Below, one piece after another: positions 1 to 64,000 of a DNA stretch of 64,000 nucleotides. The position numbers were made by a program, and so were the translations under genes. This DNA is from Candidatus Latescibacterota bacterium (GTDB lineage: Bacteria > Latescibacterota > UBA2968 > GCA-2709665). Numbering within the stretch: the first letter of the stretch is position 1; each line of letters opens with the position of its first letter. The stretch covers positions 3,136,001-3,200,000 of the forward strand of contig CBDCOX010000002.1 in assembly GCA_965219995.1 (NCBI GenBank), in the 5' to 3' direction. The notes below the pieces were generated by a model. That model made no database searches and was not told the origin of the DNA. It saw only the letters and a program-made list of their open reading frames with translations.

Positions 1-386
1 CCGGCCTCCTGGATGACCCTGTCTTCCACGTAGACCGGGGCGCCCGTGCGGAGGGCCAGAGCGAGGGCGTCGCTGGGCCGGGAGTCCACGCCGATGGTTT
101 TGCCATCGGCATCCAGGCTGACCTCGGCGAAGAAGACGTCTTCCTTGAGCGCGTTGATGAGCACGCGTGTGACCTTGACGCCCATGCCATCCAATATAGA
201 CCGGAGCAACTCGCAGGTGGGCGGCCGGGGGGGTTCTTCGTCGTACAGCGCCATGTAAATGGCCGTGGCTTCGAAATTCCCGATGGAGATGGGCAGGAAG
301 ATCTGCTGCTCCCTGTCTTTCAGCCACACGAGCGGCCGGTTGGTGTTGGGTTCCACCGCCACGCCGACCACGTTCATTTCGACCAT
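1..386 (-). CDS. Bifunctional nuclease (DUF151/BFN) family protein, 3' end outside window
   Basis: Manual translation MVEMNVVGVAVEPNTNRPLVWLKD...LPISIGNFEATAI...PPRPPTCELL...VDSRPSDALALALRTGAPVYV carries the DUF151 motifs LPIxIG, RP and DxRPSDA. Confidence 0.9.
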   Translation of the reverse strand, partial: MVEMNVVGVAVEPNTNRPLVWLKDREQQIFLPISIGNFEATAIYMALYDEEPPRPPTCELLRSILDGMGVKVTRVLINALKEDVFFAEVSLDADGKTIGVDSRPSDALALALRTGAPVYVEDRVIQEA

Positions 387-515
387 TGGTTGCGCATCCT
401 TCCCGGCGCGCACAGGGGAGGAGGATTTGCGCCGCTGGGGGAGGGCATTTTTCGCAAATACACTTACTAAACAATAATATATGGCGAAGGCTCCGGAAAA
501 ATCAAGGGAAAAAGA

Positions 516-1160
516 GCGGTCAGCTATCAGCTATCAGCGGTCAGCAATCAGCCTAAAGCAAAATCAAATACAAGAATCAAATTCAGCTCACACGGAGACA
601 CAAAGACACAAAGGGAAACAAACCAGCCATCAGCAGTCAGCGTTCAGCCGTCAGCTTGAAGCAAGAGCGAAAAACGAAAACAAGAGTCAAATTCATCTCA
701 CACGGAGACACGGAGACACGGAGACACAAAGAAAAACAAACCAGCCATCAGTCAAAGGCGAACATCAAATTCAAAATCCCCTTTTCCCCAAATTCCCTGC
801 CTCCGGCGGGTTCCTTTTGAAGCGACCAAAAGGAACCAAAAGTCGCCACTGGGCGTGGGGCCTGCTATATGCACAGCGCGAACTCCCTCACAGGATGCTC
901 TCAATCCTCTGGCCTGACACCCTCTGTGGAACATCGAACCCCGTTGCTGGACGGATCTGCGCGCTCTGCTCCGGGTGCCCTCCGGTCAGGAAACGCCTAC
1001 GTAGACCGATTGGCGTCTGAATGATGAGGAAAGCCCTCTGCGATTAGCCGACAGCAGTCCGCCGATAGCCAAGATCAAAAACGAAAATCTGCTCACACAA
1101 TGACACGAAGACACAAAGAAAACCAAACCGGAAACCAGCGGTCAGCTTGAATCAAAAACC
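516..1160. repeat. Mixed short-period repeat region: GC(T/G/A)(A/G)TCA heptamers and CACGGAGAC/CACAAAGAC nonamers
   Basis: gcggtcagctatcagctatcagcggtcagcaatcagc (516-552), a similar run at 624-658, cacggagacacggagacacggagacacaaag (~700-731). The same heptamer recurs at 5637-5664 and 38569-38600. Confidence 0.85.
851..1034. repeat. ~180-bp interspersed element, copy 1
   Basis: Colinear with 5874-6057 (GGGCGTGGGGCCTGC...CGTTGCTGGACGGATC...GTAGACCGATTGG...ATGATGAGGA). Confidence 0.9.
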
Positions 1161-1458
1161 CAATGCGCTGACGCCAGCGCAATTTTATGGACGAGCGCGA
1201 AGGGCGCAGACCTATCCCCACGGCCTGCCGAGAAACCACCGGCATGCAGGGACCCTTTCCTAAAGGAAAGGGAGACGAGCGTCACGCGATAGATTCCCGC
1301 TACCCCCTTCCTTCAGGAAGGGGGTAAGGGGTAGGTCGGCGGGGGAGTGGGTGTATGTCCGCCGGCAGGCCACCTTTCAGGATTCGATGGATAAACCGCA
1401 TGAGGATCAACCCGTTTTCATTCTTAATTCTTCATTCTTCATTCTTTCCTCTCACGTC

Positions 1459-4400
1459 TCACCGCCTTTCCGCTGCCGTGCGGCCGTACGAGGCGGCGAA
1501 GGCGACGTAGTCGGCGAAGTTCACGGCGCCGTCGTCGTTCACGTCGGCCTGGGGGTTGTAGGCGGTGTCGCCCTTGCGGGTCCCGAAGGCGGCGGCGAAG
1601 GCGATGAGGTCTTCGAAGTTGACCTGGAGATCGCCGCCCTGCGACGGGAGGACGATGAGGTAGACCGGTTCGCCGCCGGCGTCCGCGAACGTCACGCGGA
1701 CGGAGACGTTCTCGACAGCGAACGGGTCGCCCGCGGTCACGTTGTTGTCGTCAACCGCGTCGATCCGGTAGACCAGCGAGGCGACGCCGCCGGGCAGGGC
1801 GTCGTCGACGAACCGCGTGGCGCCCGGCGGCAGCACGGCGATTTCCTCGAGGCTGTCGGAAGACGCGCCGCGCATCACCCGGTAGCCCTTCACGCCATAG
1901 ATGGGCAGGTTGTAGCCGCGATAGGGGATGAATCCCACCACGCCGTCATCCGCGGACGCCGTCCACCGCAGCGCGCCCGCGCCGTCGCCGGACGCGCCGG
2001 TCACCGCGGCGGGCGGAATGTTGTCGATCGCGCCGGCCGGTCCGTCGGTTTCCGTCCGGGCGGACACCCGCAGTTCGCCCGCCGCGCGATCGGTGCGGAG
2101 GTTCGCGGGAGCGGAGGCGGCGGCCACCGGCGCGCTCGCGCGGAGGTCCACCGGCGCGAACACCAGGTCCCGCCGGTCGCCGATGACGGATGCGGCGAAA
2201 TCTTCCGGCGCGTTGAACCGTTCCGCCAACTCCACTTCCGTCATGGGCGGCGAGGGTATGCCCAACGTCGCGAGGGTCAGCGCCGCGCCCTCCTTCGCGT
2301 AAACGCGCTTTCCGGCCGCTGTCCCGGCAGCGCCGGCGACGGACCTGACGCCCCACCGGGTGGCCGCGTTGTCCAGCGCGGGGACCACGGCGCGCAGCAT
2401 GCCGCCGTCCGCGACGCCGACGGTCGCCCAGTGTATCCACGAGTTCACGGGCGCTTCGCGGTGTATCTCCCGGCCGTGCCCGTCGTACCCTGCCAGCGTC
2501 GTTTCAACTTCGCGCTCGATCCGGTAGTGGATCACGGCGTCGCGCCGGACGGAGTGCGGGAAGCCGATCAGCACCATGCCGCCCTGGTCGCCGGTCCCGT
2601 CCGCGCCTTTGTAGTCCTCGACCGTGATGGAGGCGGGCGGGTCCGGGGGGCCGTTCTCGGGCGTGAAACGCACGGTCACGCTGCCCGTGAGCGCGCCGGT
2701 CACGGCATTCCCGCCCGATCCCGTCACCAGCGCCCCGTCCACCGTGCGCACGGTGATCATTGCGCTGCCGTCCAACTCCGCGGCCACGGCGCCGAAGTCC
2801 GCGCCGCCGGGCGGGACCGTCTGCACGCCCGCGGGTACCGTCACCGCGGCGTGGCTGCTTCCGAATCGGACAGCCACAGATGGGTAGTTCTCCGATGTCA
2901 CGGTATTTTCGATTTTCATGCTCGCGTTGCCGAATGCGTCGGCGGGCAGCACGCGGACCGTAAAGGCGCCGGACACGCTGCTGCCCGGTTCCGCGCCGGC
3001 CCCTGCGGACACCACGAATTGCGAGAACTCCGCGGTCTCCACGTTCACCGCCGCGTCGAGCCGGCCGCTGATGCGAATCGAATGGCTTCCGTCGACGGGG
3101 TCGATCAGGCCCTCCGCGGCCATCACGGCGGCGTTTACCAGCGGCCTGGCGGACCGGAAGCTGACGTCGCGCCGGCCCGCGCGCCATCCGTCGCCGTCCA
3201 GAATGGCCGCGCGGGCGACCATCCCGGCGGCGGCCATTTCCGCGGGCAGCGTGAAGGACGGCGCGGGCCTCACAACGATGCCGCCGAAGCTCACGCCTTC
3301 CAGCGCGCCGGCCTGGTCGCCGGAGACGATCACGGCCAGCGCCGCCTGCGCGTGATAGGTCAACGCGAGGACGCCGGCGCCCTCGGCACGTGAGAGCGTG
3401 GTATCGAGGACGGACAGGCGCATGGTGAAATCCGCGCCGGCAACCACCCTTCCGCCCTGGTCCGGCACGTTGACGATTCTGAACGCGTCGGCCTTCGGAT
3501 TCTGGAAACCCCTCGTGAACGTGAGCGCCCCGCCATCGGTCACGCTGGCGTTGCCGGCGAGGTCCACGGCCAGAATCTGCAGATCGTACCGGCTTCCATC
3601 CCAGAAGCCCGCGTTTTCCACAGGCCAGATCATCGGCTTTCCAATGGTCTCCAGCCGGCGGTTCCCCCGGCGGAAACGCTGCACGACGGCCGGGGCGCCG
3701 GCGGCGAGGTTGATATAGCGGACGGACAGCGATTCCAGCGCCTCGTCGATGGTGAAGACCGGGTCCTTGCTGGCCAGATTGACGGTGGGCTCGTCGTTGT
3801 TGTCCGGATCCCTGGGCGCGGTCGCGGCGGTGGGGAACAGATGGGAGATCACCGGCGCCTTTTCGTCGTACCAGATGCCCTCGAGGTCCAGGGCCGCCCG
3901 GTTCCCGACGCTGTCCCAGACCTCGATCGTCAGATCATTCCGGACCCCGCCCGCTCTGTCGTATTTCCAGGGAAGCGCGAGTGTGGCGGTGGAATCGTCG
4001 CCCGTGGGCGGCAGGCCTTCACCGTCGTCAACCCGGCCGGCGTCATTGACCCCACTGCCGAACCCGTGTGTGCTGTCGCCATGGGTGATCCGGATGGAGT
4101 CCGGGACTTCGCTGAGTCTGAACGTGAGCGGGTTCAACCCGCGGTTGGCCCGGACGCCCTCCGCCTCTCCGGGCAGAGGTCGAACTCCCGACAGCGTCTG
4201 CGTGACGGCCGCCGAGATCCGGTTTTCCATGCGGTCCGGACGCGGGTACACAACTGTGATCCGGGGCGGGGTCGCGTCGGCGATCCATTCCACGCCGGCG
4301 GGGTCGAAACGATCCGGAAGGCCGTACCCGGCGCTGACGGGCGACGGCGCTGGCGCGCCCATCGAGGCGGCGCCCGGGTTGCCGGCGGCATCCACGAGAA

Positions 4401-5307
4401 ACGCTTCGACCCGTACGCGCCGGTTATCGCCGAAATCGCCCGCCTCGACCTTCGCCGACGTCCGCACGCCGGCTCTGTACAGCTGTTCCCGGGCAAACGC
4501 GAAAGAGACCGGCGCCGAGGAAAACGCGGAATCCGCATCCACGACACCCGCCAGGATGCGTTCCGCGCCCGCATCCAGCACGCCGGCCGTGTTCAAACCC
4601 AGGCGGATGGTGATTCTGTCGCCGCGTCTGAACCGGACGCGCTCGATCAACCCCGCCGGCGTGGTGTCGAATCCGAGCCCGTCCGTCTCAACGGAGAAGG
4701 ATTCGAACACGTCGGCATGCACGGGACGGTTGGCATCGATGCCGAACCTCACCCCGTCGCCCACCCTGTTCGCGCCGAAGCCCGTGGACGCCGGGGTGAT
4801 CTTCGACTTCGTCATCAGGTTGTTCAACTCGTTGCCAGCCACGTCCGCGTCCGGGTCGACCACCACTTTCACCGCACGGCTGTTCTTCGACGCAAAGCGG
4901 GTCGCGCGCGGGGTTACGGTTATGGAGACCCGGAAGGTATCCACGCCGGACGCCTCGCCGTCGCCAAACGCGACACCGTCCGGAGGATGACCCGGACCGG
5001 GTACATATATATTGTAATAGACAAACCCGCGGGGAGCGGCGGACCCGCCGGCAGTAACGCCGACGTCCCTGTCGCGTACCGTTGCATCGACAACGGACAC
5101 GCGGAAGCCGCCGTCGAGGAGGCCGTCGTACGTCAGAATGCGGATTTCGATCCCGCCGTCGATCCCGGCCCACGCGTTGGCGGCGGGCCTGTCCACGCGA
5201 ATCAGAATGCCCGGCGGGTCCGCGACCTCCAGGGCATACGCCGCGCCGGAAACGCCCAGAACCAGCAAAAACGCCAGACCCGTGCCTGAAGACGTCCAAT
5301 ACCGCAT
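1459..5307 (-). CDS. Large secreted protein with probable Ig-like repeats and a C-terminal dockerin/EF-hand-like duplicated motif
   Basis: 1282-aa ORF, GGAGG RBS, N-terminal signal peptide (..GAAYA), C-terminus VNFEDLIAFAAAFG...ADVNDDGAVNFADYVAFAASYG. Confidence 0.8.
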   Translation of the reverse strand: MRYWTSSGTGLAFLLVLGVSGAAYALEVADPPGILIRVDRPAANAWAGIDGGIEIRILTYDGLLDGGFRVSVVDATVRDRDVGVTAGGSAAPRGFVYYNIYVPGPGHPPDGVAFGDGEASGVDTFRVSITVTPRATRFASKNSRAVKVVVDPDADVAGNELNNLMTKSKITPASTGFGANRVGDGVRFGIDANRPVHADVFESFSVETDGLGFDTTPAGLIERVRFRRGDRITIRLGLNTAGVLDAGAERILAGVVDADSAFSSAPVSFAFAREQLYRAGVRTSAKVEAGDFGDNRRVRVEAFLVDAAGNPGAASMGAPAPSPVSAGYGLPDRFDPAGVEWIADATPPRITVVYPRPDRMENRISAAVTQTLSGVRPLPGEAEGVRANRGLNPLTFRLSEVPDSIRITHGDSTHGFGSGVNDAGRVDDGEGLPPTGDDSTATLALPWKYDRAGGVRNDLTIEVWDSVGNRAALDLEGIWYDEKAPVISHLFPTAATAPRDPDNNDEPTVNLASKDPVFTIDEALESLSVRYINLAAGAPAVVQRFRRGNRRLETIGKPMIWPVENAGFWDGSRYDLQILAVDLAGNASVTDGGALTFTRGFQNPKADAFRIVNVPDQGGRVVAGADFTMRLSVLDTTLSRAEGAGVLALTYHAQAALAVIVSGDQAGALEGVSFGGIVVRPAPSFTLPAEMAAAGMVARAAILDGDGWRAGRRDVSFRSARPLVNAAVMAAEGLIDPVDGSHSIRISGRLDAAVNVETAEFSQFVVSAGAGAEPGSSVSGAFTVRVLPADAFGNASMKIENTVTSENYPSVAVRFGSSHAAVTVPAGVQTVPPGGADFGAVAAELDGSAMITVRTVDGALVTGSGGNAVTGALTGSVTVRFTPENGPPDPPASITVEDYKGADGTGDQGGMVLIGFPHSVRRDAVIHYRIEREVETTLAGYDGHGREIHREAPVNSWIHWATVGVADGGMLRAVVPALDNAATRWGVRSVAGAAGTAAGKRVYAKEGAALTLATLGIPSPPMTEVELAERFNAPEDFAASVIGDRRDLVFAPVDLRASAPVAAASAPANLRTDRAAGELRVSARTETDGPAGAIDNIPPAAVTGASGDGAGALRWTASADDGVVGFIPYRGYNLPIYGVKGYRVMRGASSDSLEEIAVLPPGATRFVDDALPGGVASLVYRIDAVDDNNVTAGDPFAVENVSVRVTFADAGGEPVYLIVLPSQGGDLQVNFEDLIAFAAAFGTRKGDTAYNPQADVNDDGAVNFADYVAFAASYGRTAAERR

Positions 5308-5716
5308 CGCCGGCCTCCCTTTGAGTCACCACGCGCCGATTCAACCCGGCGGGCAGGGCGGCAAAAAGCATGCCAGCGAGGCGACGAACGAGGCATGCGG
5401 CAGCGCGGACGGGCTCGAAATCGGGGATTCGGGGGACCGGCCGGCGGACCGGGTTGGCGCCGGGGATGCGGAAACGGTTGAGGAGACGGCTCAGGAAGGC
5501 GTTCGGGCGCGGAGGACGGAGAGAAACGTTGCGAGGGGTACGGACGACCGTTCAGCCGATCGAGGGAATCGAGGCGTGGGGCATCGAGCGGGGAACGGCG
5601 CGGAGGGATTGAAAAAAACGTTCACATGGGTGAAAGATATCAGCTATCAGCGGTCGGCGTTCAGCAAGAATCAAGGTCGAAAATCAAATTCAAAATCCCC
5701 TTTTCCCCAAATTCCC

Positions 5717-5860
5717 TAAAGGCGGGGAGACGGGAGAAGTGAGACGGGAGATGATATCAGTGCCTTGTGGTATTTCTTGTTGTTACGATAACGGTAGAGA
5801 AACAGGCACGGTTAGCGCGAAAACACTGTGGTGACGTTATCATCTACCGTCTACCCTCTT
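5717..5860 (+). repeat. Heptamer-arm element (L-B-R)
   Basis: TAAAGGCGGGGAGACGGGAGAAGTGAGACGGGAGATGA, spacer B, then TCATCTACCGTCTACCCTCT. Confidence 0.9.
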
Positions 5861-5873
5861 GCCGCATTTGCCA

Positions 5874-6057
5874 GGGCGTGGGGCCTGCCAAATGCATAGC
5901 GCGAACACACTCACAGGATGCACACGATCCTCTGGCCTTACACCCGCGGAGGAAGATCAAACCACGTTGCTGGACGGATCAGCGCGCTCTGCTCTGGTAG
6001 CTCTCCGGTCAGGAAATACGTTTGTAGACCGATTGGTGTCTGGATGATGAGGACAGC
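5874..6057. repeat. ~180-bp interspersed element, copy 2
   Basis: Direct repeat of 851-1034. Confidence 0.9.
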
Positions 6058-6366
6058 GGTTAGCCATCGGCTGACAGTTGACAGCTTGGAGCGAAGAGCG
6101 AACCACTCCCAGCCCCGCAGACCTCTCCCCCCGGCCCATCAAAAGCGGTGAGAGGGTAGACGTGAGACGGGAGAAGATAATCTGCGTCGATGGGACGACG
6201 ATAAGGCCAGGCGACATGACCTCGCGGATGCGCAGACCTATCCCCCTGCCTGCCGAAAAATCACCGGCAGGCAGGACCCTTTCCTAAAGGAAAGGGTATG
6301 GAGGTTCGCGTAATGGGATCCCGGGTTCCCCCTTCCTTCAGGAAGGGGGTCAGGGGGTAGGTCTCG

Positions 6367-6630
6367 TAAAGGCGGGGAGACGGGAGACGTAAGAGGGGAG
6401 AGATTGTTCGCCCCGTGCGGTTTCACTTCTTGCCGGCGGCATAAGGGAAAAACCAATCGGGCAAGTACGTCATCTACCGTCTACCGTCTTACGTCTCACC
6501 GATTTTATTGCCCCGTGCGGGTTCACTTTTTGCCGGAGGCATAATGGAAGACCCATTCGGGCTAGGACGTCATCTACCGTCTACCGTCTCACGTCTCACC
6601 GCTTTCCTCTACCGTCTCACCGCTTTTTGG
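6367..6630 (+). repeat. Heptamer-arm element array (L-C-R-C-R)
   Basis: GAGACG(G/T) arm, two C modules (GCCCCGTGCGG...CGGGC), CCGTCTA/CGTCTCA arms; a solo L arm at ~6141-6180. Confidence 0.9.
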
Positions 6631-7074
6631 TTATTCCTTGACCACCCACACCTTGACGGTTGCGCTGACTTCGGCGTGGAGGCGGATGGAGACGTCGTAG
6701 ACCCCGAGCGCGCGGATGGGTTCGTCGAGTTCGATCCAGCGGCGGTCGATTTCGAAGCCCTGCTCGGCGAGGTGTTCGGAAATGTGCTGCCCCGTGACGG
6801 ACCCGAAGATCTGGTCTTCCTTGCCCACGGCGACCGGAATCGTGCAGGATGCCTTTTCGACCTTTTTCGAGAAGGCCACGGCCTCGCGCTGGGCGCGGGT
6901 GTCCCGGGCTTCCTTCTGGCGCTTCAGTTCCTCGTAGACCTTCATGTTCCCTTTGCTGGCCACCAGGGCGAGGTTCCGGGGGATGAGGTAATTCCTGGCG
7001 TACCCGTCCTTGACGTCAACAACTGTTCCAGCCTGGCCCAAGTTGTCGAGACCTTCGGTTAAGATTACCTTCAT
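6631..7074 (-). CDS. rplI: 50S ribosomal protein L9
   Basis: MKVILTEGLDNLGQAGTVVDVKDGYARNYLIP...IFGSVT...PIRALG; start trimmed to the ATG at 7074. Confidence 0.97.
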   Translation of the reverse strand: MKVILTEGLDNLGQAGTVVDVKDGYARNYLIPRNLALVASKGNMKVYEELKRQKEARDTRAQREAVAFSKKVEKASCTIPVAVGKEDQIFGSVTGQHISEHLAEQGFEIDRRWIELDEPIRALGVYDVSIRLHAEVSATVKVWVVKE

Positions 7075-7110
7075 GGGGGTTCCCTTTCGTTGGGCGCGAT
7101 GGCCGAATGG

Positions 7111-7661
7111 TAAAAGGCGGGGAGACGTAAGACGGGAGACGTGAGATGATGTCACCGCGACGGCCGGATTTCGATACGGACCGGCGGAATCTATCCGCGA
7201 TACGGGCGGGACCGCTCCACCCGGCCCACTACCCCGGGTGAGACGTAAGACGGGAGATGATGACCCTTCGCCCATCGGGTATCGATACGGACTCGCGATA
7301 TCTACCTCTGATGTCGAAGGCCCTACCCCCAGCCCCCAACCCCGGGGAGACGTTAGACGGGAGACGGGAGATGATATGAGTGCCCTAAAGGCGGGGAGAC
7401 GTTAGACGTGAGAAGGGAGAGATTGTCTGCCCGTTGCGGTTTCATTTCTAGCCGGAGGCATTAAGCGAGAATCAATCGGGCAAGGATTTCCTCTACCGTC
7501 TACCCTCTCACGTCTCACCGCTTTTTTCTACCGTCTTGCGTCTTACGTCTAACGGGTTTTATTGCCCCGTGTGGTTTCACATCTTGCCAGGGGCATTAAG
7601 GTAGAATCAATTTGGCAAGGATGTCATCTACCGTCTAACGTCTACCCTCTCCCCGCTTTTA
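7111..7661 (+). repeat. Heptamer-arm element array (L-D-L-D-L-L-C-R-R-C-R)
   Basis: Fills the rpsR-rplI gap; the right terminus CCCCGCTTTTA contains the rpsR stop codon. Confidence 0.9.
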
Positions 7662-7883
7662 TGACATACTATCCGTTGCAAAAGGCAACAGCGCGATCTG
7701 GCGGGCGCGCTTGAGGTGCCGGGTGACGTTGCGCTGGTGCCTGGCGCAGGTCCCGGAAACGCGCCGGGGGATGATCTTTCCCCTGTCCGTGACGAACCGC
7801 TGCATCAGCCGCACGTCCTTATAGTCGATGGTCAACGCCTTGTCTTCGCAGAACCTGCATACCTTTATGCTGGACCGGTTCAT
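7659..7883 (-). CDS. rpsR: 30S ribosomal protein S18 (Zn-binding C+ type)
   Basis: KVCRFC...IDYKDV...[18 protein letters not shown]...[11 protein letters not shown]. Confidence 0.98.
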
Positions 7884-8281
7884 TCGCCCTCCTCCTTGTC
7901 GTCGCCTTCCTCGGCGTTCTCTTCCTCGTCTTCTCCGCCTGCATCCGCTTCCGCCTCGTCCTCATCGTCCGCTTCCGGTTCTTCCTCCACCGGACTTTCG
8001 TCCACGACGACCAGGTGCCGCAGCACGGACTCGTCCAGCTTGAACATCCGGTCCACCTCGGGCAGGACCTCCGGCGGCGCCTCGAAGCGGATGAACGTGT
8101 AGTCTCCGCGCTGCTGCTTGCCAATGTCGTAGGCCAGCTTGCGCGCGCCCCAGCGGTCGACCTCCACCGAGCGGCCGCCGCCTTCGGAAACGAGGCGATC
8201 GAAACGCGCGACGAGGTCGTCCACCGCGTTATCGGGCGCCTGGGTGTTGACGATGAGTGCGAGTTCGTAACGATTCGGCAT
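7880..8281 (-). CDS. rpsF: 30S ribosomal protein S6 with long acidic tail
   Basis: RYELALIV...[12 protein letters not shown]...VLRHLVV; GGAGG RBS before the ATG at 8281. Confidence 0.96.
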
Positions 8282-8285
8282 GGAA

Positions 8286-8342
8286 CCTCCCCGTGGACTG
8301 TTGGCCCGCGAGCCGCCCGACCGGGCGTTCACGAGCGGGGCG
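8286..8342 (-). promoter_or_regulatory. Putative S6:S18 ribosomal-protein leader RNA
   Basis: Minus strand CCCCG...CGGGG stem overlapping the SD, inner stem CUCGUGA/UCGCGGG and an internal-loop CCA, immediately 5' of rpsF, matching the described S6:S18 leader architecture. Confidence 0.55.
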
Positions 8343-8363
8343 ATAAGGAAAACTGCAATCGGT

Positions 8364-8845
8364 TAAAGGCGGTGAGACGTAAGACGTAAGACGGGAGATG
8401 ATGACCCTTCGACGATCGGATTTCGATACGGACTGACGATGTCTTCCTGCGATGCCGAAGAACCTCTCCCCGCGGCCCCCTACCCCCGGGTGAGACGGGA
8501 GACGTGAGACGGGAGATGATATCAGTGCCCTATAGTTTTTCTTGTCGTTACGATTACGGCAAATAAACAGGCACGGTTTATACGGAAACACTGCTGTAAA
8601 TGTCTTCATCTACCGTCTACCGTCTCGCGTCTAACGGGTTTTCTTGCCACGTGCGGCTTCATTTTGTGCCGAAGGCACAATGGAAGACCCAATCGGGCAA
8701 AGACGTCATCTACCGTCTACCGTCTTGCGTCTAACGGGTCTTCTTGCCGCGTGCGGCTTCATTTTGTGCCGAAGGCACAATTGAAGAACCAATCGGGCAA
8801 GGATGTCTTCTACCGTCTACCGTCTACCGTCTTGCGTCTAACGGC
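8364..8845 (+). repeat. Heptamer-arm element array (L-D-L-B-R-C-R-C-R)
   Basis: Same arms and modules; C-R unit tandemly duplicated (~8640-8845). Confidence 0.9.
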
Positions 8846-8889
8846 TTCGCGAAGGGTGTATAGAAAAGGCGAAAATTGCTTTCGCGAAT

Positions 8890-10902
8890 TCAATCAACCA
8901 ACAATGGAGCCAGAACCAGCGAAACGACCGACATGAGCTTGATCAGTATGTTCAGCGAGGGGCCGGAGGTGTCCTTCAGCGGATCGCCCACGGTGTCGCC
9001 AACGACCGCGGCCTTGTGCGCATCGGACCCCTTCCCGCCGAAGTGCCCCTCTTCGATATGCTTCTTGCCGTTGTCCAGCACGCCGCCGCTGTTGGCCATC
9101 ATCAGCGCCATGAGCATGCCGCTCAACAGGGCGCCGGCGAGCATGCCGCCGAGCGCTTCCTTTCCGAGGATGAACCCGACCAGCACGGGCGTGAGCACGG
9201 CAACCACCCCGGGCGGCACCATTTCCCGCAGCGCCGCAACCGTGCTGATATCCACGCAGCGGCGGGTATCGGGCTTGCCGGTGCCCTCCATCAGGCCTGG
9301 AATCTCCCGGAACTGCCGCCGGACCTCTTCCACCATCCTGAAGGCCGCCCGGCCCACCGAAGTCATCGTCTGCGCGGCCACGAGGAAGGGGATGGATCCG
9401 CCGATGAACAGGCCGATCACCACCATCGGCGAGGTCAGGTTGATCATCTCCAGCTTCACGGTGGACGCGTAGGCCGAGAACAGGGCCAGGGCCGTGAGCG
9501 CGGCCGAACCGATGGCGAAGCCCTTGCCGATGGCCGCCGTGGTGTTGCCCAGCGCGTCCAGACCGTCCGTAATCTTCCTCGTCTCCGGTCCGAGTTCCGC
9601 CATTTCCGAAATGCCGCCCGCGTTGTCGGCGATGGGACCGTACGCGTCTACCGCCATGGTGACGCCCACGGTTGCCAGCATCCCCACGGCCGCGATGCCG
9701 ATGCCGTAGAGCCCGGCGAAGTGATAGGCGAACCCGATGGCGGCGCAGATGCACAGCACGGGAAGGAAGGTGCTCTGCATGCCGATCGCCAGGCCGGAGA
9801 TGATATTGGTGGCGGGCCCGGTTTCAGAGGACCTGGCCACCCTGCTCACCGGCGCGCCGCCGGTGTAGTATTCGGTAAGCAGGCCGATCAGAATGCCGGT
9901 GAGACCGCCCAGCAGGATCGCCCAGAACACGCCTTCGGAGAGCCCCAGGCCCTCAACCGCGAAGTAGCTCCCGGCGAACATGATCCCGGCGGCCACGAAG
10001 GAAGCGTACCGGAGGGCGGCCGCGGGGCTGAAACGCTGCAGGACGGGCATGGCGAGCACGCCGATGAGCGACGCCACGAGGCCGATGGTGGCCACGACGA
10101 GCGGCAACTGCATGGCCGCCATCTTCACGTCGGCGTCGGCGTACACGGAGCTGCCGGCCAGCGTGGCGATCAGCGCGGACCCTGCCGTGGCCGCGATGGC
10201 GATGGTGGCTACGATGGAGCCCACGTAGGACTCGAAGATATCGGCGCCCATCCCGGCCACGTCGCCCACGTTGTCGCCCACGAAATCGGCGAGCGCCGCG
10301 GGGTTGCGCGGGTCATCCTCGGGAATGCCGGCTTCGACCTTGCCGACCAGATCGGCGCCCACGTCGGCGGTCTTGGTGTAGATGCCGCCGCCCACGCGCG
10401 CGAACAGCGCGATGGAACTGGCGCCCATGGCGAACCCGTTGATGATCACCGCCTGGTCGGCGTTTCCGTACAGGAGAAAGAGCACGCCCACACCCAGCAG
10501 GCCCAGGCTGGCCACCGAGAGGCCCATGACCGTACCGCCGGAAAAAGCGACGCTCAGCGCCGTCGCCTCGCCCTCCTGGTTGGCGGCGTACGCGGTGCGC
10601 ACGTTGGCCTTGGTGGCCGCTTTCATCCCGAAAAAACCGGCGCCGATCGAACAGACCGCGCCGGCCAGAAAGGCGAAGGCCGTACTGAACGGCCGGATGC
10701 CGATCGAAAGCAGGATGAATACCGCAACGATGAATATCGCCAGCACCAGGTATTCGCGTTTCAAAAACGCCATCGCGCCTTCGTGGATGGCATCCGAAAT
10801 CTCCCGCATCCGGTCCGTTCCGGCCGGTTTACGGGTGATCCGGAAATATACCAGCCCGGCGACGAGCAACCCGGCGATTCCGAATATTGGCGTCCAGAAC
10901 AT
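8890..10902 (-). CDS. hppA: Membrane-bound K+-dependent, probably Na+-translocating pyrophosphatase
   Basis: [42 protein letters not shown]; GNTTAA (Ala = K+-dependent); DIFESY Glu at the Na+-PPase gate position. Confidence 0.95.
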
Positions 10903-10914
10903 AGAGAAACCCCC

Positions 10915-11244
10915 AAAAGGCGGTGAGACGGGAGACGGGAGACGGGAGATGATCACCCTTCGCCCATCGGATATCGATACGGACTCGCGATATCTACCTG
11001 CGATACCGAAGGAACCCTAAAAAGCGGTGAAACGGGAGATACCGTGAGCGCCCTAAAGGCGGTGAGACGGGAGACGTGAGACGTGAGATGATATCAGTGC
11101 CCCAAAGGCGGGGAGACGTTAGAGGTAAGACGGGAGATGATATGAGTGCCCGTGCGGATTCATATCTTGCCAGAGGCATTTAGCTAGAACCAATCGGGCA
11201 CGGACGTCATCTACCGTCTCCCCTCTCCCGTCTCCCCGCCTTTA
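10915..11244 (+). repeat. Heptamer-arm element array (L-D-L-L-L-C-R)
   Basis: Spans from the hppA RBS to the pth stop codon, which lies inside the terminus CCCCGCCTTTA. Confidence 0.9.
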
Positions 11245-11799
11245 TGAATTAAACCGATTCATCGCCTCGTCAATGCCGGATTCCATCCAGCATGCCGCCC
11301 CGGAGGCGGCCGCGCGGATCGCCGCGTTTACGGTGTCGCGCTCATCGTCTTCGAACGGGTTCAGGACGTGCTCGATCCGGTCCGCGCCTTCCGGCGGCGC
11401 CCCGATGCCCACCCGCAGCCGGGGAAACGCCCCGGATCCCGCGCAATCGATAATCGACGCCAGCCCGTTATGCCCCCCGTCGCTGCCGCCGCGCCGCAGC
11501 CGGATCCGGCCCAGGTCCAGGTGGACGTCGTCCACGACCACCAGGGCTTCCTCGATGCCGACTTCGAAACGATCCAGGACCTGCGCCACCGCAACGCCGC
11601 TGCGATTCATGTACGTGGTCGGCTTCACCAGCATCAGCGTCCGGTCGTCCTTCCCGATCCGGCAAAAAAAATACCAGGCGCTTTCCGACCAGGTCCCCTT
11701 CAGCCTTGACGCCAGCAGGTTCACCACCCGATAGCCCAGGTTGTGGCGGGTATGAGCGTATTCGGAACCCGGGTTGCCCAGACCCACGACAACCTTCAC
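11242..11799 (-). CDS. pth: Peptidyl-tRNA hydrolase
   Basis: VVGLGNPG..Y.HTRHNLG, KPTTYMNRSG, GGSDGGHNGL, FPRLRVGIG. Confidence 0.98.
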   Translation of the reverse strand: MKVVVGLGNPGSEYAHTRHNLGYRVVNLLASRLKGTWSESAWYFFCRIGKDDRTLMLVKPTTYMNRSGVAVAQVLDRFEVGIEEALVVVDDVHLDLGRIRLRRGGSDGGHNGLASIIDCAGSGAFPRLRVGIGAPPEGADRIEHVLNPFEDDERDTVNAAIRAAASGAACWMESGIDEAMNRFNS

Positions 11800-11809
11800 G
11801 AGAACCCCC

Positions 11810-12090
11810 TAAAAACGGTGAGACGGGAGACGGGAGATGATTACCCTTCGTCCATCGGATATCGATACGGACTCGCGATATCTACCTCTGATGTCGAAGG
11901 CCCTACCCCCAACCCCGGGGAGACGGGAGACGTGAGACGGGAGATGATGTGAATGCTCTATGGTTTTTCTAGTCGCTATGATAACGGTAAATTAGTAGGC
12001 ACGGTTTTTGTGGAAACACTGCTGTAAATGTCTTCATCTACCGTCTACTTACGTCTCACCTCTTTCAGGTTTTTCCTCTACAGTCTTACC
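11810..12090 (+). repeat. Heptamer-arm element array (L-D-L-B-R), left flank of the four-helix-bundle gene
   Basis: Near-identical to 12513-12800. Confidence 0.9.
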
Positions 12091-12094
12091 GAAG

Positions 12095-12463
12095 CTAAGA
12101 TGATACTCTGCTTATCAATCCTGACAGCAAACCAAACAATCGATTCATTGTTTTTATTATTGATTGAACGTCATCTTCCGAACACATTTGGAGGCTTAGT
12201 GCAATTTCAAGCTGAGTATCCAACTCAACCAACGAACTCCTGGCGATTTCCAGAAATCTTTTGCGTTCAGAACTCGAAGATCTCGCCGACCCTTCGGCAA
12301 TGTTGGACGGTATTGAGACAGCAGATCGTCGTAACTGGCCGGTTAGGCCATAAAGTTCGGCGGAGGGGAATTCAGCGGTCAGCGTATAAATCTCGTTGAC
12401 CAGATCAATGCTCTTTTTCCATACCACAAGCTTCTTGTGGCTGAGTTCCATCATCGCGTGCAA
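12095..12463 (-). CDS. Four-helix-bundle protein (23S rRNA-IVS / S23 / Avd-like family)
   Basis: HKKLVVWKKSIDLV.EIY.LT..FP..ELYGLTGQLRRSAVSIPSNIAEG...FLEIARSSLVELDTQLEIA signature; visibly AT-richer than its neighbours; start may be ATG 12454. Confidence 0.93.
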   Translation of the reverse strand: MHAMMELSHKKLVVWKKSIDLVNEIYTLTAEFPSAELYGLTGQLRRSAVSIPSNIAEGSARSSSSERKRFLEIARSSLVELDTQLEIALSLQMCSEDDVQSIIKTMNRLFGLLSGLISRVSS

Positions 12464-12494
12464 GCGCTATCGTTCCTCCCCGCAGCCCCCAACC

Positions 12495-12908
12495 CCGGGG
12501 AGACGGTAGACGTAAGACGGGAGATGATTACCCTTCGCCCATCGGATATCGATACGGACTCGCGATATCTACCTCTGATGTCGAAGGCCCTACCCCCAAC
12601 CCCGGGGAGACGGGAGACGTGAGACGGGAGATGATGTGAGTGCCTGAAGAGCGGGTAGACGTTAGACGGGAGACGGGAGATACCGTGAGTGCCCTATGGT
12701 TTTTCTTGATTGCTACGATAACGGTAAATTAGCAGGCACGGTTTGTGTAGAAACACTGCTGTAAATGTCTTCATCTACCGTCTACCCTCTTACGTCTCAC
12801 CGGTTCTATTGCCCCGTGTGGTTTCACATCTTGCCAGAGGCATTGAGTAAGAACCAATGGGGCAAGGATGTTATCTACCGTCTACCCTCTCACGTCTCAC
12901 CGCTCTTA
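12495..12908 (+). repeat. Heptamer-arm element array (L-D-L-L-B-R-C-R), right flank
   Basis: Terminus CACCGCTCTTA includes the rplY stop codon. Confidence 0.9.
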
Positions 12909-13592
12909 TTCTTCGTCGTCCTCGTCTTCGTCCTTCTTGCCGCGTTCGATGACTTCGGGTTCCTGCATCTCTTCTTCTTCCTCGAGCACCTCTTCCTCTT
13001 CCTCTTCGACCTGAGCGATTGAAGGCGGAACCACGACAAACACGGACCGGTCGCTCTCGGTAACGATCTCCACGTCGCCGGACACGCTCAGATCGGAGAC
13101 GTGCACCGAGTCTCCGATATTCAGATGGTTCACGTCGAACCCGATGCTTTCCGGGATCTCGGCGGGCAGACACGACACCTCCACCTGGTGCAGCAACTGC
13201 TCCAGAATACCGCCTTCCGTGCGGACGCCGGCGGGAATGCCCTGGGGTTCGACGCGAACGTCCACGACGATTTTCTGGGTGAGCGAGATCCGGTAGAAGT
13301 CCGCGTGGAGGAGATGACCGCCAACGGGGTGGTGCTGCAGCTCCTTGACGATGGCGGTGTCTTCGGATTGATCCTCGCCGTTGCCCACAACCAGGGACAG
13401 AAGCGTATTCCGGCCGTGTTCGTGCAAGACCGTTGACAACGCCTTCGCATCGACCGAACAGGCGACGGACGCGCCGCGGTCGCCATAGACCACCGCGGGA
13501 ATCCTCCCGGTACGCCGGATGCGCTTGGCCTCGCCCTTTCCGGTTCCGGAGCGTACTTCGGCCTGCAAACTTACGCCGTTATTGTCAGCCAT
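12906..13592 (-). CDS. rplY: 50S ribosomal protein L25/Ctc
   Basis: GKGEAKRIRRTGRIPAVVYG, QHHPV..HLLHADF, GVRTEGGIL, EPEVIERGKKDE. Confidence 0.97.
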   Translation of the reverse strand: MADNNGVSLQAEVRSGTGKGEAKRIRRTGRIPAVVYGDRGASVACSVDAKALSTVLHEHGRNTLLSLVVGNGEDQSEDTAIVKELQHHPVGGHLLHADFYRISLTQKIVVDVRVEPQGIPAGVRTEGGILEQLLHQVEVSCLPAEIPESIGFDVNHLNIGDSVHVSDLSVSGDVEIVTESDRSVFVVVPPSIAQVEEEEEEVLEEEEEMQEPEVIERGKKDEDEDDEE

Positions 13593-13635
13593 TGACCGAT
13601 CCTCCACATTTTTTTACCAGAACTGCGGTTTTGCA

Positions 13636-13706
13636 CTGCCGGGCAGGGATTCGAACCCCGATAAACGGCTCCAAAGGCCGCTGTCTTACCCTTAGACGAC
13701 CCGGCA
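13636..13706 (-). tRNA. tRNA-Gln(TTG), CCA not encoded
   Basis: TGCCGGGTCGTCTAAGGGTAAGACAGCGGCCTTTGGAGCCGTTTATCGGGGTTCGAATCCCTGCCCGGCAG folds as a cloverleaf; conserved position after ispE. Confidence 0.96.
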
Positions 13707-13845
13707 TCAATAACCGGAACCCGGATGCTGCGTGCGATCAGTCCGCGAGCCATCGTTGAGGCGGCAATCGACCGGGGTCGTACGTTGTTATGACTATATA
13801 TTAATGTATAAGGAACCGCAAACGGCTCGATCCGATTCCGGACGG

Positions 13846-14718
13846 CTACGGTTCGCGCGGCCGGAACCGACACAGATAGACCCGGCGCCCGCGGCCCTGC
13901 ACCAGGCCAACCACGGCCGAAGCTTGCGAGGCCTCACGAAAAACGCCGAAGAGCGTGGATCCGCTGCCCGAAACCGAACAGGCAACCGCGCCCCGGGCGT
14001 CCAGCGCCGCAAGGATCCGCGCCACGTCGCCGGCGGCGGCTTCCACGAGGGGCAGAAAGTCGTTTTCCAGGCAGGCGAACAATCGGCCGGCGCAGATCCG
14101 GCCGGATTTTTCCGCAAAGTCCAGAAATGTACCATACGCTGCTGAATCTGTCAAGCCAATTCTCACGTTTCGATAGGCCCATGCGGTGGACACGGGGAAC
14201 CCCGGATACACCAGTACATACCAGAAATCGCCCTCCCAATCCACCGGTCGGATCCGCTCTCCGCGCCCCGTTACCACGGCCGTGCCGCCGGTGAGGAAGA
14301 ACGGGACGTCGGACCCGAGTTCCGCGGCGAGCGAGGCCAATCGCTCCGGCCCCAGACACGTTCCCCACAGCCGGTCCAGCGCGCGCAGCGCCGTGGCCGC
14401 GTTGGAACTCCCGCCGCCCAGGCCCGCGCCCGCGGGAATGTGTTTGACCAGGTCCACGCGCACCCCGTTGCGTGCGCCCGTTGCCCGGCGGAGGATTTCA
14501 ACGGCGCGGTACACGAGGTTCTCCGGCCCCGCGGGAACGTCCGGACGGTCGGCGCGGACCAGGGTTTCTCCGGGCGCGGCGGGCGTGAACACCAGCCGGT
14601 CGCACAGGTCCACCGTCTGAAGCACGGAGACGATATCGTGAAAGCCGTCCGGGCGGCGGCGCAGGATCTTCAGGCCCAGATTCAGCTTCGCGGGCGAAAT
14701 TTCAACAACGCGATCCAT
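13846..14718 (-). CDS. ispE: 4-diphosphocytidyl-2-C-methyl-D-erythritol kinase
   Basis: PAKLNLGL, RRPDGFHDI, KHIPAGAGLGGGSSNAA, LGSDVPFF, SGSGSTLF. Confidence 0.97.
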   Translation of the reverse strand: MDRVVEISPAKLNLGLKILRRRPDGFHDIVSVLQTVDLCDRLVFTPAAPGETLVRADRPDVPAGPENLVYRAVEILRRATGARNGVRVDLVKHIPAGAGLGGGSSNAATALRALDRLWGTCLGPERLASLAAELGSDVPFFLTGGTAVVTGRGERIRPVDWEGDFWYVLVYPGFPVSTAWAYRNVRIGLTDSAAYGTFLDFAEKSGRICAGRLFACLENDFLPLVEAAAGDVARILAALDARGAVACSVSGSGSTLFGVFREASQASAVVGLVQGRGRRVYLCRFRPREP

Positions 14719-14730
14719 TGGGAAAACCCT

Positions 14731-15175
14731 TAAAGGCGGTGAGACGGTAGACGGGAGACGGGAGATGATGACCCTTCGCCGATCGGATGTGTCGATACGG
14801 ACTGACGATATTTTCCGGCGATAGCGAAGGACCTCTCCGCCCGGCCCCCCTCCCCTGGTGAGACGTAAGACGGGAGACGTGAGATATTGTGAGTGCCCTA
14901 AAGGCGGGTAGACGTAAGACGTGAGACGGGAGATGATATGAATGCCTGTTCGGTATCATCTCTTGCCGCAGGCAGAAAGGAAGAACCAATCGGGCAAGGA
15001 CGTCTTCTACCGTCTTGCGTCTCACGTCTCACCGCTTTCATCTACCGTCTACCGTCTTGCGTCTAACGGGTTTTATTGCCCCATGTGGTTTCACATCTTG
15101 CCAGAGGCATTGAGTAAGAACCAATGGGGCAAGGACGTCATCTACCGTCTACCCTCTTACGTCTCACCGGTTTTT
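14731..15175 (+). repeat. Heptamer-arm element array (L-D-L-L-C-R-R-C-R)
   Basis: Same arms and modules, between the ispE start and its putative promoter. Confidence 0.9.
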
Positions 15176-15182
15176 GGCGCTC

Positions 15183-15210
15183 ATGATAACCCCGGTGGTC
15201 GTTCTGTCAA
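15183..15210 (-). promoter_or_regulatory. Putative sigma70 promoter for the ispE operon
   Basis: TTGACA-N16-TATCAT on the minus strand. Confidence 0.45.
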
Positions 15211-15367
15211 GCGCCAAACGGCCGCGGGGCGGCGGGGGCGACGGGCCCGGGAGGCGGGGGCATCTGCCAAACTTGCAGTCCATCGTACCGGAGGACGTCC
15301 AACCGGAATTGCCGGGCGCCCGCCCCGAGTCAGGGCCCGCGCACGCCGGGGAAATCCAAGTTAGGGA

Positions 15368-15396
15368 TTGACGCCCCCGCGCAAATGTGATAAATT
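15368..15396 (+). promoter_or_regulatory. Putative sigma70 promoter (extended -10)
   Basis: TTGACG-N17-TAAATT with TG preceding the -10 box. Confidence 0.5.
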
Positions 15397-15445
15397 GAAT
15401 GACGCTGCCGCACGGCGCCGCAAACACCCATAACCCCCATAAAAT

Positions 15446-18400
15446 ATGCAACTTTCCCGCATTTTTGCCCCAACGGCCTCCCGGCCGCGGCTGCTTTGCG
15501 GCGCGATCGTCGGGCTGTGTATCCTGCTGGCCTGGTATGCGCCCGTTGCGGGGCAGGCCGCCGAGGGCGAGAGCGAAAGCATCGAGCTCGCGCAACGGCT
15601 CTTCGACAACCGGGATTATGCCAATGCGGCGCACGAGTTCCGGCGCTTCATCGCCTCGTATCCCACGAGCCCGCGGCTTCCCTCGGCGCTTTATCAACTC
15701 GGCGAAGCCCTTTTCCTGGGAGAACAGTACAGCGACGCCGTCGATGCGTACGACGACTTCCTCGTACGCTATCCGGGACGCCTGGAAGCGGACCCGGCCC
15801 TGCGGCGAAAGGCCGAAGCCCTGGAGCGACTCTCTGAATACGCGAGAGCCGGCGCCGCCTTCCGGGACGCGCACGACCGGTTCGCCGCGGGCAAACACGC
15901 CGCCAGAAACCTCCTCGCGGCGGGGATCAACTTCCACAAAGGAAAGGACCTGGACGCCGCGGGCAAGGCGTTCGGCGCGCTGGTCGCCAATTTCCCGCAA
16001 TCCGGACTCGCCGCCGAAGCCGGGTACCGGTGGGGGCTCGTACTGCTGGACGCGGGTCGTCAGGAAGAGGCGCTGGGCCGGTTCAAGACCATATCGGATC
16101 CGGGCGCGGGTTCCAAATGGACGCCGGACGCCCTGCTCGAGATCGGAAAAACCGCCCTCGCAATGAACGACGTGAAGGAGGCGGAGGCGGCTTTCGGCAC
16201 GCTGCGCAGGGCGTATCCCAGGCATGCCGCGGCCGGCGCCTCCTACCTGGAACTGGCCGCCTGGTTCGAAGGCCGCGAGAACTGGCCGAAGGCCGCTGAA
16301 ATCTACGGCCTCGCCCGGGCCAATCTCCCGCAAAGCGAAGGCCGCAGGCAGGCGGTGCTGGGCCTGGCCGGCGCCTGGCTCGAACTGGGACGCACAGCCG
16401 AGGCGCTCGCGCTCTTCACCGAGTTCATCAACGTCTATGCGGACAGCCCCTACCTGGACCGCGCCTGGCTGGGCCTGGGACGCGCCCACGCCAACCTGAA
16501 ACAAACCCGCGAGGCCCGGAATGCGTTCCGGCGCCTCCGGGAACTCTTCCCGGAATCGGAGGCCGGCATCCAGGCGCACGCGGAGATGGGCGACGCATGG
16601 CGGGCCGCGGGCGCGCCACGAAGGGCATTGAGGGCATACCGGGCCTACGCCGATCAGGCGGAAGCGCCCGGCGCCGTCGAATCGGCCCGGCTGCGGATCG
16701 CGCGTACGTACGAACATGATCTGGGATGGCACGATCTGGCGCTGGCGGTCTACCGGGACCTGGCAAAAACTGCTCAGGCCGCGGTTGCCGGCGAGGCGCA
16801 GTTCGGCATCGCCCGTATTCTGGATCGAACCGGGCGGACGGACCGGGCCATTCGCGAATACCGGGCCTACCTGCAGAAATACAACAGGCGCGCCGGCGAG
16901 GCCGAAAATCGCATCCGCTACCTGCGGGAGTTCGGCCGCGAGGCCCCCGGCGTACCGCCTGCCGACCTGGCCGCGCTGCTCTCGAGTTTCCCGGCAATCG
17001 CGGACGATCCGCGGGCCCGATTCGTACTGGGAAAATTCCTTCACGACCGGCGGCATTACGCCCTCGCCGCCGAAACACTCGTCAAAGCGCTGTCGGGAGA
17101 ACCCCCGCCGCCGTTTGCCGCCGAGGCCGCCTGGCTTCTGGGCCGGAGCGCCCTGAAGGCGGCGCGGAAAGCGGAACTGGAAGGCAGGCGCGAGCAGGCG
17201 TCGTCCTGGCGGGAGAAGGGCCTCGCGGCGCTTGCCGAGGTCGAGACCGGGCATCCCGAAAGCGAGTTCGCGGACGACGCCGGCCTGTTGCGGATCGAAA
17301 CGGAGACCCGCCTGCCTGCCGCGCCGGACAGCGCGGCGCAGGCAGGCGAAGTCGAAACGGACACGGCGAGCGCGAGGCGGCGACTCGCGGCGTACGGCGA
17401 ATTCGCGAAGACGTACCCCGGGTCCGACCGGCTGGACCGGGCGCTGCTGGGGATGGCCGACGCGATGCGCACGCTCAGCCGGGTGGAACCCGCGTGGATC
17501 GACTCCGCCCTGACGACCTACGGCGATATCATTGACGCGTATCCGAAGCGCCCGGCGGCGGAACGGGCGGCCTACGGCATCGGACTGTGCCAGGCCCTGA
17601 AGAAAGACTACGCGGCCGCCGAGGAAACGCTGCGCGATTTCCTCTTCGCGTATCCGCAAAGCGACCTGGAGAGCCACGCCAGGTACGAGCTCGGCCGCAT
17701 CCTCCTGGAACGGGGGTTTCCCAGGAGCGCGGCGGACGACCTGGCCGAGCTTCTCGCGGGTCCGGCGTCGCCCGAGCTGGCGCGGTCCGCGCGTAACCTG
17801 CTGGCCGAGAGCTACTTTCGGGCCGAAGATTACCGTCGCGCCATCGAAATCGACACCGAACTGCTTTCTGTCGGGCCCGACGAGCCCGCGCTCCGGCGGC
17901 TCGCGCGGTCCTACGAGGCGAACGGACAGGCGGCCGAAGCCATCGAAACCTGCCAGACCCTGCTGAACGCGTATCCGAACGCGGCCGACGCCGACAGCTT
18001 CGCGTACGCCCGGGCGCGGCTGCTGGCGGACCTGGACCGGGAGCCCGAAGCCGTCGCGGCTTTCAAAGCGTTCCCCGGACAATATCCCGAGAGCCCGCTG
18101 AAGGCCAACGCGGGCATGGCCCTGGCATCCCTCCTGTTCGAAGCCGGAGAATACCGGAATGCCCTGGCGGCCATTGCGCTCATCCCCGCGGACGCGAGGG
18201 ACGCGCCGGTCGCCGCGAGCGAAGTCATCAGCCTGTTCCGCCTGAAACGCGTGCAGGACGCAAAAAAAGCAGCGGGCAGGTTCAAGAAGACCTACCCGAA
18301 CAGCCGCGAGTGGCTCGGCAGATTCAGGAACGAGGAGGGCCGGTACTATCTGAACGCCGGCAACTTCAAGAAAGCCCGTCAGATTTTCGAAGGCGTGGTC

Positions 18401-19174
18401 AGGGACCGACCCGGCGGCGAGGCCGAGGCCGAAGCCGCCTGGTATCGCGTCAGGACACTGAAAAGAGAGGGTCCGGAGGAAGCATACCGGGAAGCGCTCG
18501 CGGCCTTCGTGAAGACCCGTTCAGGCAGCAGCCGCTGGTCCGCCGCGGCCCTGGAGCTGGCCGATATCCTCTACGACGGCGGGGACTTTGAACGGGCGTC
18601 CAGAGCCTACCGGAACGTGCTCGAGGCCGGCCCGTCGCCCGAAGAAACGCCGAAGGTGCTGTCCAGGCTGATGAAGGTCCACAGGCGCCTGAAGCTGCTG
18701 GATACCGCGATCGCCTACGCCAACCGGCTCGTGCAGGAATTCCCGGGGCACCCGCTCGCGTCGGACGTCCGCATCGATATTGGAACCATGCTGCACGACA
18801 ACAAGCAATACAGGCTGGCAATCGCCCGGCTGACGCCCTTGCTGAAAAACGCCGAGGGGAACGACTGGTCGACCATCCAGTATTGGCTCGCGAAGAGCCA
18901 CTTCGGACTGCGAGACTACGAAAGCGCGAAACGGGAATACCTGAAACTTCAATATCAGTTTCAGGGCGCCCCGCAGTGGGCGGCCACCGCGCACGACGGC
19001 CTCGCCAACTGCTACGAAGCCCAGGGGAACTTCCAGGAGGCGATCCGGGAGCTCGAGTCCATCCGGCGACGGGAGGGGGCCGCCAGCGACTTCGGCCTCC
19101 AGGCCGGAAAACGCATCGAAATGCTGAAGGCTCTCCTGAACAGCAGCCGGGAATCCGCGCCGCGTGGGCCGTAA
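15446..19174 (+). CDS. Large exported TPR-repeat protein (BamD/CpoB-like repeats)
   Basis: Signal peptide; many A...F..FI..YP.S.....ALY.LG repeats. Confidence 0.85.
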   Translation: MQLSRIFAPTASRPRLLCGAIVGLCILLAWYAPVAGQAAEGESESIELAQRLFDNRDYANAAHEFRRFIASYPTSPRLPSALYQLGEALFLGEQYSDAVDAYDDFLVRYPGRLEADPALRRKAEALERLSEYARAGAAFRDAHDRFAAGKHAARNLLAAGINFHKGKDLDAAGKAFGALVANFPQSGLAAEAGYRWGLVLLDAGRQEEALGRFKTISDPGAGSKWTPDALLEIGKTALAMNDVKEAEAAFGTLRRAYPRHAAAGASYLELAAWFEGRENWPKAAEIYGLARANLPQSEGRRQAVLGLAGAWLELGRTAEALALFTEFINVYADSPYLDRAWLGLGRAHANLKQTREARNAFRRLRELFPESEAGIQAHAEMGDAWRAAGAPRRALRAYRAYADQAEAPGAVESARLRIARTYEHDLGWHDLALAVYRDLAKTAQAAVAGEAQFGIARILDRTGRTDRAIREYRAYLQKYNRRAGEAENRIRYLREFGREAPGVPPADLAALLSSFPAIADDPRARFVLGKFLHDRRHYALAAETLVKALSGEPPPPFAAEAAWLLGRSALKAARKAELEGRREQASSWREKGLAALAEVETGHPESEFADDAGLLRIETETRLPAAPDSAAQAGEVETDTASARRRLAAYGEFAKTYPGSDRLDRALLGMADAMRTLSRVEPAWIDSALTTYGDIIDAYPKRPAAERAAYGIGLCQALKKDYAAAEETLRDFLFAYPQSDLESHARYELGRILLERGFPRSAADDLAELLAGPASPELARSARNLLAESYFRAEDYRRAIEIDTELLSVGPDEPALRRLARSYEANGQAAEAIETCQTLLNAYPNAADADSFAYARARLLADLDREPEAVAAFKAFPGQYPESPLKANAGMALASLLFEAGEYRNALAAIALIPADARDAPVAASEVISLFRLKRVQDAKKAAGRFKKTYPNSREWLGRFRNEEGRYYLNAGNFKKARQIFEGVVRDRPGGEAEAEAAWYRVRTLKREGPEEAYREALAAFVKTRSGSSRWSAAALELADILYDGGDFERASRAYRNVLEAGPSPEETPKVLSRLMKVHRRLKLLDTAIAYANRLVQEFPGHPLASDVRIDIGTMLHDNKQYRLAIARLTPLLKNAEGNDWSTIQYWLAKSHFGLRDYESAKREYLKLQYQFQGAPQWAATAHDGLANCYEAQGNFQEAIRELESIRRREGAASDFGLQAGKRIEMLKALLNSSRESAPRGP

Positions 19175-19219
19175 ACCGCCGGCGCCCGAACACGAACCCG
19201 ATTCACCCGAACGACCGCG

Positions 19220-20767
<1,548 letters not shown>

Positions 20768-20769
20768 AC

Positions 20770-21463
20770 AAGCGGGGAGACGTTAGACGGGAGACGGGAG
20801 ATGATCACCCTTCGCCCATCGGATATCGATACGGACTGGCGATATCTACCTGCGATACCGAAGGCCCCTCCCCGCACCCCTCGCCCCCGCAAACCTCTCC
20901 CCCCGGCCCCTCAACCCCGGGGTAGACGTAAGACGTGAGACGGGAGATACCGTGAGTGCCCTATGGTTTTTCTTGATTGCTACGATAACGGTAAAATAGC
21001 AGGCACGGTTTGTGTAGAAACACTGCTGTAAATGTCTTCATCTACCGTCTACCCTCTTACGTCTCACCGGTCTTATTGCCCGCTGTGGTTTCACTTCTTG
21101 CCGGAGGCACAAGGGTAGAACCAATTGGGCAAGGATGTCTTCTACCGTCTACCCTCTCCCGTCTCCCCGAATTTACGCAGACCTCTCCCCCCGGCCCCTC
21201 AACCCCGGGGTAGACGTAAGACGTGAGACGGGAGATACCGTGAGTGCCCTATGGTTTTTCTTGATTGCTACGATAACGGTAAAATAGCAGGCACGGTTTG
21301 TGTAGAAACACTGCTGTAAATGTCTTCATCTACCGTCTACCCTCTTACGTCTCACCGGTTTTATTGCCCGCTGTGGTTTCACTTCTTGCCGGAGGCACAA
21401 AGGTAGAACCAATCGGGCAAAGATGTCATCTGCCGTCTCACGTCTACCGTCTTACCGCTTTTT
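20770..21463 (+). repeat. Heptamer-arm element array with a 288-bp tandem duplication
   Basis: L-D-[L-B-R-C-R]x2; units start at 20893 and 21181. Confidence 0.92.
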
Positions 21464-21464
21464 C

Positions 21465-21493
21465 GGAACCTTTGCCCGGTCTTCAGGGTCTAA
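21465..21493 (+). promoter_or_regulatory. Putative ECF (RpoE/AlgU-type) promoter of degP
   Basis: GGAACCT-N17-TCTAA upstream of an HtrA gene, a canonical sigmaE target. Confidence 0.6.
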
Positions 21494-21567
21494 CACCCGT
21501 GACACGCGAATAACAGACGAACGCATCTTCGAGCCACCCAGGAGACCTGAGAAAGGGGATTTTCCCG

Positions 21568-23034
21568 ATGTCCATCCAGACCATCCGCTACCGACAGCTG
21601 ACGCTGATCCTGGGCCTGCTCTTCGCCGCCGGCGCCTTTACATCTCCCGCGCACGCGTCCGAGGACCAGGCCATCGAGCAGCTTCGGAACCTCAACGAAG
21701 CCTTTACGAGCATTGCCAGCCGGATCACGCCCACGGTGGTCACCATCAGCACACGTGAAACCGTCAGTGACGTTTGGACCCGGGGAGTACCTGAAAACTA
21801 TCGCCGATATTTCTGGATGCCGCGTCGCGAGCAGCCGCAGGAAAGGCGGGAACGACCGGGACTCGGATCCGGCATTATCATGACGGCGGACGGCTACATT
21901 CTGACCAATCATCACGTGGCCGGCAGTGCGGATGAAATCACGGTGATCCTCAATAATAACGAGGAGTTCGAAGCCCGGCTGGTGGGTACCGACTCCCTCA
22001 CGGACGTGGCCGTCATCAAGATCGATACGAAAGGCCTCCCGGCCGCTCCCGTCGGCAACTCTGACGATATCCGGATCGGCGAGTGGGTCATGGCCGTGGG
22101 CGCCCCCCTGTCCCTGCGTTCCACCGTCACCTCCGGCATCGTGAGCGCTTTGGGCCGCAATCTGGATATCATCGCCGACCGCTCGGGGTTCGCGATCGAG
22201 GATTTCATCCAGACGGACGCCGCCATCAATCCCGGGAATTCAGGTGGCGCGTTGATCAACCTCGACGGGGAAGTCATCGGCGTCAACACCGCCATCGCGT
22301 CCAGTACCGGTCAGTTCGTCGGGTACGGCTTTGCCATTCCGATCAACCTGGCCAGGAAGGTGATGGACGACATCGTCGCCCATGGCCGCGTCCGACGGGG
22401 GTTTCTGGGCATTAATCTCAAGAGCGTCGACGCCGCGCTTGCCGACGCGTTCGGCATGGACCGGCCGCGCGGCGTACTCATCGCCGACGTTTTCCCGGAC
22501 ACACCGGCCGATGCGGCGGGACTGAAAACAGAGGACATCATCCTGAGTATAGACGGCAAAGCGGTCAATCGTCCAAACCACGTTCAAAGCCTGATTGCAC
22601 GGAAACACCCCGACGATAACGTGACATTGGAAGTCAGACGCAAGAACAGGACGATCGACGTTCAGGTTAAACTGGGCGAGAAACCGTCGCAGGTCGGCGA
22701 AATCGCATCGGCCAGGCCTGCATCCGGCCAGGCCGAGCTTCATGGGCTGCGGGTGAGCGACGTCACCCAGGAGGTCGCCGAAAGGTGGGGGCTGGAAGGA
22801 GAGACCGATGGGATTCTCGTGACGGAGGTGGCTCCCCGAAGCCGGGCCGCCAGAGCCCGCTTTGAACGGGGAGACATCATCTTCAAGATCCGCCAGGGGA
22901 ATTTCGAGCGGGAGGTGCGGTCCGTCGCCGAATTCAAGACGTCCCTGGCCAAACTCGAAAAGGGCCGCAACGCCGCCTTTTACGTACGGCGGGGAACGTA
23001 CCACCTGTTCCTGACCATGAAGATACCCGAGTAG
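21568..23034 (+). CDS. degP: HtrA/Do-family periplasmic serine protease with 2 PDZ domains
   Basis: GSGII, LTNHHV, TDVAVIKI, IQTDAAINPGNSGGAL. Confidence 0.93.
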   Translation: MSIQTIRYRQLTLILGLLFAAGAFTSPAHASEDQAIEQLRNLNEAFTSIASRITPTVVTISTRETVSDVWTRGVPENYRRYFWMPRREQPQERRERPGLGSGIIMTADGYILTNHHVAGSADEITVILNNNEEFEARLVGTDSLTDVAVIKIDTKGLPAAPVGNSDDIRIGEWVMAVGAPLSLRSTVTSGIVSALGRNLDIIADRSGFAIEDFIQTDAAINPGNSGGALINLDGEVIGVNTAIASSTGQFVGYGFAIPINLARKVMDDIVAHGRVRRGFLGINLKSVDAALADAFGMDRPRGVLIADVFPDTPADAAGLKTEDIILSIDGKAVNRPNHVQSLIARKHPDDNVTLEVRRKNRTIDVQVKLGEKPSQVGEIASARPASGQAELHGLRVSDVTQEVAERWGLEGETDGILVTEVAPRSRAARARFERGDIIFKIRQGNFEREVRSVAEFKTSLAKLEKGRNAAFYVRRGTYHLFLTMKIPE

Positions 23035-23079
23035 GCGCCCCGCCGCGGTCCATGCCGCCAGGCGATACTCGCGAACGTC

Positions 23080-23116
23080 AAGAAGCCCGGCAGGAACGCC
23101 TGCCGGGCTTCTTTGT
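23080..23116 (+). terminator. Rho-independent terminator after degP
   Basis: AAGAAGCCCGGCAGG-AACG-CCTGCCGGGCTTCTT followed by TGT. Confidence 0.75.
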
Positions 23117-23127
23117 GAGCGATCAGT

Positions 23128-23318
23128 TAAATGCGGTGAGCGGGTAGACGTGAGACGGGAGATGATGTGATCGCCCTGTGCGGGTTCAAATCTTGCCGGA
23201 GGCATTAAGCGAGAATCAATCAGGCAAAAATGTCATCTACCGTCTTCCGTCTCACGTCTTCCCGCTTTTACGCGACCTCTCCCCCCGACCCCCTCTCCCG
23301 GGGGGAGAGGGGGAGCAA
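23128..23318 (+). repeat. Heptamer-arm element (L-C-R) plus CCCCCTCTCC/GGAGAGGGGG hairpin
   Basis: Direct repeat of 24433-24617. Confidence 0.88.
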
Positions 23319-23541
23319 GACCAGGCGTAAATCAGACGTTATTGATTTCATCTCGGCCCTGACTCTCCAATACCCTTGTCCAGAGAAACCAAATCGATGA
23401 CACCGCCAGACGAATAATCCAAAAACAACCCTTGTAATTAAGGGTAGAAGCAAGGTATATTATATCGTCAGAAGATCCATTGTTGCTCTGAAGACCGATC
23501 GCCAATTACGTTTCGACAACTCTCAGCGAGGGATTCCACCA

Positions 23542-24219
23542 GTGAACCACAGTGATCCCAAATACAGAACGCTGGCTACATATCAGGTGGCTGAAGCTGC
23601 GCGCTTTCTCAGGATAAATCCGGGAACGCTCAGAGTTTGGCTTAAGGCCGAACATCTGCTGAGACCGCCTGCGGCACAGCGGACTCAGCTCTCTTTCCTG
23701 AATCTTGTTGAGGCCCACGTTCTGTCAGCGCTTCGGGGTGAATTCGGCCTCTCGATGCAGCGCATTCGGATCGCTCTGGACGAATTGCGACATCAATGGC
23801 CGGAGGTTGAGTACCCGCTGGCTACCGAGGAATTCTTCACCGATGGAAAGTATCTGCTGATCGAGAAACTCGGTCAACTGTTCAACCTGAACCGGGGTAG
23901 CCAGATTGAGGTGGGTGAACTTATCGAGGCTTACTTGAATCGCGTCGACCGGGATGAAATTGGCCCTGTGCGCCTTCATCCCTTCACTGTAGACCCGCGG
24001 CTGAACCGGCAACGGGCCAACAGACGTCACGTTTTCATCAGCCCATACGTTTCGTTCGGACGCCCGTCAATCACTGGCATTGGTGTGGCCACCGAGGTAG
24101 TTTACGACAGATTCATTGGTGGAGACACCATCAGCCAAATGTGTAAGGACTATCGTCTCACACCCGTTCAGCTTGAGGAAGTCCTAAGGTATGAGTCCGC
24201 GATCAGCCGGGCCGCCTGA
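23542..24219 (+). CDS. DUF433/VapB45-like antitoxin
   Basis: Y.VAEAARFL.I..GTLR.W HTH, LSFLNLVEAHVL, C-terminal P.VSFGRP.I.G.GV.TE. Confidence 0.85.
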   Translation: MNHSDPKYRTLATYQVAEAARFLRINPGTLRVWLKAEHLLRPPAAQRTQLSFLNLVEAHVLSALRGEFGLSMQRIRIALDELRHQWPEVEYPLATEEFFTDGKYLLIEKLGQLFNLNRGSQIEVGELIEAYLNRVDRDEIGPVRLHPFTVDPRLNRQRANRRHVFISPYVSFGRPSITGIGVATEVVYDRFIGGDTISQMCKDYRLTPVQLEEVLRYESAISRAA

Positions 24220-24322
24220 TTCTCCTTTGCACATATTTGTTGACCGTAACCTGTCCAGCGGGATATTAATACGAGAATTGCGCGAGGCCCGGATCACGAA
24301 AGACCTGGGCCTCGAAAGTTGA
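24191..24322 (+). pseudogene. Truncated VapC45-like PIN toxin (43 aa)
   Basis: Overlaps the antitoxin 3' end; MSPRSAGPPDSPLHIFVDRNLSSGILIRELREAR resembles the FVDRxL PIN N-terminus, then stops. Confidence 0.65.
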
Positions 24323-24432
24323 GGAAACGGTGTGATGGTGGGGCAGACATTCCTGTCTGCCCCTTTTTTGTACTTCCGCAGGAATGCAGACTGGGACGGT
24401 CGCTTCGACCTCTCCCCCCGACCCCCCTCCTC

Positions 24433-24896
24433 TGGTGAGACGTAAGACGGGAGACGTGAGAGATTGTCTGCCCGGTGCGGTTACATTTTTTGCCGGAGGC
24501 ATAAAGCGAGAATCAATCGGGCATGGACGTCATCTACCGTCTACCGTCTAACTTCTCACCGGTTTTACGCAGACCTCTCCCCCCGACCCCCTCTCCTGTG
24601 AGGAGAGGGGGAGCAAAAGGCAGCTATCGGCAATAAGCTGTCAGCATGGAGCAAACGCGTACCCATTGACGTCTGCGCCGTGATGAGGCAGGACCCTTTC
24701 CTGAAGGAAAGGGGGGTCAGAGGCGGGTAGACGTTAGACGGGAGAGATTGTCCGCCGCGTCCGGTTTCACTTCTTGCCGCAGGCATAAAGGAAGAACCAA
24801 TCGGGCAAAGGTGTCCTCTACCGTCTACCGTCTTGCGTCTCACCGCTCTCAGGTTCTTCCCTCCTCCTTCTTCCCTTTCCCGTCTTCCCGCCTTTA
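24433..24896 (+). repeat. Two heptamer-arm elements (L-C-R) plus hairpin repeats
   Basis: 24433-24567 and 24720-24896; the last terminus CCCGCCTTTA contains the stop codon of the convergent gene. Confidence 0.88.
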
Positions 24897-26651
24897 CGGG
24901 ACCTTTTTGTTGATCTTGATAACGAAGGTTTCCGGAGTCTTTGTGACGTGCACAGCCGAGAAGCGATCCGGATAGGCCTTTATGGCCGGCAAGATATGCT
25001 TCAGTTTCTCTGTGAATATCGGGACGTTTTCCACAAGGACGTAGTCGAATTTCCCAAGCGCCTTCATCGCTTCGGCCGGATCCTCGAAGCGGGGATAGCC
25101 ATCGGCTTCCCTCCGGGACCAGAACCACACCAGGCCCGGCTTCCTGGTGGCGACGCGGCTCTGCGGGGGCGTGTTGTCCCTCATCCAGACGCTGGCCTCG
25201 TGGTAGCGTTTCCAATGTGGGGTGTTATAGCCCGGCGTCATCCGCTTCTGCCTGATGATCGCGAAATTCCCGAATAATGAAGGCAGCAGAAACAGACAGG
25301 CCAGGAATACGGGAGCATACCCGCTCAGAACGGGGCGGGTAAAGACAGGCACGAACTTCCTCAGCGGCAGAAAGCGGGCGCCGCGCGCGGCCCGACCTGC
25401 CGATTCAGGGAATAAGCCGCAGATCCGTTCCGCGGCCTTGAATATATAGAGCACGATGAACGGAAGTATCGGCAGCAGGTAACGGGAAGGCGAGCCGGGC
25501 AGGGTGAAGAGGGTCGCAACGTAACCCATCACGTACCAATCGTGGACCTCCAGGCTTCGCAGAAGCGAGAGGGGCTTACTGGCGGGAAACTTTCTCCCGA
25601 ACACGAACCCGATGCCGATCAGAATGAGAAAGAGCCAACCGAGGGGACGCCACCCCGCCGTAATCGGCAGTCTGTCCAGATATTGTCTGAAAAGCAGGAG
25701 GTACTCCAGGTTCTCCAGGTATCCGCGAGGGTTTTTCGTGAAGAAATAATAGAAGAAATTATCCCAGAAGGAGCCCGCATCGCTCTCCGGGATGTAAACC
25801 CCCGCGGAAATCTGGTTGATCATCCCGAGATAGCCCTGGGAATCGGGAAAGTTCACCTTGAGGTAGAATACCCACGGCAGGACCAGGACCGAGGCGCACG
25901 CGGCAAGAAGCACCGGTTTCCTGAATTGTCCGCGCAGAACGAGATAGATCGCAGCCGCAATCACCAGGTAGATCGATGGCGACTTGACGTGGTACGCCCA
26001 CCCCGCGGCGCCGGCCGCTGCGATCAGCCACTTCCACGAGATACCCGGACGTTCGATGTATTTCAGGATCACCCAGAGGGCGAGTAACGAGAAAGCGGGA
26101 AAGGGTATGTCGGCGGTGGCAACGTTGGAGAACTCCACGGACAGCCAGAGGGAACCGGTAATCAGCGCGATCAGAAGCGCCCGGCTGTTGTCGATGAATT
26201 CCCGGACGACCAGGAACGTGCAGAGCGGAAAGAGAAACCCTGTCAGGGCGATGGTCGCCTTGAGCGAAAATACGCTGCCCGGAAACAGTAAGGCTGCCGG
26301 CATCAGCAGGGTCTTCACGCCCAGGCCGTACTGGCTGTCCACCACGCCTCTGCCCTGAACCAGGCGCATCGCGTCCCTGATATACGCGATATTGTCGCCA
26401 ATGACATGTACCCATTCGTTGCAGGTGAGAAGATACAGGCCGGTAATCGCGGCGGTACCGATCACGGCCGAGGTCGTATACCGGCGCTCCGGAATCTGCC
26501 GGAATGCCGCCAGGCCGGCGACGCAGAGAATCACCACCATACAGGCCATCGTGGGCGCCAGGGTCGCAAGGTTGAGAAGGTGCACACACTGAAAGGCCAG
26601 CAGGACAACCAGGGAATACGGGAAAACGTAGCTGAGATATCGGGCGGTCAT
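24894..26651 (-). CDS. Polytopic membrane glycosyltransferase (GT-C, ArnT/PMT-like)
   Basis: Many TM helices, GDNIAY loop, RYLLPILP, C-terminal WMRDNTPP domain; downstream of a GT2. Confidence 0.7.
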   Translation of the reverse strand: MTARYLSYVFPYSLVVLLAFQCVHLLNLATLAPTMACMVVILCVAGLAAFRQIPERRYTTSAVIGTAAITGLYLLTCNEWVHVIGDNIAYIRDAMRLVQGRGVVDSQYGLGVKTLLMPAALLFPGSVFSLKATIALTGFLFPLCTFLVVREFIDNSRALLIALITGSLWLSVEFSNVATADIPFPAFSLLALWVILKYIERPGISWKWLIAAAGAAGWAYHVKSPSIYLVIAAAIYLVLRGQFRKPVLLAACASVLVLPWVFYLKVNFPDSQGYLGMINQISAGVYIPESDAGSFWDNFFYYFFTKNPRGYLENLEYLLLFRQYLDRLPITAGWRPLGWLFLILIGIGFVFGRKFPASKPLSLLRSLEVHDWYVMGYVATLFTLPGSPSRYLLPILPFIVLYIFKAAERICGLFPESAGRAARGARFLPLRKFVPVFTRPVLSGYAPVFLACLFLLPSLFGNFAIIRQKRMTPGYNTPHWKRYHEASVWMRDNTPPQSRVATRKPGLVWFWSRREADGYPRFEDPAEAMKALGKFDYVLVENVPIFTEKLKHILPAIKAYPDRFSAVHVTKTPETFVIKINKKVP

Positions 26652-27376
26652 ATTCTCAAAAAGCGGTACTTGAGGAGGGTTTTGACGTTGATGAAGAAGT
26701 CGGTCCAGCGCACCTTCTTGCCGGCGCTGACGTCACGTCCCCGGTAGGTGATCGGAACGTCCACGATCCGGCAACCTCTCTTCAGGAGCTTGGCCGTGAG
26801 TTCGTGTTCCAGGTCGAAACCGTCCCGCACGAGCGGAATGTCGCGCACGATATCGGTCCGGTAGAGCTTGTACCCGGTGCACAGGTCGGTGATCCGGGAG
26901 CGAAACAGGAGATTCGTAAACCACGTGAGCAGTTTGTTCGCGATAAAGTTCGGTAGCATCATGCCCTCGATCCGTCCCAGGAAACGCGAACCGAAAACCA
27001 CGGAGATCGAAGGGTCCCGCAGAAAGGGGGCGATCAGTTCTGGGTAGTCTTCAGGCGCGTATTCCAGGTCGGCGTCCTGGATGAGGGCCCAATCGCCGGT
27101 TGCGTGTTCCAGGGCTGTGCGCACGGCCGCGCCCTTTCCCCTGTTCTGCGGGTGGCGCACCACCCTGATATCGCCGTCGTCCAGGTCCCTCAGAATCGAT
27201 CCGGTCCCGTCCGTGGAGCCGTCATCCACGACGATGATTTCCTTCCGGACGCCTTCCTGCACCGCCGCGGCCCTGACGCGGTCGATCACGGCGGCAAGGG
27301 TATTCGCCTCGTTGTATACGGGAATCATGATGGACAGCAGGGTTTCCCGCGAGGACGGTTTCGAAGTTGCGCTCAC
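26648..27376 (-). CDS. GT2 polyprenyl-phosphate glycosyltransferase (DPM1-like)
   Basis: LSIMIPVYNE, VVDDGSTDGT, NRGKGAA, IQDADLEY; GTG start overlaps the upstream TGA. Confidence 0.92.
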   Translation of the reverse strand: MSATSKPSSRETLLSIMIPVYNEANTLAAVIDRVRAAAVQEGVRKEIIVVDDGSTDGTGSILRDLDDGDIRVVRHPQNRGKGAAVRTALEHATGDWALIQDADLEYAPEDYPELIAPFLRDPSISVVFGSRFLGRIEGMMLPNFIANKLLTWFTNLLFRSRITDLCTGYKLYRTDIVRDIPLVRDGFDLEHELTAKLLKRGCRIVDVPITYRGRDVSAGKKVRWTDFFINVKTLLKYRFLRI

Positions 27377-28452
27377 GCGGCACATCCGGGCGTAACCTCC
27401 GCGACCTCGAGGCCCGTGGGATCGACCGATGCGGAAAGAAGCCCCGCGGTGGGAACGGGGGCCAGGATCTCCCGCCAGGCGACCGCGAGTTCCGAGACGG
27501 CTTCGGGGTGCGGCGCCAGCGCCCAGACGCACCCGCCGTTGCCGCTGCCCGCCGTGGCGAAACCCGCCCCGACCCCGGCGCATGCGGCCTGCAGTTTTTC
27601 ACCGAGCACGGTCATCCGGGCGGGCACAATCGCGCAGCGAATCCCGGTTTCCTCGTCCATCAGCCTGCCGGCGGCCTCCCAGTCCGTCCGTTTCAAGGCG
27701 TCCGCGAATTCGGTGGCGATTTCATTGACACGGAACCACCGGTTTCGATGCCGCCCGGCCAGGAAGTCGTCCACCTGGCGGCTGTTGACGTCATTGGAGT
27801 CGTGCGGCTTGCCGATATAGGCGACCAGCAGACGTTCGCCCAGCGCGCTGTACCGGTCCCGGGCGAGAACCGCCTCCCTGCGAAACTTTCCGGCGGTATC
27901 GCCGTAGGTCCAGCGCCACGTGTTGACCCCGCCGTACGCGGCGGCGCACTGGTCCTGCAGGCCGGTATAGGAGAATCGGAGGCCGTCTTCAATATTGTAG
28001 ACGATCTCGATGATTTCCTCCGGCGACAGTCCGGGGCCTCCATCCAGCACCCTCGCGCGGGAAAGCGCTCCGGCCAGGGCGACCGAGAGCGTGCCGGACC
28101 CGCCCACGCCGCTGCGGGGCGGGCAGCCGTAGGAGATTTCGATTTCGACGCCGCCCAGCGCGAAATGAGCCGCAATCGCGAACAGAAGCCCGAAATGGCC
28201 CGTCATGTCGGGCGCATCCGCGGGAAAGGTCTCGCGATGAAATTCGTCCACAATGCGCACGTAGCCCTGCCGGTAGGCTTTGAGGCGGATGCGGGTGCGC
28301 GCGGAGATGGCGATGTTGGTGGTGGCGGGATTCAGGCTGGCGTAGGGCAGCGCGAAACACTTGAGGTCCCACGTGCCGCCAACGTCCAGGCGGCAGGGCG
28401 CCGAAGACAGGATTTCGACGGTCTGCAGGCGGGTGCTGAGGTCCCTGGTCAT
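27373..28452 (-). CDS. GHMP sugar kinase (HddA/heptose-7-phosphate kinase-like)
   Basis: APCRLDVGGTWD, PPRSGVGGSG, GLQDQCAAAYGG, GSGNGG. Confidence 0.8.
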   Translation of the reverse strand: MTRDLSTRLQTVEILSSAPCRLDVGGTWDLKCFALPYASLNPATTNIAISARTRIRLKAYRQGYVRIVDEFHRETFPADAPDMTGHFGLLFAIAAHFALGGVEIEISYGCPPRSGVGGSGTLSVALAGALSRARVLDGGPGLSPEEIIEIVYNIEDGLRFSYTGLQDQCAAAYGGVNTWRWTYGDTAGKFRREAVLARDRYSALGERLLVAYIGKPHDSNDVNSRQVDDFLAGRHRNRWFRVNEIATEFADALKRTDWEAAGRLMDEETGIRCAIVPARMTVLGEKLQAACAGVGAGFATAGSGNGGCVWALAPHPEAVSELAVAWREILAPVPTAGLLSASVDPTGLEVAEVTPGCAA

Positions 28453-28475
28453 GTGCTTTCTCGAAGCGTGTGCGT

Positions 28476-29402
28476 TCACGCGCGAGGATGAAAGGAGCGG
28501 TGGACCTCTTTCAGGTATTCCCGATCGACGTGGGTGTAAATCTGCGTTGTCGATATATCCACGTGTCCCAGCATCTCCTGCACGGCGCGGAGGTCGGCGC
28601 CGCCTTCCAGAAGATGGGTCGCGAAGGAATGACGCATGGTGTGCGGGCTGACCGTCTTCCGGATGCCGGCATCCTGCACGTAGCGCCGCAAGATCTTCCA
28701 CACGCCCATGCGGGACATGGACCCGCCCCGGAAGTTCAGGAAAATCGTGTCTCCGGACGCCGGCCGGCTCAAATCGACACGCGCGCCCGTCAGATAGCGA
28801 TTGACCCACTCCACGGCTTCCGTTCCGATGGGCACGATCCGCTCCCGGCTGCCCTTGCCGATCACGCGCACCACCTCCAGGTCGAAGAGGAGGTGCGACC
28901 GCTCCAGCCCGGTCAGCTCCGACACCCGGAGACCCGCGCCGTACAGCATTTCAAGCAATGCGCGGTCGCGCAGACCCAGAGGCGTCTCCACGTCCGGCTC
29001 GATCATCAGGCGTTCCACTTCGTAGATGTTCAGGACGGCGGGCAGTTTACGGCCCAGTTTAGGCGACTTCATATGCTCGGTGGGGTCGATTTCGATGACG
29101 CCTTCGGTCTGCAGGAACCGATGAAACATCCGGACGGCCGTCAGGTTTCGCGCCACGCTGGAAGCTTCCAGGCCGAGGTCCGCCAGCAGTTGCAACAGCG
29201 CGGACACGTCCGCCTGCGACACGTCCACGGGGGTCCTTACTCCACGCGCGTCCAGCACGGCGGCGTACCGGTCCAGGTCCCGGGCATAGGCCGATACGGT
29301 ATTTTCGGCCAACCCCTGCTCCAGGTGCACGTAGTCCATGAACCCGCGCAGCGCATCGTGCCATTCCGCCGATACGCCCCGCTCGCCCGCGTCCGTATCC
29401 AT
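28476..29402 (-). CDS. xerD: Site-specific tyrosine recombinase XerD
   Basis: GLAENTVSAYARDL, LRDRALLEMLYGAGLRVSEL, SPHTMRHSFATHLLEGGADLRAVQEMLGH, FHPRA. Confidence 0.96.
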   Translation of the reverse strand: MDTDAGERGVSAEWHDALRGFMDYVHLEQGLAENTVSAYARDLDRYAAVLDARGVRTPVDVSQADVSALLQLLADLGLEASSVARNLTAVRMFHRFLQTEGVIEIDPTEHMKSPKLGRKLPAVLNIYEVERLMIEPDVETPLGLRDRALLEMLYGAGLRVSELTGLERSHLLFDLEVVRVIGKGSRERIVPIGTEAVEWVNRYLTGARVDLSRPASGDTIFLNFRGGSMSRMGVWKILRRYVQDAGIRKTVSPHTMRHSFATHLLEGGADLRAVQEMLGHVDISTTQIYTHVDREYLKEVHRSFHPRA

Positions 29403-29926
29403 CACGACCGCCATTCCCGCGAACGCCGGCGTCCGCCGTTCCCTTCCAGCGCCAGCAGGGCGGCTTTCCACTCCCCGCCGTAAGCGAAACCCGTCAGCGC
29501 CCCGGACGCGCCCACGACCCGATGACACGGCACAACGATCGCGCACGGGTTCTTTCCGAGCGCGGCGCCCACCGCGCGGGCGGCCTTCGGGCGTCCGATG
29601 GCATTCGCGACGTCGCCGTAAGACCGCCGTCCACCGTACGGAATCTCCAGGGTCGCCTGCCAGACCATGCCCTGGAACGCCGTATAGCCGGAGAGGTCGG
29701 GCCGGTCGTGAAACCGCACGGGTTCGCCGGAAAAATAGCCGGCGAGCGCGTCGATGAGGCGCTGCCCCCGCTCGTCGGGGGGAGCGCCTTCCACCAGCCC
29801 GGGACAGGCGATATCGACCGGGTCGAAACGCCCCAGCCGGATCGACGCCAGCCTGCGGCCTTTCCAGGTTATCTCGACCCGACCCAGTCCCGTCTTCAGA
29901 ACCGCGGACTGGATGGTCGGTGACAT
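29402..29926 (-). CDS. ogt: Methylated-DNA--protein-cysteine methyltransferase
   Basis: FQGMVW, IPYG, ARAVG.ALGKNP.AIVVPCHRVV. Confidence 0.92.
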   Translation of the reverse strand: MSPTIQSAVLKTGLGRVEITWKGRRLASIRLGRFDPVDIACPGLVEGAPPDERGQRLIDALAGYFSGEPVRFHDRPDLSGYTAFQGMVWQATLEIPYGGRRSYGDVANAIGRPKAARAVGAALGKNPCAIVVPCHRVVGASGALTGFAYGGEWKAALLALEGNGGRRRSREWRS

Positions 29927-29989
29927 GTAGATATCGTTTTTCACCACGTCCTCCACGTTCTGTTCCCGAAATATGTCAGCATGGATCTG

Positions 29990-30135
29990 AGGCCCTGCCC
30001 TGAGCCGTTCCCTGAGCTTGTCGAAGGGCCGGCGAAGGGTCGAAGGGCCGGCGAAGGGTCGAGGGCTACTTGAGTGCGGGCATTTCGACAAGCCACTTCG
30101 GCAAGCTCAGCGCAAGCAATGACCACGCGTGGAAA
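29990..30135. repeat. CTGAGCTTGTCGAA(G/A)-type palindromic repeat cluster, left flank of the GIY-YIG gene
   Basis: CCCTGAGCTTGTCGAAGGG...GGGCATTTCGACAAGC...AATGACCACG. Confidence 0.85.
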
Positions 30136-30149
30136 AGTTGACCAGACCG

Positions 30150-30461
30150 TCATTCCTTTTCATTCGGTCTTCCGTACTGCCGATAATTTCTCGACAACCC
30201 AGGTAATATCGCGATCTCGCCATTTATCAAAGCTTCCTTCTTCTTTCGGCTCCAACCTTGCACCTGCTTTTCTCGGTAGTGTGCCTCATCGATTCTCGGG
30301 AATCGCTGACAATACACCAGTTTGACAGGCCGATATTTACGTGTATAATTCGCCCCTTCGCCGCCATTATGCTCGGCAAGTCTCTTATGTAAGTCGTACG
30401 TACTACCTGTATAGTATCTGCCGTTAGAGCAAATCAGAATGTACATGTATGCTTCCGGCAT
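30150..30461 (-). CDS. Stand-alone GIY-YIG nuclease (UPF0213-like)
   Basis: YMYIL.CSNGRYYTGST.DL.KRL.EHN.GEGANYTRK.RPVKLVY...REKQVQGWSRKKKEALI; AT-rich. Confidence 0.93.
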   Translation of the reverse strand: MPEAYMYILICSNGRYYTGSTYDLHKRLAEHNGGEGANYTRKYRPVKLVYCQRFPRIDEAHYREKQVQGWSRKKKEALINGEIAILPGLSRNYRQYGRPNEKE

Positions 30462-30539
30462 ACGTACGCTCGTTCCCAGAGGATCAATGGCAACGTTCTG
30501 ACCAGCTTGCTTCGGCAGGCCAACGCGAAAGGGTGTCGG

Positions 30540-30712
30540 AACGCGGGCATTTCGACAAGCTCAATGACCACGCATGGATAAGTTCAACAAACGTGATTGA
30601 CCCACGCCCGCAGCCGTTCCCTGAGCATGCGTTGCCCTGAGCCTGTCGAAGGGTCGAAGGGCCGGCGAAGGGCTACTTGAACGCGGGCATTTCGAGAAGC
30701 TCATTGTCCACG
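30540..30712. repeat. Same repeat cluster, right flank of the GIY-YIG gene
   Basis: GCGGGCATTTCGACAAGCTCAATGACCACG, CCCTGAGCCTGTCGAAGGG; overlaps the uvrC stop codon. Confidence 0.85.
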
Positions 30713-32593
30713 TTTCACCACGTCCGATTCAAGTTGTTCCGCGATCTGTTCCGCGAGCCTGGGTCCGATACCCTCCACAGCCGCGAGTTCGGACGCGCCC
30801 GCCTGCCATATCTTCTTCATCGACCCGAAGTGCGTCAGCAGCGCCTTTCTCCGTGCCGGGCCCACGCCGTCGAGTTCATCCAGACGGGAAGCCAGCGTTC
30901 GTTTCTGCCTCAGCTTCCGGTGATAGGTGACCGCGAACCGGTGCGATTCATCCCGGACGGCCTGCAGCAGCTTGAGCGCGGCCGAAACCTTGGGGATGTT
31001 CTGAGGCTCCGAATGACCGGGCAGGAACACGTCCTCCAGGCGTTTCGCCAGGCCGATGACGGGCTGACTCCGAACGCCCACCTCCCGCAATGCCGCCACG
31101 GCGCTGGAAAGCTGCCCCTTCCCGCCGTCGATCAACAACAGGTCGGGAAACGCCCGCCCCTCCTCCATCAGCCGCTTGAAGCGCCGCGTCACCACCTGCC
31201 GCATCATCGCGAAATCGTCGGGTCCCTCGATGCCCGTAATCCTGAAGTGCCTGTACTCGGACTTCCGGGGCCGGCCATCCACGAAACACACCAGCGACGC
31301 CACGGGATCCGAACCCTGGAAATTCGAGATGTCCATGGCCTCGATCCGCTTCGGGGGACGCTCGAGGTGAAGGTCGCGCTGGAGCGCGGCGACGGCGGCG
31401 GGCGCCTGGGACCGCCTGTTTTCCCGCCTCAACCGGCGCTCGCTGAGCAAAAGCGCGGCATTGTTCTCGGCCATCTTCACCAGACGCGCCTTGTCGCCAC
31501 GCTGGGGCACGCGGATTTCCACAAGACCGCCGGCCCGTCCCCGCAGCCAGTCCAGTACGGTCTCGCGGGATTCGATGTCGCACGGCAGGCAGATCTCCTC
31601 GGGCACGAACGAGGCGGTCAGATAGAGCAACTGCACGAAGGAGCCGACCACCTCGGCCATGGGCGCATCGAGCACGCCGCCCAGAAAATAGTGCTGCCGT
31701 CCGATCAGCCTCCCTTCCCGGACCTCCATCACCACGCAGCAGGCTTCGTCGTCTTCCCTGGCAACCGCGATCGTATCCCAGTCCTTCAGCTCCGGCGACA
31801 CCACCTTCTGGCGACTGGTCGTCTGCTCGAGGTCCCTCAGGCGGTCCCGGTAGACCGCGGCCTCTTCGAAATGCTGCCCGGCCGCCGCCTGCTTCATGCG
31901 TTCCTTCAGCGCGGCCACGACCTGGGTGTGGCGTCCCGTAAGAAACAGCACCGCCTCCCGCACGATCTTGCGGTACTCCGCCGCCGAAATCAGCCCCTCG
32001 CAGGGGCCGTCGCACCGTTTGATCTCGTAGTCCAGGCACAGACGGACGTTGTCCGCCGGCAGCGCATAGTCGCAACTGCGGACCCGGAACAGCCGGTGCA
32101 TCGTTTCCAGCGTCCGGCGCAGGGCCTTTACGTCCGTATAGGGGCCCAGATAACGCGACCCGTCCTTGACCACGTCGCGCGTGAACACGATCCGGGGAAA
32201 CGGCTCATCGGTAATACGTATAAAGGGGTATTTCTTGTCGTCCTTCAGATTGATATTGTACCGGGGCTTATGCTCTTTGACCAGATTGGCTTCCAGAATC
32301 AGGGCCTCCACCTCGGTATCCGCCACGATGTATTCCAGGTCTCTCGTGTTGCGCACGAGCGCCCGGAACTGCCGCCGGCCGTCGTCGGCGTTGGACCGGA
32401 TGTACGACTGCGCGCGGCTTCGGAGGCACTTGGCCTTTCCGATGTAGATGATCCGCCCCTGTTCGTCCTTCAACATGTATACGCCGGGTTCCCGGGGCAT
32501 GTGCGCCACAATCTCGTTCAGGCGCCTCCGCACGGCCTTACGGGTCATCTTCACCGGCGCTGCGCCGCGATTTTCGGATCCCGAATTCATCAT
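30701..32593 (-). CDS. uvrC: Excinuclease ABC subunit C
   Basis: PGVYM, IYIGKAK.LRSR, PRYNINLKDDKKYP, IEAMDIS, PDLLLIDGGKGQL, RDESHRFA, HhH; start uncertain (32593/32548). Confidence 0.96.
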   Translation of the reverse strand: MMNSGSENRGAAPVKMTRKAVRRRLNEIVAHMPREPGVYMLKDEQGRIIYIGKAKCLRSRAQSYIRSNADDGRRQFRALVRNTRDLEYIVADTEVEALILEANLVKEHKPRYNINLKDDKKYPFIRITDEPFPRIVFTRDVVKDGSRYLGPYTDVKALRRTLETMHRLFRVRSCDYALPADNVRLCLDYEIKRCDGPCEGLISAAEYRKIVREAVLFLTGRHTQVVAALKERMKQAAAGQHFEEAAVYRDRLRDLEQTTSRQKVVSPELKDWDTIAVAREDDEACCVVMEVREGRLIGRQHYFLGGVLDAPMAEVVGSFVQLLYLTASFVPEEICLPCDIESRETVLDWLRGRAGGLVEIRVPQRGDKARLVKMAENNAALLLSERRLRRENRRSQAPAAVAALQRDLHLERPPKRIEAMDISNFQGSDPVASLVCFVDGRPRKSEYRHFRITGIEGPDDFAMMRQVVTRRFKRLMEEGRAFPDLLLIDGGKGQLSSAVAALREVGVRSQPVIGLAKRLEDVFLPGHSEPQNIPKVSAALKLLQAVRDESHRFAVTYHRKLRQKRTLASRLDELDGVGPARRKALLTHFGSMKKIWQAGASELAAVEGIGPRLAEQIAEQLESDVVKRGQ

Positions 32594-32653
32594 CCATGCC
32601 CTGGAAACGACGAAACACGCGAAAAAGACGAAAAATCCTTGGCTGAAAGCAAT

Positions 32654-32788
32654 GGCCGCAAGAGGCACGAAAACACAGAATGAGAAACCGAATTCCACGA
32701 ACCGCTGAATGCCTGTGTTTGGCGCCAAACTTCCATAATACCCCGGTTATGTTCTCTTCCTTCTGTGCCTTTTGTGCTTTTTGTGGCC
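32654..32788. repeat. Nonamer-based inverted repeat enclosing ~80 bp
   Basis: GGCCGCAAGAGGCACGAAAACACAGAA ... TTCTGTGCCTTTTGTGCTTTTTGTGGCC. Confidence 0.75.
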
Positions 32789-32842
32789 GAATTGACGGTT
32801 GTCTTCTTTTGAGTTGAGGTTATAACCACCGGCCCGCGTTGG

Positions 32843-33337
32843 TCACAAGTCCAGAATCTCCACCTGCAAGCGCCGCAGATCCAGCAACCCGACCGTACAC
32901 CGGCCGGTGACCCAGCCGCCCGCCTCCCCGGGATTCACCACCAGGGTATCGCCGCGACGGACGTCGATCTCGTGCGTATGGCCGTACACGATCACGTCGT
33001 AGGCGCCGCTTTCGGCCAGCGCGTCCACTTCATCGGGCTCGTGCAGCACCAGCAGCCGCCTGCCTTCGCAATCGAACGCATGAGGCGGCCGGTGGATGGG
33101 CCCCAGCGACTCGAACTGGGCGCGAAGACCGAATCTCTCGCCGTCGTTATTGCCGAAAACGCCCACCATGGGCGCGTTCAGGGCCGCCATCCACCTGGCG
33201 TTGAAGGGCGCGATGAAGTCTCCGGCGTGCACCACGAGTCCCACCTCTTTCTCATTGAACAACGCCACCGATTTCTCCACCGATGTCCGGTTGTCGTGCG
33301 TGTCCGCAATCAGTCCCACCAGATGCGCGTGTGCCAT
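32843..33337 (-). CDS. Metallophosphoesterase, YfcE/MJ0936 family
   Basis: ADTHDN, HAGD, GNND, YGHTH, VNPGE. Confidence 0.92.
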   Translation of the reverse strand: MAHAHLVGLIADTHDNRTSVEKSVALFNEKEVGLVVHAGDFIAPFNARWMAALNAPMVGVFGNNDGERFGLRAQFESLGPIHRPPHAFDCEGRRLLVLHEPDEVDALAESGAYDVIVYGHTHEIDVRRGDTLVVNPGEAGGWVTGRCTVGLLDLRRLQVEILDL

Positions 33338-33422
33338 GGAAACCGTCCGTTGGTTTGCGGGTTGCGAAGACCGTTTTCCGACTCGAAACGGGCGCGGCGC
33401 CGGGGCCGCGGGAGTCAAGACA

Positions 33423-33451
33423 AACTTACGTCCCTCCCGCGGTTTTGTCAA
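33423..33451 (-). promoter_or_regulatory. Putative sigma70 promoter
   Basis: TTGACA-N17-TAAGTT on the minus strand. Confidence 0.45.
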
Positions 33452-33502
33452 CCGATGGGCACGTGTTAGGGATACGCTTCGGCGACATCGAACGCAAAAC
33501 AT

Positions 33503-33825
33503 GTCATTCTGAGCGCAGCGAAGAATCTCCCGTCTTCTCGGCTTGACGCGCAGCGGAAGCCCTCGCCAACCCATATGCGCGGAGGCATGGTTGCCCTGGC
33601 GCCGCCTCAGCCTGGAGGTGTAGGCGCAAACGTGCCGCCTGCCAGTTTCGCGCGAATAACAGAACACGCTCGGGTATCAAGCGATGCCGCAGTAGATCCT
33701 TCGTCGGCCTGCCTGCCGATGAACCGCCGGCAGACAAAATGGCCTCCTCAGGATGACATGTTGGGCGATCGGCCGGCCTGTCATTCTGAGCAACATTGAT
33801 GCCGGCAGACAGGAATGTCTGTCCC
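33503..33825. repeat. REP-like composite repeat
   Basis: GTCATTCTGAGCGCAGCGAAGAATCTCCCGTCTTCT, a ~200-bp block matching 54818-55020, and the palindrome GGCAGACAGGAATGTCTG. Confidence 0.85.
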
Positions 33826-33945
33826 GGAAATAGGTTTGTGTTGACAAGTACGATAGATTGTGTGAATTTTGAGACCGTCCATAACGCGGGCGGGTGTCGG
33901 GGCGGCGCGGAAGTCGTCCCGACCGCCGTTACAGAGGAAAATTCA

Positions 33946-34875
33946 ATGCCGGTATTGAAGATCGCGCTGCCGTCCGGCAGCCTCCGGGATGCCACCCTCA
34001 ATCTGTTCGCGAACGCCGGCTATCGCATTCTCGCCAATCACAGGTCCTACACGCCGTCGATCGACGACCCGGACCTGGAGGGCCTGTTCCTGCGCGCGCA
34101 GGAAATCGCCCATTACGTGGAGCGGGGCGTTCTCGACGTCGGCCTGACCGGCAAAGACTGGATCCTGGAAAACGACGCGGACGTTGTCGAAGTCGTGGAA
34201 CTCCCGTACAGCAAATCCACCGCGCGGTCGGCACGCTGGGTGATCGCCGTACCGGAGGAATCGCCGGTTCGGACGGTGAACGACCTCCACGGCGGACGTA
34301 TCGCGACCGAACTGGTGAACGTGACCCGAAAATATCTCGACGCCCGGGGCGTGCAGGCCGAGGTGGAGTTTTCCTGGGGGTCCACGGAAGCCAAGGTCCG
34401 CACGGCCGGCGCGCCGCACGGCAGCGGAAACGGGGAGGACGACAGGGCCTTCGAGCCGGGGCTGGTGGACGCCATTGTGGAACTCACCGAAACCGGCTCT
34501 TCCATCCGCGCCAACAAACTTCGAATCGTGGAGGACCTGCTGGAAACCACCCCCCGGTTCATCGCCAACAAGAGCGCGTGGGACGACCCCTGGAAACGGG
34601 AAAAGGCACAGAACATCGCCACGTTGCTTGTGGGCGCCTTTCAGGCCGAAGACAAGGTAGGCCTCAAGATGAACGTCCGACGGCAGGACCTGGATGCGGT
34701 TGTGGCATTGCTTCCGGCCCTGAACAACCCCACGATCTCGAATCTGCTGGACGGCGACTGGGTGGCCGTGGAGGTGGTCGTTGATGAACGCGTGGTGCGC
34801 GACACCGTGCCCCTGCTGAAGAACAAAGGCGCCGAAGGCATCATCGAATACCCACTGAACAAAGTGATCTACTGA
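33946..34875 (+). CDS. hisG: ATP phosphoribosyltransferase (long form)
   Basis: [59 protein letters not shown]. Confidence 0.97.
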
Positions 34876-36170
34876 TGATCGACGTTGTCGTCCACGATGC
34901 GGAGAATCCGCCCCCGAGACTCCAGGCCATTCTCTCCCGGACCACCGATTTCGAGCCTGAACTGCTGGCCTCCGCGCAGGAGGTCGTCCGGGACGTGAGA
35001 GAACGAGGGGACGATGCGGTCCTGGAATACACCCGTCAATTCGACGGCGTGGAACTCGACGCGGGCCGGATCCGGGTGCCCGAGCCGGAAATCGAAGCCG
35101 CTTACCGCGGCACGGACCCGGAACTTCTCAGGACCATCTCTGCCGCGGCGGACAACATCCGGCGGTTTCACAACGAGCAGAAACAGACGTCCTGGTTCAT
35201 CGAAGACGGCGACGGCGTGGTGCTCGGCCGACGGGTGCTTCCCATCGAACGGGTTGGCATTCTCATCCCCGGCGCCAGCGCCCCGCTTTTCTCCACGCTC
35301 CTGATGGCGGCCATTCCCGCCGGGATCGCGGGCGTAACGCGAATCTGCATGGCCACGCCTCCACGGCAGGACGGGTCCGTGCATCCCGCCGTACTGGCGG
35401 CCGCGCAACTCGTGGGCGTCAAGGAAATCTACCGGGTTTTCGGCGCCCAGGCCGTTGCCGCCATGGCCTTCGGAACCGCCTCCATCCCCAGGGTGGACAA
35501 ACTCGTGGGTCCCGGCCACCCCTCCGTTCAGATCGCAAAGAAGTTGGTCTTCGGGACGGTCGACGTCGACATGGTTGCCGGACCCAGCGAGATTGTCGTT
35601 CTGGCCGACGAAAGCGCCAACCCGAGGCACGCCGCGGCCGACCTGCTGTCGCAGGCCGAACACGGGAGCGGGTTCGAGGCGGCCGTGTGCATCACGCCGA
35701 GCATCGACCTCGCGCGGCGGGTCGCGGACGAAGTCGAACGGCAGGCCGCCCGCCTGAATCGCCGCGACGACGTCCGCAGGGCCCTCCGCAACTTCGGCGC
35801 GGTGGTGGTGGTGAAGGACCTGAACGAAGGCATCGCGCTGGCCAACCGGATCGCCCCGGAACACCTGGAGCTCCTGGTGCGGGACCCCTGGGCCTGCCTG
35901 GACGACGTCCGTCACGCGGGCGCGGTCTTTATGGGCGCCGCGTCGTCCGAACCCGTGGGCGATTACTATGCCGGCGTGAACCACATCCTGCCCACCGCCG
36001 GCGCCGCGCGCTTCGCCTCGCCGGTGGGCGTGGATACCTTTCTGAAGAGCGCGAGCATCGTCTCCTACACGGACAGGCGCCTGAAGAAAACGGCCGGCGA
36101 CATCATCGCGCTGGCCGAAGCCGAGGGACTGGACGCGCACGCGAACGCCATCCGTGTCCGGCAGGAATAA
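34875..36170 (+). CDS. hisD: Histidinol dehydrogenase
   Basis: GAQAVAAMAFGT, DMVAGPSE, SQAEH, APEHL, GDYYAGVNHILPT. Confidence 0.95.
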   Translation: MIDVVVHDAENPPPRLQAILSRTTDFEPELLASAQEVVRDVRERGDDAVLEYTRQFDGVELDAGRIRVPEPEIEAAYRGTDPELLRTISAAADNIRRFHNEQKQTSWFIEDGDGVVLGRRVLPIERVGILIPGASAPLFSTLLMAAIPAGIAGVTRICMATPPRQDGSVHPAVLAAAQLVGVKEIYRVFGAQAVAAMAFGTASIPRVDKLVGPGHPSVQIAKKLVFGTVDVDMVAGPSEIVVLADESANPRHAAADLLSQAEHGSGFEAAVCITPSIDLARRVADEVERQAARLNRRDDVRRALRNFGAVVVVKDLNEGIALANRIAPEHLELLVRDPWACLDDVRHAGAVFMGAASSEPVGDYYAGVNHILPTAGAARFASPVGVDTFLKSASIVSYTDRRLKKTAGDIIALAEAEGLDAHANAIRVRQE

Positions 36171-36173
36171 GGC

Positions 36174-37253
36174 ATGGTCGATCCGCCCCTGAAACGCATC
36201 AAACCGGAAATCCGTTCGGTGGACGGGTACCACCTGACGCACTACGACTGTCCGGTAAAGCTGAATCAGAACGAAAGCCCGTTCGACATTCCGGACGATC
36301 TGAAAAACGAGATCCTGGAAGCCGTCCGGAAGCGACCCTGGTTCCGCTACCCCCAGCCGATGGAGATGGACCTGGTGGAAGCGCTGGCAGGGTACGTCGG
36401 CTGGCGTCCGGACGGGCTGATCGTGTGCAACGGATCCAACACCCTGGTGCAGCTGGTCCTGGCAGTCAGCACCTCCCCCGGCGCGCCCGTGGTGGTCCCC
36501 TCCCCCGGTTTTTCGTTGTACGGGCTCTACGCCGGCTTTTTCGGGGGCCGGGTGATTCCGGTGGACCTCAGGGCGGACCACACGTTCGATCTTCCGGGAA
36601 TCCGGGAAGCTGTCCGGCGGGAAAAGGCGAACATGGTCATTATCGGCTCGCCCAGCAACCCCACCGGCTGCGTCGTTTCCAACGCGGACCTGGAAGCCCT
36701 GCTCGGTGAGACCGACGCGCTGGTGATGGTGGACGAGGCCTATGCCGAGTTCAGCGACGAGACCGCGCGCGACCTGATCTCCGAGTATGCCAACCTCATC
36801 GTGTTGAAGACGTTCTCGAAAGCCCTGGGCGCCGCGGGCATCCGCATCGGCTACCTGATGGCGCATCCGGAGATCGCGGGAGAGGTCCTGAAGGCCAAGG
36901 TCCCATTCGACGTCAATGTCTTTTCCCATACAGCGGCGCTGCATATTCTGAAACACGGTCGCCTGATCCGGGAACGCGTGGGCATGATCCGGGAGGAACG
37001 CGAGCGGGTGTTCGCGGCACTGCGGAAGATCGACGGCGTACGCCCCTACCCTTCGCACGCCAACTTCATCCTCTTCGAAGTCGGCAACCCGGACCGGGTC
37101 TTCGACGGGCTGATCGAAAGGGGCATCCTCATCCGCAACGTGACTTCCTATCCGCGGCTGGAAAACGCCCTGCGCGTCAGCATCGGGACGGTGGAGGAAA
37201 ACACCCTGTTTCTGGACGCGCTCGAACAGACGCTCGACGATTCGTATGTGTAA
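36174..37253 (+). CDS. hisC: Histidinol-phosphate aminotransferase
   Basis: KLNQNESP, SPSNPTG, VDEAYAEF, KTFSKALGAAGIRIGY. Confidence 0.96.
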   Translation: MVDPPLKRIKPEIRSVDGYHLTHYDCPVKLNQNESPFDIPDDLKNEILEAVRKRPWFRYPQPMEMDLVEALAGYVGWRPDGLIVCNGSNTLVQLVLAVSTSPGAPVVVPSPGFSLYGLYAGFFGGRVIPVDLRADHTFDLPGIREAVRREKANMVIIGSPSNPTGCVVSNADLEALLGETDALVMVDEAYAEFSDETARDLISEYANLIVLKTFSKALGAAGIRIGYLMAHPEIAGEVLKAKVPFDVNVFSHTAALHILKHGRLIRERVGMIREERERVFAALRKIDGVRPYPSHANFILFEVGNPDRVFDGLIERGILIRNVTSYPRLENALRVSIGTVEENTLFLDALEQTLDDSYV

Positions 37254-37276
37254 CCTGGATCATATATAGAACATAA

Positions 37277-37352
37277 ACTCACATGGATGGACAGGATGCA
37301 CAGGATAAAGCAGGATTAAAACCAAGAGCAGGATCAAGACCTGATGCAGGAA
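37277..37352. repeat. CAGGAT-core nonamer-like repeat between hisC and hisB
   Basis: acatggatggacaggatgcacaggataaagcaggatt...gcaggatc. Confidence 0.6.
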
Positions 37353-37491
37353 AAAGCCAGGCGCAGGAGAAAACTTCGCTGTTCCGGGCCGTAGCGATGA
37401 ATCCGTGCGCCTGCAGACCGCGCAACGTCGCGTCGACCAACCCGATTTCCCGTTTTCGAAATGTGTCACGACTCAGGAAAGGGCGACCCCC

Positions 37492-38085
37492 ATGCCGGTT
37501 CTTCGCACCGCCCGCATCCAACGCAAGACGTCGGAAACCGACGTCGATCTCACGCTGAACCTGGACGGTTCGGGCGACGGCCGGCTGGAAACAGGCATCG
37601 GTTTTTTCGATCACATGCTCAACGCATTCGCCCGGCATGGCGGTTTCGACCTGGACGTGGCCTGCCGGGGCGACCTGGACGTGGACGCGCACCATACCGT
37701 TGAAGACGTGGGCATCTGTCTCGGCCGGGCGTTCACGGAGGCGCTGGGCGACAAGGCCGGCATTACGCGCTTCGGACACAGTTTCGTGCCCATGGACGAA
37801 GCCCTGGCGCGCGCGGCCGTGGACCTTTCGGGCCGGCCCTTCCTGGTCTACAATGCCGATCTGCCCGACGAAATGGTCGGCGCGTATCCGACGGCGATGA
37901 GCCCGGAGTTCTTCCGGTCCCTCGCGGACCACGGGCGCCTGAACGCGCATATCGATCTGATTCGCGGGACAAACGCCCACCACGCCACAGAGGCCGTTTT
38001 CAAGGCCGTGGGCCGGGCGCTGCGCCAGGCATGCGGGCAGGACCCCGGCGTAGTGGGAATTCCTTCGACCAAGGGCGTGTTGTAG
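37492..38085 (+). CDS. hisB: Imidazoleglycerol-phosphate dehydratase
   Basis: TGIGFFDHML, VDAHHTVED, PMDEAL, NAHHATEA, IPSTKGVL. Confidence 0.97.
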   Translation: MPVLRTARIQRKTSETDVDLTLNLDGSGDGRLETGIGFFDHMLNAFARHGGFDLDVACRGDLDVDAHHTVEDVGICLGRAFTEALGDKAGITRFGHSFVPMDEALARAAVDLSGRPFLVYNADLPDEMVGAYPTAMSPEFFRSLADHGRLNAHIDLIRGTNAHHATEAVFKAVGRALRQACGQDPGVVGIPSTKGVL

Positions 38086-38603
38086 TGTTCGATCCGGATT
38101 CCGCGGGCCGGAAGGTCCTTACGCTGGAGCAGGCCCGGCGGGTCCGGCAGCGCCTGAAACGAAGCCGCGCCAGGCTGGTTTTCACGAACGGCTGCTTCGA
38201 CCTGATCCATCCCGGCCACGTCGCTTTCCTGCAGCGGGCCCGCTCGCTGGGCGACGCGCTCCTCCTGGGCCTCAACAGCGACGATTCCGTCCGGCGCATC
38301 AAGGGCCGGGGCCGGCCGATTCTCACGGCCGAGGAACGGACCGTCGTGCTTGCGGGCCTGGAAGCCGTGGACTATATCTGCGTGTTCGAGGAGGACACCC
38401 CGCACAATCTCGTCCGGGAACTCCTGCCCGACGTCCTCGTGAAGGGCGGGGACTATTCGCCGGACCAGATCGTCGCCCGCGAGGTGGTCGAAGACGCCGG
38501 GGGGCGCGCGGCCACCGTGTCCACCGCGTTCAACACCTCCACGTCGTCCATCATTGAACGGATAAGGCAGCGATCAGCGGTCGGCAGTCAGCAGTCAGCT
38601 TGA
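38085..38603 (+). CDS. rfaE2: Heptose-1-phosphate adenylyltransferase (RfaE domain II)
   Basis: VFTNGCFDLIHPGH, GLNSDDSVRRIKG.GRP, PDVLVKGGDY, STSSII; GTG overlaps the hisB TAG. Confidence 0.9.
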   Translation: MFDPDSAGRKVLTLEQARRVRQRLKRSRARLVFTNGCFDLIHPGHVAFLQRARSLGDALLLGLNSDDSVRRIKGRGRPILTAEERTVVLAGLEAVDYICVFEEDTPHNLVRELLPDVLVKGGDYSPDQIVAREVVEDAGGRAATVSTAFNTSTSSIIERIRQRSAVGSQQSA

Positions 38604-38637
38604 ATCAAAAGCGCCCTCACCCCCCGGACCATCAACC

Positions 38638-38902
38638 CCGGGGGAGACGTAAGACGTAAGACGTGAGAATTTGTGTGCCCCGTGTGGTTTCACATCTTTC
38701 CAGAGGCATTAAGGTAGAATCAATGGGGCAAGGATGTCATCTACCGTCTACCGTCTACCGTCTCACCGCTTTCAGGTTTGTCATCTACCGTCTACCCTCT
38801 TACGTCTCACCGAATTTACGAGACCTCTCCCCCCGGCCACTCACCCCCGGGGTAGACGCAAGACACGAGATAATATCAGTGCCCTAAAGGCGGTGAGAGA
38901 TT
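38638..38902 (+). repeat. Heptamer-arm element array (L-C-R-R, L-L)
   Basis: Same arms and C module. Confidence 0.88.
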
Positions 38903-38933
38903 TTCTCTTGAGGTTGGCGAAAACTGGTGCGCA

Positions 38934-40037
38934 ATGAGAATCCTCCACACCATTTACGATGACGTGGAGAATCCCTGGTGCGGAGGCGGCGGCGCGGTCC
39001 GGGCCCTGGAAATCAACCGCCGCCTCGCCGGCAGACACGACGTCACGCTCCTGACGGGGAACTTTCCCGGGGCCGCGCGGGAGGAAGACCGCGACGGGTT
39101 CCGGATACGCCGGGTGGGGACGAACCGGAACTACTGGCTCAGCCGTCTGAGCTTTTCGGCGCTGGCGTCGCGGGCGCTGGCGGCAGGGCCCTTCGACCTC
39201 TGGGTGTACGACTTTTCCGCGTTCTCGCCCGTTTGCGCCCTTCCATCCCTTCAGGCGAGGTCGGTGATGGTCTTTCACCATCCCATATCCGACCACGCCA
39301 CGCGGAAATATCCCGGCATCGGCATGGCGGCGGCCGTTTCCGAAGGCCTCCACGTCCGGCTGCCCCGCCGGATTATCGCGGTTTCTCCGAGCACGGCCCT
39401 GCACCTCAAAGGGCGCGCCCGTCCGAACACACCCATCCATACGATATGCAACGGCGTGAATCGAACGGCAGCGCCGGAAACGCGCGAAGAGGACTATATC
39501 CTCTTTTTCGGACGTCTGGATATCTACAACAAGGGCATCGACATTCTGCTTGCCGCATTCGCCAGGCTCGCACCGGCGCATCCGGACGTCCGCCTGGTCC
39601 TGGCGGGACGGGGTACCGGCGCGCGCCAGAGCGAACTGGCGGCCACTTCCCGGTCCCTGGGCATTTCCGATCGCGTCGAACTGACGGGGCCCGTCCCGGA
39701 AGCGGAAAAATGGAACCTCTACGGGGGCGCGTTGTTCACCTGTCAGCCCTCCCGTTACGAAGGCTGGGGCATCGCCGCCATCGAGTCGGGCGCCGCGGGG
39801 AAAGCGGTGATCGGCACGGAGATTCCGGGGCTTGTCGACGCCATACGGCACGACCGGACCGGCGTGCTCGTGCCCGCGGAAGATCCGGAAGCCCTGGCGG
39901 GCGCCATGACGGACCTCCTCGAGAATCCCCGGCGGCGCGCGGATCTGGGCCGAAACGGCAGAGACTGGGCCGCCAACTTTTCCTGGGACCGGATCGCCGC
40001 CGAACAGGAGCGGGTCTACGTTCAGGCGCTCGGGTGA
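38934..40037 (+). CDS. Glycosyltransferase family 4
   Basis: GRLD...KGID.LL, PSRYEGWGIAAIE. Confidence 0.92.
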   Translation: MRILHTIYDDVENPWCGGGGAVRALEINRRLAGRHDVTLLTGNFPGAAREEDRDGFRIRRVGTNRNYWLSRLSFSALASRALAAGPFDLWVYDFSAFSPVCALPSLQARSVMVFHHPISDHATRKYPGIGMAAAVSEGLHVRLPRRIIAVSPSTALHLKGRARPNTPIHTICNGVNRTAAPETREEDYILFFGRLDIYNKGIDILLAAFARLAPAHPDVRLVLAGRGTGARQSELAATSRSLGISDRVELTGPVPEAEKWNLYGGALFTCQPSRYEGWGIAAIESGAAGKAVIGTEIPGLVDAIRHDRTGVLVPAEDPEALAGAMTDLLENPRRRADLGRNGRDWAANFSWDRIAAEQERVYVQALG

Positions 40038-40042
40038 CGGAC

Positions 40043-41239
40043 ATGACGACCGAATACTCAAATGACATCTGCATTGTGGGCGGGGCCGGGCGCGTGGGCC
40101 TGCCCCTTGCGCTGACCTTCGCCGACGAGGGCTTTCGCGTTGTCGTCTGCGACATCAACGAGGCATCCCTGAGGATGATTCGCGACGGGCAGATGCCGTT
40201 CGCCGAAAAGGGCGCGGACGATCTGCTCGCACGGGCGCTTGCGGAAGGCCGGCTGGATGTGTCGTCCGACCCGGCGTCCGCGGCCGATGCGGCCACCGTG
40301 ATCGTGACCATCGGCACGCCCGCGGACGAATTGACGAAACCGATTCTCTCCACCTTCAAGAGCCTCGCGGACGACCTGCTGCCGCACCTGTCGGACGATC
40401 AGCTCGTCGTTCTCCGGTCCACTGTTTCCCCGGGAACCACCGACTGGCTGTACGACTACCTGCGCGCCAACGGCAGAAACCCGAAGGTCTCCTTCTGCCC
40501 CGAACGCATCGTCCAGGGCCAGGCCGTCGAAGAAATCCGGTTGCTCACCCAGATCGTCAGCGGCGCCACGCCGGAAGCGGAATGGAAAGCGGCCGCCCTC
40601 TTCGAGCGGATCTCCCCGCGGATTGTCCGCCTGACGCCCATCGAGGCCGAATTCGCGAAGCTGTTCAGCAACGCGTACCGGTATATTCAGTTTGCGACCG
40701 CAAACCAGTTCTATATGATTGCGAACGCCGCGGGCGTGGACTACAGCCGGGTGCTCGAAGGCATGAAGAAAGACTATCCCCGGGCGCGGGACATCCCCCC
40801 GGCGGGCTTCGCGGCGGGCCCGTGCCTGCTGAAGGACACCATGCAGCTGGCCGCGTTCGCCAGCGACGGTTTCACCCTGGGACAGGCGGCCATGAACGTC
40901 AACCAGGGCCTGGTGAACTACCTCGTCGAGGAGGTGCGGAACCGCTACGGCGACCTGCGCCGCCTCCGCGTCGGCCTGCTTGGCATGGCCTTCAAGGCGG
41001 ACAGCGACGACGTCCGGTTTTCGCTGAGCTACAAATTGAAGGACATCCTGGCCTTCCGCGCCAGGGAGGTGCTGACCACGGACCCGTACGTGACCTCCGA
41101 TCCGAACCTTCTGCCCATCGGGGAGGTGATGGAAAGAAGCGATCTGCTGGTCCTCTGCGTGCCGCACACCGCGTACCGGCGTCTGGACCTCAAAAACAAG
41201 CCGGTCCTGGATATCTGGGGGTTTCTGAACCTTGAGTAA
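40043..41239 (+). CDS. Nucleotide-sugar dehydrogenase (UDP-ManNAc/UDP-glucose dehydrogenase family)
   Basis: GGAGRVGLP, LRSTVSPGTT, FCPER, AEFAKL, AGPCLLKD, GMAFKADSDD.R.S. Confidence 0.9.
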   Translation: MTTEYSNDICIVGGAGRVGLPLALTFADEGFRVVVCDINEASLRMIRDGQMPFAEKGADDLLARALAEGRLDVSSDPASAADAATVIVTIGTPADELTKPILSTFKSLADDLLPHLSDDQLVVLRSTVSPGTTDWLYDYLRANGRNPKVSFCPERIVQGQAVEEIRLLTQIVSGATPEAEWKAAALFERISPRIVRLTPIEAEFAKLFSNAYRYIQFATANQFYMIANAAGVDYSRVLEGMKKDYPRARDIPPAGFAAGPCLLKDTMQLAAFASDGFTLGQAAMNVNQGLVNYLVEEVRNRYGDLRRLRVGLLGMAFKADSDDVRFSLSYKLKDILAFRAREVLTTDPYVTSDPNLLPIGEVMERSDLLVLCVPHTAYRRLDLKNKPVLDIWGFLNLE

Positions 41240-42194
41240 GCTCTACCTGGTCACGGGCGGCGCGGGATTTATCGGTTCCTCCCTGGTACGACGCCTGCTC
41301 CGGGACGGCCACAACGTCCGGGTTCTCGACGACCAGTCCCGGGGGCGCGCCGGCCGGCTGGCGGACGTCCGGGATCACGTGGAATTCATCGCGGCGGACG
41401 TTCGGGACGCGGACGCCGTCCGGGATGCCGCCCGGGGCGTGGACAGCCTGTGCCACCTGGCCTCGGTCAACGGCACCGAATGGTTCTACAGCAAACCGGA
41501 AACCGTCCTCGAAGTGGGTGTGAAAGGCATTGTGAATACCATCGACGCATGCCTGGAACACGACGTTCCGGAATTCGTCCTGGCTTCCAGTTCCGAGGTG
41601 TATCAGACGCCCCCTTCCGTTCCCACGGACGAGACCGCGCCCCTGTGCGTCCCGGACCCGCTGAACCCCCGCTATTCCTACGGCGGCGGCAAGATCATCA
41701 GCGAACTCATGGCCCTGAACTACGGCCGGCGCCACCTGGAGCGCGTGCTGGTCTTCCGCCCGCACAACGTGTACGGACCCGATATGGGCCGCGAGCACGT
41801 GATCCCTCAGTTCATTCTCCGGGCCGGCGCGCTCACCGCAGAACGCCCGGACGGCGCGATCCGGTTTCCCATACAGGGCGACGGTTCGCAGACCCGCGCC
41901 TTCGTGCACATCGACGATTTCACCGACGGGCTGGCCATTGTCCTGGAAGTGGGCGCGCACCTCAACGTCTACCACGTCGGCGGCGACAGCGAAGTCACCA
42001 TCCGGCGGCTGGCGGAGCTGATTTTCAGCCACCTCGGCCGGGAATGCGAAATCGTCTCCGGCGCGCTGCCGGAAGGCAGCCCACAGAGAAGGCGCCCCGA
42101 TATCCGCAAACTCCGGGCCCTCGGGTACCGGCCCCGCGTGACACTCCGCGACGGGCTGGCCGGCACCATCGACTGGTACCTGACGCGCCGGTAA
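41232..42194 (+). CDS. NAD-dependent epimerase/dehydratase
   Basis: LVTGGAGFIGS, ASSSEVY, YGGGK, RPHNVYGP. Confidence 0.92.
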   Translation: MSKLYLVTGGAGFIGSSLVRRLLRDGHNVRVLDDQSRGRAGRLADVRDHVEFIAADVRDADAVRDAARGVDSLCHLASVNGTEWFYSKPETVLEVGVKGIVNTIDACLEHDVPEFVLASSSEVYQTPPSVPTDETAPLCVPDPLNPRYSYGGGKIISELMALNYGRRHLERVLVFRPHNVYGPDMGREHVIPQFILRAGALTAERPDGAIRFPIQGDGSQTRAFVHIDDFTDGLAIVLEVGAHLNVYHVGGDSEVTIRRLAELIFSHLGRECEIVSGALPEGSPQRRRPDIRKLRALGYRPRVTLRDGLAGTIDWYLTRR

Positions 42195-42232
42195 GGCAGT
42201 CCGTCCGGCGCCAGCGACGAGAAGGAGCAGGC

Positions 42233-43483
42233 GTGCCGCCCGCAACCTCGCGAAGCATCACGCAATGCCAGATCAGCAACTCCCCGAACCTTGAGTCCGT
42301 ACTCTTTCTGGGCTTCGTCCCGCCGGTAAACGACATGCAGCCGGTTGGCGGACGGCCCGAAGCGCGTTCGATGTACCCCCTGGAACTGCTCTATTGCCCG
42401 GACTCGCACCTTGTGCAGATCGGCTGCGAGGTGGACCCGGAAATCCTGTTCCCGCCGGAATATCCCTATACCAGCGGCACCACGCGCATTCTCCGTGACA
42501 ATTTCGCGGACATGTTCGAACAATGCAGGGACCTTCCGGGCTTCGACGCCACGTCGTTCGTGATCGACATCGGCTCCAACGACGGGACGCTGCTGGCGAA
42601 CTTCAAGGAGGGGGGCTGCCGCGTTCTGGGCATCGACCCCACGGACAGGGCCCGGCTTGCGAACGAGAAAGGCATCCGCAGCCTCCGGACTTTCTTCTCG
42701 AGGGAAACCGCGCGGGCCGTGGCCGGGGAGCATGGCGCCGCCGATCTCGTGACCGCCACCAATGTGTTCGCGCACATGCCCCGGATTGACGCGGTCGTCG
42801 CCGGGATTCTGGACGTCCTGGACGAACGGGGCGTTTTTGTCTCCGAGTCCCACTACCTGCTGGACCTGATCGGCGCCCTGCAATACGATACCGTCTATCA
42901 CGAGCACCTCAGGTACTACTCGCTGCACAGCCTGAAGTTCCTTCTGGAGAAACACGGGCTGGAGATTTTTCACGTCAAGCGCATCCCCACGCACGGGGGC
43001 TCCATCCGCGTCTTCGCCGCGCGGAAGGGACAGACCCGCGTGGACCCGTCGGTCTCGAGTCTGCTGGAAACCGAACGACGGGCCGGCCTGCTCGACCCTG
43101 AGACCTACCGCCGCTTCGCCGCGGACGTGATGCAGAGCAAACTCGACCTCCTCAACCTGCTCCGGGACGTCAAGTCCCGTGGCGGCCGCATCTACGGCAT
43201 CGGCGCTCCCTCCCGGGCCAGCACCCTCATCGCGTATACCGGGCTCGACCACGACATCATCGACTGCGTCCTGGAAATCCGGGGCTCGCACAAGATCGGA
43301 AAATACATGCCGGGCACCCGGATCCCCGTCCTGGAAGAGTCCGCACTGTTCAGCGACCAGCCCGAATACGCGCTGCTCTTCTCGTGGCATATCGCCGGGG
43401 AGCTCATGCCCAAACTCACCCGAAAGGGGTACCGGGGCGAATACATCGTCCCGCTGCCGTCCCCCGAAATTGTGGCGGGATGA
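42233..43483 (+). CDS. NDP-sugar C-methyltransferase-like SAM-dependent methyltransferase
   Basis: DIGSNDGTLL, TNVFAH, YDTVYHEHLRYYS, PTHGGSIR, GIGAPSRA, KIGKYMPGTRIP; AAGGAG RBS before the GTG. Confidence 0.88.
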   Translation: MPPATSRSITQCQISNSPNLESVLFLGFVPPVNDMQPVGGRPEARSMYPLELLYCPDSHLVQIGCEVDPEILFPPEYPYTSGTTRILRDNFADMFEQCRDLPGFDATSFVIDIGSNDGTLLANFKEGGCRVLGIDPTDRARLANEKGIRSLRTFFSRETARAVAGEHGAADLVTATNVFAHMPRIDAVVAGILDVLDERGVFVSESHYLLDLIGALQYDTVYHEHLRYYSLHSLKFLLEKHGLEIFHVKRIPTHGGSIRVFAARKGQTRVDPSVSSLLETERRAGLLDPETYRRFAADVMQSKLDLLNLLRDVKSRGGRIYGIGAPSRASTLIAYTGLDHDIIDCVLEIRGSHKIGKYMPGTRIPVLEESALFSDQPEYALLFSWHIAGELMPKLTRKGYRGEYIVPLPSPEIVAG

Positions 43484-43524
43484 GTCGCGTTGACATTGTT
43501 GCACTCAAAGCGTGAACCCTTACC

Positions 43525-44274
43525 ATGCCCGACCTCGACGTCGTCATCCCCGTGTATAACGAGGGCGCCAACATCCTGAACGTGCTCAACGCGTTGTGCG
43601 ATGCGACCAAAACGTCCTTCAGAGTGCTGATCTGCTACGACGATGACGCCGACGACACCCTCGAAGCCCTGGAGGATTTCGATCCTCCCCGGTGCGAGAT
43701 CGTAACGGTCCGGAACCGCGGCCGGGGGGCGCACGCGGCCGTCGTGACGGGTTTCCGCGAAGGCGACGCGCCGGCGGCGATCATGTGGCCGGCCGACGAT
43801 ACCTTCAACGCCGGCATCATCGACGCGATGTACCGGGAATTCCGGAACGGCTGCCACGTCGTCGCCGCCAGCCGGTTCATCGAGGGCGGCTGCATGGTGG
43901 GCGCGCCATGGCTGAAATCTCTTCTTGTCAGAAGCTCCGCCTTCTCGCTTTATTACCTCGCACGGCTCCCGGCCCGCGACGCGAGCAACGGACTGCGCCT
44001 GTTCTCACGGCGCCTGCTGGGCCGCGTAAGGATCGAGTCGTCGGTCGGTTTCGCGTACGGGATCGAACTCCTGGTGAAATGCCACCGGCTGGGCTGGAAA
44101 GTCGCCGAAATTCCAGCGGTGTGGTACGAAAGGACGACCGGCCGGAGCCGCTTCAGGGTCATCCGCTGGCTTCCGGAATACCTGCGCTGGTATTTCTACG
44201 CTTTTGCGACCACGTTCCTGCGCCGGGGCCCCGAGACCGTACCCGGCAACGAGACATGCGAATCCCCGACCTGA
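43525..44274 (+). CDS. GT2 polyprenyl-phosphate glycosyltransferase
   Basis: VVIPVYNEG, PADD, ASRFIEGG, ERTTGRSRF. Confidence 0.88.
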   Translation: MPDLDVVIPVYNEGANILNVLNALCDATKTSFRVLICYDDDADDTLEALEDFDPPRCEIVTVRNRGRGAHAAVVTGFREGDAPAAIMWPADDTFNAGIIDAMYREFRNGCHVVAASRFIEGGCMVGAPWLKSLLVRSSAFSLYYLARLPARDASNGLRLFSRRLLGRVRIESSVGFAYGIELLVKCHRLGWKVAEIPAVWYERTTGRSRFRVIRWLPEYLRWYFYAFATTFLRRGPETVPGNETCESPT

Positions 44275-44301
44275 ACCCTGGCAACCCGTTGGAGGCGAAA
44301 C

Positions 44302-46746
44302 GTGAGCAAACGCAAAAAAAGAGCCGCACGACGTCCCGCAACGCCGCGGCCGCAGGCGTCCAGAAGCCTCGCCGACCGCCTCGGTCCCTGCGTCGCGTCG
44401 CCCTGGGCGCCGGTCGTGTTCTTTCTGCTTCTGGGCACGGTCTACTTCGCCGGTTTCGTCTTCACCGACCACGTCATTCTCGGCCAGGACACAGGGAGGG
44501 AATTTCACAAGGGACGGGAGCCCTTTCTGGAAAAGCTGGCCAACCTGGCCCCGGTCAACTGGACGCGGTACCTGGGCGGCACCCCGGTAACCGGACAGCG
44601 GACGTCGACTTATTTCCCGCTGGAGATCATCGCCCTGTTCACCACCCGGCACCGCCTTCTGGGGTGGCGATATTTCTTCGCCATGTTCATGGCCGGCTAT
44701 TTCATGTACCTCTGCATCCGCGGCCTGGGCCTGAAGCCGCTCACCGCATGGCTGACCGGCATCGCATACGCCTCCGCGCCCACCCTGCTCACGTTCATCT
44801 ACGCCGGCCACGAAGCCAAAATGCTGGTCATCGGCCTGTTTCCACTGATGGTCTGGGGGCTGTACCGCGGCATGGAGACCGGCCGCGTTATCTACTATCT
44901 GGTTCTGGGCGTCGCAATCGGCGCGGGCATCTACACGCCGCATCTCCAGATGCTGTACTACGCCCTCTGCGGGCTGGGCATCCTCTTCGCCGCCAGGCTC
45001 GCCCACCTCTACTACGGCGACAGAGACATATTGGCCGCCTTCCGCCGCAGCCTGCTCAGCGCGGGCGCGATATGCCTGGGCCTGGGCATCGGCGCCATGG
45101 GCGTGTTCCCTCAATACTGGTACACGAGGACGGAATCCAGGCGGGCGCTGGGCGACGGCGAAGGCAAAGGCCTCGAATACGCGCAGACGTGGTCGCTGCA
45201 CCCCGAGGAAATCGCCTCTCTGGCGGTCCCGGAGTTCGCGCATTTCGACGACCCGGACCGGAGACAGCGAAACTACTGGGGCCGCAATCCCTTCAAACTC
45301 AACTCCGAATACTTCGGCATCGCCGTGCTCTTCTTTGCCGCCATCGCCCTTGGCGGCATCCGCAGAGACCCCCGAATCGGGATCTTCCTTCTGCTCTTTC
45401 TCTTCGCCCTCGCATTCGCGCTCGGACCCCATACGTTTCTGCATGGATACGCGTACCGCTACATTCCTGGCATGAAAGTGCTCCGGGCCCCGGGCATGAT
45501 CGCCTTTCTGTTCGCCTTCCCCGCCTGCGTTCTGGCCGCCATCGGATTGCAGCGGGTGCTCTATCCGACCGGGGTCTCGCCCCGAATCCGGCGGAATCTC
45601 GCCATCGGCGCGGGGGTCGCCGTGGTCCTGCTGCTGGGTGTCGCCGCGGCGCCGCAGGGCGCGGTCAATGCCTGGACCGACGTCTTCTGGTCCGATATTC
45701 CGGGTTCAAACGTCCGCGTTGCCCAGGCGAACGCGTCCAACCTCAGCCGGGGGGCGACATTTGCCGCCCTGCTCGTGGCGGTGATGGCCTTTCTTTCATG
45801 GAAGCGCCTTGGCGGCGGCATGTCCGCCGCCGTCTGCGCATGCCTTCTGGTTCCCCTCATGCTGTTCGACACCTGGCGGATCGACCGGCAGTTCCTCCGG
45901 TATTTCGATCCGGACCTGCAGCAGCCGCCGGAACGCGTATACGGCGGTGTTCTGCGGCACTTCGAGCAGGACCCGGACCTGTACCGCGTGCTGTTCGTGT
46001 CGCAGCTCTCCGTACCTCCGCCGCATCTGGACGGGGGCAGGCGGACGATCATCGACCGTGTGCGCGTGGACTATCACGAACCCTTTGCCATGCTGCGCTA
46101 CGACCGGATCACAGAACCGCAGAACCTCCGGCACTTTCCGATCCTGAGTCTGCTGAACACACGATACGTCGTGACCCGGGAACCGTTTCAGGGCGGTCCG
46201 GCGTCCGTGGTGACCGACGGCCTGCACATCTACAAAAACGAGTTCGCGCTGCCATGGTTCTACCTGGCGTCCCGGTACCGGATCGAAACCGACGAGGACG
46301 AGATATTGAAGCTTCTGTCGGACCCGGCATTCAAGCCCGATGAGACTGTGATCCTCGAGGCCGAGCCGGACGGATTTTCGACCGGTCACGCGGACACGCG
46401 CTCGCAGGACCGCATCGAAACGGCCGCGTACGACGATCGCGCGGGAACTATGGAGCTCAACGTCAACGCCGGCGGCCCTCGCCTGCTCGTGGTCTCCGAG
46501 AACCATCACCCCTTCTGGCGCGCGTACGTGGACGGCGAAGAGCGGCCGCTGTTCAGAGCCAATTACGTCTGGAAGGCGGTTGTCGTGCCCGCGGGCGAAC
46601 ACCGGGTCGAACTCCGCTTTCACGACCCCATCGCCGCGGCCTGCCGCTGGATCACCCTCCTCTCCACCCTCTTCGCCATCGCCTTCGCCGCCGCATGGGT
46701 TTGGCGGCAGCGCGCCGGGAAGCCGGCCCCCGCCACCGCGGAGTAA
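44302..46746 (+). CDS. YfhO-family membrane protein (GT-C-like)
   Basis: Polytopic N-terminal part; C-terminal LVVSENHHPFWRAYVDG...RANY..KAVVVPAGEHRVELRF. Confidence 0.85.
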   Translation: MSKRKKRAARRPATPRPQASRSLADRLGPCVASPWAPVVFFLLLGTVYFAGFVFTDHVILGQDTGREFHKGREPFLEKLANLAPVNWTRYLGGTPVTGQRTSTYFPLEIIALFTTRHRLLGWRYFFAMFMAGYFMYLCIRGLGLKPLTAWLTGIAYASAPTLLTFIYAGHEAKMLVIGLFPLMVWGLYRGMETGRVIYYLVLGVAIGAGIYTPHLQMLYYALCGLGILFAARLAHLYYGDRDILAAFRRSLLSAGAICLGLGIGAMGVFPQYWYTRTESRRALGDGEGKGLEYAQTWSLHPEEIASLAVPEFAHFDDPDRRQRNYWGRNPFKLNSEYFGIAVLFFAAIALGGIRRDPRIGIFLLLFLFALAFALGPHTFLHGYAYRYIPGMKVLRAPGMIAFLFAFPACVLAAIGLQRVLYPTGVSPRIRRNLAIGAGVAVVLLLGVAAAPQGAVNAWTDVFWSDIPGSNVRVAQANASNLSRGATFAALLVAVMAFLSWKRLGGGMSAAVCACLLVPLMLFDTWRIDRQFLRYFDPDLQQPPERVYGGVLRHFEQDPDLYRVLFVSQLSVPPPHLDGGRRTIIDRVRVDYHEPFAMLRYDRITEPQNLRHFPILSLLNTRYVVTREPFQGGPASVVTDGLHIYKNEFALPWFYLASRYRIETDEDEILKLLSDPAFKPDETVILEAEPDGFSTGHADTRSQDRIETAAYDDRAGTMELNVNAGGPRLLVVSENHHPFWRAYVDGEERPLFRANYVWKAVVVPAGEHRVELRFHDPIAAACRWITLLSTLFAIAFAAAWVWRQRAGKPAPATAE

Positions 46747-46749
46747 TCC

Positions 46750-48195
46750 ATGGGCGGAAAGTCACCGGTCAGAAGGATCGCGGGCAACACCGCGGTCCAG
46801 GTCTTCGGACGGTCCATCGAGTTCGCGATCTTCCTGTTCCTCGCCCATTACCTGGACCTGAAGGCGTTCGGCGCGTATTCGTTCATCCTGACCAACCTCA
46901 TGTTGTGGAGCGTCCTCACGGACGCGGGCGCGTATAACGTCCTGGTCAGAGAAAGCGCGGCGGGCGGTGATCCCGATCGACTCCTGGGCAACGCCCTTTC
47001 CATCGGACTGATCGGATGCGTTGCCGCCATTCTGACGTCCAACGCCTATCTCTACCTTTCCGGCCAGGGCCCGGAAACCCTCATCCCCGCGCTCATCGCC
47101 TCGCTTACCCTGTTCGTATCGCCGCGGCTGAACGCATTTCGCAGGATGCTGCAGGTCCGGTTTCAGGCCGAACTCCAAATGGGATACGTCGTTGCGTGGA
47201 ATACCGTCTCCCACCTGCTCATGGCCGGCCTGCTGGTGGCTGTTGTCCTCAATCAGGGCTTTCTGACCGCCATCTTCTGCGCGCTCATCGCCGCCGAGCT
47301 TCTTTCATTCGCGGGCCTCTGTCTCACTCACCGGCGTCTTTTCAGTCTTCCCCGTTTCCGGTTCGACGCGCGGATCATAAGACCTCTGCTGCGGCAGAGC
47401 ATGCCGCTCATGCTGGCCGCGGTCTGTGTCGCCCTGCACGACAAAATCGGCGTCATGCTGCTCGAGTCCATCGTGAACAAGGAGGCCGTGGGCCTCTACA
47501 ACATGGCGGCGCGGATCCCGGACAGCCTGCCCTTTCTCGCTTCGATATTCATCGCCAACGTCTTCCCCGTGATGGTGAGACACAGGGAGACCGATCCGGT
47601 TGCCTTCGAGAGAATCTACCGCCGCAGCGCGCGGTACCTGATGCTCTTTATCGTCCCCGTCGCCGCCTTCTGCACCATGGCCTCGGGCGACGTCCTGAAC
47701 CTGCTGTTTCCAAACCGCATTCCGGAAGCCATGTTCGGCCACGCCAGCGGGACGCTCGTCCTGCTCATCTGGGCCATGGTCTTCAAATACATGGGCATTG
47801 CGGTCAGTTTTTTGTTCGTTGCCATCGGCGAGGAGAAACGCCGGCTCTACTGCCTGGGAGCCGCGGCGGTGCTCGGGATTCTTCTGAACATTGCGCTCAT
47901 CCCCGGCCACCACATCCTCGGATCGGCTGCGGCCGTACTGATCGGCTCCATCGCTTTCCCGGTCGCGGGGCTCTTCTTCGCACCGCTGCGAAGATACGCG
48001 GTCATGGCCGGCGCCGGCGCCGTCAAACCGCTTCTCGCGACCGTTCTGACGGCGGCCTGCGTCGCACTCGTCACCGATCACCTCGTTTTCGGCGCGATTG
48101 CGGGGGTAATCGTCTACGGCGCGCTGATCCTGCTCCTCAAAGGCGTCACGCGGGAAGACATCGCCCTGGTCAAGGAACTGAAGAAAGCGGGGTAG
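46750..48195 (+). CDS. Wzx-like oligosaccharide flippase
   Basis: Many TM helices, FGAYS, DKIGVMLL...AVGLYNMA, LNIALIP. Confidence 0.85.
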   Translation: MGGKSPVRRIAGNTAVQVFGRSIEFAIFLFLAHYLDLKAFGAYSFILTNLMLWSVLTDAGAYNVLVRESAAGGDPDRLLGNALSIGLIGCVAAILTSNAYLYLSGQGPETLIPALIASLTLFVSPRLNAFRRMLQVRFQAELQMGYVVAWNTVSHLLMAGLLVAVVLNQGFLTAIFCALIAAELLSFAGLCLTHRRLFSLPRFRFDARIIRPLLRQSMPLMLAAVCVALHDKIGVMLLESIVNKEAVGLYNMAARIPDSLPFLASIFIANVFPVMVRHRETDPVAFERIYRRSARYLMLFIVPVAAFCTMASGDVLNLLFPNRIPEAMFGHASGTLVLLIWAMVFKYMGIAVSFLFVAIGEEKRRLYCLGAAAVLGILLNIALIPGHHILGSAAAVLIGSIAFPVAGLFFAPLRRYAVMAGAGAVKPLLATVLTAACVALVTDHLVFGAIAGVIVYGALILLLKGVTREDIALVKELKKAG

Positions 48196-48496
48196 ACGGG
48201 AGACGTTAGACGGGAGATGATATCAGTGCCCAATGGAATTTCTTGTCGTTACGATAACGGTAAATTAACAGGCACGGTTTGTGTGGAAACACTGCTGTAA
48301 GTGTCTTCATCTACCGTCTACCCTCTTACGTCTCACCGCTTCTATTGCCCCGTGTGGTTTCACATCTTGCCCATGGCATTGAGTAAGAACCAATGGGGCA
48401 AGGACGTCATCTAACGTCTACCCTCTTACGTCTCACCGGTGTTAACCTCTCCCCCCGGCCCCCTCTCCCGGGGGGAGAGGGGGAGACAACCAGGAG
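48184..48496 (+). repeat. Heptamer-arm element array (L-B-R-C-R) plus hairpin
   Basis: The flippase TAG lies in the L arm; 48346-48496 is a close direct repeat of 53297-53445. Confidence 0.9.
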
Positions 48497-48651
48497 ACTT
48501 TGAAAGGATCACAGTTTCCCCCTTCCTTCAGGAAGGGGGAAAGGGGGTAGGTTGTCGGTGGGGAGGTGAGACTGTCGCATTTTGCAACACCCCCGCGCCT
48601 TGTCGATGTGCCCATCCCGTGTGTCCTTCTCACGAAAGCGGCGCAGTTCCG

Positions 48652-51600
48652 ATGCGAAACTCCATCCATCGTGTTCCCGCGGTTGAGGGTTTGAGTGTGT
48701 CTGTATTCCTCGCTGTCGCACTTTTCATTTCGTCAGCGTCCATCGGCCACGCCTCGGTCCGTGACGGCGACGGCGCGCCGGTCTGCGAGCCGATTGATTT
48801 TTCGAGGGCGCCGCTCGAGGGCGCGGACGTCGCCGGGAAGCGGGCGTTCAACCTGAATACGGGCGATCCCCGCGCGGTGCGGGTGGTTTATTTCGTGCCG
48901 GCAGACAGTCTGTTTCGCCCCGCCGTGGAGGATTCGATCCGGCGGGCGATCCGGCGGATCCGGACCTTTTATGCCGAACAGATGGAGGCGCATGGCTACG
49001 GCAACCGAACGTTCGACGTAGAGACCGGCGACGACGGAGCGCCGCGGATCCATCGCGTTACGGGACAGCACGCCGAGGACCGCTACGCCGGCGACCAAAG
49101 GCATTCCAGGGTGTTCAGCGAGATCCGGCAGAATTTCGATACCGGCGCGAACGTCTATGTCGCCGTTATCGACTATATTCGCAGTCCCACCGCGAGGGGC
49201 GGCAGACGGGGGAAAATCGGCGGCGAGGCGTCGGTCGGCGGGAATTTCAAATGGGAGACGGTTGCCCACGAACTGGGACACACATTCGGCCTGGAGCACG
49301 ATTTTCGCGACGGCGATTACATCATGTCGTATAGCAACAGACAGAATCGGATTTCGGCTTGCGCGGCCGAATTCCTCTCTGTGAACCCCTATTTCAATGC
49401 CGGAAGATCGATCGACCAGGCGCAGCCGCCATCCATCGAACTCCTGTCGCCCAGGCGTTATCCCGCCGGCTCGAAGAGCGTCCTGTTGCAGCTCAGAGTC
49501 GAAGATCCGCAGGGGCTGCATCAGGTGACGCTGTTCGCGACAACGAGTACGATACGCCCGGGCTTTCCGAGGGGGTATTATGAAGTAACGGCATGCCGTG
49601 GACTGCCGAACGGGACGCATGCGGTTGTCGAGTTTGAATACGACGGCGATATCCCGTCTTCTTCAGGTTCCGCGCTTCCTGACACGGTTGCGCATCCGCT
49701 CCATGTCAAGGCCGTTGACAAAGACGGAAACGTCGGCCGGTTGTCCCTTGACCTCGTCGAAATCTCCGCGCACCACGTCGCGGCGTTGGAAGGACATAGG
49801 GACCGGGTCGAATCCCTGGCCTTCTCGCCCGACGGGTCGATTCTGGCATCCGGATCGTCTGACGATGCCGCCAGGCTTTGGGACGTCGCCGGTCGGGAGC
49901 AACTCGCCACGCTCCGACAAGCGGGGCGTATAAAATCCGTTTCCATCTCGCCCGACGGAAAAACCCTTGCGTCATCTTCGGATGACCATACGGTCAAACT
50001 CTGGGACCTCATTGAGCGGGAGCTAATTTCCGTCCTCAGAGGACATAAGAGTCCGGTCAATGGCGTGGCGTTTTCGCCGGACGGAAATTTGCTTGCCTCC
50101 GCTTCGGACGACCATTCAGTCCGGCTCTGGGACGTCGCAGAACGGGAACACACCGCCACGCTCGAAGGACACGCGAGTCCGGTCAATGGCGTGGCGTTTT
50201 CGCCGGACGGAAATCTGCTTGCCTCCGCTTCAAACGACCATTCAGTCCGGCTCTGGGACGTCGCAGAACGAGAACAAACCGCGATGCTCGAAGGACACGC
50301 GAGTCCGGTGAACGGCGTGGCGTTTTCGCCGGACGGAAATCTGCTCGCCTCCGCTTCGGACGACCATTCAGTCCGGCTCTGGGACATCGCAAAGCGAGAA
50401 CACGCCGCCACACTCGAAGGACACGCGAGTCCGGTGAACGGCGTGGCGTTTTCGCCGGACGGAAATCTGCTTGCCTCCGCTTCGGACGATCGAACCGTGC
50501 GGCTCCGGGACGTCGCAAAACGGGAACAGCTCGCGATTCTTCCGCATACTGACGCATTCGCTTCGGTCGTCTTTTCACCGGACGGTACGATCCTCGCCGC
50601 GGGTTCCGTCACGGTGGAATTATGGGAAACGTCCGGGTGGAGGCTGCCCCGCGCCGCGTCGTTGACGACAGTCTCAGGCGACAACCAGAAAGGCGCGGCG
50701 GGGGACGCATTGGCGAATCCCCTGGTTGTCGAAGTTCGAGACCAATACGATCAACCGTTGGCGGGTGCGCAGGTCACGTTTACGGTGATTGGCGGCGACG
50801 GAAGCGTGGGCAGTGGATTCACAACCGTCACCGCCACCGCCGGCCCGGACGGCAGGGCGCAAATCGTACTCACGCTGGGTCCGAACCCCGGGAAGAATAC
50901 GGTCGAGGCATCCATCGTCGGGTTCGAGGTGCAGACGTTTAACGCCGTGGGCGTCGGCACGCCTCCGGTTCCGGGTGCGGACCGCAACTATCCCACGCAG
51001 CATTTGCCGAAAAACGCCATCGTCCGCCTGGGAAAGGGCGCCATTGGCCGGACCGACAGGGCGATCGGGTTTTCTCCAGACGGGAAACGCTTCGCCGTGT
51101 CGAGCGGGGTCGGCGTCTGGCTTTACTCCGTGGACGATCTGGAGAGGGTCGCTCTGCTTCCCTCCGGCATCGTCCAGTCACTGGCCTTTTCGTCCGACGG
51201 CGCCACGATTGCGGCAGGCGGCAGCTGGAGGGAACACGCGGAGGTCAGGCTGTGGGACGCGGCAACGGGGACAAATACGGCCACGGTTGATTTCGAAAGC
51301 TGGGGGACGATATATCTGTCGCTTTCTCCGGACGGCCAAACCTTTGCTTACCCCGCCGGCGAAGGCGTCATCCATCGGTTGGACGCGGCCACCGGGAGGT
51401 CCGCGCCCCCTCTGGAGGGAGACTGGTCGGTTGGCCCCTCGATGTCCTTTTCTCCGGACAGTACAACCATAGCCGTGGCACACGAGGACGGAACGATCAC
51501 GCTCTGGGACCTGGCGGTACCCGCCAACAGCCTCACCCTGGAGGGACATCGCCGGGAGGTCGTCTCCGTGGCATTTTCTCCGGACGGGAGGGCTCTCGCG

Positions 51601-53256
51601 TCTGCATCCGACGACGGCACGGTCAAGCTGTGGGACGCCGCGTCGGGCGCCGTGACCGCCACTGTCCGAGGGGATAAATGCCGGGCTGCGTGCGTGGCTT
51701 TTTCACCGGATGGCGCCAAACTCGCTTCCGGATGGACGGATCGGACCGTCACACTATGGGACATTGCGGGGGAAAGGACAATCGCTACGTTCAGCCGCCA
51801 TCGGGACTGGCTGTCCGCGGTTGTATTTTCTCCCGACGGGAAGACGCTTGCCTCCGCATCTGAGGATGGTGAGGTCTACCTGTGGGACCTGGCAACAGGA
51901 AACGCCACCGCCGTTCCCGGCCATACGGAATCGGTCTGGGGTATGGCATTCTCGCCCGACGGTTCCACGCTGGCTTCCCGCGCCGGCACAGCCAGGGGAA
52001 AAGTCAACCTATGGGACGTTGCAACAGGCTTGAAGACCGTCACCCTGGGCGGGCATGAGGGGCCGCTCAGAACGGTTTCTTATTCTCCGGACGGGGCGAC
52101 GCTGGCGACCGGATCGCATGACCGGACGGTCAGGCTGTGGAACCTGGACAGAAACAGCACCTTCGCGACGCTCCGGCATTCGAATGAGGTATCTTCGTCA
52201 TCGTTTTCTCCAGACGGAACGACTCTCGGTACCGGGGATTCCAAAGGGAACGTCATCCTCTGGGACGTGAATACGCAGCGGCAAATCAACGCGTTCAATG
52301 TCCTGGGCGAGAGAGTCACAACGCTTGTCTTTTCGCCGGACGGCGCTACCCTGGCTGCCGGAACGTACGGCGGTGAGGTGCGGTTGTGGGACGCGGCGAC
52401 GGGTACCGCGATCCGGGATCTGGAAGGACACTCTCAGTCGGTCCTCTCCATGACCTTTTCACGGGATGGGACAACACTGGCTACCGGCTCATTCCACGAT
52501 TCCGTCAAGGTGTGGAACCTGGCGACGGGAACCGCCGGCGCCGCGTTGAAGGGAAAATGGATGGATACTGTCACATTCTCCCCCGACGGTACGATTTTCG
52601 CCACCGGTACGCAGGAAAGGCTGGCCAGGCTGTACGACATGTCGACGGGCGACGTCATCGCCAGGATTGAAGGGCACCATCACTACGTCACCAGCGTGTT
52701 GTTCACTCCGGACGGCAAGACGCTTGCAACGGGATCGCAGGATGGGACAATTCTGCTGTGGGACCTGCAACGCCTTCTATCCCGACCTCAACTGCTGAGG
52801 CCGGTCTCAGGGATCCAGCAGAAAGCGCCGGCCGGGACGGGATTGGCCCAGCCGTTCGTGGTCTCCGTTCGGGACCAGAATGGCGAACCGTATGCCGGCG
52901 CCACCGTCACCTTTGTCGTTATTGCAGGCGGCGGCACGCTGTCTGCAACCACCGACACAACCGATGCCAATGGGCAGGCCGGGACCACCCTGACGCTGGG
53001 GCGCCAGCCGGGCGCGAACATCGTCGTCGCAACGGTAGCGGATCTCGATCCGGTGACTTTTCGCGCCGTCGCCCAGGCCAATCCAGACTTCGACGGCGAC
53101 GGTACGGTTGGCTTTGGCGATTTTGTGCTGTTTGCGGGGAAGTTCGGACTGAGTCGGGACGACGACGGATTTGAAGCGCGGTACGATCTGGACGGAAACG
53201 GTACGATCGGATTCGGCGACTTTCTGATCTTCGGGAACGCCTTTGGGAGGACGTAA
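48652..53256 (+). CDS. Secreted metzincin + WD40 + Ig-like (Big_1) + dockerin-like multidomain protein
   Basis: Signal peptide; HELGHTFGLEHD plus YIMSY Met-turn; ~20 GH...AFSPDG..LAS...VRLWD repeats; two SG.nQ.G.AG..LA.P.VV.VRDQ domains; C-terminal DFDGDGTVGFGDF...DLDGNGTIGFGDF. Confidence 0.9.
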   Translation: MRNSIHRVPAVEGLSVSVFLAVALFISSASIGHASVRDGDGAPVCEPIDFSRAPLEGADVAGKRAFNLNTGDPRAVRVVYFVPADSLFRPAVEDSIRRAIRRIRTFYAEQMEAHGYGNRTFDVETGDDGAPRIHRVTGQHAEDRYAGDQRHSRVFSEIRQNFDTGANVYVAVIDYIRSPTARGGRRGKIGGEASVGGNFKWETVAHELGHTFGLEHDFRDGDYIMSYSNRQNRISACAAEFLSVNPYFNAGRSIDQAQPPSIELLSPRRYPAGSKSVLLQLRVEDPQGLHQVTLFATTSTIRPGFPRGYYEVTACRGLPNGTHAVVEFEYDGDIPSSSGSALPDTVAHPLHVKAVDKDGNVGRLSLDLVEISAHHVAALEGHRDRVESLAFSPDGSILASGSSDDAARLWDVAGREQLATLRQAGRIKSVSISPDGKTLASSSDDHTVKLWDLIERELISVLRGHKSPVNGVAFSPDGNLLASASDDHSVRLWDVAEREHTATLEGHASPVNGVAFSPDGNLLASASNDHSVRLWDVAEREQTAMLEGHASPVNGVAFSPDGNLLASASDDHSVRLWDIAKREHAATLEGHASPVNGVAFSPDGNLLASASDDRTVRLRDVAKREQLAILPHTDAFASVVFSPDGTILAAGSVTVELWETSGWRLPRAASLTTVSGDNQKGAAGDALANPLVVEVRDQYDQPLAGAQVTFTVIGGDGSVGSGFTTVTATAGPDGRAQIVLTLGPNPGKNTVEASIVGFEVQTFNAVGVGTPPVPGADRNYPTQHLPKNAIVRLGKGAIGRTDRAIGFSPDGKRFAVSSGVGVWLYSVDDLERVALLPSGIVQSLAFSSDGATIAAGGSWREHAEVRLWDAATGTNTATVDFESWGTIYLSLSPDGQTFAYPAGEGVIHRLDAATGRSAPPLEGDWSVGPSMSFSPDSTTIAVAHEDGTITLWDLAVPANSLTLEGHRREVVSVAFSPDGRALASASDDGTVKLWDAASGAVTATVRGDKCRAACVAFSPDGAKLASGWTDRTVTLWDIAGERTIATFSRHRDWLSAVVFSPDGKTLASASEDGEVYLWDLATGNATAVPGHTESVWGMAFSPDGSTLASRAGTARGKVNLWDVATGLKTVTLGGHEGPLRTVSYSPDGATLATGSHDRTVRLWNLDRNSTFATLRHSNEVSSSSFSPDGTTLGTGDSKGNVILWDVNTQRQINAFNVLGERVTTLVFSPDGATLAAGTYGGEVRLWDAATGTAIRDLEGHSQSVLSMTFSRDGTTLATGSFHDSVKVWNLATGTAGAALKGKWMDTVTFSPDGTIFATGTQERLARLYDMSTGDVIARIEGHHHYVTSVLFTPDGKTLATGSQDGTILLWDLQRLLSRPQLLRPVSGIQQKAPAGTGLAQPFVVSVRDQNGEPYAGATVTFVVIAGGGTLSATTDTTDANGQAGTTLTLGRQPGANIVVATVADLDPVTFRAVAQANPDFDGDGTVGFGDFVLFAGKFGLSRDDDGFEARYDLDGNGTIGFGDFLIFGNAFGRT
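50041..50531 (+). repeat. Four near-identical 126-bp WD40-coding tandem repeats
   Basis: Units start at 50041, 50167, 50293 and 50419. Confidence 0.92.
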
Positions 53257-53445
53257 AATGCGGTGAGAGGGGAGACGGGAGACGGGAGATATTGTGTGCC
53301 CCGTGTGGTTTCACATCTTGCCCAAGGCATTGAGTAAGAACCAATGGGGCAAGGACGTCATCTAACGTCTACCGTCTACCGTCTCACCGGTGTTAACCTC
53401 TCCACCCAGCCCCCTCTCCCGGGGGGAGAGGGGGAGACAACCAGG
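53254..53445 (+). repeat. Heptamer-arm element (L-C-R) plus hairpin
   Basis: Begins with the WD40-gene TAA (TAAAATGCGGTGAGA). Confidence 0.9.
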
Positions 53446-53473
53446 CGTACATCATGTGATTTACGGAGGAAAC

Positions 53474-54202
53474 ATGGCATCGATTTCATCCGCACGTCGC
53501 CCGGCGGACGCCGTTGCCGAGGCGTTCAATCGCCACGGGTTCTACATCGCGAAGGGGCTCTATCGCCCACAGGAGATGCTGGACTGGAAGGCGCGCGTTA
53601 TCCGGATCCTCGAGGCGGGCGGTCACCTTGACAAGGACCCGAAGGGTAGCGGCGTCCACGTATTCATGGCGGACGTACTGGACCCCTTTTTCAGCGAACG
53701 GATGCAGGACGCGTGCGTGGCCCGGGTTCTCAACCGGATCATCGGTCCGAACGTGGAGTTTCTGAGCGTAAAGTCCGTCTACAAGGACAAATTCACCACG
53801 TTCGGATCGCCCTGGCACCAGGACTGGTACTACTGGAAGGGCGCGACCAAGGTTTCCGTGTGGATCGCCCTGGACGACGCAACACCCGAGAACGGCTGCC
53901 TGAAGATGATCGCCGGCAGCCATATCAAGCGGTTCAAGGTGAAACAGGTCAGGGCCGACAACGGGTTCGGGTGGCGCATCGGAAACGAAGAGATCGCCGG
54001 GCTCCCCGAGACCACGCTTGCCGTGAACCGGGGCGACGCCGTCTTCTTTCACGACCAGACCCTGCACAGTTCCTGGCCGAACACCACCGGCGCCGACCGC
54101 TGGAGCTTTATCTCCACCTACCGGGATGCGTCCGTGCGGGACGAGTCAACGGTCTGGACGCATCCGATGGTTGTCACCGGCGAGAGCGTGAACGCAGGTT
54201 GA
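53474..54202 (+). CDS. Phytanoyl-CoA dioxygenase (PhyH) family Fe/2OG oxygenase
   Basis: PWHQD, VWIALDDATPENGCL..IAGSH, GDAVFFH..TLHSS.PN; GGAGG RBS. Confidence 0.9.
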   Translation: MASISSARRPADAVAEAFNRHGFYIAKGLYRPQEMLDWKARVIRILEAGGHLDKDPKGSGVHVFMADVLDPFFSERMQDACVARVLNRIIGPNVEFLSVKSVYKDKFTTFGSPWHQDWYYWKGATKVSVWIALDDATPENGCLKMIAGSHIKRFKVKQVRADNGFGWRIGNEEIAGLPETTLAVNRGDAVFFHDQTLHSSWPNTTGADRWSFISTYRDASVRDESTVWTHPMVVTGESVNAG

Positions 54203-54209
54203 ACCGACC

Positions 54210-55033
54210 TATCCCGCCTGCCTGGCGGCAGGCACCCTTTCCTGAAGGAAAGGGGAAGGCGGGTGCTCGAGGTTTTCGCGAAGGTGAACATTTGCCGGCG
54301 CAGGCAGACAGGAATGTCTGCCCCACCCTCAAAACGACGCCTTTTGCGTGACGGTCGGGAGAAGGCGTGACGGAAACACTTCGCTTATGGCTATTGCCAT
54401 ACCTGTCATTCTGAGCGAAGCGAAGAATCTCCCGTCTTCTGGATCGTCCTATACACAGCGACGCGGTAAACACATTGGCGCGGACACATCTTCCGCCCTC
54501 TAGCTTCATCCCATGCCACAGGAGATCCTTCGGCGGCCTGTCGTTCTCAGCGACATCGAAAAGCCCCTACCAAAACGTGGTCATTGAGCTTGTCGAAATG
54601 CCCGTATTCAGGCAGCCCGTAATGCATTCGCAATCCCTTCGCCGGCCCTTCGACCCTTCGACAAGCTCAGGGCACCGCATGCTCAGGGAACGGCTCAGGG
54701 CGCGGACACATCTTCCGCCCTCTGGATTCAATCGAATGACAAGAGGCAGGCAGACAGGAATGTCTGCCCCACCCTCACAGCGGCTTCCTCGATGTCGTGA
54801 CAAGCGAACGGGGAGTGAACGTACCGCCTGCCAGCCCGCGGCGAATGACAGAACACGCTCGGGTATCATGCCATGCCGCAGTAGATCCTTCGTCAGCCTG
54901 CCTGCCGATGAGTCTCCGGCAGGCACAGCGGCTTCCTCAGGATGACAGTTTGGGCGATCGGCCGGCATGTCATTCTGAGCGACATCGAAGCAGGCAGACA
55001 GGAATGTCTGCCCCACCCTCACAGAGGATTCCC
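54210..55033. repeat. Mosaic of REP-like and GIY-YIG-flank-type repeats
   Basis: Three GGCAGACAGGAATGTCTGCCCCACCCTC copies; 54570-54700 is the reverse complement of the 30540-30680 motifs; 54818-55020 matches 33628-33825. Confidence 0.88.
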
Positions 55034-55035
55034 GA

Positions 55036-57837
55036 ATGCCCGGTCCCCGAAATCTCATTGCAATCCTGAAGCGTCACGTGGCGCCGCCGGCCGCAAGGCC
55101 GTTCGCCGTTGACCTGGGCCTGGCCGCCGGCATCTTCTGCGCGTGGCTGGCTCTGTGCGGTTTTTCGCCCGTGGTCGCGGCAGCGGCCGACGAGTTGCGC
55201 CTGGCCGTGAGGACCGGCCCATACCGGCTGCAATGGCCTCCTCTTGGGCCGGCCGTCGTCGCTCTCGCGGCCCTGCTCCTGGCGTGGGTCCGCCATCGCA
55301 CCCCTTCATTACGATCGGCCCTCCAAGAACGCTTCCAGCGCGCAAGTTTACTGGCCGCCGCGCTGCTGGCCGTGCGTCTCCTCGCCCTCCTCGATCCGCT
55401 CGTCTACGTCTTTCCGTTCCTGACCATCCTCTGGTCGCCCCACTCGATGTGGGCGGTTGCGCTCGTCTTCCTCGGATACGTACATCTGCCACTCACGTGC
55501 ACATCCTGGTCCCCTCGAAAGACCTTTATCACGGCGGGCACCCTCCTCGTGGTGTGCCTGCCGATGTACGTACTCTACGCGCTTTATTTCTGCCAGGTCA
55601 CCATGCTCCACAGCGATGAGGGCCAGTACCTGAGGGTGACGCAGAGCCTCGTCCACGACGGGGACATGGACCTGGCCAACAACCTCAATATCGAGCAAAT
55701 CAAGGAATTCCACGTCAGGGACTTCGCCGTCAACAAAGCGTCCGCCGCTCCCGAAGGCAAGGTCCACTCTACCCATCCGATCGGCCTCTCTGTCGCCCTT
55801 GTGCCCGCCTATTGGTGGGGTCTGGAACAATGGCAGAACCCGCGCCTGGCCACGGCGCTGTTTATCGTATTGCTTGCAAGCATCTGCGTTCCCCTGCTCT
55901 ATATCTTTCTGATCCGGCTGGGCGGCAAGCCCTGGGCTGCGGTGACGGCCACGGGCATATTTGCCATTACAGCGCCGTACTTCTACTATTCGAACCAGAT
56001 CTACCCGGAAATTCCGGCCATCGCCATCGTCCTGGGCGTTCTCCTGGCCCTTGTTCACTGGCAGATCCCCGGCGGCGCGTACCGCTCGATTGGATGCCGG
56101 GAGATTCCCCTCCTGGCAGTACTGACCGCGCTGCTTTGTTGTCTGCCCTTTTTGCATCCGCGCCTTGTTCCACCGGGGCTCGTGTGCGGCGCTCTCGTTC
56201 TGTTACAGGCCTGGAAGAACCCGGGACGGTGGCGCGCTCTCTTCACAATCAGCCTGGTCGTCGCTGGAGGCCTTGGCGCACTCATAGCCTTCCACTATGC
56301 CTTCAGCAACGACTGGCTGGGGCCGCTCCGCCCCGGAAGCGGCGCATGGGGCGAGGACGCTCTCGATATTGCGATCTGGAAGATCTCCCTCTCAGGGCAC
56401 TGGTTACACGTCGGCAGAGGCATCCTCAACACGTCGCCCATTTACTTCTTCGCTGTGTTCGGACTGCTGACCCTTGTCCGGTTCCGAGATCGAAGGCTGC
56501 TGTTAGCCGCAATCCTGTATGCCGTCACCGCTGGCATCAACGGACTTCACACATTGTGGGTATTCGGGCACGACCTTCCCAGCCGCTTTATTGTAACCGC
56601 GCTTCCGGTGATTGTCCTTGGTTTGGCCCTGGGCCTGCCGCCCCTTCTGCGCCGGGCGTCCACGAGCTTCTTGACCGGGCTGGCCCTGGTGATCAGCGCC
56701 GAGAGCGTGCTTCACACGCTGACACTGCCCGAGAGTGGCTATAAGGGTGTAAATCTGCTAGGGCGCACTATCAATCATTTCTATCCAATTCATCTCCATT
56801 TCACCGAACCGGGCCTTCAGGATCTGCCACTGATCGATATAGGCTTCTGGGGATTACTCGCACTTGCGCTGCTCTTCCGTACCCTGCATTCCGGATTTCG
56901 GGCGGCTGTCATCGTGACAGTCGCCTTCGCACCATTCATTTGGGGTCAAACCGATAAACTGGTCTCCCGCCTGCAGAGTAGCAGGTCGCCCTATATGCCG
57001 CACCTCTCCGTTGCTGACACGCCATATTCATATTCATTCGAAGTCCGGTTGAGGGCAATAGTCGAGAGTGCTTTAAGCCCGGAAGGCACGCTTCGTGTGA
57101 GGCAAGGCCACACGCCAGCAGGTACGTTTAATTATTCACCAATGTACGATCCCTTGATCGGCGTACCCCACCGTGGCATTTACCAACTGAGATTTCGCGG
57201 CCTTCGGGTCAAGGCCCCGCCCGGCAAACTCGCGGGCTATCTGGCTCTTTCGCGAGGCTATACCGTACCGGCAGTTTCCAGATGGAACACCATATCGTAC
57301 CATCCGCTCTTCGGCGACGATGACGACGAAGACCTGTCACTCGCATTCGACATTGATGGGCAGCGCATTTGCTATATCCACGGGATTTATACGGGAACCG
57401 GCGAATTGTCCCTGGACGGTATTAAAGCCACCTTCACGCCCTTTGCAGAGTTGCCTGTTCCGAAAACCACTGAAATAGCCCGCATTGCCTATGAGACGCG
57501 TGAGGGCCCGATCAAGTTTGTCGGTAAGGTAGCCAACTTGACAAGAGGACAGTATCGGGTCGTGTTCAAGCTTACGGGTTCGACGTTCAAACGTCTTTTC
57601 GAGCGCTTCCCCGCACCAATCAAGACTGTCGTCTATGGTTTGCAAAAGCCCGCTCGCGTTCTGACACTGAGTACTCATCCCCCCTGGTGGCTGTCGATCC
57701 CCTTCGCGAACGATGGGCCATGGAATGTGCGATTCAGATTGGACCAAACCGAGGACGTTCAGATTACTCTGCAATACGACGGCGATCTGGACCTGACCGA
57801 AATGGTGCTATACAGGGAGACGTACGAACACCGGTGA
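55036..57837 (+). CDS. Large membrane protein, GT-C-like with a soluble C-terminal domain
   Basis: Many TM helices, SDEGQY...SLVHDGDMDL loop, QIYPE; 3' third AT-richer. Confidence 0.65.
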   Translation: MPGPRNLIAILKRHVAPPAARPFAVDLGLAAGIFCAWLALCGFSPVVAAAADELRLAVRTGPYRLQWPPLGPAVVALAALLLAWVRHRTPSLRSALQERFQRASLLAAALLAVRLLALLDPLVYVFPFLTILWSPHSMWAVALVFLGYVHLPLTCTSWSPRKTFITAGTLLVVCLPMYVLYALYFCQVTMLHSDEGQYLRVTQSLVHDGDMDLANNLNIEQIKEFHVRDFAVNKASAAPEGKVHSTHPIGLSVALVPAYWWGLEQWQNPRLATALFIVLLASICVPLLYIFLIRLGGKPWAAVTATGIFAITAPYFYYSNQIYPEIPAIAIVLGVLLALVHWQIPGGAYRSIGCREIPLLAVLTALLCCLPFLHPRLVPPGLVCGALVLLQAWKNPGRWRALFTISLVVAGGLGALIAFHYAFSNDWLGPLRPGSGAWGEDALDIAIWKISLSGHWLHVGRGILNTSPIYFFAVFGLLTLVRFRDRRLLLAAILYAVTAGINGLHTLWVFGHDLPSRFIVTALPVIVLGLALGLPPLLRRASTSFLTGLALVISAESVLHTLTLPESGYKGVNLLGRTINHFYPIHLHFTEPGLQDLPLIDIGFWGLLALALLFRTLHSGFRAAVIVTVAFAPFIWGQTDKLVSRLQSSRSPYMPHLSVADTPYSYSFEVRLRAIVESALSPEGTLRVRQGHTPAGTFNYSPMYDPLIGVPHRGIYQLRFRGLRVKAPPGKLAGYLALSRGYTVPAVSRWNTISYHPLFGDDDDEDLSLAFDIDGQRICYIHGIYTGTGELSLDGIKATFTPFAELPVPKTTEIARIAYETREGPIKFVGKVANLTRGQYRVVFKLTGSTFKRLFERFPAPIKTVVYGLQKPARVLTLSTHPPWWLSIPFANDGPWNVRFRLDQTEDVQITLQYDGDLDLTEMVLYRETYEHR

Positions 57838-57860
57838 CGCGGCACACACCGCTGGACAGA

Positions 57861-57928
57861 AAAGCAGGCAGACAGGAATGTCTGCCTTACCCTCACAGCG
57901 GCTTCCCCAAGATGACAGTTCGGGCGAA
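57861..57928. repeat. REP-like repeat copy
   Basis: AAGCAGGCAGACAGGAATGTCTGCCTTACCCTCACAGCGGCTTCCCCAAGATGACAGTT. Confidence 0.85.
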
Positions 57929-58024
57929 GGCCTGGAACGGATAATCCATTGACAAGGAAGGATGTGACGGGGTATTTTTCGCAGACGCGCAGTGAAGACT
58001 GCACGCGGAGCCGAGAGAGCGGTT

Positions 58025-60748
58025 ATGCCTGCAATGAAACCTGACACAAAGCCGCAACCAATGTTGCGCAGGACCGTGGTGGTGGAAGGCCGGTACGCCC
58101 GGCGATGGCACCAGACACAGGCGGCCATAAACGGAGAGCAGGGACTGCTGGTCATTCCCATGGAGGAGCTCGCGGCCCGTCTTGCCGGTGGATTCCTCCG
58201 GCCCATCCGGATCGACTCCCTTAAAGCCGGTGTGAGAGAGGCCACGGCCGCGGGGTCGCTGGGCGCGCTGGACCCGATCAAGGACCTGCCCGGTTTTCAG
58301 CGCGCCGCCGTCGCCAGCCTGTCCAAAGTGTGGCGGGCCGGTCTCGCGCTGGATGGGAGCGGAGGGCCCGCCGCCGGTTCTCTGAAGGCTCTCGAGCGGG
58401 ACGTGCGTTCCAGGCTGCCGAAGAATCAACTCCCGGCCGGCGAACTGGCGAATGCGGCGTTGGGGCGCGCGCACTACGCCTCCATCCTTTTCGGCCGCAT
58501 TGAGATCCATGGGCGCACCGAATTGTCGCCGGTGTGGAGAAAACTCCTGCTGCGGCTCAGCCGGGTAACGGACGTGGTCTGGGCGGCAGGCGCCAGGACG
58601 ACGCCGGACTGGCTGGCAGGATCGGATATATTGGTGACATCGTCACCGCCGTCGGAACCCTGTATCCGCGCGGTGTCGTGCGCGACCCCGCGCCACGAAA
58701 TCCAGGAAGCCCTGCGGTGGGCCCGGAAGCATCTGACGAAGGGAATTCCCGCCAACGAAATCGCGATTGCCGCGGCGTCTCCGGCCCCGTGGGACGATCA
58801 CGTGACGGCCCTGGCGCGAGCCGCGGACCTGCCGGTCCACTTCATCCACGGCCTGCCCGCTCTGTCCGTCCGCGAAGGTCAGCTTGCCGCGTCGCTCGCC
58901 GAAATCCTTCTGCGCGGGCTTTCGCGTTCTCGCATGATCCGCTTCGTACGGTTGCTGAGTTCGCTCCGCGAGCGCTTTCGCCCGTTGGAAAGCAAGTGGT
59001 GGAATCACCTGCCGCCGGAAGCCCCGCTGCTGTCAAGCGCCCTCTGGAAGGACGCCATCGCCGCATTGACCCCGGAGTCCTTTGCCGACGGTGTGGACCG
59101 GCGACCCCTGCTGTTGGAAATCATCGATGCCCTGCGACCCGGGCTGGCCGGCGCGGCGGAGACAGGCGAGGACCTCTTCCGTCGGGAAACACCCCAAGAC
59201 TCAGAAAGGACGCTGGAGATCTGGCAGAAGGCCCTGGAGGAGGGACCGCCGGCCGCCCTGGACGTGACGCTTGCGCGCCTCCGGGTTCACGACGATAGAG
59301 AACCGGGCGGGGCCGTTGCCTGGGGACCGGCGTCCGCCATCGCCGCGGCGCCCCGCCCATTCTGCTGGCTCGTCGGCCTGACGTCGCGCTCGTGGCCCAG
59401 GCGCGCCAGCGAAGACCCGCTGCTCCCCAATCACGTCATACCGCAGAACCAGCTGGATCCGCTGCCCATCCACGAATCGGACCGCCGCGATTTCTGCTCG
59501 ATCTGCACGATGGCCGACCGGCAGGTGGTCTGTTCCCGGGCGCGGCGCGACAGTGAAGGGCGGATCAACGGCGTTTCGCCGCTATACCCGCAGGACATCG
59601 AGGAGGAATTCCTCGCCCAGAGCCGAATCCCTGAACATGCCGCGAGCGAAGGCGATCGCCTGATGTCCAGACCGGATGAATTTGCGTCGATGCCGCTTGC
59701 CCGGTCCGCCGAGAAGACCTGGATCGATTGGCGCAGCGAGAAACTCACCCCGCACGACGGGATGATCAGGCCCGGGCATCCCATGCTGCTGCGTGCGCTC
59801 GACAGAACGCAATCCGCCACGTCGCTGGTCAGGCTGCTTCGAGATCCCCTGGGTTATCTGTGGACCTATGGTTTTGGCTGGAGCGCGCCGGAGGAAACGG
59901 ATGAGCCGCTCACATTGGATGCGCTCGCGTTCGGCGCGTTGCTGCACGAGTTCCTCGAGAAAGCGGTGACCCGCTTGGAAGCCTCCGAATCCGGCGGTAT
60001 TGCCGGCGCTTCCCGTGACGCGATCGTAAGCACCGTTGACGACGCGGGATCCGTGGTCGCGGACCGATGGACGGCGACGCGCCCGGTGCCGCCGCCCGTT
60101 ATCTGGCAGCGGAAGTGCGAAGAGGTGAGAGAACTGGCCGTGGCGGCGTTGACGCGAGACGAAATCCCGCTGCCCGGGCAGCGGACCTGGGCGGAAGTTC
60201 CGTTCGGCAGCGTTCGCGAGAAAGATTCCCCTGAAGCCGTGCGTACCGGTCTGCCCTGGGACCCATCCGCGCCGGTTTACATTGACGGCACGCAGATTCG
60301 TATCAGGGGTTATATCGACCGGCTCGACCTTTCGGGCGACCGGCGCCATGCACGTGTAACCGATTTCAAATCGGGGAAGTATCCAAGAAAAACTCCTCAG
60401 ATGCAGGGTGGCGCGGAACTTCAGCGATGCCTCTACGCCTTCGCGGTGAAGACGCTCATCGCGACTCTACCCGAAGTTGAGGCGCGCCTGGTCTATCCGC
60501 GCGGCAGCGAACAGGCGATGGTCCTCGACGACACAGAGGAAACGCTCGCGGAACTGGCGACGTACCTCAACGCAGCCAGGTCCCACTTCGTGGACGGCAG
60601 GACGCCAAACGGCCCCGCCGCGGGGGAGCGTTGGTACGCATTGGCCTTCGCGCTTCCCGCCGGCGGGAAGAACAGCTATCTGAGTATCAAACGACCGCTG
60701 GCGGAGCGGGCGCTGTCCCCCCTGCCGGTCCTGTGGGAGGCTCCCTGA
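58025..60748 (+). CDS. AddB/RecB-like PD-(D/E)XK nuclease subunit
   Basis: C-terminal EVPFG...IRGYIDRLD...VTDFKSG...ELQRCLY; degenerate helicase-like N-terminus; TTGACA-N18-TATTTT upstream; start uncertain. Confidence 0.82.
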   Translation: MPAMKPDTKPQPMLRRTVVVEGRYARRWHQTQAAINGEQGLLVIPMEELAARLAGGFLRPIRIDSLKAGVREATAAGSLGALDPIKDLPGFQRAAVASLSKVWRAGLALDGSGGPAAGSLKALERDVRSRLPKNQLPAGELANAALGRAHYASILFGRIEIHGRTELSPVWRKLLLRLSRVTDVVWAAGARTTPDWLAGSDILVTSSPPSEPCIRAVSCATPRHEIQEALRWARKHLTKGIPANEIAIAAASPAPWDDHVTALARAADLPVHFIHGLPALSVREGQLAASLAEILLRGLSRSRMIRFVRLLSSLRERFRPLESKWWNHLPPEAPLLSSALWKDAIAALTPESFADGVDRRPLLLEIIDALRPGLAGAAETGEDLFRRETPQDSERTLEIWQKALEEGPPAALDVTLARLRVHDDREPGGAVAWGPASAIAAAPRPFCWLVGLTSRSWPRRASEDPLLPNHVIPQNQLDPLPIHESDRRDFCSICTMADRQVVCSRARRDSEGRINGVSPLYPQDIEEEFLAQSRIPEHAASEGDRLMSRPDEFASMPLARSAEKTWIDWRSEKLTPHDGMIRPGHPMLLRALDRTQSATSLVRLLRDPLGYLWTYGFGWSAPEETDEPLTLDALAFGALLHEFLEKAVTRLEASESGGIAGASRDAIVSTVDDAGSVVADRWTATRPVPPPVIWQRKCEEVRELAVAALTRDEIPLPGQRTWAEVPFGSVREKDSPEAVRTGLPWDPSAPVYIDGTQIRIRGYIDRLDLSGDRRHARVTDFKSGKYPRKTPQMQGGAELQRCLYAFAVKTLIATLPEVEARLVYPRGSEQAMVLDDTEETLAELATYLNAARSHFVDGRTPNGPAAGERWYALAFALPAGGKNSYLSIKRPLAERALSPLPVLWEAP

Positions 60749-60749
60749 G

Positions 60750-63700
60750 ATGCCGGACGACCGTCCCGGTCCGCCTCCCGCCGACGTCGAGGCACGCATT
60801 CGGGCCCTTACCCATCACCAACGCACCATGCTCGTCGAGGCGGGCGCCGGCAGCGGCAAGACGGCGCTCATGGCCGGCAGAGCGGCGTTGCTCGTGGCCG
60901 GCGGCGTCGATCCGCGGAACATCGCCGCCATCACCTTTACCGAAGCGGCCGCCGCCGAGCTTCTGGAGCGGATCGAACGCATCGTAAGGGACCTCGGTTC
61001 AGGCAACGTGCCTACGGAACTCGCGCCGGCCCTGCCGTCGGGTCTCAGCGCAGCGCAACGCGCCAACCTGAAGAAAGGCGCCGACACGCTGGATGAGTTG
61101 ACGTGCACCACCATCCACGGCTTCTGCCAGAAACTGATCGCGCCGTATCCGGTGGAGTCGGGCCAGGACCCCGGCGCCACGATCGTCGATCCCGGTACGG
61201 CGGACCTCGTATTCGAGGACCTCGTGGACGCCTGGCTCTCGGCGCGGTTCGGACGGGACCCGCGACAGGACGCCCTGGGGCGTACGCCTCCAGTTGAGCC
61301 CGCAAGTTCGAACGGGGAGGACCTCTTCGCCGCTCTGATGCTCCAATCGCCGGATAAGACCCTGAATCTGATCCGGAGCGCCGCGCATTTTCTAAAGGAC
61401 CACCGGACGGCCGGGGTTGCCGTGTCGGACGTCGATTGGGAAGCCCATGGGAGATTCGTCGATAGTGTCCGCGTTTTCGCCGCCTGGTATCGCGACTGCG
61501 GCATCGAAGAACCGGGCGCGGCCGCGATCGTCGAAGACCTGCTGGGCGTGGTGGAAGCACTGGGCGAACCGGTTTCCGGTCCCGTTCCGGGCGAGCGCCT
61601 CGCCCAACTGCTTCATCACCGCCCTCCGGATCTGTACATGCAGGACAAACGTCGTTTCAAAATGTGGCGGGCCAAGGGGAAGTGGCAAACCGCGGCGAAG
61701 AACGCGGGTCTTCGTGCTTCCGACGGCGGACGGCTTTTCGCAGCAGGTTCGGAGTTGTACGAGTCGTGTAGCGATACGTACGTCGCATTTTGCGACGGTC
61801 TCGGTCGCATCGCGTTCCGGCGCTTCGTCGGCGAATTTGACGTCATCAGGGATCTCTACCGCGACTTCAAACGCGACGCGGCCCTGCTCGACTTCGACGA
61901 TCTGTTGTACCAGGCTCGAGGTCTCCTCAGGGACCACGAACCCGTCCGCAAGGCGCTGGCCGCGCGTTATTCCCACGTCCTGGTAGACGAATTTCAGGAC
62001 ACCGATCCCCTGCAGGCCGAGATCATATGGCGGCTCGCGGGCGAGGGCGATCCGAAGGACCCCTGGCAGGAACGCGTCATTCGTCCGGGCGCGCTGTTCC
62101 TTGTCGGAGACCCGAAACAGGCTATTTACAGGTTCCGCGGCGCGGACGTGCAGACGTACCTTACGGCCAGACACGCGCTGTCAAAGAGCGATTCCGCATC
62201 GATCCTCAGCATCACGGCGAACTTTCGCTCACGGGCGCCCATACTGGATTTCGTCAACCGTCACTTCGCGAGAATGCTGGAAAAGAAACAAGGGCAGCCC
62301 GGGTTCACGGCGCTCACGACAACACGCGAAGCGGACGACGATACCACCGGCGCGAGCGTCGCCGCTTTCGATATTGAAATCGACGAGGACCAAAAAGGCG
62401 GAAGGGGGCGACTGCTTACCGATCGGGTTCGTGAGAAAGAGGCCGGCATCGTCGCCGACGCCGTATCCAGGCTCATCGGCTCCTATACCGTATATGACAA
62501 GGATGAGGACAAATCGAGACCCGCGCAGCCGGACGACGTGGCGCTGCTTGCACCCACCGGTACCAGTCTCTGGATCTACGAGCGGGCGCTCGAGGAAAAG
62601 GGTATCCCTATCGCCACGCAGGCCGGCAAGGGCTTTTTTCAGCGGCAGGAAGTTCAGGACCTGATCGCAGTTGCCCGGGCGATCTCGGACGCCAGGGACA
62701 CGCTGGCGTTCGGCGCATTGATCCGCGGGCCGCTGGTGGGCCTTTCCGAAGAGCAGATTGCCGACGAAATTCTCGCGTTGCCGGTCTTCACGGAACGCAC
62801 CGTGCGCCTGGACGTCGATACCGATCCGTCATGTGTCTTGAGTCCGGTTTTGTGTCAGGCGCTCAAAGTCCTGCAACACTTGCGGAGGAAACGCCACCGC
62901 ACCACGCCCTATCAGATCATGGTGGAAGCGGTCGAGTCGCTTCACGTGCGTCCGATTCTAAGGGCGCGCCACCGGGAGGGCGCCGAACGTGCGCTGGCCA
63001 ACGTGGAACTGGTCCTGGAAATGGCGCGGCAATACGCGGGGAGGGGCATGGGAGACTTCGCCCGCGCACTCTGGCAGAAATGGGAAGACGAAGAAGCCCA
63101 GGTGGAAGGTCGACACGACGCCGCGACCGATGCCGTTTCGATCATCACCATGCATTCGGCCAAGGGCCTTGAATGGCCCATCGTGATCCCCATTAATTCG
63201 ACAACCGGCCTCAGGCGCGAGGAGGGATTTCTGTACAGGCGGCGAGACGACACCGTCCATTTCAAGGTCCTTGGCTTTGCGGACACCGAATATGAAGAGA
63301 CTATGCTGGAGGAAGCGGCAGAACTCACCAGGGAGCGCGTGAGGCTGTGGTACGTCGCGCTGACCCGCGCGCGGGACCTGCTGCTGCTCCCGAGGCAGAG
63401 TGAACGCGGCAAGTCGGACTGGTGGAGCCTGATTGACGTCGACGTGGATTCCCTTCCGGCTTTCGATGCCGGGCGGTTCGACGTCACTGAAGTGATTCCG
63501 CGCGCGCCAACACCCAACCTTCAGGACGCGGCGACGTGGAAACGGGAGCGGGCGGACATCGCCGACAACCTGCGGACGATCACCTGGCGCCGGCCCAGTC
63601 GTCACGAGGATGGGGAGCCGGTCGAAGAGACACAGCATACGACCGTATTCGCTGGCGAGGACGAGGCCAAAGAGGCCCCCGAAGAGCCGGCCGAGGTGAG

Positions 63701-64000
63701 ACCCGCTAAAACAGCATTGAAACGCGGTCTGATCCTGCACAAGCTGATGGAGGAAGTGCTCACCGGAGAAACGCCGGACGGGGAAGGTCCGTTACGGGCC
63801 CGCGCCGCGGAACTCATCGACCAGCAGGACCTCGTCGACGCCGCGGACGCGTCGTCCGACATTTCCAGCGTCCGGATGGCGGCCATGGTCGTCCGGACCC
63901 TGAATCGCCCCGAGATCGCGTCGCTGCGCCCGCGCCTGGCGCCCGAATGCTGGGTCTACGGCAGCGACGTCGATGGGCAGGAGACGTCGATTACCGCCGG
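60750..64000 (+). CDS. AddA/UvrD-like helicase-nuclease, 3' end outside window
   Basis: Manual translation MPDDRP...VEAGAGSGKT, AITFTEAAA.EL.ERI, TTIHGFC, LVDEFQDTDPLQ, VGDPKQAIYRFRGAD, ITMHSAKGLEWP, YVALTRAR, RGLILHKLMEE. Confidence 0.92.
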   Translation, partial: MPDDRPGPPPADVEARIRALTHHQRTMLVEAGAGSGKTALMAGRAALLVAGGVDPRNIAAITFTEAAAAELLERIERIVRDLGSGNVPTELAPALPSGLSAAQRANLKKGADTLDELTCTTIHGFCQKLIAPYPVESGQDPGATIVDPGTADLVFEDLVDAWLSARFGRDPRQDALGRTPPVEPASSNGEDLFAALMLQSPDKTLNLIRSAAHFLKDHRTAGVAVSDVDWEAHGRFVDSVRVFAAWYRDCGIEEPGAAAIVEDLLGVVEALGEPVSGPVPGERLAQLLHHRPPDLYMQDKRRFKMWRAKGKWQTAAKNAGLRASDGGRLFAAGSELYESCSDTYVAFCDGLGRIAFRRFVGEFDVIRDLYRDFKRDAALLDFDDLLYQARGLLRDHEPVRKALAARYSHVLVDEFQDTDPLQAEIIWRLAGEGDPKDPWQERVIRPGALFLVGDPKQAIYRFRGADVQTYLTARHALSKSDSASILSITANFRSRAPILDFVNRHFARMLEKKQGQPGFTALTTTREADDDTTGASVAAFDIEIDEDQKGGRGRLLTDRVREKEAGIVADAVSRLIGSYTVYDKDEDKSRPAQPDDVALLAPTGTSLWIYERALEEKGIPIATQAGKGFFQRQEVQDLIAVARAISDARDTLAFGALIRGPLVGLSEEQIADEILALPVFTERTVRLDVDTDPSCVLSPVLCQALKVLQHLRRKRHRTTPYQIMVEAVESLHVRPILRARHREGAERALANVELVLEMARQYAGRGMGDFARALWQKWEDEEAQVEGRHDAATDAVSIITMHSAKGLEWPIVIPINSTTGLRREEGFLYRRRDDTVHFKVLGFADTEYEETMLEEAAELTRERVRLWYVALTRARDLLLLPRQSERGKSDWWSLIDVDVDSLPAFDAGRFDVTEVIPRAPTPNLQDAATWKRERADIADNLRTITWRRPSRHEDGEPVEETQHTTVFAGEDEAKEAPEEPAEVRPAKTALKRGLILHKLMEEVLTGETPDGEGPLRARAAELIDQQDLVDAADASSDISSVRMAAMVVRTLNRPEIASLRPRLAPECWVYGSDVDGQETSITA

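Follow-up and report, generated by a model that had tools for sequence, protein, structure and literature searches.

Leptospira carries 23S rRNA intervening sequences (IVSs) that bear an open reading frame (ORF) for S23p. IVSs of the S23p type sit in the 23S rRNA gene at helix 25 or 45. Among miniature elements, the pneumococcal BOX family has the modular form boxA-boxB(n)-boxC and the neisserial Correia family consists of inverted-repeat elements that produce a TA duplication; both are frequently co-transcribed with their neighbours and can be folded into long hairpins. The REP family is marked by a GTAG-type head, and the STRR heptamers of cyanobacteria are comparable to other heptamer repeats. 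In Coxiella, as the compared passages describe it, the S23p ORF of the 23S IVS is preceded by two to three tandem heptamers, and RNase III excises the sequence, which has a 28-bp stem (Warrier 2016, PMC4990558). Xanthomonas genomes are reported to hold 70-75 convergent inverted heptamer pairs each (Rehm 2015, PMC4692102). TAACTGA heptamer direct repeats, described as being of unknown function, occur between genes of marine Beggiatoaceae, Cyanobacteria and Bacteroidetes (MacGregor 2015, PMC4679880), and heptamers are given as the most frequent of the long simple repeats of prokaryotes (Mrazek 2007, cited in PMC4679880).

We analysed a 64,000-nucleotide stretch of DNA (the window) from an uncultured marine bacterium, Candidatus Latescibacterota, whose intergenic gaps are packed with modular hairpin repeats (Table 1). 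The elements are small, non-coding, inverted-ended and present in many copies, with units of 140-160 nt bounded by imperfect inverted 28-nt arms, and all examined copies lie between protein-coding genes. An arm comprises a head, TAAARGCGG, followed by four tandem heptamers (28 nt): in this genome, exactly three AGACG pentamers in 7-nt phase, each with two variable bases, and an inner GAGATGA unit. When two consecutive GAGACGK units were sought with one mismatch allowed, the window yielded 56 matches against 0.13 expected, a number reached in 0 of 100 shuffles. The left (L) and right (R) arms are two fixed “dialects”, and the stem therefore carries one mismatch every 7 nt. The innermost heptamer junction reads G in L (93%) but T in the reverse-complemented R (88%), and a Watson-Crick pair consequently forms there in just 9% of the 100 elements examined.

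Three spacers, B, C and D, are combined with these arms. Profile searches (nhmmer, E<=1e-3) recovered 71, 186 and 23 copies of them in the genome, of which 7, 18 and 8 fall in the window. The family is present in all 14 same-genus genomes searched. Spacing is discrete genome-wide, with 66-70 nt (C) or 86-90 nt (B) from L to R, about 73 nt for a C with R arms on both sides, and 22 nt where two L arms meet; the L-L unit is detected by Tandem Repeats Finder (TRF) as a 49-bp tandem repeat. B and C are alike over the first ~28 nt of C. The arrangement [L-D]n-L-(B or C)-R-[C-R]n, mirrored on the opposite strand, fits the 180 clusters in the genome that hold at least one module. Only one of these is of mixed orientation, and all 33 modules of the window point the same way. 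No replication-strand bias was seen (61 + and 56 - between the GC-skew extremes, 37 + and 25 - outside). Other repeat modules adjoin the heptamer-armed family. An initial annotation, made from the window's letters, had described the arms, the three spacers, the grammar and a recurrent G/A mismatch at the heptamer junction, and had proposed a dispersed, modular, non-coding repeat family without CRISPR-like unique spacers. These proposals were borne out, and we likewise saw no such spacers. It put the number of loci at about 16; direct reading of the window gives 14 clusters, spanning positions 5717 to 53386.

Table 1. Heptamer-armed elements of the window and the PF05635 gene between two of them.
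Position	Strand	Feature	Setting	Further observations
5717..5862	+	L-B-R unit: head TAAAGGCGG, L arm, B spacer, R arm		RNA fold z = -2.3 (+ strand), -4.2 (- strand)
6130..6175	+	Solo L-type arm (CAAAAGCGGTGAGAGGGTAGACGTGAGACGGGAGAAGA), unpaired		
6366..6623	+	L-C-R-C-R array, then short extra R fragment	Just 3' of rplI	TRF period 100, 2.0 copies, 88% matches; L-C-R fold -57 kcal/mol, z = -3.5
7112..7661	+	L-D-L-D-L-L-C-R-R-C-R array	Fills rpsR-rplI gap	rpsR stop codon (7659-7661, minus strand) is the final three bases of the outermost arm's TAAAAGCGG head
8364..8845	+	L-D-L-B-R-C-R-C-R array	Upstream of rpsF	TRF period 100, 2.3 copies, 92% matches
10915..11245	+	L-D-(L fragment)-L-L-C-R array	H+-pyrophosphatase gene to pth	TRF 49-bp L-L unit, 2.1 copies
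11810..12064	+	L-D-L-B-R array	pth to PF05635 gene	
12095..12460	-	PF05635 (23S rRNA intervening-sequence protein) gene, clade I		Pfam 125.3 bits
12470..12905	+	L-D-L-L-B-R-C-R array	PF05635 gene to L25 gene	
14733..15172	+	L-D-L-L-C-R-R-C-R array	ispE to TPR gene	
20768..21459	+	L-D-(L-B-R-C-R)x2 array	Stop codon of upstream gene immediately before head	TRF period 288, 2.0 copies, 96% matches; orthologous sites in relatives all differ in contents
23128..23273	+	L-C-R unit		
24430..24568	+	L-C-R unit		
38630..38895	+	L-C-R-R with truncated L-B start	Gene junction	Junction is an overlapping ATGA, element-free in G010; different insert in G001
48185..48440	+	L-B-R-C-R array	Upstream gene's TAG stop inside first heptamer	
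53258..53390	+	L-C-R unit	After WD40 gene	C-R part and tail repeat sequence located before the WD40 gene

An assembly artefact, a possibility raised with the initial annotation, can be ruled out. The genome is in two contigs, single-contig assemblies of relatives also contain the family, and contigs from an independent DNA run of a different study bridge window positions 7622-8513 (6 differences) and 12881-14880 (26 differences). The public runs compared, three of RNA and one of DNA, were all in the form of assembled contigs, mostly 90-95% alike and breaking at element borders.

The family is genus-wide and intergenic, and it often begins exactly at a stop codon. Genome-wide, the first heptamer most often lies 7 nt from the stop codon; only stop-codon distances are interpreted here because the gene caller, a crude codon-usage model made for this analysis, gives unreliable start codons. 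At most genus loci the stop codon makes up the first three bases of the arm head. The rpsR-rplI gap measures ~185-1100 bp at 13 of 13 genus loci and ~6-140 bp in other genera, at the 15 loci (out of 17) that show both genes. Contents turn over fast between species while sites remain occupied, as at rpsR. Recognisable B, C or D modules were found in the counterparts of 6 (G010) and 1 (G001) of the 11 module-bearing window gaps, and the flanking genes are ~90% identical in DNA to those relatives; the six G010 gaps represent five distinct intervals because both WD40-flanking gaps were compared with one G010/G001 interval.

Complete L-X-R units are found again at loci far apart, sharply bounded and unaccompanied by a target duplication. 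Units of 150-160 nt at unrelated positions share 93-96% identity in alignments that run from head to tail, and 150 of 157 C units and 62 of 64 B units have their nearest neighbour at a distance of more than 1 kb. Within arrays, growth is by tandem duplication on the spot, of C+R (100 bp), L+D (~110 bp) or L+B-start (49 bp) units, the local copies being 88-96% alike by TRF. The proposal that the element is actively amplifying held in part. Judged from the gap comparison, gain in this lineage does look recent, and one junction is empty in G010, but nearest-neighbour identity is only moderate, with medians of 89% for C and 92% for B and a partner at 95% or above for 19/157 and 18/64 units, respectively.

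On balance, the elements are probably gene-less (miniature) descendants of an IVS-like hairpin cassette with a PF05635 gene, spread by whole-unit dispersal and local tandem duplication. Just one kind of gene-bearing relative of the family was found, and its gene, PF05635, is not a known transposase. Three PF05635 matches were found in the genome, and the sole clade I copy among them is the window gene, which is low in G+C and flanked by two arrays. Its product, a small four-helix-bundle protein, is 84-90% identical to seven other clade I proteins, all from relatives. B, C or D modules lie within 450 nt of 8 of the 30 PF05635 loci of the genus, and these eight are exactly clade I (8/8 clade I genes versus 0/22 others; 17 of the 22 were aligned and are at most 45% identical to the window protein, and five partial loci were left unaligned). 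Other PF05635 clades adjoin heptamers of their own, AATTCTT at 4/4 loci and GAAGAAG/TTCCTTT types at 3/6 aligned loci. The genome has one clade I gene copy for ~280 gene-less modules.

B, in reverse orientation, starts 11-13 nt after the PF05635 match at 5/30 genus loci, the corresponding distance in this genome being 89 nt. When the L arm and B of four window copies lacking the gene were aligned with the sequence 3' of the gene in six relatives (alignment A1), 45 of 196 columns were invariant. The best reading of this homology is that B represents the 3' untranslated flank of the PF05635 cassette. In three relatives (G011, G014 and G006) a clade I gene sits inside the rpsR-rplI gap, where this genome has modules alone, and D sits where relatives have B plus gene. 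By analogy, the design is best read as that of ORF-bearing 23S rRNA IVSs, placed here between ordinary genes. The initial annotation could assign the element to no named class. That judgement is not supported, both because of the homology of B plus the L arm and because the arms match intergenic tandem heptamer repeats in inverted pairs as described in the compared passages of Rehm et al. 2015 (PMC4692102).

Several observations count against a cassette origin. In this genome the gene is not enclosed by an L-B-R hairpin, and an R-type arm separates it from B; where relatives carry the gene, the two arms beside it are direct rather than inverted; and the homology of C and D consists of short stretches judged by eye. 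To our knowledge, no enzymatic or mobility function is known for PF05635. Across phyla, a PF05635 fragment was found within 200 nt of only 3 of 116 loci with the arm pattern. A strict period-7 detector (requiring 13/14 matches at lag 7) overlooks arms whose dinucleotides vary, and therefore its counts (“both sides” 2/30, “inverted” 0/30) are too low and were not used. The 23S gene of this genome, at 3709 nt, has ~780 nt more than its 2925-position model, and showed no heptamer arms, tandem repeat or PF05635 match, with arm matches at chance level only. It supplied no direct connection to a true IVS here.

An alternative that we regard as unlikely is that a host or other recombinase unconnected with PF05635 moves the elements, which would then be a MITE- or BIME-like family in their own right, with the PF05635 genes being separate selfish cassettes that prefer heptamer arrays. 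Many copies occur in G010 and G001, in which no clade I gene was found, and the gene is therefore dispensable for the persistence of copies. Moreover, the gap matching that of the window gene is short, at 231 bp in G001 and 655 bp in G010, and lacks the gene, which here lies, with its low G+C, between arrays and not within one hairpin. The mosaic grammar also resembles that of BIMEs in the compared passages (PMC3116915). Against this alternative, B abuts the 3' end of the gene at a fixed distance in five relatives, the association is clade-specific, other PF05635 clades have their own heptamer units, and no candidate enzyme emerged. The two transposase families searched genome-wide, PF01797 (RAYT / Y1 transposase) and PF07282, gave no match in the genome, which is 98.6% complete; a control search with PF01797 matched 6 of 14 reference genomes. 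The multi-copy insertion sequences belong to two families (IS1380-like and IS630-like) with ends unrelated to the arms, in agreement with the initial statement that no transposase was evident. Eight pairs of recent copies showed no target duplication beyond head and tail, a comparison that a palindromic TA duplication would escape, and end profiles of 40 clusters showed inverted TAAARGCGG only. We thus rejected a classical MITE, for which neither target duplication nor an IS with matching ends was seen, and a REP/RAYT system, given the missing Y1 transposase, the tandem-heptamer arms and heads that are TAAARGCGG and not, as had also been noted initially, of the GTAG type.

Host selection offers another explanation, which we consider improbable: the elements would be RNA or DNA signals (RNase III sites, mRNA stabilisers, attenuators) that regulate neighbouring, often highly expressed genes. 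They do sit at operon junctions of ribosomal-protein and housekeeping genes directly 3' of stop codons, the rpsR site is occupied throughout the genus, some core positions are conserved at ~98%, and the folds are strong. The z-scores of the L-C-R fold are -3.5 for one strand and -3.9 for the other, and the whole 561-nt rpsR-rplI spacer, as operon-sense RNA, forms one nested hairpin of -232.6 kcal/mol (-194.9 +/- 7.3 in the comparison set; z = -5.1). However, orientation is not biased with respect to transcription (60 in the same direction and 53 opposite, among 113 tandem contexts), the contents of one site vary freely among species, and other genera have no elements at the corresponding junctions. 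C stems show no covariation (0.838 of positions paired versus 0.837 +/- 0.002 in shuffles, with 31 compensatory cells versus 28.7 +/- 5.1); the test used the structure into which the consensus sequence folds, because RNAalifold on 154 copies gave no consensus structure. The arms of one element do not covary either (0.659 versus 0.677). At Rfam gathering thresholds a tRNA was the sole match in the window and no element matched, and with covariation missing as well we rejected a structured-RNA family. An intrinsic terminator was rejected too, as both orientations are equally frequent and a simple scan of positions 5600-15200 called 10 terminator-like sites, none of them an element (shuffle mean 8.8).

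That the arms are plain heptamer microsatellites grown by replication slippage, with spacers spread by homologous recombination alone and no mobility, is very improbable: variable-length GAGACGK arrays without B, C or D do exist, both in a second family of this order and across many phyla, copy number in other genomes varies up to ~30 units, units have changed to GAAGGAA or AAGAATT arrays in relatives, and heptamers are so common in prokaryotes (Mrazek 2007, cited in PMC4679880), but the arms here are fixed at 3+1 copies in two dialects, whole units recur at distant loci, and insertions arose independently at a junction that is empty in G010.

Under the cassette reading that we prefer, a mechanism recognising the heptamer arms would copy units to new stop-codon-proximal sites, most likely through recombination or template switching between arms, and the PF05635 protein may have a role in this copying. 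Transcribed copies would fold into long bulged stems that RNase III, whose gene is present in the genome, would cut as it does true intervening sequences. Proteins that bind RNA as rings, such as HutP or TRAP, may, as an idea, be of the type that reads the NAG-N4 period. More tentatively, and with considerable doubt on our part, the PF05635 protein could be the sequence-specific partner of its own heptamer dialect, and the cassettes an unrecognised, phylum-spanning class of mobile elements that insert close to stop codons and do without a classical transposase. If so, 23S rRNA IVSs would be one special case of a heptamer-armed cassette class, and this genus would display its non-autonomous offspring, with gene-less modules far outnumbering the single gene copy.

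These results touch on two long-standing puzzles, the origin and spread of 23S rRNA IVSs and the function of the very common PF05635 genes, and on a third, the reason why no other long simple repeat is as common in the intergenic DNA of bacteria as tandem heptamers. Since a single heptamer word and hundreds of gene-less copies with recognisable modules are linked to a single PF05635 clade, arm binding, RNase III processing and new insertions become directly testable. The arrays also expand operon junctions such as rpsR-rplI by up to ~1 kb and provide stop codons, and thus affect gene calling and assembly of such genomes.

Literature searches by sequence words returned primers and unrelated matches only, and searches by topic returned no link between PF05635 cassettes and intergenic heptamer hairpins except the Coxiella description. 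BOX and Correia elements are also modular or inverted-repeat miniature elements, but their sequences and hosts differ, and we saw no target duplication here. Like BIMEs and REPINs in the compared passages of Bertels & Rainey 2011 (PMC3116915), the family comprises hundreds of extragenic palindromic units in mosaics with fixed linkers, and tandem clusters occur in both, the REPIN hairpin doublet being the proposed replicating unit; unlike them, it has tandem-heptamer arms, no GTAG-type head and no RAYT / Y1 transposase in the genome. With the TAACTGA repeats it shares the presence of one heptamer word across distant phyla, including in ribosomal-protein operons, whereas the compared passages on TAACTGA (PMC4679880) concern mostly direct repeats just 5' of start codons and describe no paired arms or conserved loops.

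The Xanthomonas GGGAATC and Nostoc GGGGAYT repeats (compared passages of PMC4692102) are closer, being intergenic tandem 7-nt units near ORF ends, without replication-strand bias, at sites that are occupied in related species with variation in length and sequence, as here. In contrast to the present family, they are simple repeats of variable copy number studied as G-quadruplex formers, and conserved multi-copy loop modules, an array grammar and a PF05635 link do not appear in those passages. The Coxiella IVS, as described in the compared passages of PMC4990558, differs in its location, since it lies in 23S rRNA and the elements here lie between protein-coding genes, where they number in the hundreds, mostly lack a gene, and have conserved loop modules as well as tandem arrays. 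The heptamer is GACAGAT there and AGACGNN here, and excision by RNase III is in our case a prediction. Both, however, have terminal inverted repeats and a stem of ~28 bp containing tandem heptamers. The heptamer copy number varies between strains in Coxiella, and we count as a further likeness that the Coxiella IVS is regarded as selfish and of unexplained origin. Finally, full copies of both contain a PF05635 ORF.

The heptamer-arm family proposed in the initial annotation was borne out: with one mismatch tolerated, the window holds 56 matches to the double heptamer GAGACGK where 0.13 would be expected, and direct reading of the window sequence places it in 14 clusters spanning 5717 to 53390. 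Across the whole genome (5.44 Mb, 60.7% G+C, two contigs, 98.6% complete), a loose arm pattern detected 325 + 320 arm runs at 324 loci. At each locus, purine-strand arms (L) precede pyrimidine-strand arms (R, an imperfect inverse of L), the exceptions being a few compound loci in which two elements are adjacent. Every arm is built from three AGACG pentamers, never more or fewer, set in 7-nt phase, and an inner GAGATGA unit; the pentamer is nearly invariant, variation falls on the two bases between pentamers, and L and R form two different “dialects”. The recurrent G/A mismatch noted earlier also recurred here, with a Watson-Crick pair possible at the inner junction in only 9% of 100 elements. 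The three claimed spacers, B, C and D, were recovered genome-wide by profile search as 71, 186 and 23 copies, with near-equal strand use (B 36/35, C 99/87, D 16/7). Of 321 spacers between neighbouring arms in the genome, 147 run from L to R, and their lengths concentrate in a C class of 66-70 nt and a B class of 86-90 nt; between like arms the concentrations are at ~73 nt, where C joins two R arms, and at 22 nt, the L-L junction. The proposed grammar, [L-D]n-L-(B or C)-R-[C-R]n, was obeyed by the clusters that contain one module or more (180 in all), the minus strand being its mirror image.

Elements disperse as whole units and grow locally in tandem. Median nearest-neighbour identity is 89% for C units and 92% for B units, and nearly all of these neighbours are separated by over 1 kb. 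Partners at ≥95% identity exist for 19 of 157 C units and 18 of 64 B units. Because alignments of distant copies begin at the head (C)TAAAGGCGG and end at the tail CACCGCCTTTA, what disperses is the complete L-X-R, that is, an L arm, one spacer and an R arm. Local tandem units include a 100-bp C+R repeat at 88-92% identity, a 288-bp repeat at 96%, and a 49-bp unit of L plus the start of B.

The L arm and B module are homologous to the flank of a cassette carrying a PF05635 gene (“23S rRNA intervening-sequence protein”), and the association is clade-specific. One such gene lies in the window; it is small, low in G+C and located between two arrays. Within the genus, 13 of 15 genomes gave PF05635 matches, 31 in all; of the 30 loci retrieved, 8 have a B, C or D module no more than 450 nt away. 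These eight are exactly one clade, clade I: the window gene and seven proteins 84-90% identical to it. The remaining 17 aligned proteins are at most 45% identical to the window protein, in a comparison that left 5 partial loci unaligned. In five relatives, a reverse-oriented B begins 11-13 nt past the gene. When four gene-less L-B-R units of the window were aligned with six gene flanks, 45 columns were invariant along the L arm and B; where this homology ends, gene-bearing copies enter the last codons of the gene and gene-less copies enter the R arm. The clade I gene lies between rpsR and rplI in three same-genus genomes (G006, G011 and G014), a position held by L-D-L in the genome under study. 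All three PF05635 genes in the latter genome have tandem heptamers on their flanks, the word differing from gene to gene, and the other PF05635 clades carry AATTCTT units at 4 of 4 loci and, with a strict detector, GAAGAAG/TTCCTTT-type units at 3 of 6 aligned loci. We read the family as gene-less descendants of an intervening-sequence-like cassette whose full form carries the PF05635 gene. A simple “autonomous parent” model, in which the gene-bearing form would itself drive the spread of the others, is argued against by the many copies in two relatives (G010 and G001) where the clade I gene was not found, by the arms right beside the gene, which are direct rather than inverted, and by PF05635 itself, for which we know of no activity.

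The family was found in all 14 same-genus genomes searched, and was not found in 7 genomes from four other genera of the same taxonomic family. One further family of the same order matches in the arm part alone, which there forms either plain GAGACGK arrays, with up to ~30 units, or minimal arm-loop-arm hairpins that follow a stop codon. A 25-nt arm pattern matched at least 116 loci, including Bacteroidota, Gemmatimonadota, Acidobacteriota, Planctomycetota, Proteobacteria and others; since our own estimate of the chance expectation is far below one match, the heptamer word is old or widely shared, and the B, C and D loops are genus-specific. Among the 116 loci listed across these phyla, the raw count of those with a PF05635 fragment in their 200-nt flanks is 3 (Pfam 36-57 bits, cut-off 33.8). 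Runs with near-identical DNA are labelled sponge, coral or marine metagenome; in the one DNA run compared (X5, sponge metagenome), 109 of 610 pieces are at least 99% alike.

Orthologous sites retain their occupancy, not their content. The rpsR-rplI gap measures ~185-1100 bp in 13 of 13 loci within the genus, each with a different module mix; outside it, the gap measures ~6-140 bp in 15 of 17 loci, the 15 that show both genes. When the window was compared with the syntenic regions of G010 and G001 (genes ~90% identical), recognisable B, C or D modules were retained in 6 (G010) and 1 (G001) of 11 module-bearing gaps, two of which, flanking a WD40 gene, correspond to a single interval in these relatives. 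For the junction at 38560-38923, G010 has an overlapping ATGA, and G001 a different insert with a different breakpoint. Some sites with a solo L arm in the genome under study carry L-C-R or a tandem pair in relatives. At certain relatives' sites, CTTCCTT/GAAGGAA or AAGAATT arrays replace the AGACGNN arms with the same 7-nt period; these words also flank the other PF05635 clades.

The WD40-repeat gene is missing from the syntenic site in both relatives, where the gap is 137 bp (G001) or 1611 bp of repeats (G010). A duplicated stretch, C-R then CACCGGTGTTAACCTCTCC...CCCCCTCTCCCG, brackets the gene, and it looks as if the gene and one L-C-R unit were inserted into a CCTCTCCCC...GGGGAGAGG hairpin module. 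Other repeats accompany the family: runs of a CAGCRRT heptamer and of an ACACRRAG octamer, a GCAGACCTCTCCCCCCGRCCCC...GGGGGGAGAGGGGGAG hairpin and, ahead of some L heads, a AAATCAAATTCAAAATCCCCTTTTCCCCAAATTCCC leader. All of these recur in G010 and G001. The 23S rRNA gene, set against a 2925-position model, has ~780 extra nt; no tandem repeats, heptamer arms or PF05635 match were found in it.

Locations of features in the window (G000:C2:3136001-3200000; G000, genome under study) and elsewhere (L numbers, fetched loci)
Feature	Location	Strand	Remark
PF05635 gene	12095-12460	-	window
Tyrosine recombinase	28476-29543	-	Phage_integrase plus SAM-like N-terminal domain
WD40-repeat gene	48439-53253	+	1605 aa
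Other repeat modules	520-727, 5640-5716, 6095-6140, 23273-23320, 24405-24430, 24568-24615, 38567-38640		window
Replaced-arm sites	L011 8800-8960; L017, L018, L022, L024 directly after rpsR		relatives
23S rRNA gene	L211 1487-5195 (G000:C2:450013-453721)		3709 nt
IS1380-like family (DDE_Tnp_1_4)	G000:C2:648254-649815		outside window; 5 copies, 95-100% identity
IS630-like family (DDE_3 plus HTH)	G000:C2:972272-973435		outside window; 4 full copies and 1 partial

Placement follows stop codons. Genome-wide, the distance from stop codon to first heptamer peaks at 7 nt, and in most loci of the genus the arm head opens with the three bases of the rpsR stop codon. Using a crude in-house set of 3879 gene calls, we assigned 179 clusters to 113 tandem, 24 convergent and 42 divergent gaps; those in tandem gaps showed no bias in transcriptional orientation (60 with the genes versus 53 against), and genome-wide cluster orientation does not track the replichore. 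All 33 B, C and D modules of the window point one way, with neighbouring genes on both strands, and genome-wide orientation is ~50/50. This uniformity, together with the concentration of D modules around the window, suggests regional copying. Both D modules and elements as a whole are densest at 3.0-4.2 Mb, beside the cumulative GC-skew minimum at 3.96 Mb.

Several other explanations were rejected. One is a structure under selection, with neither C pairing nor arm complementarity above the controls: across 154 distinct C copies, 22 predicted pairs formed in 0.838 of cells versus 0.837 ± 0.002 after shuffling, with 31 compensatory cells versus 28.7 ± 5.1, and complementarity was 0.659 within an element versus 0.677 ± 0.0045 for arms of different elements. 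A classical MITE was ruled out, as no target duplication was seen at recent copies and the ends of the multi-copy insertion sequences, in this genome only IS1380-like (5 copies) and IS630-like (4-5 copies), are unrelated. A REP/RAYT or IS200/IS605-type system was likewise ruled out, PF01797 and PF07282 giving zero matches in the 98.6%-complete genome while control searches were positive. The window's tyrosine recombinase, with no link to the repeats seen, is probably of the housekeeping XerC/D type. A known RNA family was dismissed, the sole Rfam match at gathering thresholds being a tRNA, and so was a terminator, as a simple terminator scan did not detect the elements. Overall, the observation in the initial annotation stands, and its interpretation, an actively amplifying non-coding element that could not be assigned to a named class, is supported in part.

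Under the cassette-descent reading, copies would spread through heptamer arms being recognised or recombining with one another, and arrays, once transcribed, would fold and might then be cut by RNase III, whose gene lies at G000:C2:4745355-4745744 in the genome. Predicted L-C-R folds have z = -3.5 and -3.9, and the whole 561-nt rpsR-rplI spacer is predicted to form one nested hairpin (z = -5.1), with the rpsR stop and the rplI leader brought together at its base.

Two described systems share this arm design. In Coxiella, the 23S intervening sequence has been described as selfish; its terminal stem is 28 bp long, 2-3 tandem GACAGAT heptamers, their number differing among strains, stand before an S23p ORF, and RNase III excises it from the first repeat onward (PMC4990558). 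This intervening sequence also has the PF05635/S23p gene in common with the present family. Xanthomonas carries ~190 GGGAATC heptamer arrays, including 70-75 convergent pairs, close to ORF ends, at sites conserved across species with variable content (PMC4692102). Unlike these elements, the Latescibacterota copies lie between protein-coding genes, are gene-less in their hundreds, and combine conserved loop modules according to a grammar, which resembles that of BIMEs and REPIN clusters (PMC3116915), minus their transposase. The family is best classed as a new modular form of heptamer-armed, intervening-sequence-like hairpin cassettes, and an unusually prolific one.

Follow-up and report, generated by a model that had tools for sequence, protein, structure and literature searches.

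A PF05635 gene enclosed by inverted heptamer arrays: an intervening-sequence-type cassette in an operon spacer of a Candidatus Latescibacterota bacterium

Introduction

Proteins of the PF05635/TIGR02436 family were discovered in intervening sequences (IVSs) of rRNA, and to our knowledge neither a function nor a catalytic activity has been established for them since; we likewise know of no explanation for the tandem heptamer repeats of bacterial spacers. The family is very large, a single search returning 3927 relatives at E ≤1e-5. According to the accessible part of PMC4990558, the Coxiella burnetii 23S IVS carries an S23p ORF (S23p is PF05635) in a loop closed by terminal inverted repeats, which pair into a stem of about 28 bp whose 5′ arm consists of 3 to 4 tandem GACAGAT heptamers, and this stem is cleaved by RNase III. 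The same part of that source, alone among the papers found, notes heptamers in one IVS, describes a relative from X. campestris (2GSC) as a homopentameric ring, and gives its authors' conclusion that the Coxiella ORF is decaying and probably not translated. Tandem 7-nt intergenic repeats have been described, in the accessible parts of two other papers, as TAACTGA in Beggiatoaceae (PMC4679880) and GGGGATT in Xanthomonas and Nostoc (PMC4692102). The terms "four helix", "intervening sequence", "23S" and "Avd" are not mentioned in the accessible part of PMC4679880, and no paper tying PF05635 to heptamer arrays generally was found in the literature searched, subscription journals lying outside its coverage.

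The locus described here lies in a 64,000-nt stretch of a Candidatus Latescibacterota genome (the window), between the genes for ribosomal protein L25 and peptidyl-tRNA hydrolase (pth). As far as the available description of the Coxiella IVS goes, the two are alike in having an S23p-family ORF inside a stem of inverted heptamer arms (here a predicted fold) with no transposase, and in that the IVS is transcribed within a host transcript, as we infer for the window cassette. They differ in that the window cassette is in an operon spacer and not in helix 25 or 45 of the 23S rRNA, and in that it is accompanied by about 64 gene-less units of one type (sp2) among the at least 250 arrays of the genome. 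The parallel is also incomplete because purifying selection acts on the window gene (dN/dS 0.16), the Coxiella ORF being reported as decaying. The arrays share with the TAACTGA and GGGGATT repeats, as these are described in the parts available, the abundance of tandem 7-nt intergenic units; unlike them, they are short (about 4 units), form inverted pairs and are tied to a gene family.

Three further systems invite comparison. REP/BIME and REPIN-RAYT systems consist of short palindromic intergenic repeats present in hundreds of copies, forming mosaics with other motifs and hairpin-forming inverted pairs, and in REPIN-RAYT a single-copy gene flanked by repeats encodes the RAYT protein, a Y1 (IS200/IS605-like) transposase. 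The present system also has short repeats in hundreds of copies, a mosaic arrangement, hairpin-forming inverted pairs dispersed in intergenic DNA and a single-copy, repeat-flanked gene, but this gene encodes a PF05635 protein and not a Y1 transposase, each arm is built of repeated 7-nt units and not of one palindrome, and repeat numbers are independent of gene presence among relatives. MITEs are internally deleted non-autonomous partners of DNA transposons; the gene-less units found here similarly retain both ends of the gene-bearing unit with the middle missing, but no transposase, no unique-sequence terminal inverted repeat and no target-site duplication was recognised. Avd, from diversity-generating retroelements, is a distantly related four-helix bundle (PF22296, E 0.0046; NF033474, 21.3 bits), but these scores are far under the cut-offs (40 and 80 bits), the genome has no match to the reverse transcriptase profile PF00078, and the locus has no template/variable repeat pair.

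Organization of the L25-pth spacer

The locus holds an IVS-type cassette in rearranged form, with the gene enclosed by inverted GNNAGAC arrays of about four 7-nt units. The cassette sits co-directionally in the L25-pth operon spacer, inside a BIME-like mosaic of array-bounded modules (Table 1) that includes spacers of three types (sp1, sp2 and sp3).

Table 1. Features of the L25-pth spacer and its neighbours (window coordinates).
Feature	Coordinates	Strand	Remarks
Peptidyl-tRNA hydrolase (pth) gene	11242..11799	-	Named from sequence; downstream neighbour, co-directional with cassette gene
Heptamer array, left block	11817..11841	+	
Spacer type 1 (sp1), left copy	11842..11916	+	Repeat D2
Heptamer array, left block	11917..11949	+	
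Spacer type 2 (sp2), left copy	11950..12033	+	Repeat D5; gene-less derivative
Opposite-sense heptamer array at 3′ end of gene	12034..12061	+	Second arm of enclosing stem
Linker, stop codon to array	12062..12094	-	By eye, against orthologue sequences
Four-helix-bundle protein gene (PF05635/TIGR02436)	12095..12463	-	Profile matches, PDB 2GSC sequence match, orthologue lengths
Truncated 5′ leader of cassette	12464..12496	-	By eye, against orthologue sequences
Heptamer array at 5′ end of gene, GGGGAGAC GGTAGAC GTAAGAC GGGAGAT GAT	12497..12528	+	One arm of enclosing stem
sp1, right copy	12529..12603	+	
Heptamer array, right block	12604..12636	+	Identical to 11917-11949 over 43-nt family D1
Extra heptamer array, right block only	12653..12685	+	
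sp2, right copy	12686..12770	+	
Opposite-sense heptamer array	12771..12803	+	
Spacer type 3 (sp3), internal hairpin	12804..12872	+	Commonest unit of genome
Opposite-sense heptamer array	12873..12903	+	Ends 2 nt before L25 stop codon
Ribosomal protein L25 gene	12906..13607	-	Named from sequence; upstream neighbour, co-directional with cassette gene

The original observation, an AT-rich gene of 122 amino acids flanked by direct repeats, was borne out: the G+C content of the CDS is 44.8% against 60.7% for the contig, with a trough of 0.39-0.51 across 11925-12450, and two direct repeats flank the gene, one 97% alike over 136 nt (11821-11956 and 12508-12643) and one 89% alike over 85 nt (11964-12048 and 12701-12785). 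Each 85-nt block trails a 136-nt block, the right-hand copy has one array more (about 12637-12685), and there are 21 inverted repeat pairs within 10800-13000. The blocks had been taken for near-identical arms of the gene. They are real repeats, but the 136-nt stretches represent a tandem mosaic block that is present twice, and sequence comparison shows that the flanking blocks are not intact arms belonging to the gene itself. A mosaic of like kind is duplicated at 20888-21452 (period 288, 96%) without a gene. In the printed orthologue sequences, compared by eye, the linker is positioned after the 3′ array, indicating that about 90 nt, comprising the tail and array that belong to the gene, are absent from the window copy. 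The leader, again by eye, is about 32 nt shorter in the window copy than in the orthologue cassettes, and the full cassette leader is found in six copies elsewhere in the genome.

Contigs assembled from four read runs confirmed the junctions between gene and arrays, as in a 541-nt contig spanning 12019-12559 with zero differences. Other joints in the read contigs fall in repeats that are present tens of times in the genome. A search of the window against Rfam gave one tRNA at the gathering threshold and one chance-level miRNA match (E 0.73), and no Rfam family matched the repeats within the window.

The gene and its product

Translation from a TTG codon yields a protein of 122 amino acids and translation from the ATG at 12454 one of 119; since the orthologues are 119 amino acids long in eight of eight cases, the ATG is likely the true start. 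The product matches profile positions 1-105 of the 106 of PF05635 (E 1.5e-36, 125.2 bits) and also matches TIGR02436 (E 7.2e-35, 119.5 bits), and with curated cut-offs of 33.8 and 24 bits, respectively, both scores and the coverage of the whole domain place it in the family. Residues 7-118 match the sequence of PDB 2GSC (E 9.8e-30), the relative described as a homopentameric ring, and the product may be a four-helix bundle that assembles in the same way. Profile searches, including PADLOC, recognised no catalytic family in the protein, and PADLOC found no defence family. Neither a sigma-70 promoter upstream of the gene nor a terminator beside it was found.

Over 28 orthologue pairs the median dN/dS was 0.16, which indicates that the gene is functional and under purifying selection. 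The cassette is old in the genus, where it is maintained by this selection and is still AT-rich. Recent horizontal transfer was considered and rejected: the dS of the gene (0.24-0.64) is similar to, and no lower than, that of the host pth (0.36-0.51), and transfer between species need therefore not be invoked.

Heptamer arrays and spacer units in the genome

Heptamer arrays far exceed chance in this genome. When an array is defined as at least three in-phase AGAC/GTCT, 135 are found in the forward and 120 in the reverse sense, while eight control 4-mers and the reversed pattern gave 0 arrays; GAGA (38) and TCTC (25) both overlap the word. The 100-kb bin that contains the gene is the most array-dense in the genome, with 40 arrays. 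All three PF05635 genes of the genome, the other two being at C2:4903622 and C2:2476256, lie within heptamer arrays, each with a distinct word; the three words are GNNAGAC, AATTCTT and GAAGAAG.

There are 163 spacer units genome-wide. Type sp1 has a cover of about 17-27 fold (blastn, genome) and 8 copies of at least 35 nt, sp2 has 64 copies, and sp3 has a cover of 170-190 fold and 91 copies. The suggestion that units made of two arms and a spacer derive from the gene cassette holds for some of them. Positions 47-151 of the sp2 unit align, at 66% over 105 nt (E 2e-9), to positions 419-522 of the cassette of another species (L005), the alignment beginning 15 nt ahead of the stop codon; sp2 is thus homologous to the 3′ tail of the cassette in other species and can be considered a gene-less derivative. 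At L005 a gene-less unit aligns to the cassette in two blocks, unit positions 21-104 to cassette positions 4-87 (76%) and 133-225 to 422-514 (82%), a deletion of 334 nt of the CDS that leaves the start codon plus 4 codons at one end and the final 13 nt at the other. On the strength of these alignments some gene-less units are copies of the cassette with an internal deletion. For sp3, in contrast, the suggestion failed, there being no likeness to the gene cassette beyond the arrays. Of the units only sp2 folds clearly better than shuffled sequence, its predicted structure being an array-closed hairpin (z -2.9 and -1.9); sp3 and sp1 show no gain in folding over shuffled sequence (z between -1.24 and +0.49).

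Neighbouring units have the same orientation in 54 of 54 pairs less than 1 kb apart, in 27 of 36 at 1-10 kb and in 29 of 61 at 10-100 kb. A co-directionality of units with transcription, seen in the first few loci, was gone genome-wide: with crude gene calls, orientation relative to flanking genes was 31:32 for sp3 and 20:22 for sp2. Single-strand, replication-linked insertion was also rejected, since unit orientation tracks neither local GC skew (67/28 vs 47/21) nor gene-strand bias. The cumulative skew of the assembly is irregular.

Association of PF05635 genes with heptamer arrays

A sample of 80 PF05635 loci from many phyla was surveyed, and it upheld the expected association between the gene and flanking heptamers. 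Period-7 arrays were present in 81 of 126 gene-adjacent gaps and in 50 of 269 other gaps of the same loci (odds ratio 7.9), and their density fell from 2.31 per kb inside the first 300 nt around the gene to 0.258 per kb at distances above 600 nt; for periods 6 and 9 the same survey showed no enrichment near the gene. An array of period 7, 14 or 21 was found within 300 nt of the gene at 63 of the 80 unrelated loci. Where arm orientation was scored (44 loci), the arms were inverted in 37, direct in 6 and tied in 1, and the median array length was 4.3 units. Both flanking genes ran with the gene in 48 of the 80 loci and against it in 4, the flanks being mixed in 15. The class of cassettes with a gene in arrays is therefore real and widespread.

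Co-phylogeny of protein and heptamer, which had also been proposed, was found in part. Across species each protein clade keeps its own word, and (ACGTGAG)7, which belongs to the same word family, is still carried by a relative of 58% identity from another family; the overall association between protein and word is weak, with a Mantel r of 0.163. Such a combination of clade-word conservation and weak correlation is also expected from plain linkage.

Distribution within the genus and the RAYT analogy

Arrays are present in 15 of 15 genomes of the genus and the orthologue in 7. With the orthologue the array counts are 251, 12, 22, 11, 96, 20 and 66, and without it they are 35, 32, 8, 36, 19, 28, 84 and 8, so that the number of arrays bears no relation to whether the orthologue is present. 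Among sister species the orthologues are found in no fewer than 3 different operon spacers, representing three or four types of site, and in the genome studied here the alternative sites have arrays and lack the gene. The content of the L25-pth spacer is wholly replaced between close species. As read from the printed flanks, 7 of 8 orthologue copies are co-directional between their neighbours, with the upstream neighbour at one locus (L003) not identified.

These data bear on the proposal that gene and arms form an autonomous element whose protein mobilises or maintains heptamer-armed units in trans, as RAYT does for REPINs, the dispersed units being dependent on it. We consider this unlikely. 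It would agree with the distinct words of the three paralogues, with the keeping of words by clades even in the 58%-identical relative, and with the origin of gene-less units by deletion. It would also agree with the clustering of arrays around the gene, which is seen in the densest bin here and around the gene copies of three other complete genomes (G014, G013 and G008), and with the recurrence of the gene-arm word in 26 of 123 distant arrays at 39 loci from other phyla, compared with 4.1 ± 2.7 after shuffling. A random unit would, however, hit the densest bin with a probability of about 0.16 (40/255), and array numbers do not follow the gene across the genus, which argues against a RAYT/REPIN-like dependence; counts are no higher with the orthologue than without it. 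The nearest relatives, G010 and G001, have 36 and 10 sp2 units and no orthologue. As a gauge of recent activity in the absence of the gene, nearest-neighbour identity among sp2 copies reaches at least 97% in 4 of 20 in G010 and in 24 of 63 in G000, a comparison confounded by sample size in that 20 of the 36 copies of G010 were sampled. The same word also turns up in two genomes that gave no PF05635 match, G022 (605 pattern matches) and G034 (204), but the arrays there are long simple tandems, possibly unrelated ones. In addition, about 40 TCAGCNN arrays and two 8-mer families (about 25 each) occur in the genome without a linked gene, sp3, the commonest unit, is cassette-like in its arrays alone, and a catalytic activity is not known to us for the family. 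The dependence of the units on the gene, as originally proposed, is thus not supported, a clear negative result that constrains the RAYT/REPIN analogy.

Proposed working of the cassette and remaining alternatives

On balance we favour an IVS-type cassette that is transcribed with its host operon, has its stem cut by RNase III and relocates by recombination between arrays. The gene would have no promoter of its own and would ride on transcription of the host operon. Once transcribed, the arrays would form a stem of about 20-30 bp, which RNase III might cut by analogy with the Coxiella burnetii 23S IVS. In the predicted fold of the window copy, both as minimum free energy and as centroid structure, 12497-12528 pairs with 12034-12061 and so encloses the gene (z -2.74, matched by 1 of 100 shuffles), the predicted stem being imperfect, with about 18-20 pairs and bulges. 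The arrays at L005 are also predicted to pair around the gene (z -1.67), and the genome encodes an RNase III at C2:4745112-4745774.

Recombination, gene conversion or template switching between arrays would carry the cassette and its gene-less relatives from one array-bearing spacer to another without a cassette-encoded enzyme. Such movement would be mostly over short distances, in keeping with the shared orientation of close units and with the clustering of arrays near the gene copies of three other complete genomes. Recombination between arrays is suggested by the sequence patterns, and no junction or target duplication was resolved. Neither a reverse transcriptase (PF00078) nor a Y1 transposase (PF01797) was matched in the genome, which is 98.6% complete. 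The protein most likely binds its own heptamer stem and is probably not the engine that multiplies the repeats; such binding would account for one word per protein clade. The locus and the genus comparison show gene and repeats to be a single type of element that lives in ordinary operons, leaves gene-less derivatives and relocates between spacers.

A bolder and rather improbable extension is that rings of PF05635 protein read heptamer arrays in a sequence-specific way, each clade its own word, and promote the copying of word-bounded segments. If so, this would be a mobile-element system without transposase, integrase or reverse transcriptase, of which the 23S IVSs, the "orphan" heptamer repeats of bacteria and the mosaics of this genome would be products, and units in genomes now without the gene would be fossils.

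It is quite doubtful that the arrays are instead operator-like sites at which the ring protein binds DNA or mRNA and regulates operons, the units spreading through their use by the host. The location of arrays between operon genes, the purifying selection on the protein and the keeping of words by protein clades could be read in this way, and a part in regulation is suggested for other intergenic heptamer repeats in the accessible part of PMC4679880. However, 8 of the 15 genus genomes have the arrays without the protein, the complete turnover of spacer content between close species is a poor fit to a conserved regulon, and the units are unbiased in orientation to their flanking genes.

By comparison with the IVS-type cassette favoured above, it is very improbable that an ordinary small foreign gene landed by coincidence in a spacer rich in unrelated, REP-like host repeats: the window does have the highest repeat density of the genome, the pth gene too is bounded by arrays on both sides and the mosaic at 20888-21452 is gene-free, but this reading is contradicted by the array enrichment near the gene and the inverted arms of the survey loci, by the array-flanked state of all three paralogues with their distinct words, and by the sp2 units, which keep the end of the gene.

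Anatomy of the locus

The locus is a cassette of the type of the 23S rRNA intervening sequence (IVS) lying in operon spacers, with MITE-like derivatives within a BIME-like mosaic; here the four-helix-bundle gene and the inverted heptamer arrays that enclose it occupy the spacer of the L25-pth operon. An AT-rich gene between direct repeats had been predicted, and this was confirmed by the matches to PF05635 and TIGR02436, by a G+C content of 44.8% for the coding sequence versus 60.7% for the contig, and by two successive pairs of direct repeats, of which the right-hand copy has one additional array. The closest solved relative of the protein is 2GSC from Xanthomonas campestris (E 9.8e-30). Since all eight orthologous copies of the genus have 119 codons from an ATG-ATG/TTG start, the ATG at 12454 is probably the true start of this gene. 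Its G+C content is 42-46% in each genus copy, and it is under purifying selection (dN/dS median 0.16 for 28 pairs, maximum 0.33).

Coordinates of the cassette, its repeats and the other PF05635 genes of the genome (C2, contig coordinates, outside the window; spacer copies are blastn matches of at least 35 nt against the genome)
Feature	Position	Strand	Characteristics
Four-helix-bundle gene	12095-12463	-	PF05635 E 1.5e-36; TIGR02436 E 7.2e-35; word GNNAGAC
PF05635 gene	C2:4903622		GAATTNN/AATTCTT on both sides
PF05635 gene	C2:2476256		purine-rich GAAGAAx arrays and complement
First direct repeat pair	11821-11956 / 12508-12643		136 nt, 97% alike
Second direct repeat pair	11964-12048 / 12701-12785		85 nt, 89% alike
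Arrays of opposite sense enclosing the gene	12497-12528 / 12034-12061		paired in predicted RNA fold
Spacer sp1	11842-11916		blastn cover ~17-27x; 8 copies
Spacer sp2	11950-12033		blastn cover 63-77x; 64 copies
Spacer sp3	12804-12872		blastn cover 170-190x; 91 copies
Gene-less tandem duplication	20888-21452		period 288 nt, 96%
Alternative cassette sites	7075-7659; C2:3321327-3321594		arrays present, gene absent
tRNA gene	13636-13706	-	immediately downstream of L25 gene start side; sole Rfam match at gathering threshold in the window

The unit of the arrays is 7 nt, GNNAGAC or its complement. Genome-wide there are 135 forward and 120 reverse arrays with at least three in-phase units, compared to 0 for eight control 4-mers and 38 and 25 for GAGA and TCTC, both of which overlap the word. 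The 100-kb bin that holds this locus is the densest of the genome, with 40 arrays, and the region consists of a mosaic of modules with arrays at their borders, in which three spacers can be told apart, the coding region having a 1x blastn cover. The two arrays that enclose the gene pair around it with a z of -2.74, and 1 of 100 shuffles was as good. A by-eye comparison with the orthologues indicates that the 5' leader is shorter by about 32 nt and that the copy's own 3' tail and 3' array are missing, which makes the window cassette a rearranged copy, not an intact original. Each 136-nt flanking block is one copy of a tandem mosaic; a block like it, composed of arrays, sp2 and sp3, is found as a gene-less tandem duplication.

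Association of the gene with heptamer arrays

The genome includes three PF05635 genes, and all three are surrounded by period-7 arrays with a different word for each; within this genome gene and arrays belong together. The proposal that such arms are enriched around four-helix-bundle genes in this and other genomes was borne out in a wider sample of 80 loci encoding relatives from many phyla, in which arrays were identified by TRF. The density of period-7 arrays is 2.31 per kb up to 300 nt from the gene and 0.258 per kb at distances above 600 nt; for period 8 the enrichment is mild (0.297 vs 0.101), and none was seen in these loci for period 6 (0.042 vs 0.111) or period 9 (0.106 vs 0.136). An array of period 7, 14 or 21 lies within 300 nt of the gene in 63 of the 80 loci, on both sides in 47. 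Arrays are present in 81 of 126 gene-adjacent gaps and in 50 of 269 other spacers of the same loci, an odds ratio of 7.9 that is based on crude ORF calls and on related, not independent, genomes. Among the 44 loci with two-sided period-7 arrays the words vary from locus to locus, and upstream and downstream words are reverse complements of each other in 37, direct in 6 and tied in 1. The median array length is 4.3 units.

The paralogue at C2:4903380-4904030 has a second copy of about 150 nt from its 3' end on the upstream side, enclosed by two arrays; this resembles a tandem cassette copy of which half has been deleted. At C2:2476050-2476860 the downstream complement of the GAAGAAx arrays is found in three successive blocks, and the 90% identical orthologue of this gene in the genus genome G001 (locus L032) has the same words.

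Distribution in the genus and relocation

Orthologues with at least 83% identity were found in 7 of 15 genus genomes, G014 having two copies. Sites and directions were read from the flanking sequences of these eight copies. The cassette is located between L25 and pth in this genome, between rpsR and rplI in G006, G011 and G014, between MacA-like and MacB-like genes in G003, G013 and G014, and at a related repeat-rich site in G008, where a neighbour could be named on one side only (not upstream). The gene and both of its neighbours are co-directional in 7 of the 8. Across the genus the length of the L25-pth spacer varies between about 100 and 1106 nt, and its content in the two nearest relatives, G010 and G001, consists of repeat families quite unlike those here. 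Versus the other copies the gene has a dS of 0.24-0.64, comparable with the 0.36-0.51 of the host pth; the cassette is thus old in the genus and has been relocated within genomes, and there is no need to assume recent transfer between species. The closest copy to that of the window is of the rpsR-rplI type (dS 0.24-0.29); the rpsR-rplI site of this genome is only 4.5 kb from the window's cassette.

Gene-less units

The original prediction considered the gene-less units as derivatives of the gene cassette, which holds for sp2 but not for sp3 and sp1. A non-coding unit in G003 (locus L005) matches the gene cassette over two segments: unit nucleotides 21-104 with cassette 4-87 (76%), spanning the start codon and four codons, and 133-225 with 422-514 (82%), beginning 13 nt ahead of the stop codon, with 28 nt in place of 334 nt of coding sequence. 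The sp2 of the window aligns with the same cassette tail from 15 nt ahead of the stop codon (66% over 105 nt, E 2e-9). Taken together, these alignments indicate that the sp2 family consists of internally deleted cassette copies. By blastn, sp3, the commonest unit, and sp1 show no likeness to the cassette except for the arrays.

Relation of the repeats to the protein

It had also been proposed that gene plus arms is an autonomous element on which the repeats depend, as in the RAYT/REPIN systems. That gene and arrays are one element type, and that some gene-less units derive from it, stands; the comparative data give no support to a dependence of this kind on the protein. In its favor, words are constant within clades: this genome and G001 share the GAAGGAA type (90% identity), and a 58% identical relative in another family has (ACGTGAG)7, of the same word family. 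Protein and word distances are weakly correlated (Mantel r 0.163, a value reached in 0 of 2000 permutations); arrays cluster near gene copies in G014 (13 of 66 within 50 kb), G013 (8 of 20 within 7 kb) and G008 (2 of 11 within 12 kb); and in 39 loci from other phyla 26 of 123 distant arrays have the gene-arm word, versus 4.1 +/- 2.7 after shuffling. All four observations can also be accounted for by linkage and short-range copying. On the other hand, arrays are present in 15 of 15 genus genomes, numbering 251, 12, 22, 11, 96, 20 and 66 in those with the orthologue and 35, 32, 8, 36, 19, 28, 84 and 8 in those without, and G010 and G001, which pth places closest to this genome, have 36 and 10 sp2 units and no orthologue. 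The ~40 TCAGCNN arrays and two 8-mer families (~25 each) of this genome have no linked gene here; TCAGCNN words flank a PF05635 clade 42-44% identical to the window protein in G004, G007, G009 and G010. Two single-contig genomes of another family, G022 and G034, contain 605 and 204 pattern matches and no PF05635 match; their arrays are long homogeneous tandems without mosaic and may therefore be an independent phenomenon. At G022 C1:511294-511499 and G034 C1:284773-285076 these are (GGGAGAC)n and (GTAAGAC)n tandems of ~30-40 units, with the same word and a different architecture.

Comparison with the 23S rRNA IVS and possible mechanism

The 23S IVS of Coxiella burnetii (PMC4990558) has the S23p ORF in the loop of a 28-bp stem that is cleaved by RNase III, with 3 or 4 GACAGAT heptamers, strain-variable in number, upstream of the ORF; a relative of this protein from X. 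campestris forms a homopentameric ring. The design is thus the same here but outside rRNA. No general link between the PF05635 family and heptamer arrays was found in the literature searched, and a TAACTGA-repeat paper (PMC4679880) does not mention the family.

Neither a sigma-70-like promoter upstream of the gene nor a terminator beside it was found, and of the 80 loci, 48 have both flanks in the direction of the gene, 4 have both in the opposite direction and 15 are mixed (baseline, 170 of 261 neighbouring ORFs on the same strand). The gene thus appears to rely on transcription of the host operon. The arrays around the gene pair in predicted folds and RNase III is encoded in the genome; by analogy with Coxiella, RNase III would cut the operon transcript at this stem. 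The relative Avd is known to bind nucleic acids. Binding of its own heptamer stem is the most likely candidate role of the protein, as this fits the constancy of words within clades and the ring-shaped, nucleic-acid-binding relatives.

No match to PF01797 (Y1 transposase) or PF00078 (reverse transcriptase) was found in the genome, and the simplest mechanism of relocation would be recombination, gene conversion or template switching between arrays. Gene-less units lie in either orientation to the flanking genes about equally often (31:32 and 20:22), which is what symmetrical hairpins should show. Neighbouring units share orientation in 54 of 54 pairs less than 1 kb apart, 27 of 36 at 1-10 kb and 29 of 61 at 10-100 kb, and the agreement of close units suggests local copying. 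All 26 spacer units of the window (12 sp3, 7 sp2 and 7 sp1; 5700-53400) have the same direction whatever that of the neighbouring gene, and no correspondence of unit orientation with GC skew was found. Upstream of the window (~C2:3.01-3.12 Mb) most units have the opposite orientation.

Other repeats of the window

Short-period families, consisting of TCAGCNN heptamers and ACACAAAG/ACACGGAG octamers, are located at 520-727, 1095-1119 and 38574-38599. Repeats of 8 and 19 nt of the GTCGAAGG type are found at 30020-30066, 30645-30661 and 54646-54662; the canonical word AAGGGTCG accounts for 25 TRF rows genome-wide, with no associated gene found in the genome. A tandem repeat at 50049-50528 (unit of 126 nt, 3.8 copies, 91%) is probably a repeat-protein coding region.

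Follow-up and report, generated by a model that had tools for sequence, protein, structure and literature searches.

Hairpin units flanking accessory genes of a 64-kb bacterial window belong to a genome-wide repeat family

The repeats that enclose accessory genes in the window (the whole 64,000-nt stretch analysed) are members of a genome-wide hairpin family, of which the window is the densest patch. They are not the boundaries of a gene-cassette system, because the units adjoin essential and optional genes alike. The arrangement is probably due to ordinary dispersed hairpin repeats combined with local duplications within hypervariable spacers.

Each unit consists of two arms built from inverted 7-base runs, (GAGACGN)3-4 for the left arm and the complementary run for the right arm, around a core of type A, B or C, and GC-rich hairpins are often chained to the units. 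The genome-wide census comprised 264 units (182 C, 64 B and 18 A; 146 on the + and 118 on the - strand) spread over 168 loci or spacers. Full units fold as hairpins with the arms paired (z = -7.8, -5.2, -5.0 and -2.7). The alignment of C units without the left arm yielded no consensus fold, and the B helices show no co-variation; both results count against the favoured explanation. Near-identical copies occur hundreds of kb apart in both orientations, and 50 C pairs with at least 93% identity, counted before removal of overlapping both-strand hits, lie mostly 0.1-2 Mb apart. By these properties the family behaves as dispersed mobile DNA, for which we infer the mode of movement. It also counts against the favoured explanation that neither a transposase nor any other enzyme for mobilisation was identified, that the genome yielded no Y1 transposase or RAYT gene, and that target-site duplications of the units were not established.

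Between 5.7 and 25 kb, units sit in most of the spacers, at core and accessory genes equally:

5717..6627, + strand: spacer between the 1282-aa gene and L9, with a B unit, the right copy of a 229-nt repeat (5874-6102), hairpins and two tandem C units
7112..7651, + strand: spacer between L9 and S18/S6, with an A-like unit, A, a 49-nt mini-B and two C units
8364..8840, + strand: spacer between S6 and the H+-PPase gene, with A, B and two tandem C units (90.5% alike)
10915..11234, + strand: spacer between the H+-PPase gene and Pth, with A, mini-B and C
14731..15165, + strand: spacer between IspE and the TPR gene, with A, mini-B and two C units
20768..21463, + strand: A unit, then a gene-free 288-nt tandem duplication of a B-C-D block (20888-21175 versus 21176-21463, 94%; B cores 100%)

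The sequence-only reading had proposed that the repeats bound gene cassettes and act as chromosome-wide landing pads. Such a dedicated role is contradicted by the core genes that these units flank too, namely those for L9, S6, H+-PPase, Pth, L25, IspE, a TPR protein, a sigma-54 activator and HtrA; the L25/tRNA-Gln/IspE block is likewise framed by them.

Their setting superficially resembles an attC array, since the units, imperfect palindromes about 100-150 nt long, lie in one orientation between single genes, as in integron cassettes, and the window contains a tyrosine recombinase gene:

28476..29546, - strand: tyrosine recombinase of the XerC/D type (Pfam Phage_integrase and SAM-like domain), syntenic in 5/5 congeners with 83-94% amino acid identity

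In an integron-like system the units would serve as attC-like sites at which a site-specific recombinase, for example this one, inserts or excises single-gene cassettes. This is already contradicted because conserved core genes lie between the units: ribosomal proteins, pth and the H+-PPase gene are enclosed, and their order is conserved in 5/5 congeners. Unlike in integrons, the genes lie on both strands and the units are dispersed over the genome's 168 loci rather than in a single array, with neither integron integrase nor attI. The recombinase itself is a conserved, syntenic core gene of Xer type, and we consider such a system very improbable.

Neighbouring units are oriented coherently. 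Within 10 kb 161 of 180 neighbours point in the same direction, and along the genome 58 orientation runs were observed compared to 131.5 +/- 8.1 expected. At the level of loci, 48/54 neighbours within 5 kb agreed versus 14/25 at distances of at least 50 kb. Pairs sharing 85% identity or more were exclusively direct in the six syntenic regions compared, numbering 283, 74, 29, 115, 24 and 52. Because neighbouring units are nearly all co-oriented, direct repeats surround practically any gene in this region. The coherence extends over about 10 kb independently of gene strand; none of the readings tested accounts for it, which counts against the favoured one as well.

Six genes had been described as enclosed by repeat pairs, all of which are present at or near the positions given. 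The claim that the two copies of a pair are closer to each other than to the rest of the family proved correct for two of them, the C+D pair of the WD40 gene and the A module of the IVSp gene (the four-helix-bundle PF05635 gene at 12095-12463, - strand), and failed for the DUF433, GIY-YIG, GT-C and 1282-aa genes. The latter four loci comprise the following features:

851..1079, + strand: left "flank" of the 1282-aa gene, from a family of about 25 copies with GCTGACA-type heptads (79% versus 5874-6102)
1459..5307, - strand: 1282-aa gene, no Pfam match, at the same place in 5/5 congeners (61-84% amino acid identity)
23128..23318, + strand: C+D unit left of the DUF433 gene (82% versus 24434-24616)
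23542..24219, + strand: accessory gene with DUF433 and MerR HTH (Pfam)
24428..24841, + strand: units on the right of the DUF433 gene, one C+D and one additional C
29997..30130, + strand: complete unit of a different, palindromic repeat family (CCCTGAGCTTGTCGAAGGG ... GCATTTCGACAAGC) on the left side of the GIY-YIG gene
30150..30461, - strand: GIY-YIG gene (Pfam E = 4.3e-18)
30525..30712, + strand: two units of that palindromic family on the right side of the GIY-YIG gene, one partial and one complete
54981..55036, + strand: GGCAGACAGGAATGTCTGCC hairpin repeat left of the GT-C-like gene (86% versus 57855-57910; distant copies 94% and 91%)
55036..57837, + strand: GT-C-like 933-aa membrane protein, syntenic in G010, G001 and G002 (62-68% amino acid identity)
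57855..57910, + strand: hairpin repeat right of the GT-C-like gene

The DUF433 flanks share 82.2% over 185 nt, are outranked by copies of 83-84% elsewhere and stand at the 60th percentile of all C pairs. Those of the GIY-YIG gene are 77.9% identical over 95 nt with neither among the other's top 7 hits, and intact short-loop copies of their family occur elsewhere, e.g. near C2:1658757. The GT-C flanks align at 91% over 45 nt (86% over 56 nt), and the distant copies outrank the 86%. Around the 1282-aa gene identity is 79.5% over 229 nt, surpassed by copies of 84-87% elsewhere; five other genomic copies match the 851..1079 repeat better, and tblastn detected 25 partial copies.

Genome-wide, an adjacent unit of the same type was the best match for just 13/182 C, 8/64 B and 3/18 A units, and mean unit identity was flat with distance (0.78-0.80). 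The window has 17 adjacent C pairs, of which just four, the WD40 pair and three tandem pairs, exceeded the 95th percentile. Furthermore, matched flanks also surround core blocks, as seen for B units 12682/20949 (99.1%), C units 12802/15069 (94.8%) and the stretch 15037-15169, which is 93% identical to 12770-12902 across L25, tRNA-Gln and IspE. By our count, 2/3 spacer pairs enclosing only an accessory gene are matched versus about 1/18 adjacent pairs enclosing core genes. This hints, in small numbers, at a link between gene gain and repeat duplication, which counts against the favoured explanation.

The claim that the enclosed genes are accessory held for four of six. In the fetched syntenic 80 kb, the IVSp and WD40 genes were not found at their sites in 5/5 congeners, and the DUF433 and GIY-YIG genes were missing in 4/5, the DUF433 gene being represented in G001 only, by a partial match (aa 98-225, 92%). 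Most relatives, however, have the 1282-aa and GT-C genes: the former is fast-evolving, not accessory, and the latter is displaced in G008 and, in G014, was not detected in the region retrieved. A further accessory gene, putatively ATPase-like, lies in G001 between two similar A-type and hairpin blocks, which counts against the favoured explanation; this block pair is absent from the list of pairs with at least 90% identity.

The two matched pairs belong to these loci:

11811..12066, + strand: A+B block on the left of the PF05635 gene (11815-11956 versus 12503-12643, 96.5%; B core 91.8% versus right B)
12095..12463, - strand: PF05635 gene, 23S rRNA intervening-sequence protein, four-helix bundle (Pfam E = 1.5e-36)
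12491..12898, + strand: right block of A, 49-nt mini-B, B and C; the C unit by L25 has same-site counterparts in G002 and G014
48184..48494, + strand: B unit, then the left C+D copy (48346-48494)
48652..53256, + strand: secreted WD40 gene with HExxHxxGxxH motif, WD40 repeats and Ig-like domains (translation and Pfam; Pfam label on 48439-53256)
53256..53445, + strand: right C+D copy with its own left arm (53297-53445 versus 48346-48494, 149 nt, reciprocal best hit)

In direct alignment the WD40 flanks are 96.0% identical over 149 nt, and each is the other's best hit in the whole genome, the next best copy reaching 85%. Of the motifs reported as private to them, GGTGTTAACCTCTCC occurs in these two copies only, but GGGGGAGACAACCAGG is found at four places in the genome and CATCTTGCCCA at seven. 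The proposed sister relationship of flanking pairs was not recovered even here in a tree of C core and right arm (98 columns), and the closeness of the WD40 flanks is visible only across the composite C+D. The IVSp flanks align with gaps at 78% over 286 nt, their A parts at 96.5% over 142 nt; the A cores are 98.8% alike versus 95% for the next best, the B parts 91.8%, and copies at distances of 8.3 kb and 1.5 Mb match the right B at 99.1%.

For these two cases, repeat-mediated insertion was considered, in which a circle or fragment carrying the gene and one unit block would recombine homologously with a resident copy and leave the gene between direct copies (C+D for WD40, A-B for PF05635). The genome-wide reciprocity of the WD40 flanks, their unique common motif, the 98.8% of the IVSp A cores and the absence of both genes from their sites in the five congeners agree with it. 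The left WD40 copy lacks a left arm of its own and the right copy has one, as expected from a single crossover, and the corresponding Flippase-PhyH spacer of G010 holds one C+D, 82-84% like either copy here, within a longer array. Against it, neither circle junctions nor empty sites with a lone flank-matching copy were seen, as Campbell-type exchange had led one to expect; candidate joints in the reads proved to be other genomic repeat copies. A or B units were not found in the Pth-L25 spacers of the 5 congeners. The homology of the 12095-12463 gene to the G014 copy comprises the ORF and about 10 nt on each side only, and therefore the repeats did not travel with the gene. Moreover, the WD40 gene had no match at E <= 1e-140 in 14 congeners (best relative 55% identical); it is species-specific among the genomes searched, and a close orthologue as donor or second site is missing. 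Equally matched pairs surround core blocks or nothing, and 4/6 claimed pairs are unmatched. Campbell-type insertion is possible for WD40 and IVSp, yet nothing favours it over local duplication or conversion, and we regard it as unlikely.

Pure local gene conversion would have homogenised neighbouring direct copies that were inserted independently long ago. Local high-identity pairs are nearly all direct (26 versus 2 inverted by our count), matched pairs span core genes (e.g. 12653-12902 versus 20920-21169, 92% over 251 nt), and the IVSp flanks are mosaics of closely similar A and more divergent B parts (98.8% versus 91.8%). However, mean identity is no higher between neighbours (0.787 at 1-10 kb versus 0.779 beyond 100 kb), most adjacent window pairs stand at the 19th-86th percentile, and the matched tracts stop at module borders, which whole-block duplication fits equally. 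As the sole process, conversion appears improbable.

Under the favoured explanation, dispersed repeats plus local duplication, matched neighbours would arise by occasional local duplication or conversion, the likely origin of the two matched pairs. Tandem copies of 100 nt and 288 nt are putative examples, as are the A-B block at the PF05635 gene and the C+D block at the WD40 gene. The PF05635 and GIY-YIG genes are probably small self-contained insertions. The GIY-YIG gene and its flanking repeats form an insert of about 740 nt between uvrC and ogt, which abut in G010 and G001, with the 13-nt TTTCACCACGTCC at both ends (29939 and 30713). Divergence from G010 is mosaic, with a baseline of 92-96% nucleotide identity and 81% for HtrA, 87% for the PMT gene and 78-86% for the GT-C gene. 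Diverged genes adjoin the DUF433 gene and also the right side of the WD40 gene, a pattern suggestive of replacement through recombination in neighbouring genes.

Several known systems share parts of this organisation. In minimal mobile elements of Neisseria, gene content varies between conserved flanking genes. Likewise, the Flippase-PhyH, HtrA-PMT, uvrC-ogt and Pth-L25 spacers differ in content among congeners without a nearby mobility gene, and genes beside some of them are unusually diverged; here, exchange by transformation and flanking homology would be the presumed route, and the spacers are also colonised by hairpin units. MITEs, REP/BIME of enterobacteria and Correia elements of Neisseria are short, abundant intergenic hairpin units with terminal inverted repeats, modular and nested. 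The units described here share all of these features, and origin by internal deletion from a longer parent is shown for type B. In contrast to those elements, the parent encodes no known transposase, the genome has no Y1/RAYT gene, target-site duplications are not established, the arms are heptamer arrays and orientation is coherent over about 10 kb. Cyanobacterial STRR heptamer tandem repeats are intergenic arrays of 7-base period hosting small nested mobile repeats (small dispersed repeats), a likeness across differing phyla and sequences; we know of no link to a PF05635 gene in their descriptions.

The parent of type B is a heptamer-armed cassette with PF05635 cargo, of which B units are internally deleted miniatures. 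Positions 3-78 of the B model align without gaps to the left flank of the cassette in G008, G003 and G013 (E ~3e-8), two derivatives of about 215 nt retain both cassette flanks and both arms (C2:2334106 and C2:3436648), and similar derivatives adjoin full copies in relatives. All 3 PF05635 genes of this genome are located in heptamer arrays, and the L9-S18/S6 spacer carries the cassette in G006, G011 and G014. The four-helix-bundle gene was rightly regarded as mobile, with 83-92% orthologues at three different sites in the genus; the ORF at 12095-12463 is intact, the cassette's own arms and flanks being truncated.

For Coxiella burnetii, the 23S rRNA IVS with S23p is called a selfish element in PMC4990558, which also cites the idea that the IVS is or was mobile. 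Like the ORF-bearing IVS as described there, the congener cassettes with the orthologue of 12095-12463 have terminal inverted repeats forming a long stem and an ORF of the PF05635/S23p family in the loop. In contrast to that IVS, the elements here lie in spacers between protein genes and not in rRNA, their arms are 7-base repeat runs, hundreds of ORF-less miniatures exist alongside, and the window's own PF05635 copy has no native arms.

Accessory genes share the unit-bearing spacers because those spacers have the fastest turnover in the genus. The enclosed PF05635 gene is the cargo of the mobile element from which the repeats descend, as the derivation series demonstrates for type B.

The repeats of the window are hairpin units with heptamer arms. 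The left arm reads AAAGGCGG followed by (GAGACGN)3-GAGA (spacers read by eye), and the right arm, its inverted counterpart, reads TCTACCGTCTACCCTCTTACGTCTC followed by CCGCTTT; between them lies a core of type A (a hairpin of ~80 nt), B (~92 nt) or C (~72 nt). Units are chained to the GC-rich hairpins D (CCTCTCCCCCCGG...GGGGAGAGGGGGAG), E and F (GGCAGACAGGAATGTCTGCC), and also to 49-nt 'mini-B' stubs (7347-7395, 11064-11112, 12607-12655 and 14860-14908), which consist of the left arm and the first 13-15 nt of the B core and run directly into the start of the next unit. One of these stubs is bracketed by the 9-nt repeat GTGAGTGCC; the stubs may have arisen by nested insertion, by slippage or as scars left by deletions. 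Upon folding, the arms were paired in four full B or C units (z = -7.8, -5.2, -5.0 and -2.7), and the inverted heptamer runs of the units thereby correspond to the hairpin-forming terminal inverted repeats of a MITE. The arm-paired fold was absent from an A unit without right arm (z = +0.8). RNAalifold returned two short, non-varying helices for an alignment of B units and found no consensus fold for an alignment of C units without left arm. In the window, Rfam at gathering thresholds recovered tRNA-Gln alone, with no rRNA and no known RNA family over the units. A consistent target-site duplication was not seen at the unit ends, and no transposase was identified for the units.

The genome that holds the window as C2:3136001-3200000 (G000) has 5.43 Mb and 60.7% G+C, and the sequencing runs containing DNA of the window derive chiefly from sponge and marine metagenomes. 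The units lie among the following genes, labelled by Pfam except where stated:

1459-5307, minus strand: 1282-aa gene, no Pfam family
L9, S6, H+-PPase and Pth genes, all on the minus strand
12095-12463, minus strand: IVSp, the four-helix-bundle gene, PF05635 '23S rRNA intervening-sequence protein' (E = 1.5e-36, profile positions 1-105 of 106)
L25, tRNA-Gln and IspE, then TPR protein, sigma-54 activator and HtrA genes (Pfam labels for the proteins)
23542-24219: gene with DUF433 and MerR HTH
Glycosylation genes and Ogt
28476-29546: Xer-type tyrosine recombinase, the only tyrosine recombinase in the window, syntenic in all five congeners compared
30150-30461, minus strand: GIY-YIG gene
UvrC, his genes, polysaccharide genes
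48439-53256: WD40 gene (Pfam-labelled ORF)
PhyH, GT-C-like 933-aa protein and AddAB genes

Two further ORFs, 54475-54945 (156 aa) and 481-1020 (179 aa), have no Pfam match and overlap repeated DNA; tblastn found 53 and 25 partial copies of them genome-wide, respectively. Because of this overlap and the many partial copies they are probably not, or only partly, genes.

A sequence-only reading had placed six accessory genes each between locally matched direct repeats and proposed an integrase-free cassette system working by Campbell-type insertion and excision. All six repeat pairs exist, but when each flank was ranked against the whole genome only two of the six were locally matched. The flanks of the WD40 gene (48346-48494 and 53297-53445, 96.0% over 149 nt) are reciprocal best hits genome-wide, the next best hit reaching 85%, and a search of the genome found GGTGTTAACCTCTCC only in these two C+D copies. 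The flanks of IVSp match in their A part (11815-11956 and 12503-12643, 96.5% over 142 nt), with A cores 98.8% alike and a next best of 95%; agreement drops to 91.8% in their B parts, and the right B shares 99.1% identity with units at 20949 and 21237 and with one at a distance of 1.5 Mb. No local match was found around the DUF433 gene (82% versus 83-84% in other copies, the 60th percentile of all C pairs), the GIY-YIG gene (78% over 95 nt, neither flank in the other's top seven hits), the GT-C gene (86% over 56 nt versus 94% and 91% elsewhere) or the 1282-aa gene (79% versus 84-87% elsewhere). The WD40 flanks, expected to be sisters, did not pair in a low-resolution tree built from 98 columns of C core and right arm; their special likeness lies in the composite C+D.

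Equally matched flanks around core genes speak against the cassette system, and they were found for some core blocks. Among the 17 adjacent C pairs of the window, only three tandem pairs and the WD40 pair exceeded the 95th percentile. Percentiles of 84-86 were reached around Pth+IVSp and around the TPR-sigma-54 block, and of 19-44 around L9, S18/S6, H+-PPase, L25-IspE and HtrA. Identity is 99.1% between the B units at 12682 and 20949, which have 8 kb of core genes between them, and 94.8% between the C units at 12802 and 15069, which span L25, tRNA-Gln and IspE, and a 288-nt B-C-D block is tandemly duplicated with no gene inside. Counted from the adjacent-pair percentiles, and in small numbers, 2/3 of the accessory-only intervals were matched versus about 1/18 of the core intervals. 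This hint speaks against the reading of the units as a dispersed family. Repeat-mediated insertion of the WD40 and PF05635 genes we consider unlikely. Occasional local duplications or conversions among the units would give matched neighbours.

The direct orientation of the pairs follows a general rule. In the window all units lie on the plus strand (18 full C, 7 B and 8 A), beside minus-strand genes (1.4-14.7 kb and 24.9-33.7 kb) and plus-strand genes alike. Genome-wide, 161/180 neighbouring units within 10 kb share their orientation, and 58 unit-level orientation runs were observed versus 131.5 +/- 8.1 expected (minimum 100 in 5000 shuffles). At the level of loci, agreement was 48/54 for neighbours within 5 kb, 66/84 within 10 kb and 14/25 at 50 kb or more (58 runs versus 84 +/- 6), so that coherence fades by 50 kb. 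Across six syntenic regions all repeat pairs of at least 85% identity were direct (283, 74, 29, 115, 24 and 52) and none was inverted. Since units are co-oriented by default, nearly every gene in this region can be expected to stand between direct repeats. We rejected replication strand as the cause of this orientation because runs alternate within one GC-skew arm, and gene strand because the plus-strand units of the window stand in both minus- and plus-strand gene clusters.

Profile searches of the genome, after removal of double hits of the partly palindromic C core, yielded 264 units (182 C, 64 B and 18 A; 146 on the plus and 118 on the minus strand), grouped into 168 spacer-level loci; a cruder BLAST census gave 266 loci covering 54 kb. 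The peak bin genome-wide was 3.1-3.2 Mb. The adjacent unit of the same type was the best match for 13/182 C units (permutation mean 2.0, maximum 10), 8/64 B units and 3/18 A units, and mean unit identity was flat with distance (0.800 below 1 kb, 0.787 at 1-10 kb and 0.779 above 100 kb). C pairs of at least 93% identity numbered 50, mostly 0.1-2 Mb apart and in both orientations, in a list that predates de-duplication and counted some palindromic C units on both strands. Such distant, near-identical C pairs in both orientations, with unit identity flat over distance, are characteristic of dispersed mobile DNA. The GAGACGN arm extends across many phyla, with at least 121 stretches, 80 of them listed as loci (L074-L153). 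Among the matches listed, the exact arm pattern GAGACGNNAGACGNNAGACGGGAGA occurred in Gemmatimonadota, Acidobacteriota, Latescibacterota, Planctomycetota, Bacteroidota and several Proteobacteria.

Comparison with congeners shows IVSp to be cargo of this element family. Close orthologues (83-92% aa) occupy seven further places in six congeners: three lie between L9 and S6 (G006, G011 and G014), and four share another locus (G003, G008, G013 and a further copy of G014); the site in G000 is the third. IVSp was not found between Pth and L25 in any of the five congeners compared over the window, and the G014 copy between L9 and S6 is 88% identical. Homology between the G000 and G014 genes is confined to the ORF and about 10 nt on each side (379 nt, 89%), and the ORF, at 91.5% nt identity, is as conserved as the most conserved core gene (H+-PPase, 90.5%). 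The congener cassette consists of a left arm, a flank of ~60 nt (tgatatgagtgccc...ggcacgggt), the ORF in antisense, its upstream flank (...ctatcctttttgac...caaggtctttc) and a right arm. This placement between inverted 7-base arrays was found for the orthologues in G006, G008, G003, G011, G013 and G014, and also for the gene at 4903622 of contig C2, which contains the window. The arrays nearest to the PF05635 gene at C2:2476256 run the same way on both sides, with inverted arms further right. PF05635 genes of distant relatives are accompanied by CAGCTAT-, CCAGTGG- or TCTCACT-type arrays, and two such distant loci (L054 and L061) have same-direction tandem arrays. The window copy no longer possesses arms or flanks of its own, and stands between two A-B blocks; since its flanks are truncated, the opposite-sense heptamer runs around the ORF belong to the neighbouring units.

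The three PF05635 genes of G000 each lie in heptamer arrays of their own flavour, GAGACGN, AAGAATT and GAAGGAA, the latter two at C2:4903411-4904015 and C2:2476256-2476546. Beside the AAGAATT gene lies a deletion derivative that keeps the 3' end of the ORF and an arm (93% over 184 nt), and the GAAGGAA gene comes after a putative DUF433 gene. Positions 3-78 of the 117 in the B profile align without gaps to the left flank and ORF stop region of the cassettes in G008, G003 and G013 (28 bits, E about 3e-8). Next to full cassette copies, congeners also have derivatives that are internally deleted but keep both flanks, and G000 carries two derivatives of ~215 nt (C2:2334106 and C2:3436648). From the flank alignment and these intermediates, the 64 B units therefore appear to be the shortest members in a series of deletions that leads, within one genus, from the full PF05635 cassette over the ~215-nt derivative to the ~145-nt unit. 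Derivation from a longer parent by internal deletion, a second MITE feature, is thus shown for type B. In G001 (L025-L028, joined region 29186-31233) an ATPase-like gene lies just behind the left end of a B-type unit (arm, then tgatatgagtgccc...aatggct), with similar A-type + D + E blocks on its two sides; the gene may represent a different cargo, carried within a unit or next to one.

To follow presence and absence of the enclosed genes, the syntenic region of five congeners was compared, 80 kb per genome. Gene order was conserved across the window in 5/5. The DUF433 gene had a partial copy in G001 only, for the GIY-YIG gene there was just one relative, at 38%, in a different spacer (G008), and no WD40 gene was present in the syntenic 80 kb of any of the five. 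Conversely, the 1282-aa gene was present in 5/5 (61-84%), and the GT-C gene was syntenic in three, displaced in one and not found in one. Four of the six genes, IVSp included, are thus accessory between species, as they are missing at their sites in congeners, but the description of the enclosed genes as accessory does not extend to the 1282-aa gene or, in most congeners, to the GT-C gene.

G010 and G001 are near relatives of G000, their core genes having 92-96% nt identity to it, yet they carry entirely different units in their spacers, mostly with CAGCNNT-type arms. The Flippase-PhyH spacer differs among six genomes: it holds the WD40 gene in G000, a repeat array in G010 that includes a single C+D, 82-84% like both G000 copies, and mutually similar unannotated inserts on the other strand in G008 and G014, and is short in G001 and G002. 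The contents of the HtrA-PMT, uvrC-ogt and Pth-L25 spacers likewise vary; the Pth-L25 spacers of the congeners contained no A or B unit, and in G002 and G014 it contained a single C unit, located where G000 has its L25-adjacent unit. All four spacers thus combine conserved flanking genes with differing content in the manner of minimal mobile elements.

Identity to G010 drops from the 92-96% baseline to 81% in HtrA, 87% in the PMT gene, 78-86% in the GT-C gene and 80% in AddAB, a pattern that suggests mosaic recombination blocks. The diverged blocks lie at 21000-26000 and 55000-64000 of the window, and AddAB is nearer to G001 than to G010. The DUF433 gene and the right side of the WD40 gene adjoin diverged blocks, and replacement through recombination in neighbouring genes would fit both. 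IVSp and the GIY-YIG gene, with flanks at baseline identity, look like clean local insertions. The GIY-YIG flanks belong to a different palindromic family (CCCTGAGCTTGTCGAAGGG...GCATTTCGACAAGCTCA), with one full unit to the left of the gene and two units, one partial and one full, to its right; gene and repeats form a block of ~740 nt (29939-30725) that splits uvrC and ogt, which abut in G010 and G001, and the 13-nt TTTCACCACGTCC is duplicated with one copy at each end of the block. In G014 and G002 the uvrC-ogt junction carries other repeat modules.

The WD40 protein (48652-53256) starts in the manner of a signal peptide, carries the zinc-protease motif HELGHTFGLEH, some 20 WD40 repeats and Ig-like domains, and ends in a dockerin-like tail; its family has 15 matches in G000 and similar numbers in relatives. 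No orthologue closer than 55% was found that could represent a donor or second site. In G002, G008 and G014 (stretches L024, L032, L036 and L040 of the relatives) PhyH has the palindrome-like motif TGTCGCATTTTGC(GACA) upstream of it, and in G000 this motif is instead found upstream of the WD40 gene (48572-48590); this putative operator may have been parted from PhyH by the insertion.

MITEs, REP/BIME elements, integron attC arrays, the minimal mobile elements of Neisseria and the heptamer repeats of cyanobacteria were compared by their general description. An integron-type array would combine an integrase, attI and a single array of dispensable, mostly co-oriented cassettes. Here, the sole tyrosine recombinase of the window is the syntenic Xer-type gene, units are spread over 168 loci with L9, S6, L25, Pth and H+-PPase between them, and genes lie on both strands in an order conserved in 5/5 congeners. 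REP/BIME elements moved by a RAYT were rejected as well: the Y1 transposase family PF01797 had no match in the genome versus 6/14 control genomes. Searches of a literature library found nothing linking PF05635 genes to heptamer arms, and nothing on these repeats or on repeats in the phylum Latescibacterota. The nearest described counterpart of the PF05635 cassette is the ORF-bearing intervening sequence (IVS) of 23S rRNA. [quoted passage not shown] The rRNA element sits inside a 23S rRNA helix, whereas IVSp of the window lies between the pth and L25 genes.

Reads were consulted as Logan contigs of four runs over 11001-31000, a kind of contig unable to show circles, rare empty sites or absence, and parts of low cover (25-26 kb in runs X14, X1 and X2) were not taken as evidence. 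Contig joints resembling excisions (e.g. 30038 to 30540 and 15171 to 23275) led, where traced, to other repeat loci of G000; by their intervening letters, three joints were assigned to C2:1658757, 3190605 and 4110886. Exact junction strings were not found in this check. With units flanking core genes, four of six pairs unmatched and direct orientation the default, the cassette-system interpretation is mostly not borne out; it would have amounted to a novel way for genes to move, for which the evidence does not suffice.

We consider it moderately probable that the units are a dispersed, MITE-like family of heptamer-armed hairpins which, at least for type B, would descend from PF05635 cassettes and would fill hypervariable spacers, with occasional local duplication or conversion. 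A bolder variant, which strikes us as quite improbable, would have the hairpins be non-autonomous progeny of the PF05635 cassette mobilised by PF05635 proteins, their co-oriented spread creating homology pads at which whole genes insert with duplication of the pad, as for the WD40 gene and the ATPase-like gene of G001. If true, such pad-based insertion would be a recombinase-free route of gene gain in the candidate phylum Latescibacterota. Returning to the dispersed hairpin family, the strong tendency of nearby units to share their orientation, whatever the gene strand, may set limits on how units are copied. Together, the deletion series and the three genomic sites of IVSp provide direct comparative evidence that elements of the 'intervening-sequence protein' kind move, or moved until recently, outside rRNA and that they give rise to MITE-like progeny.
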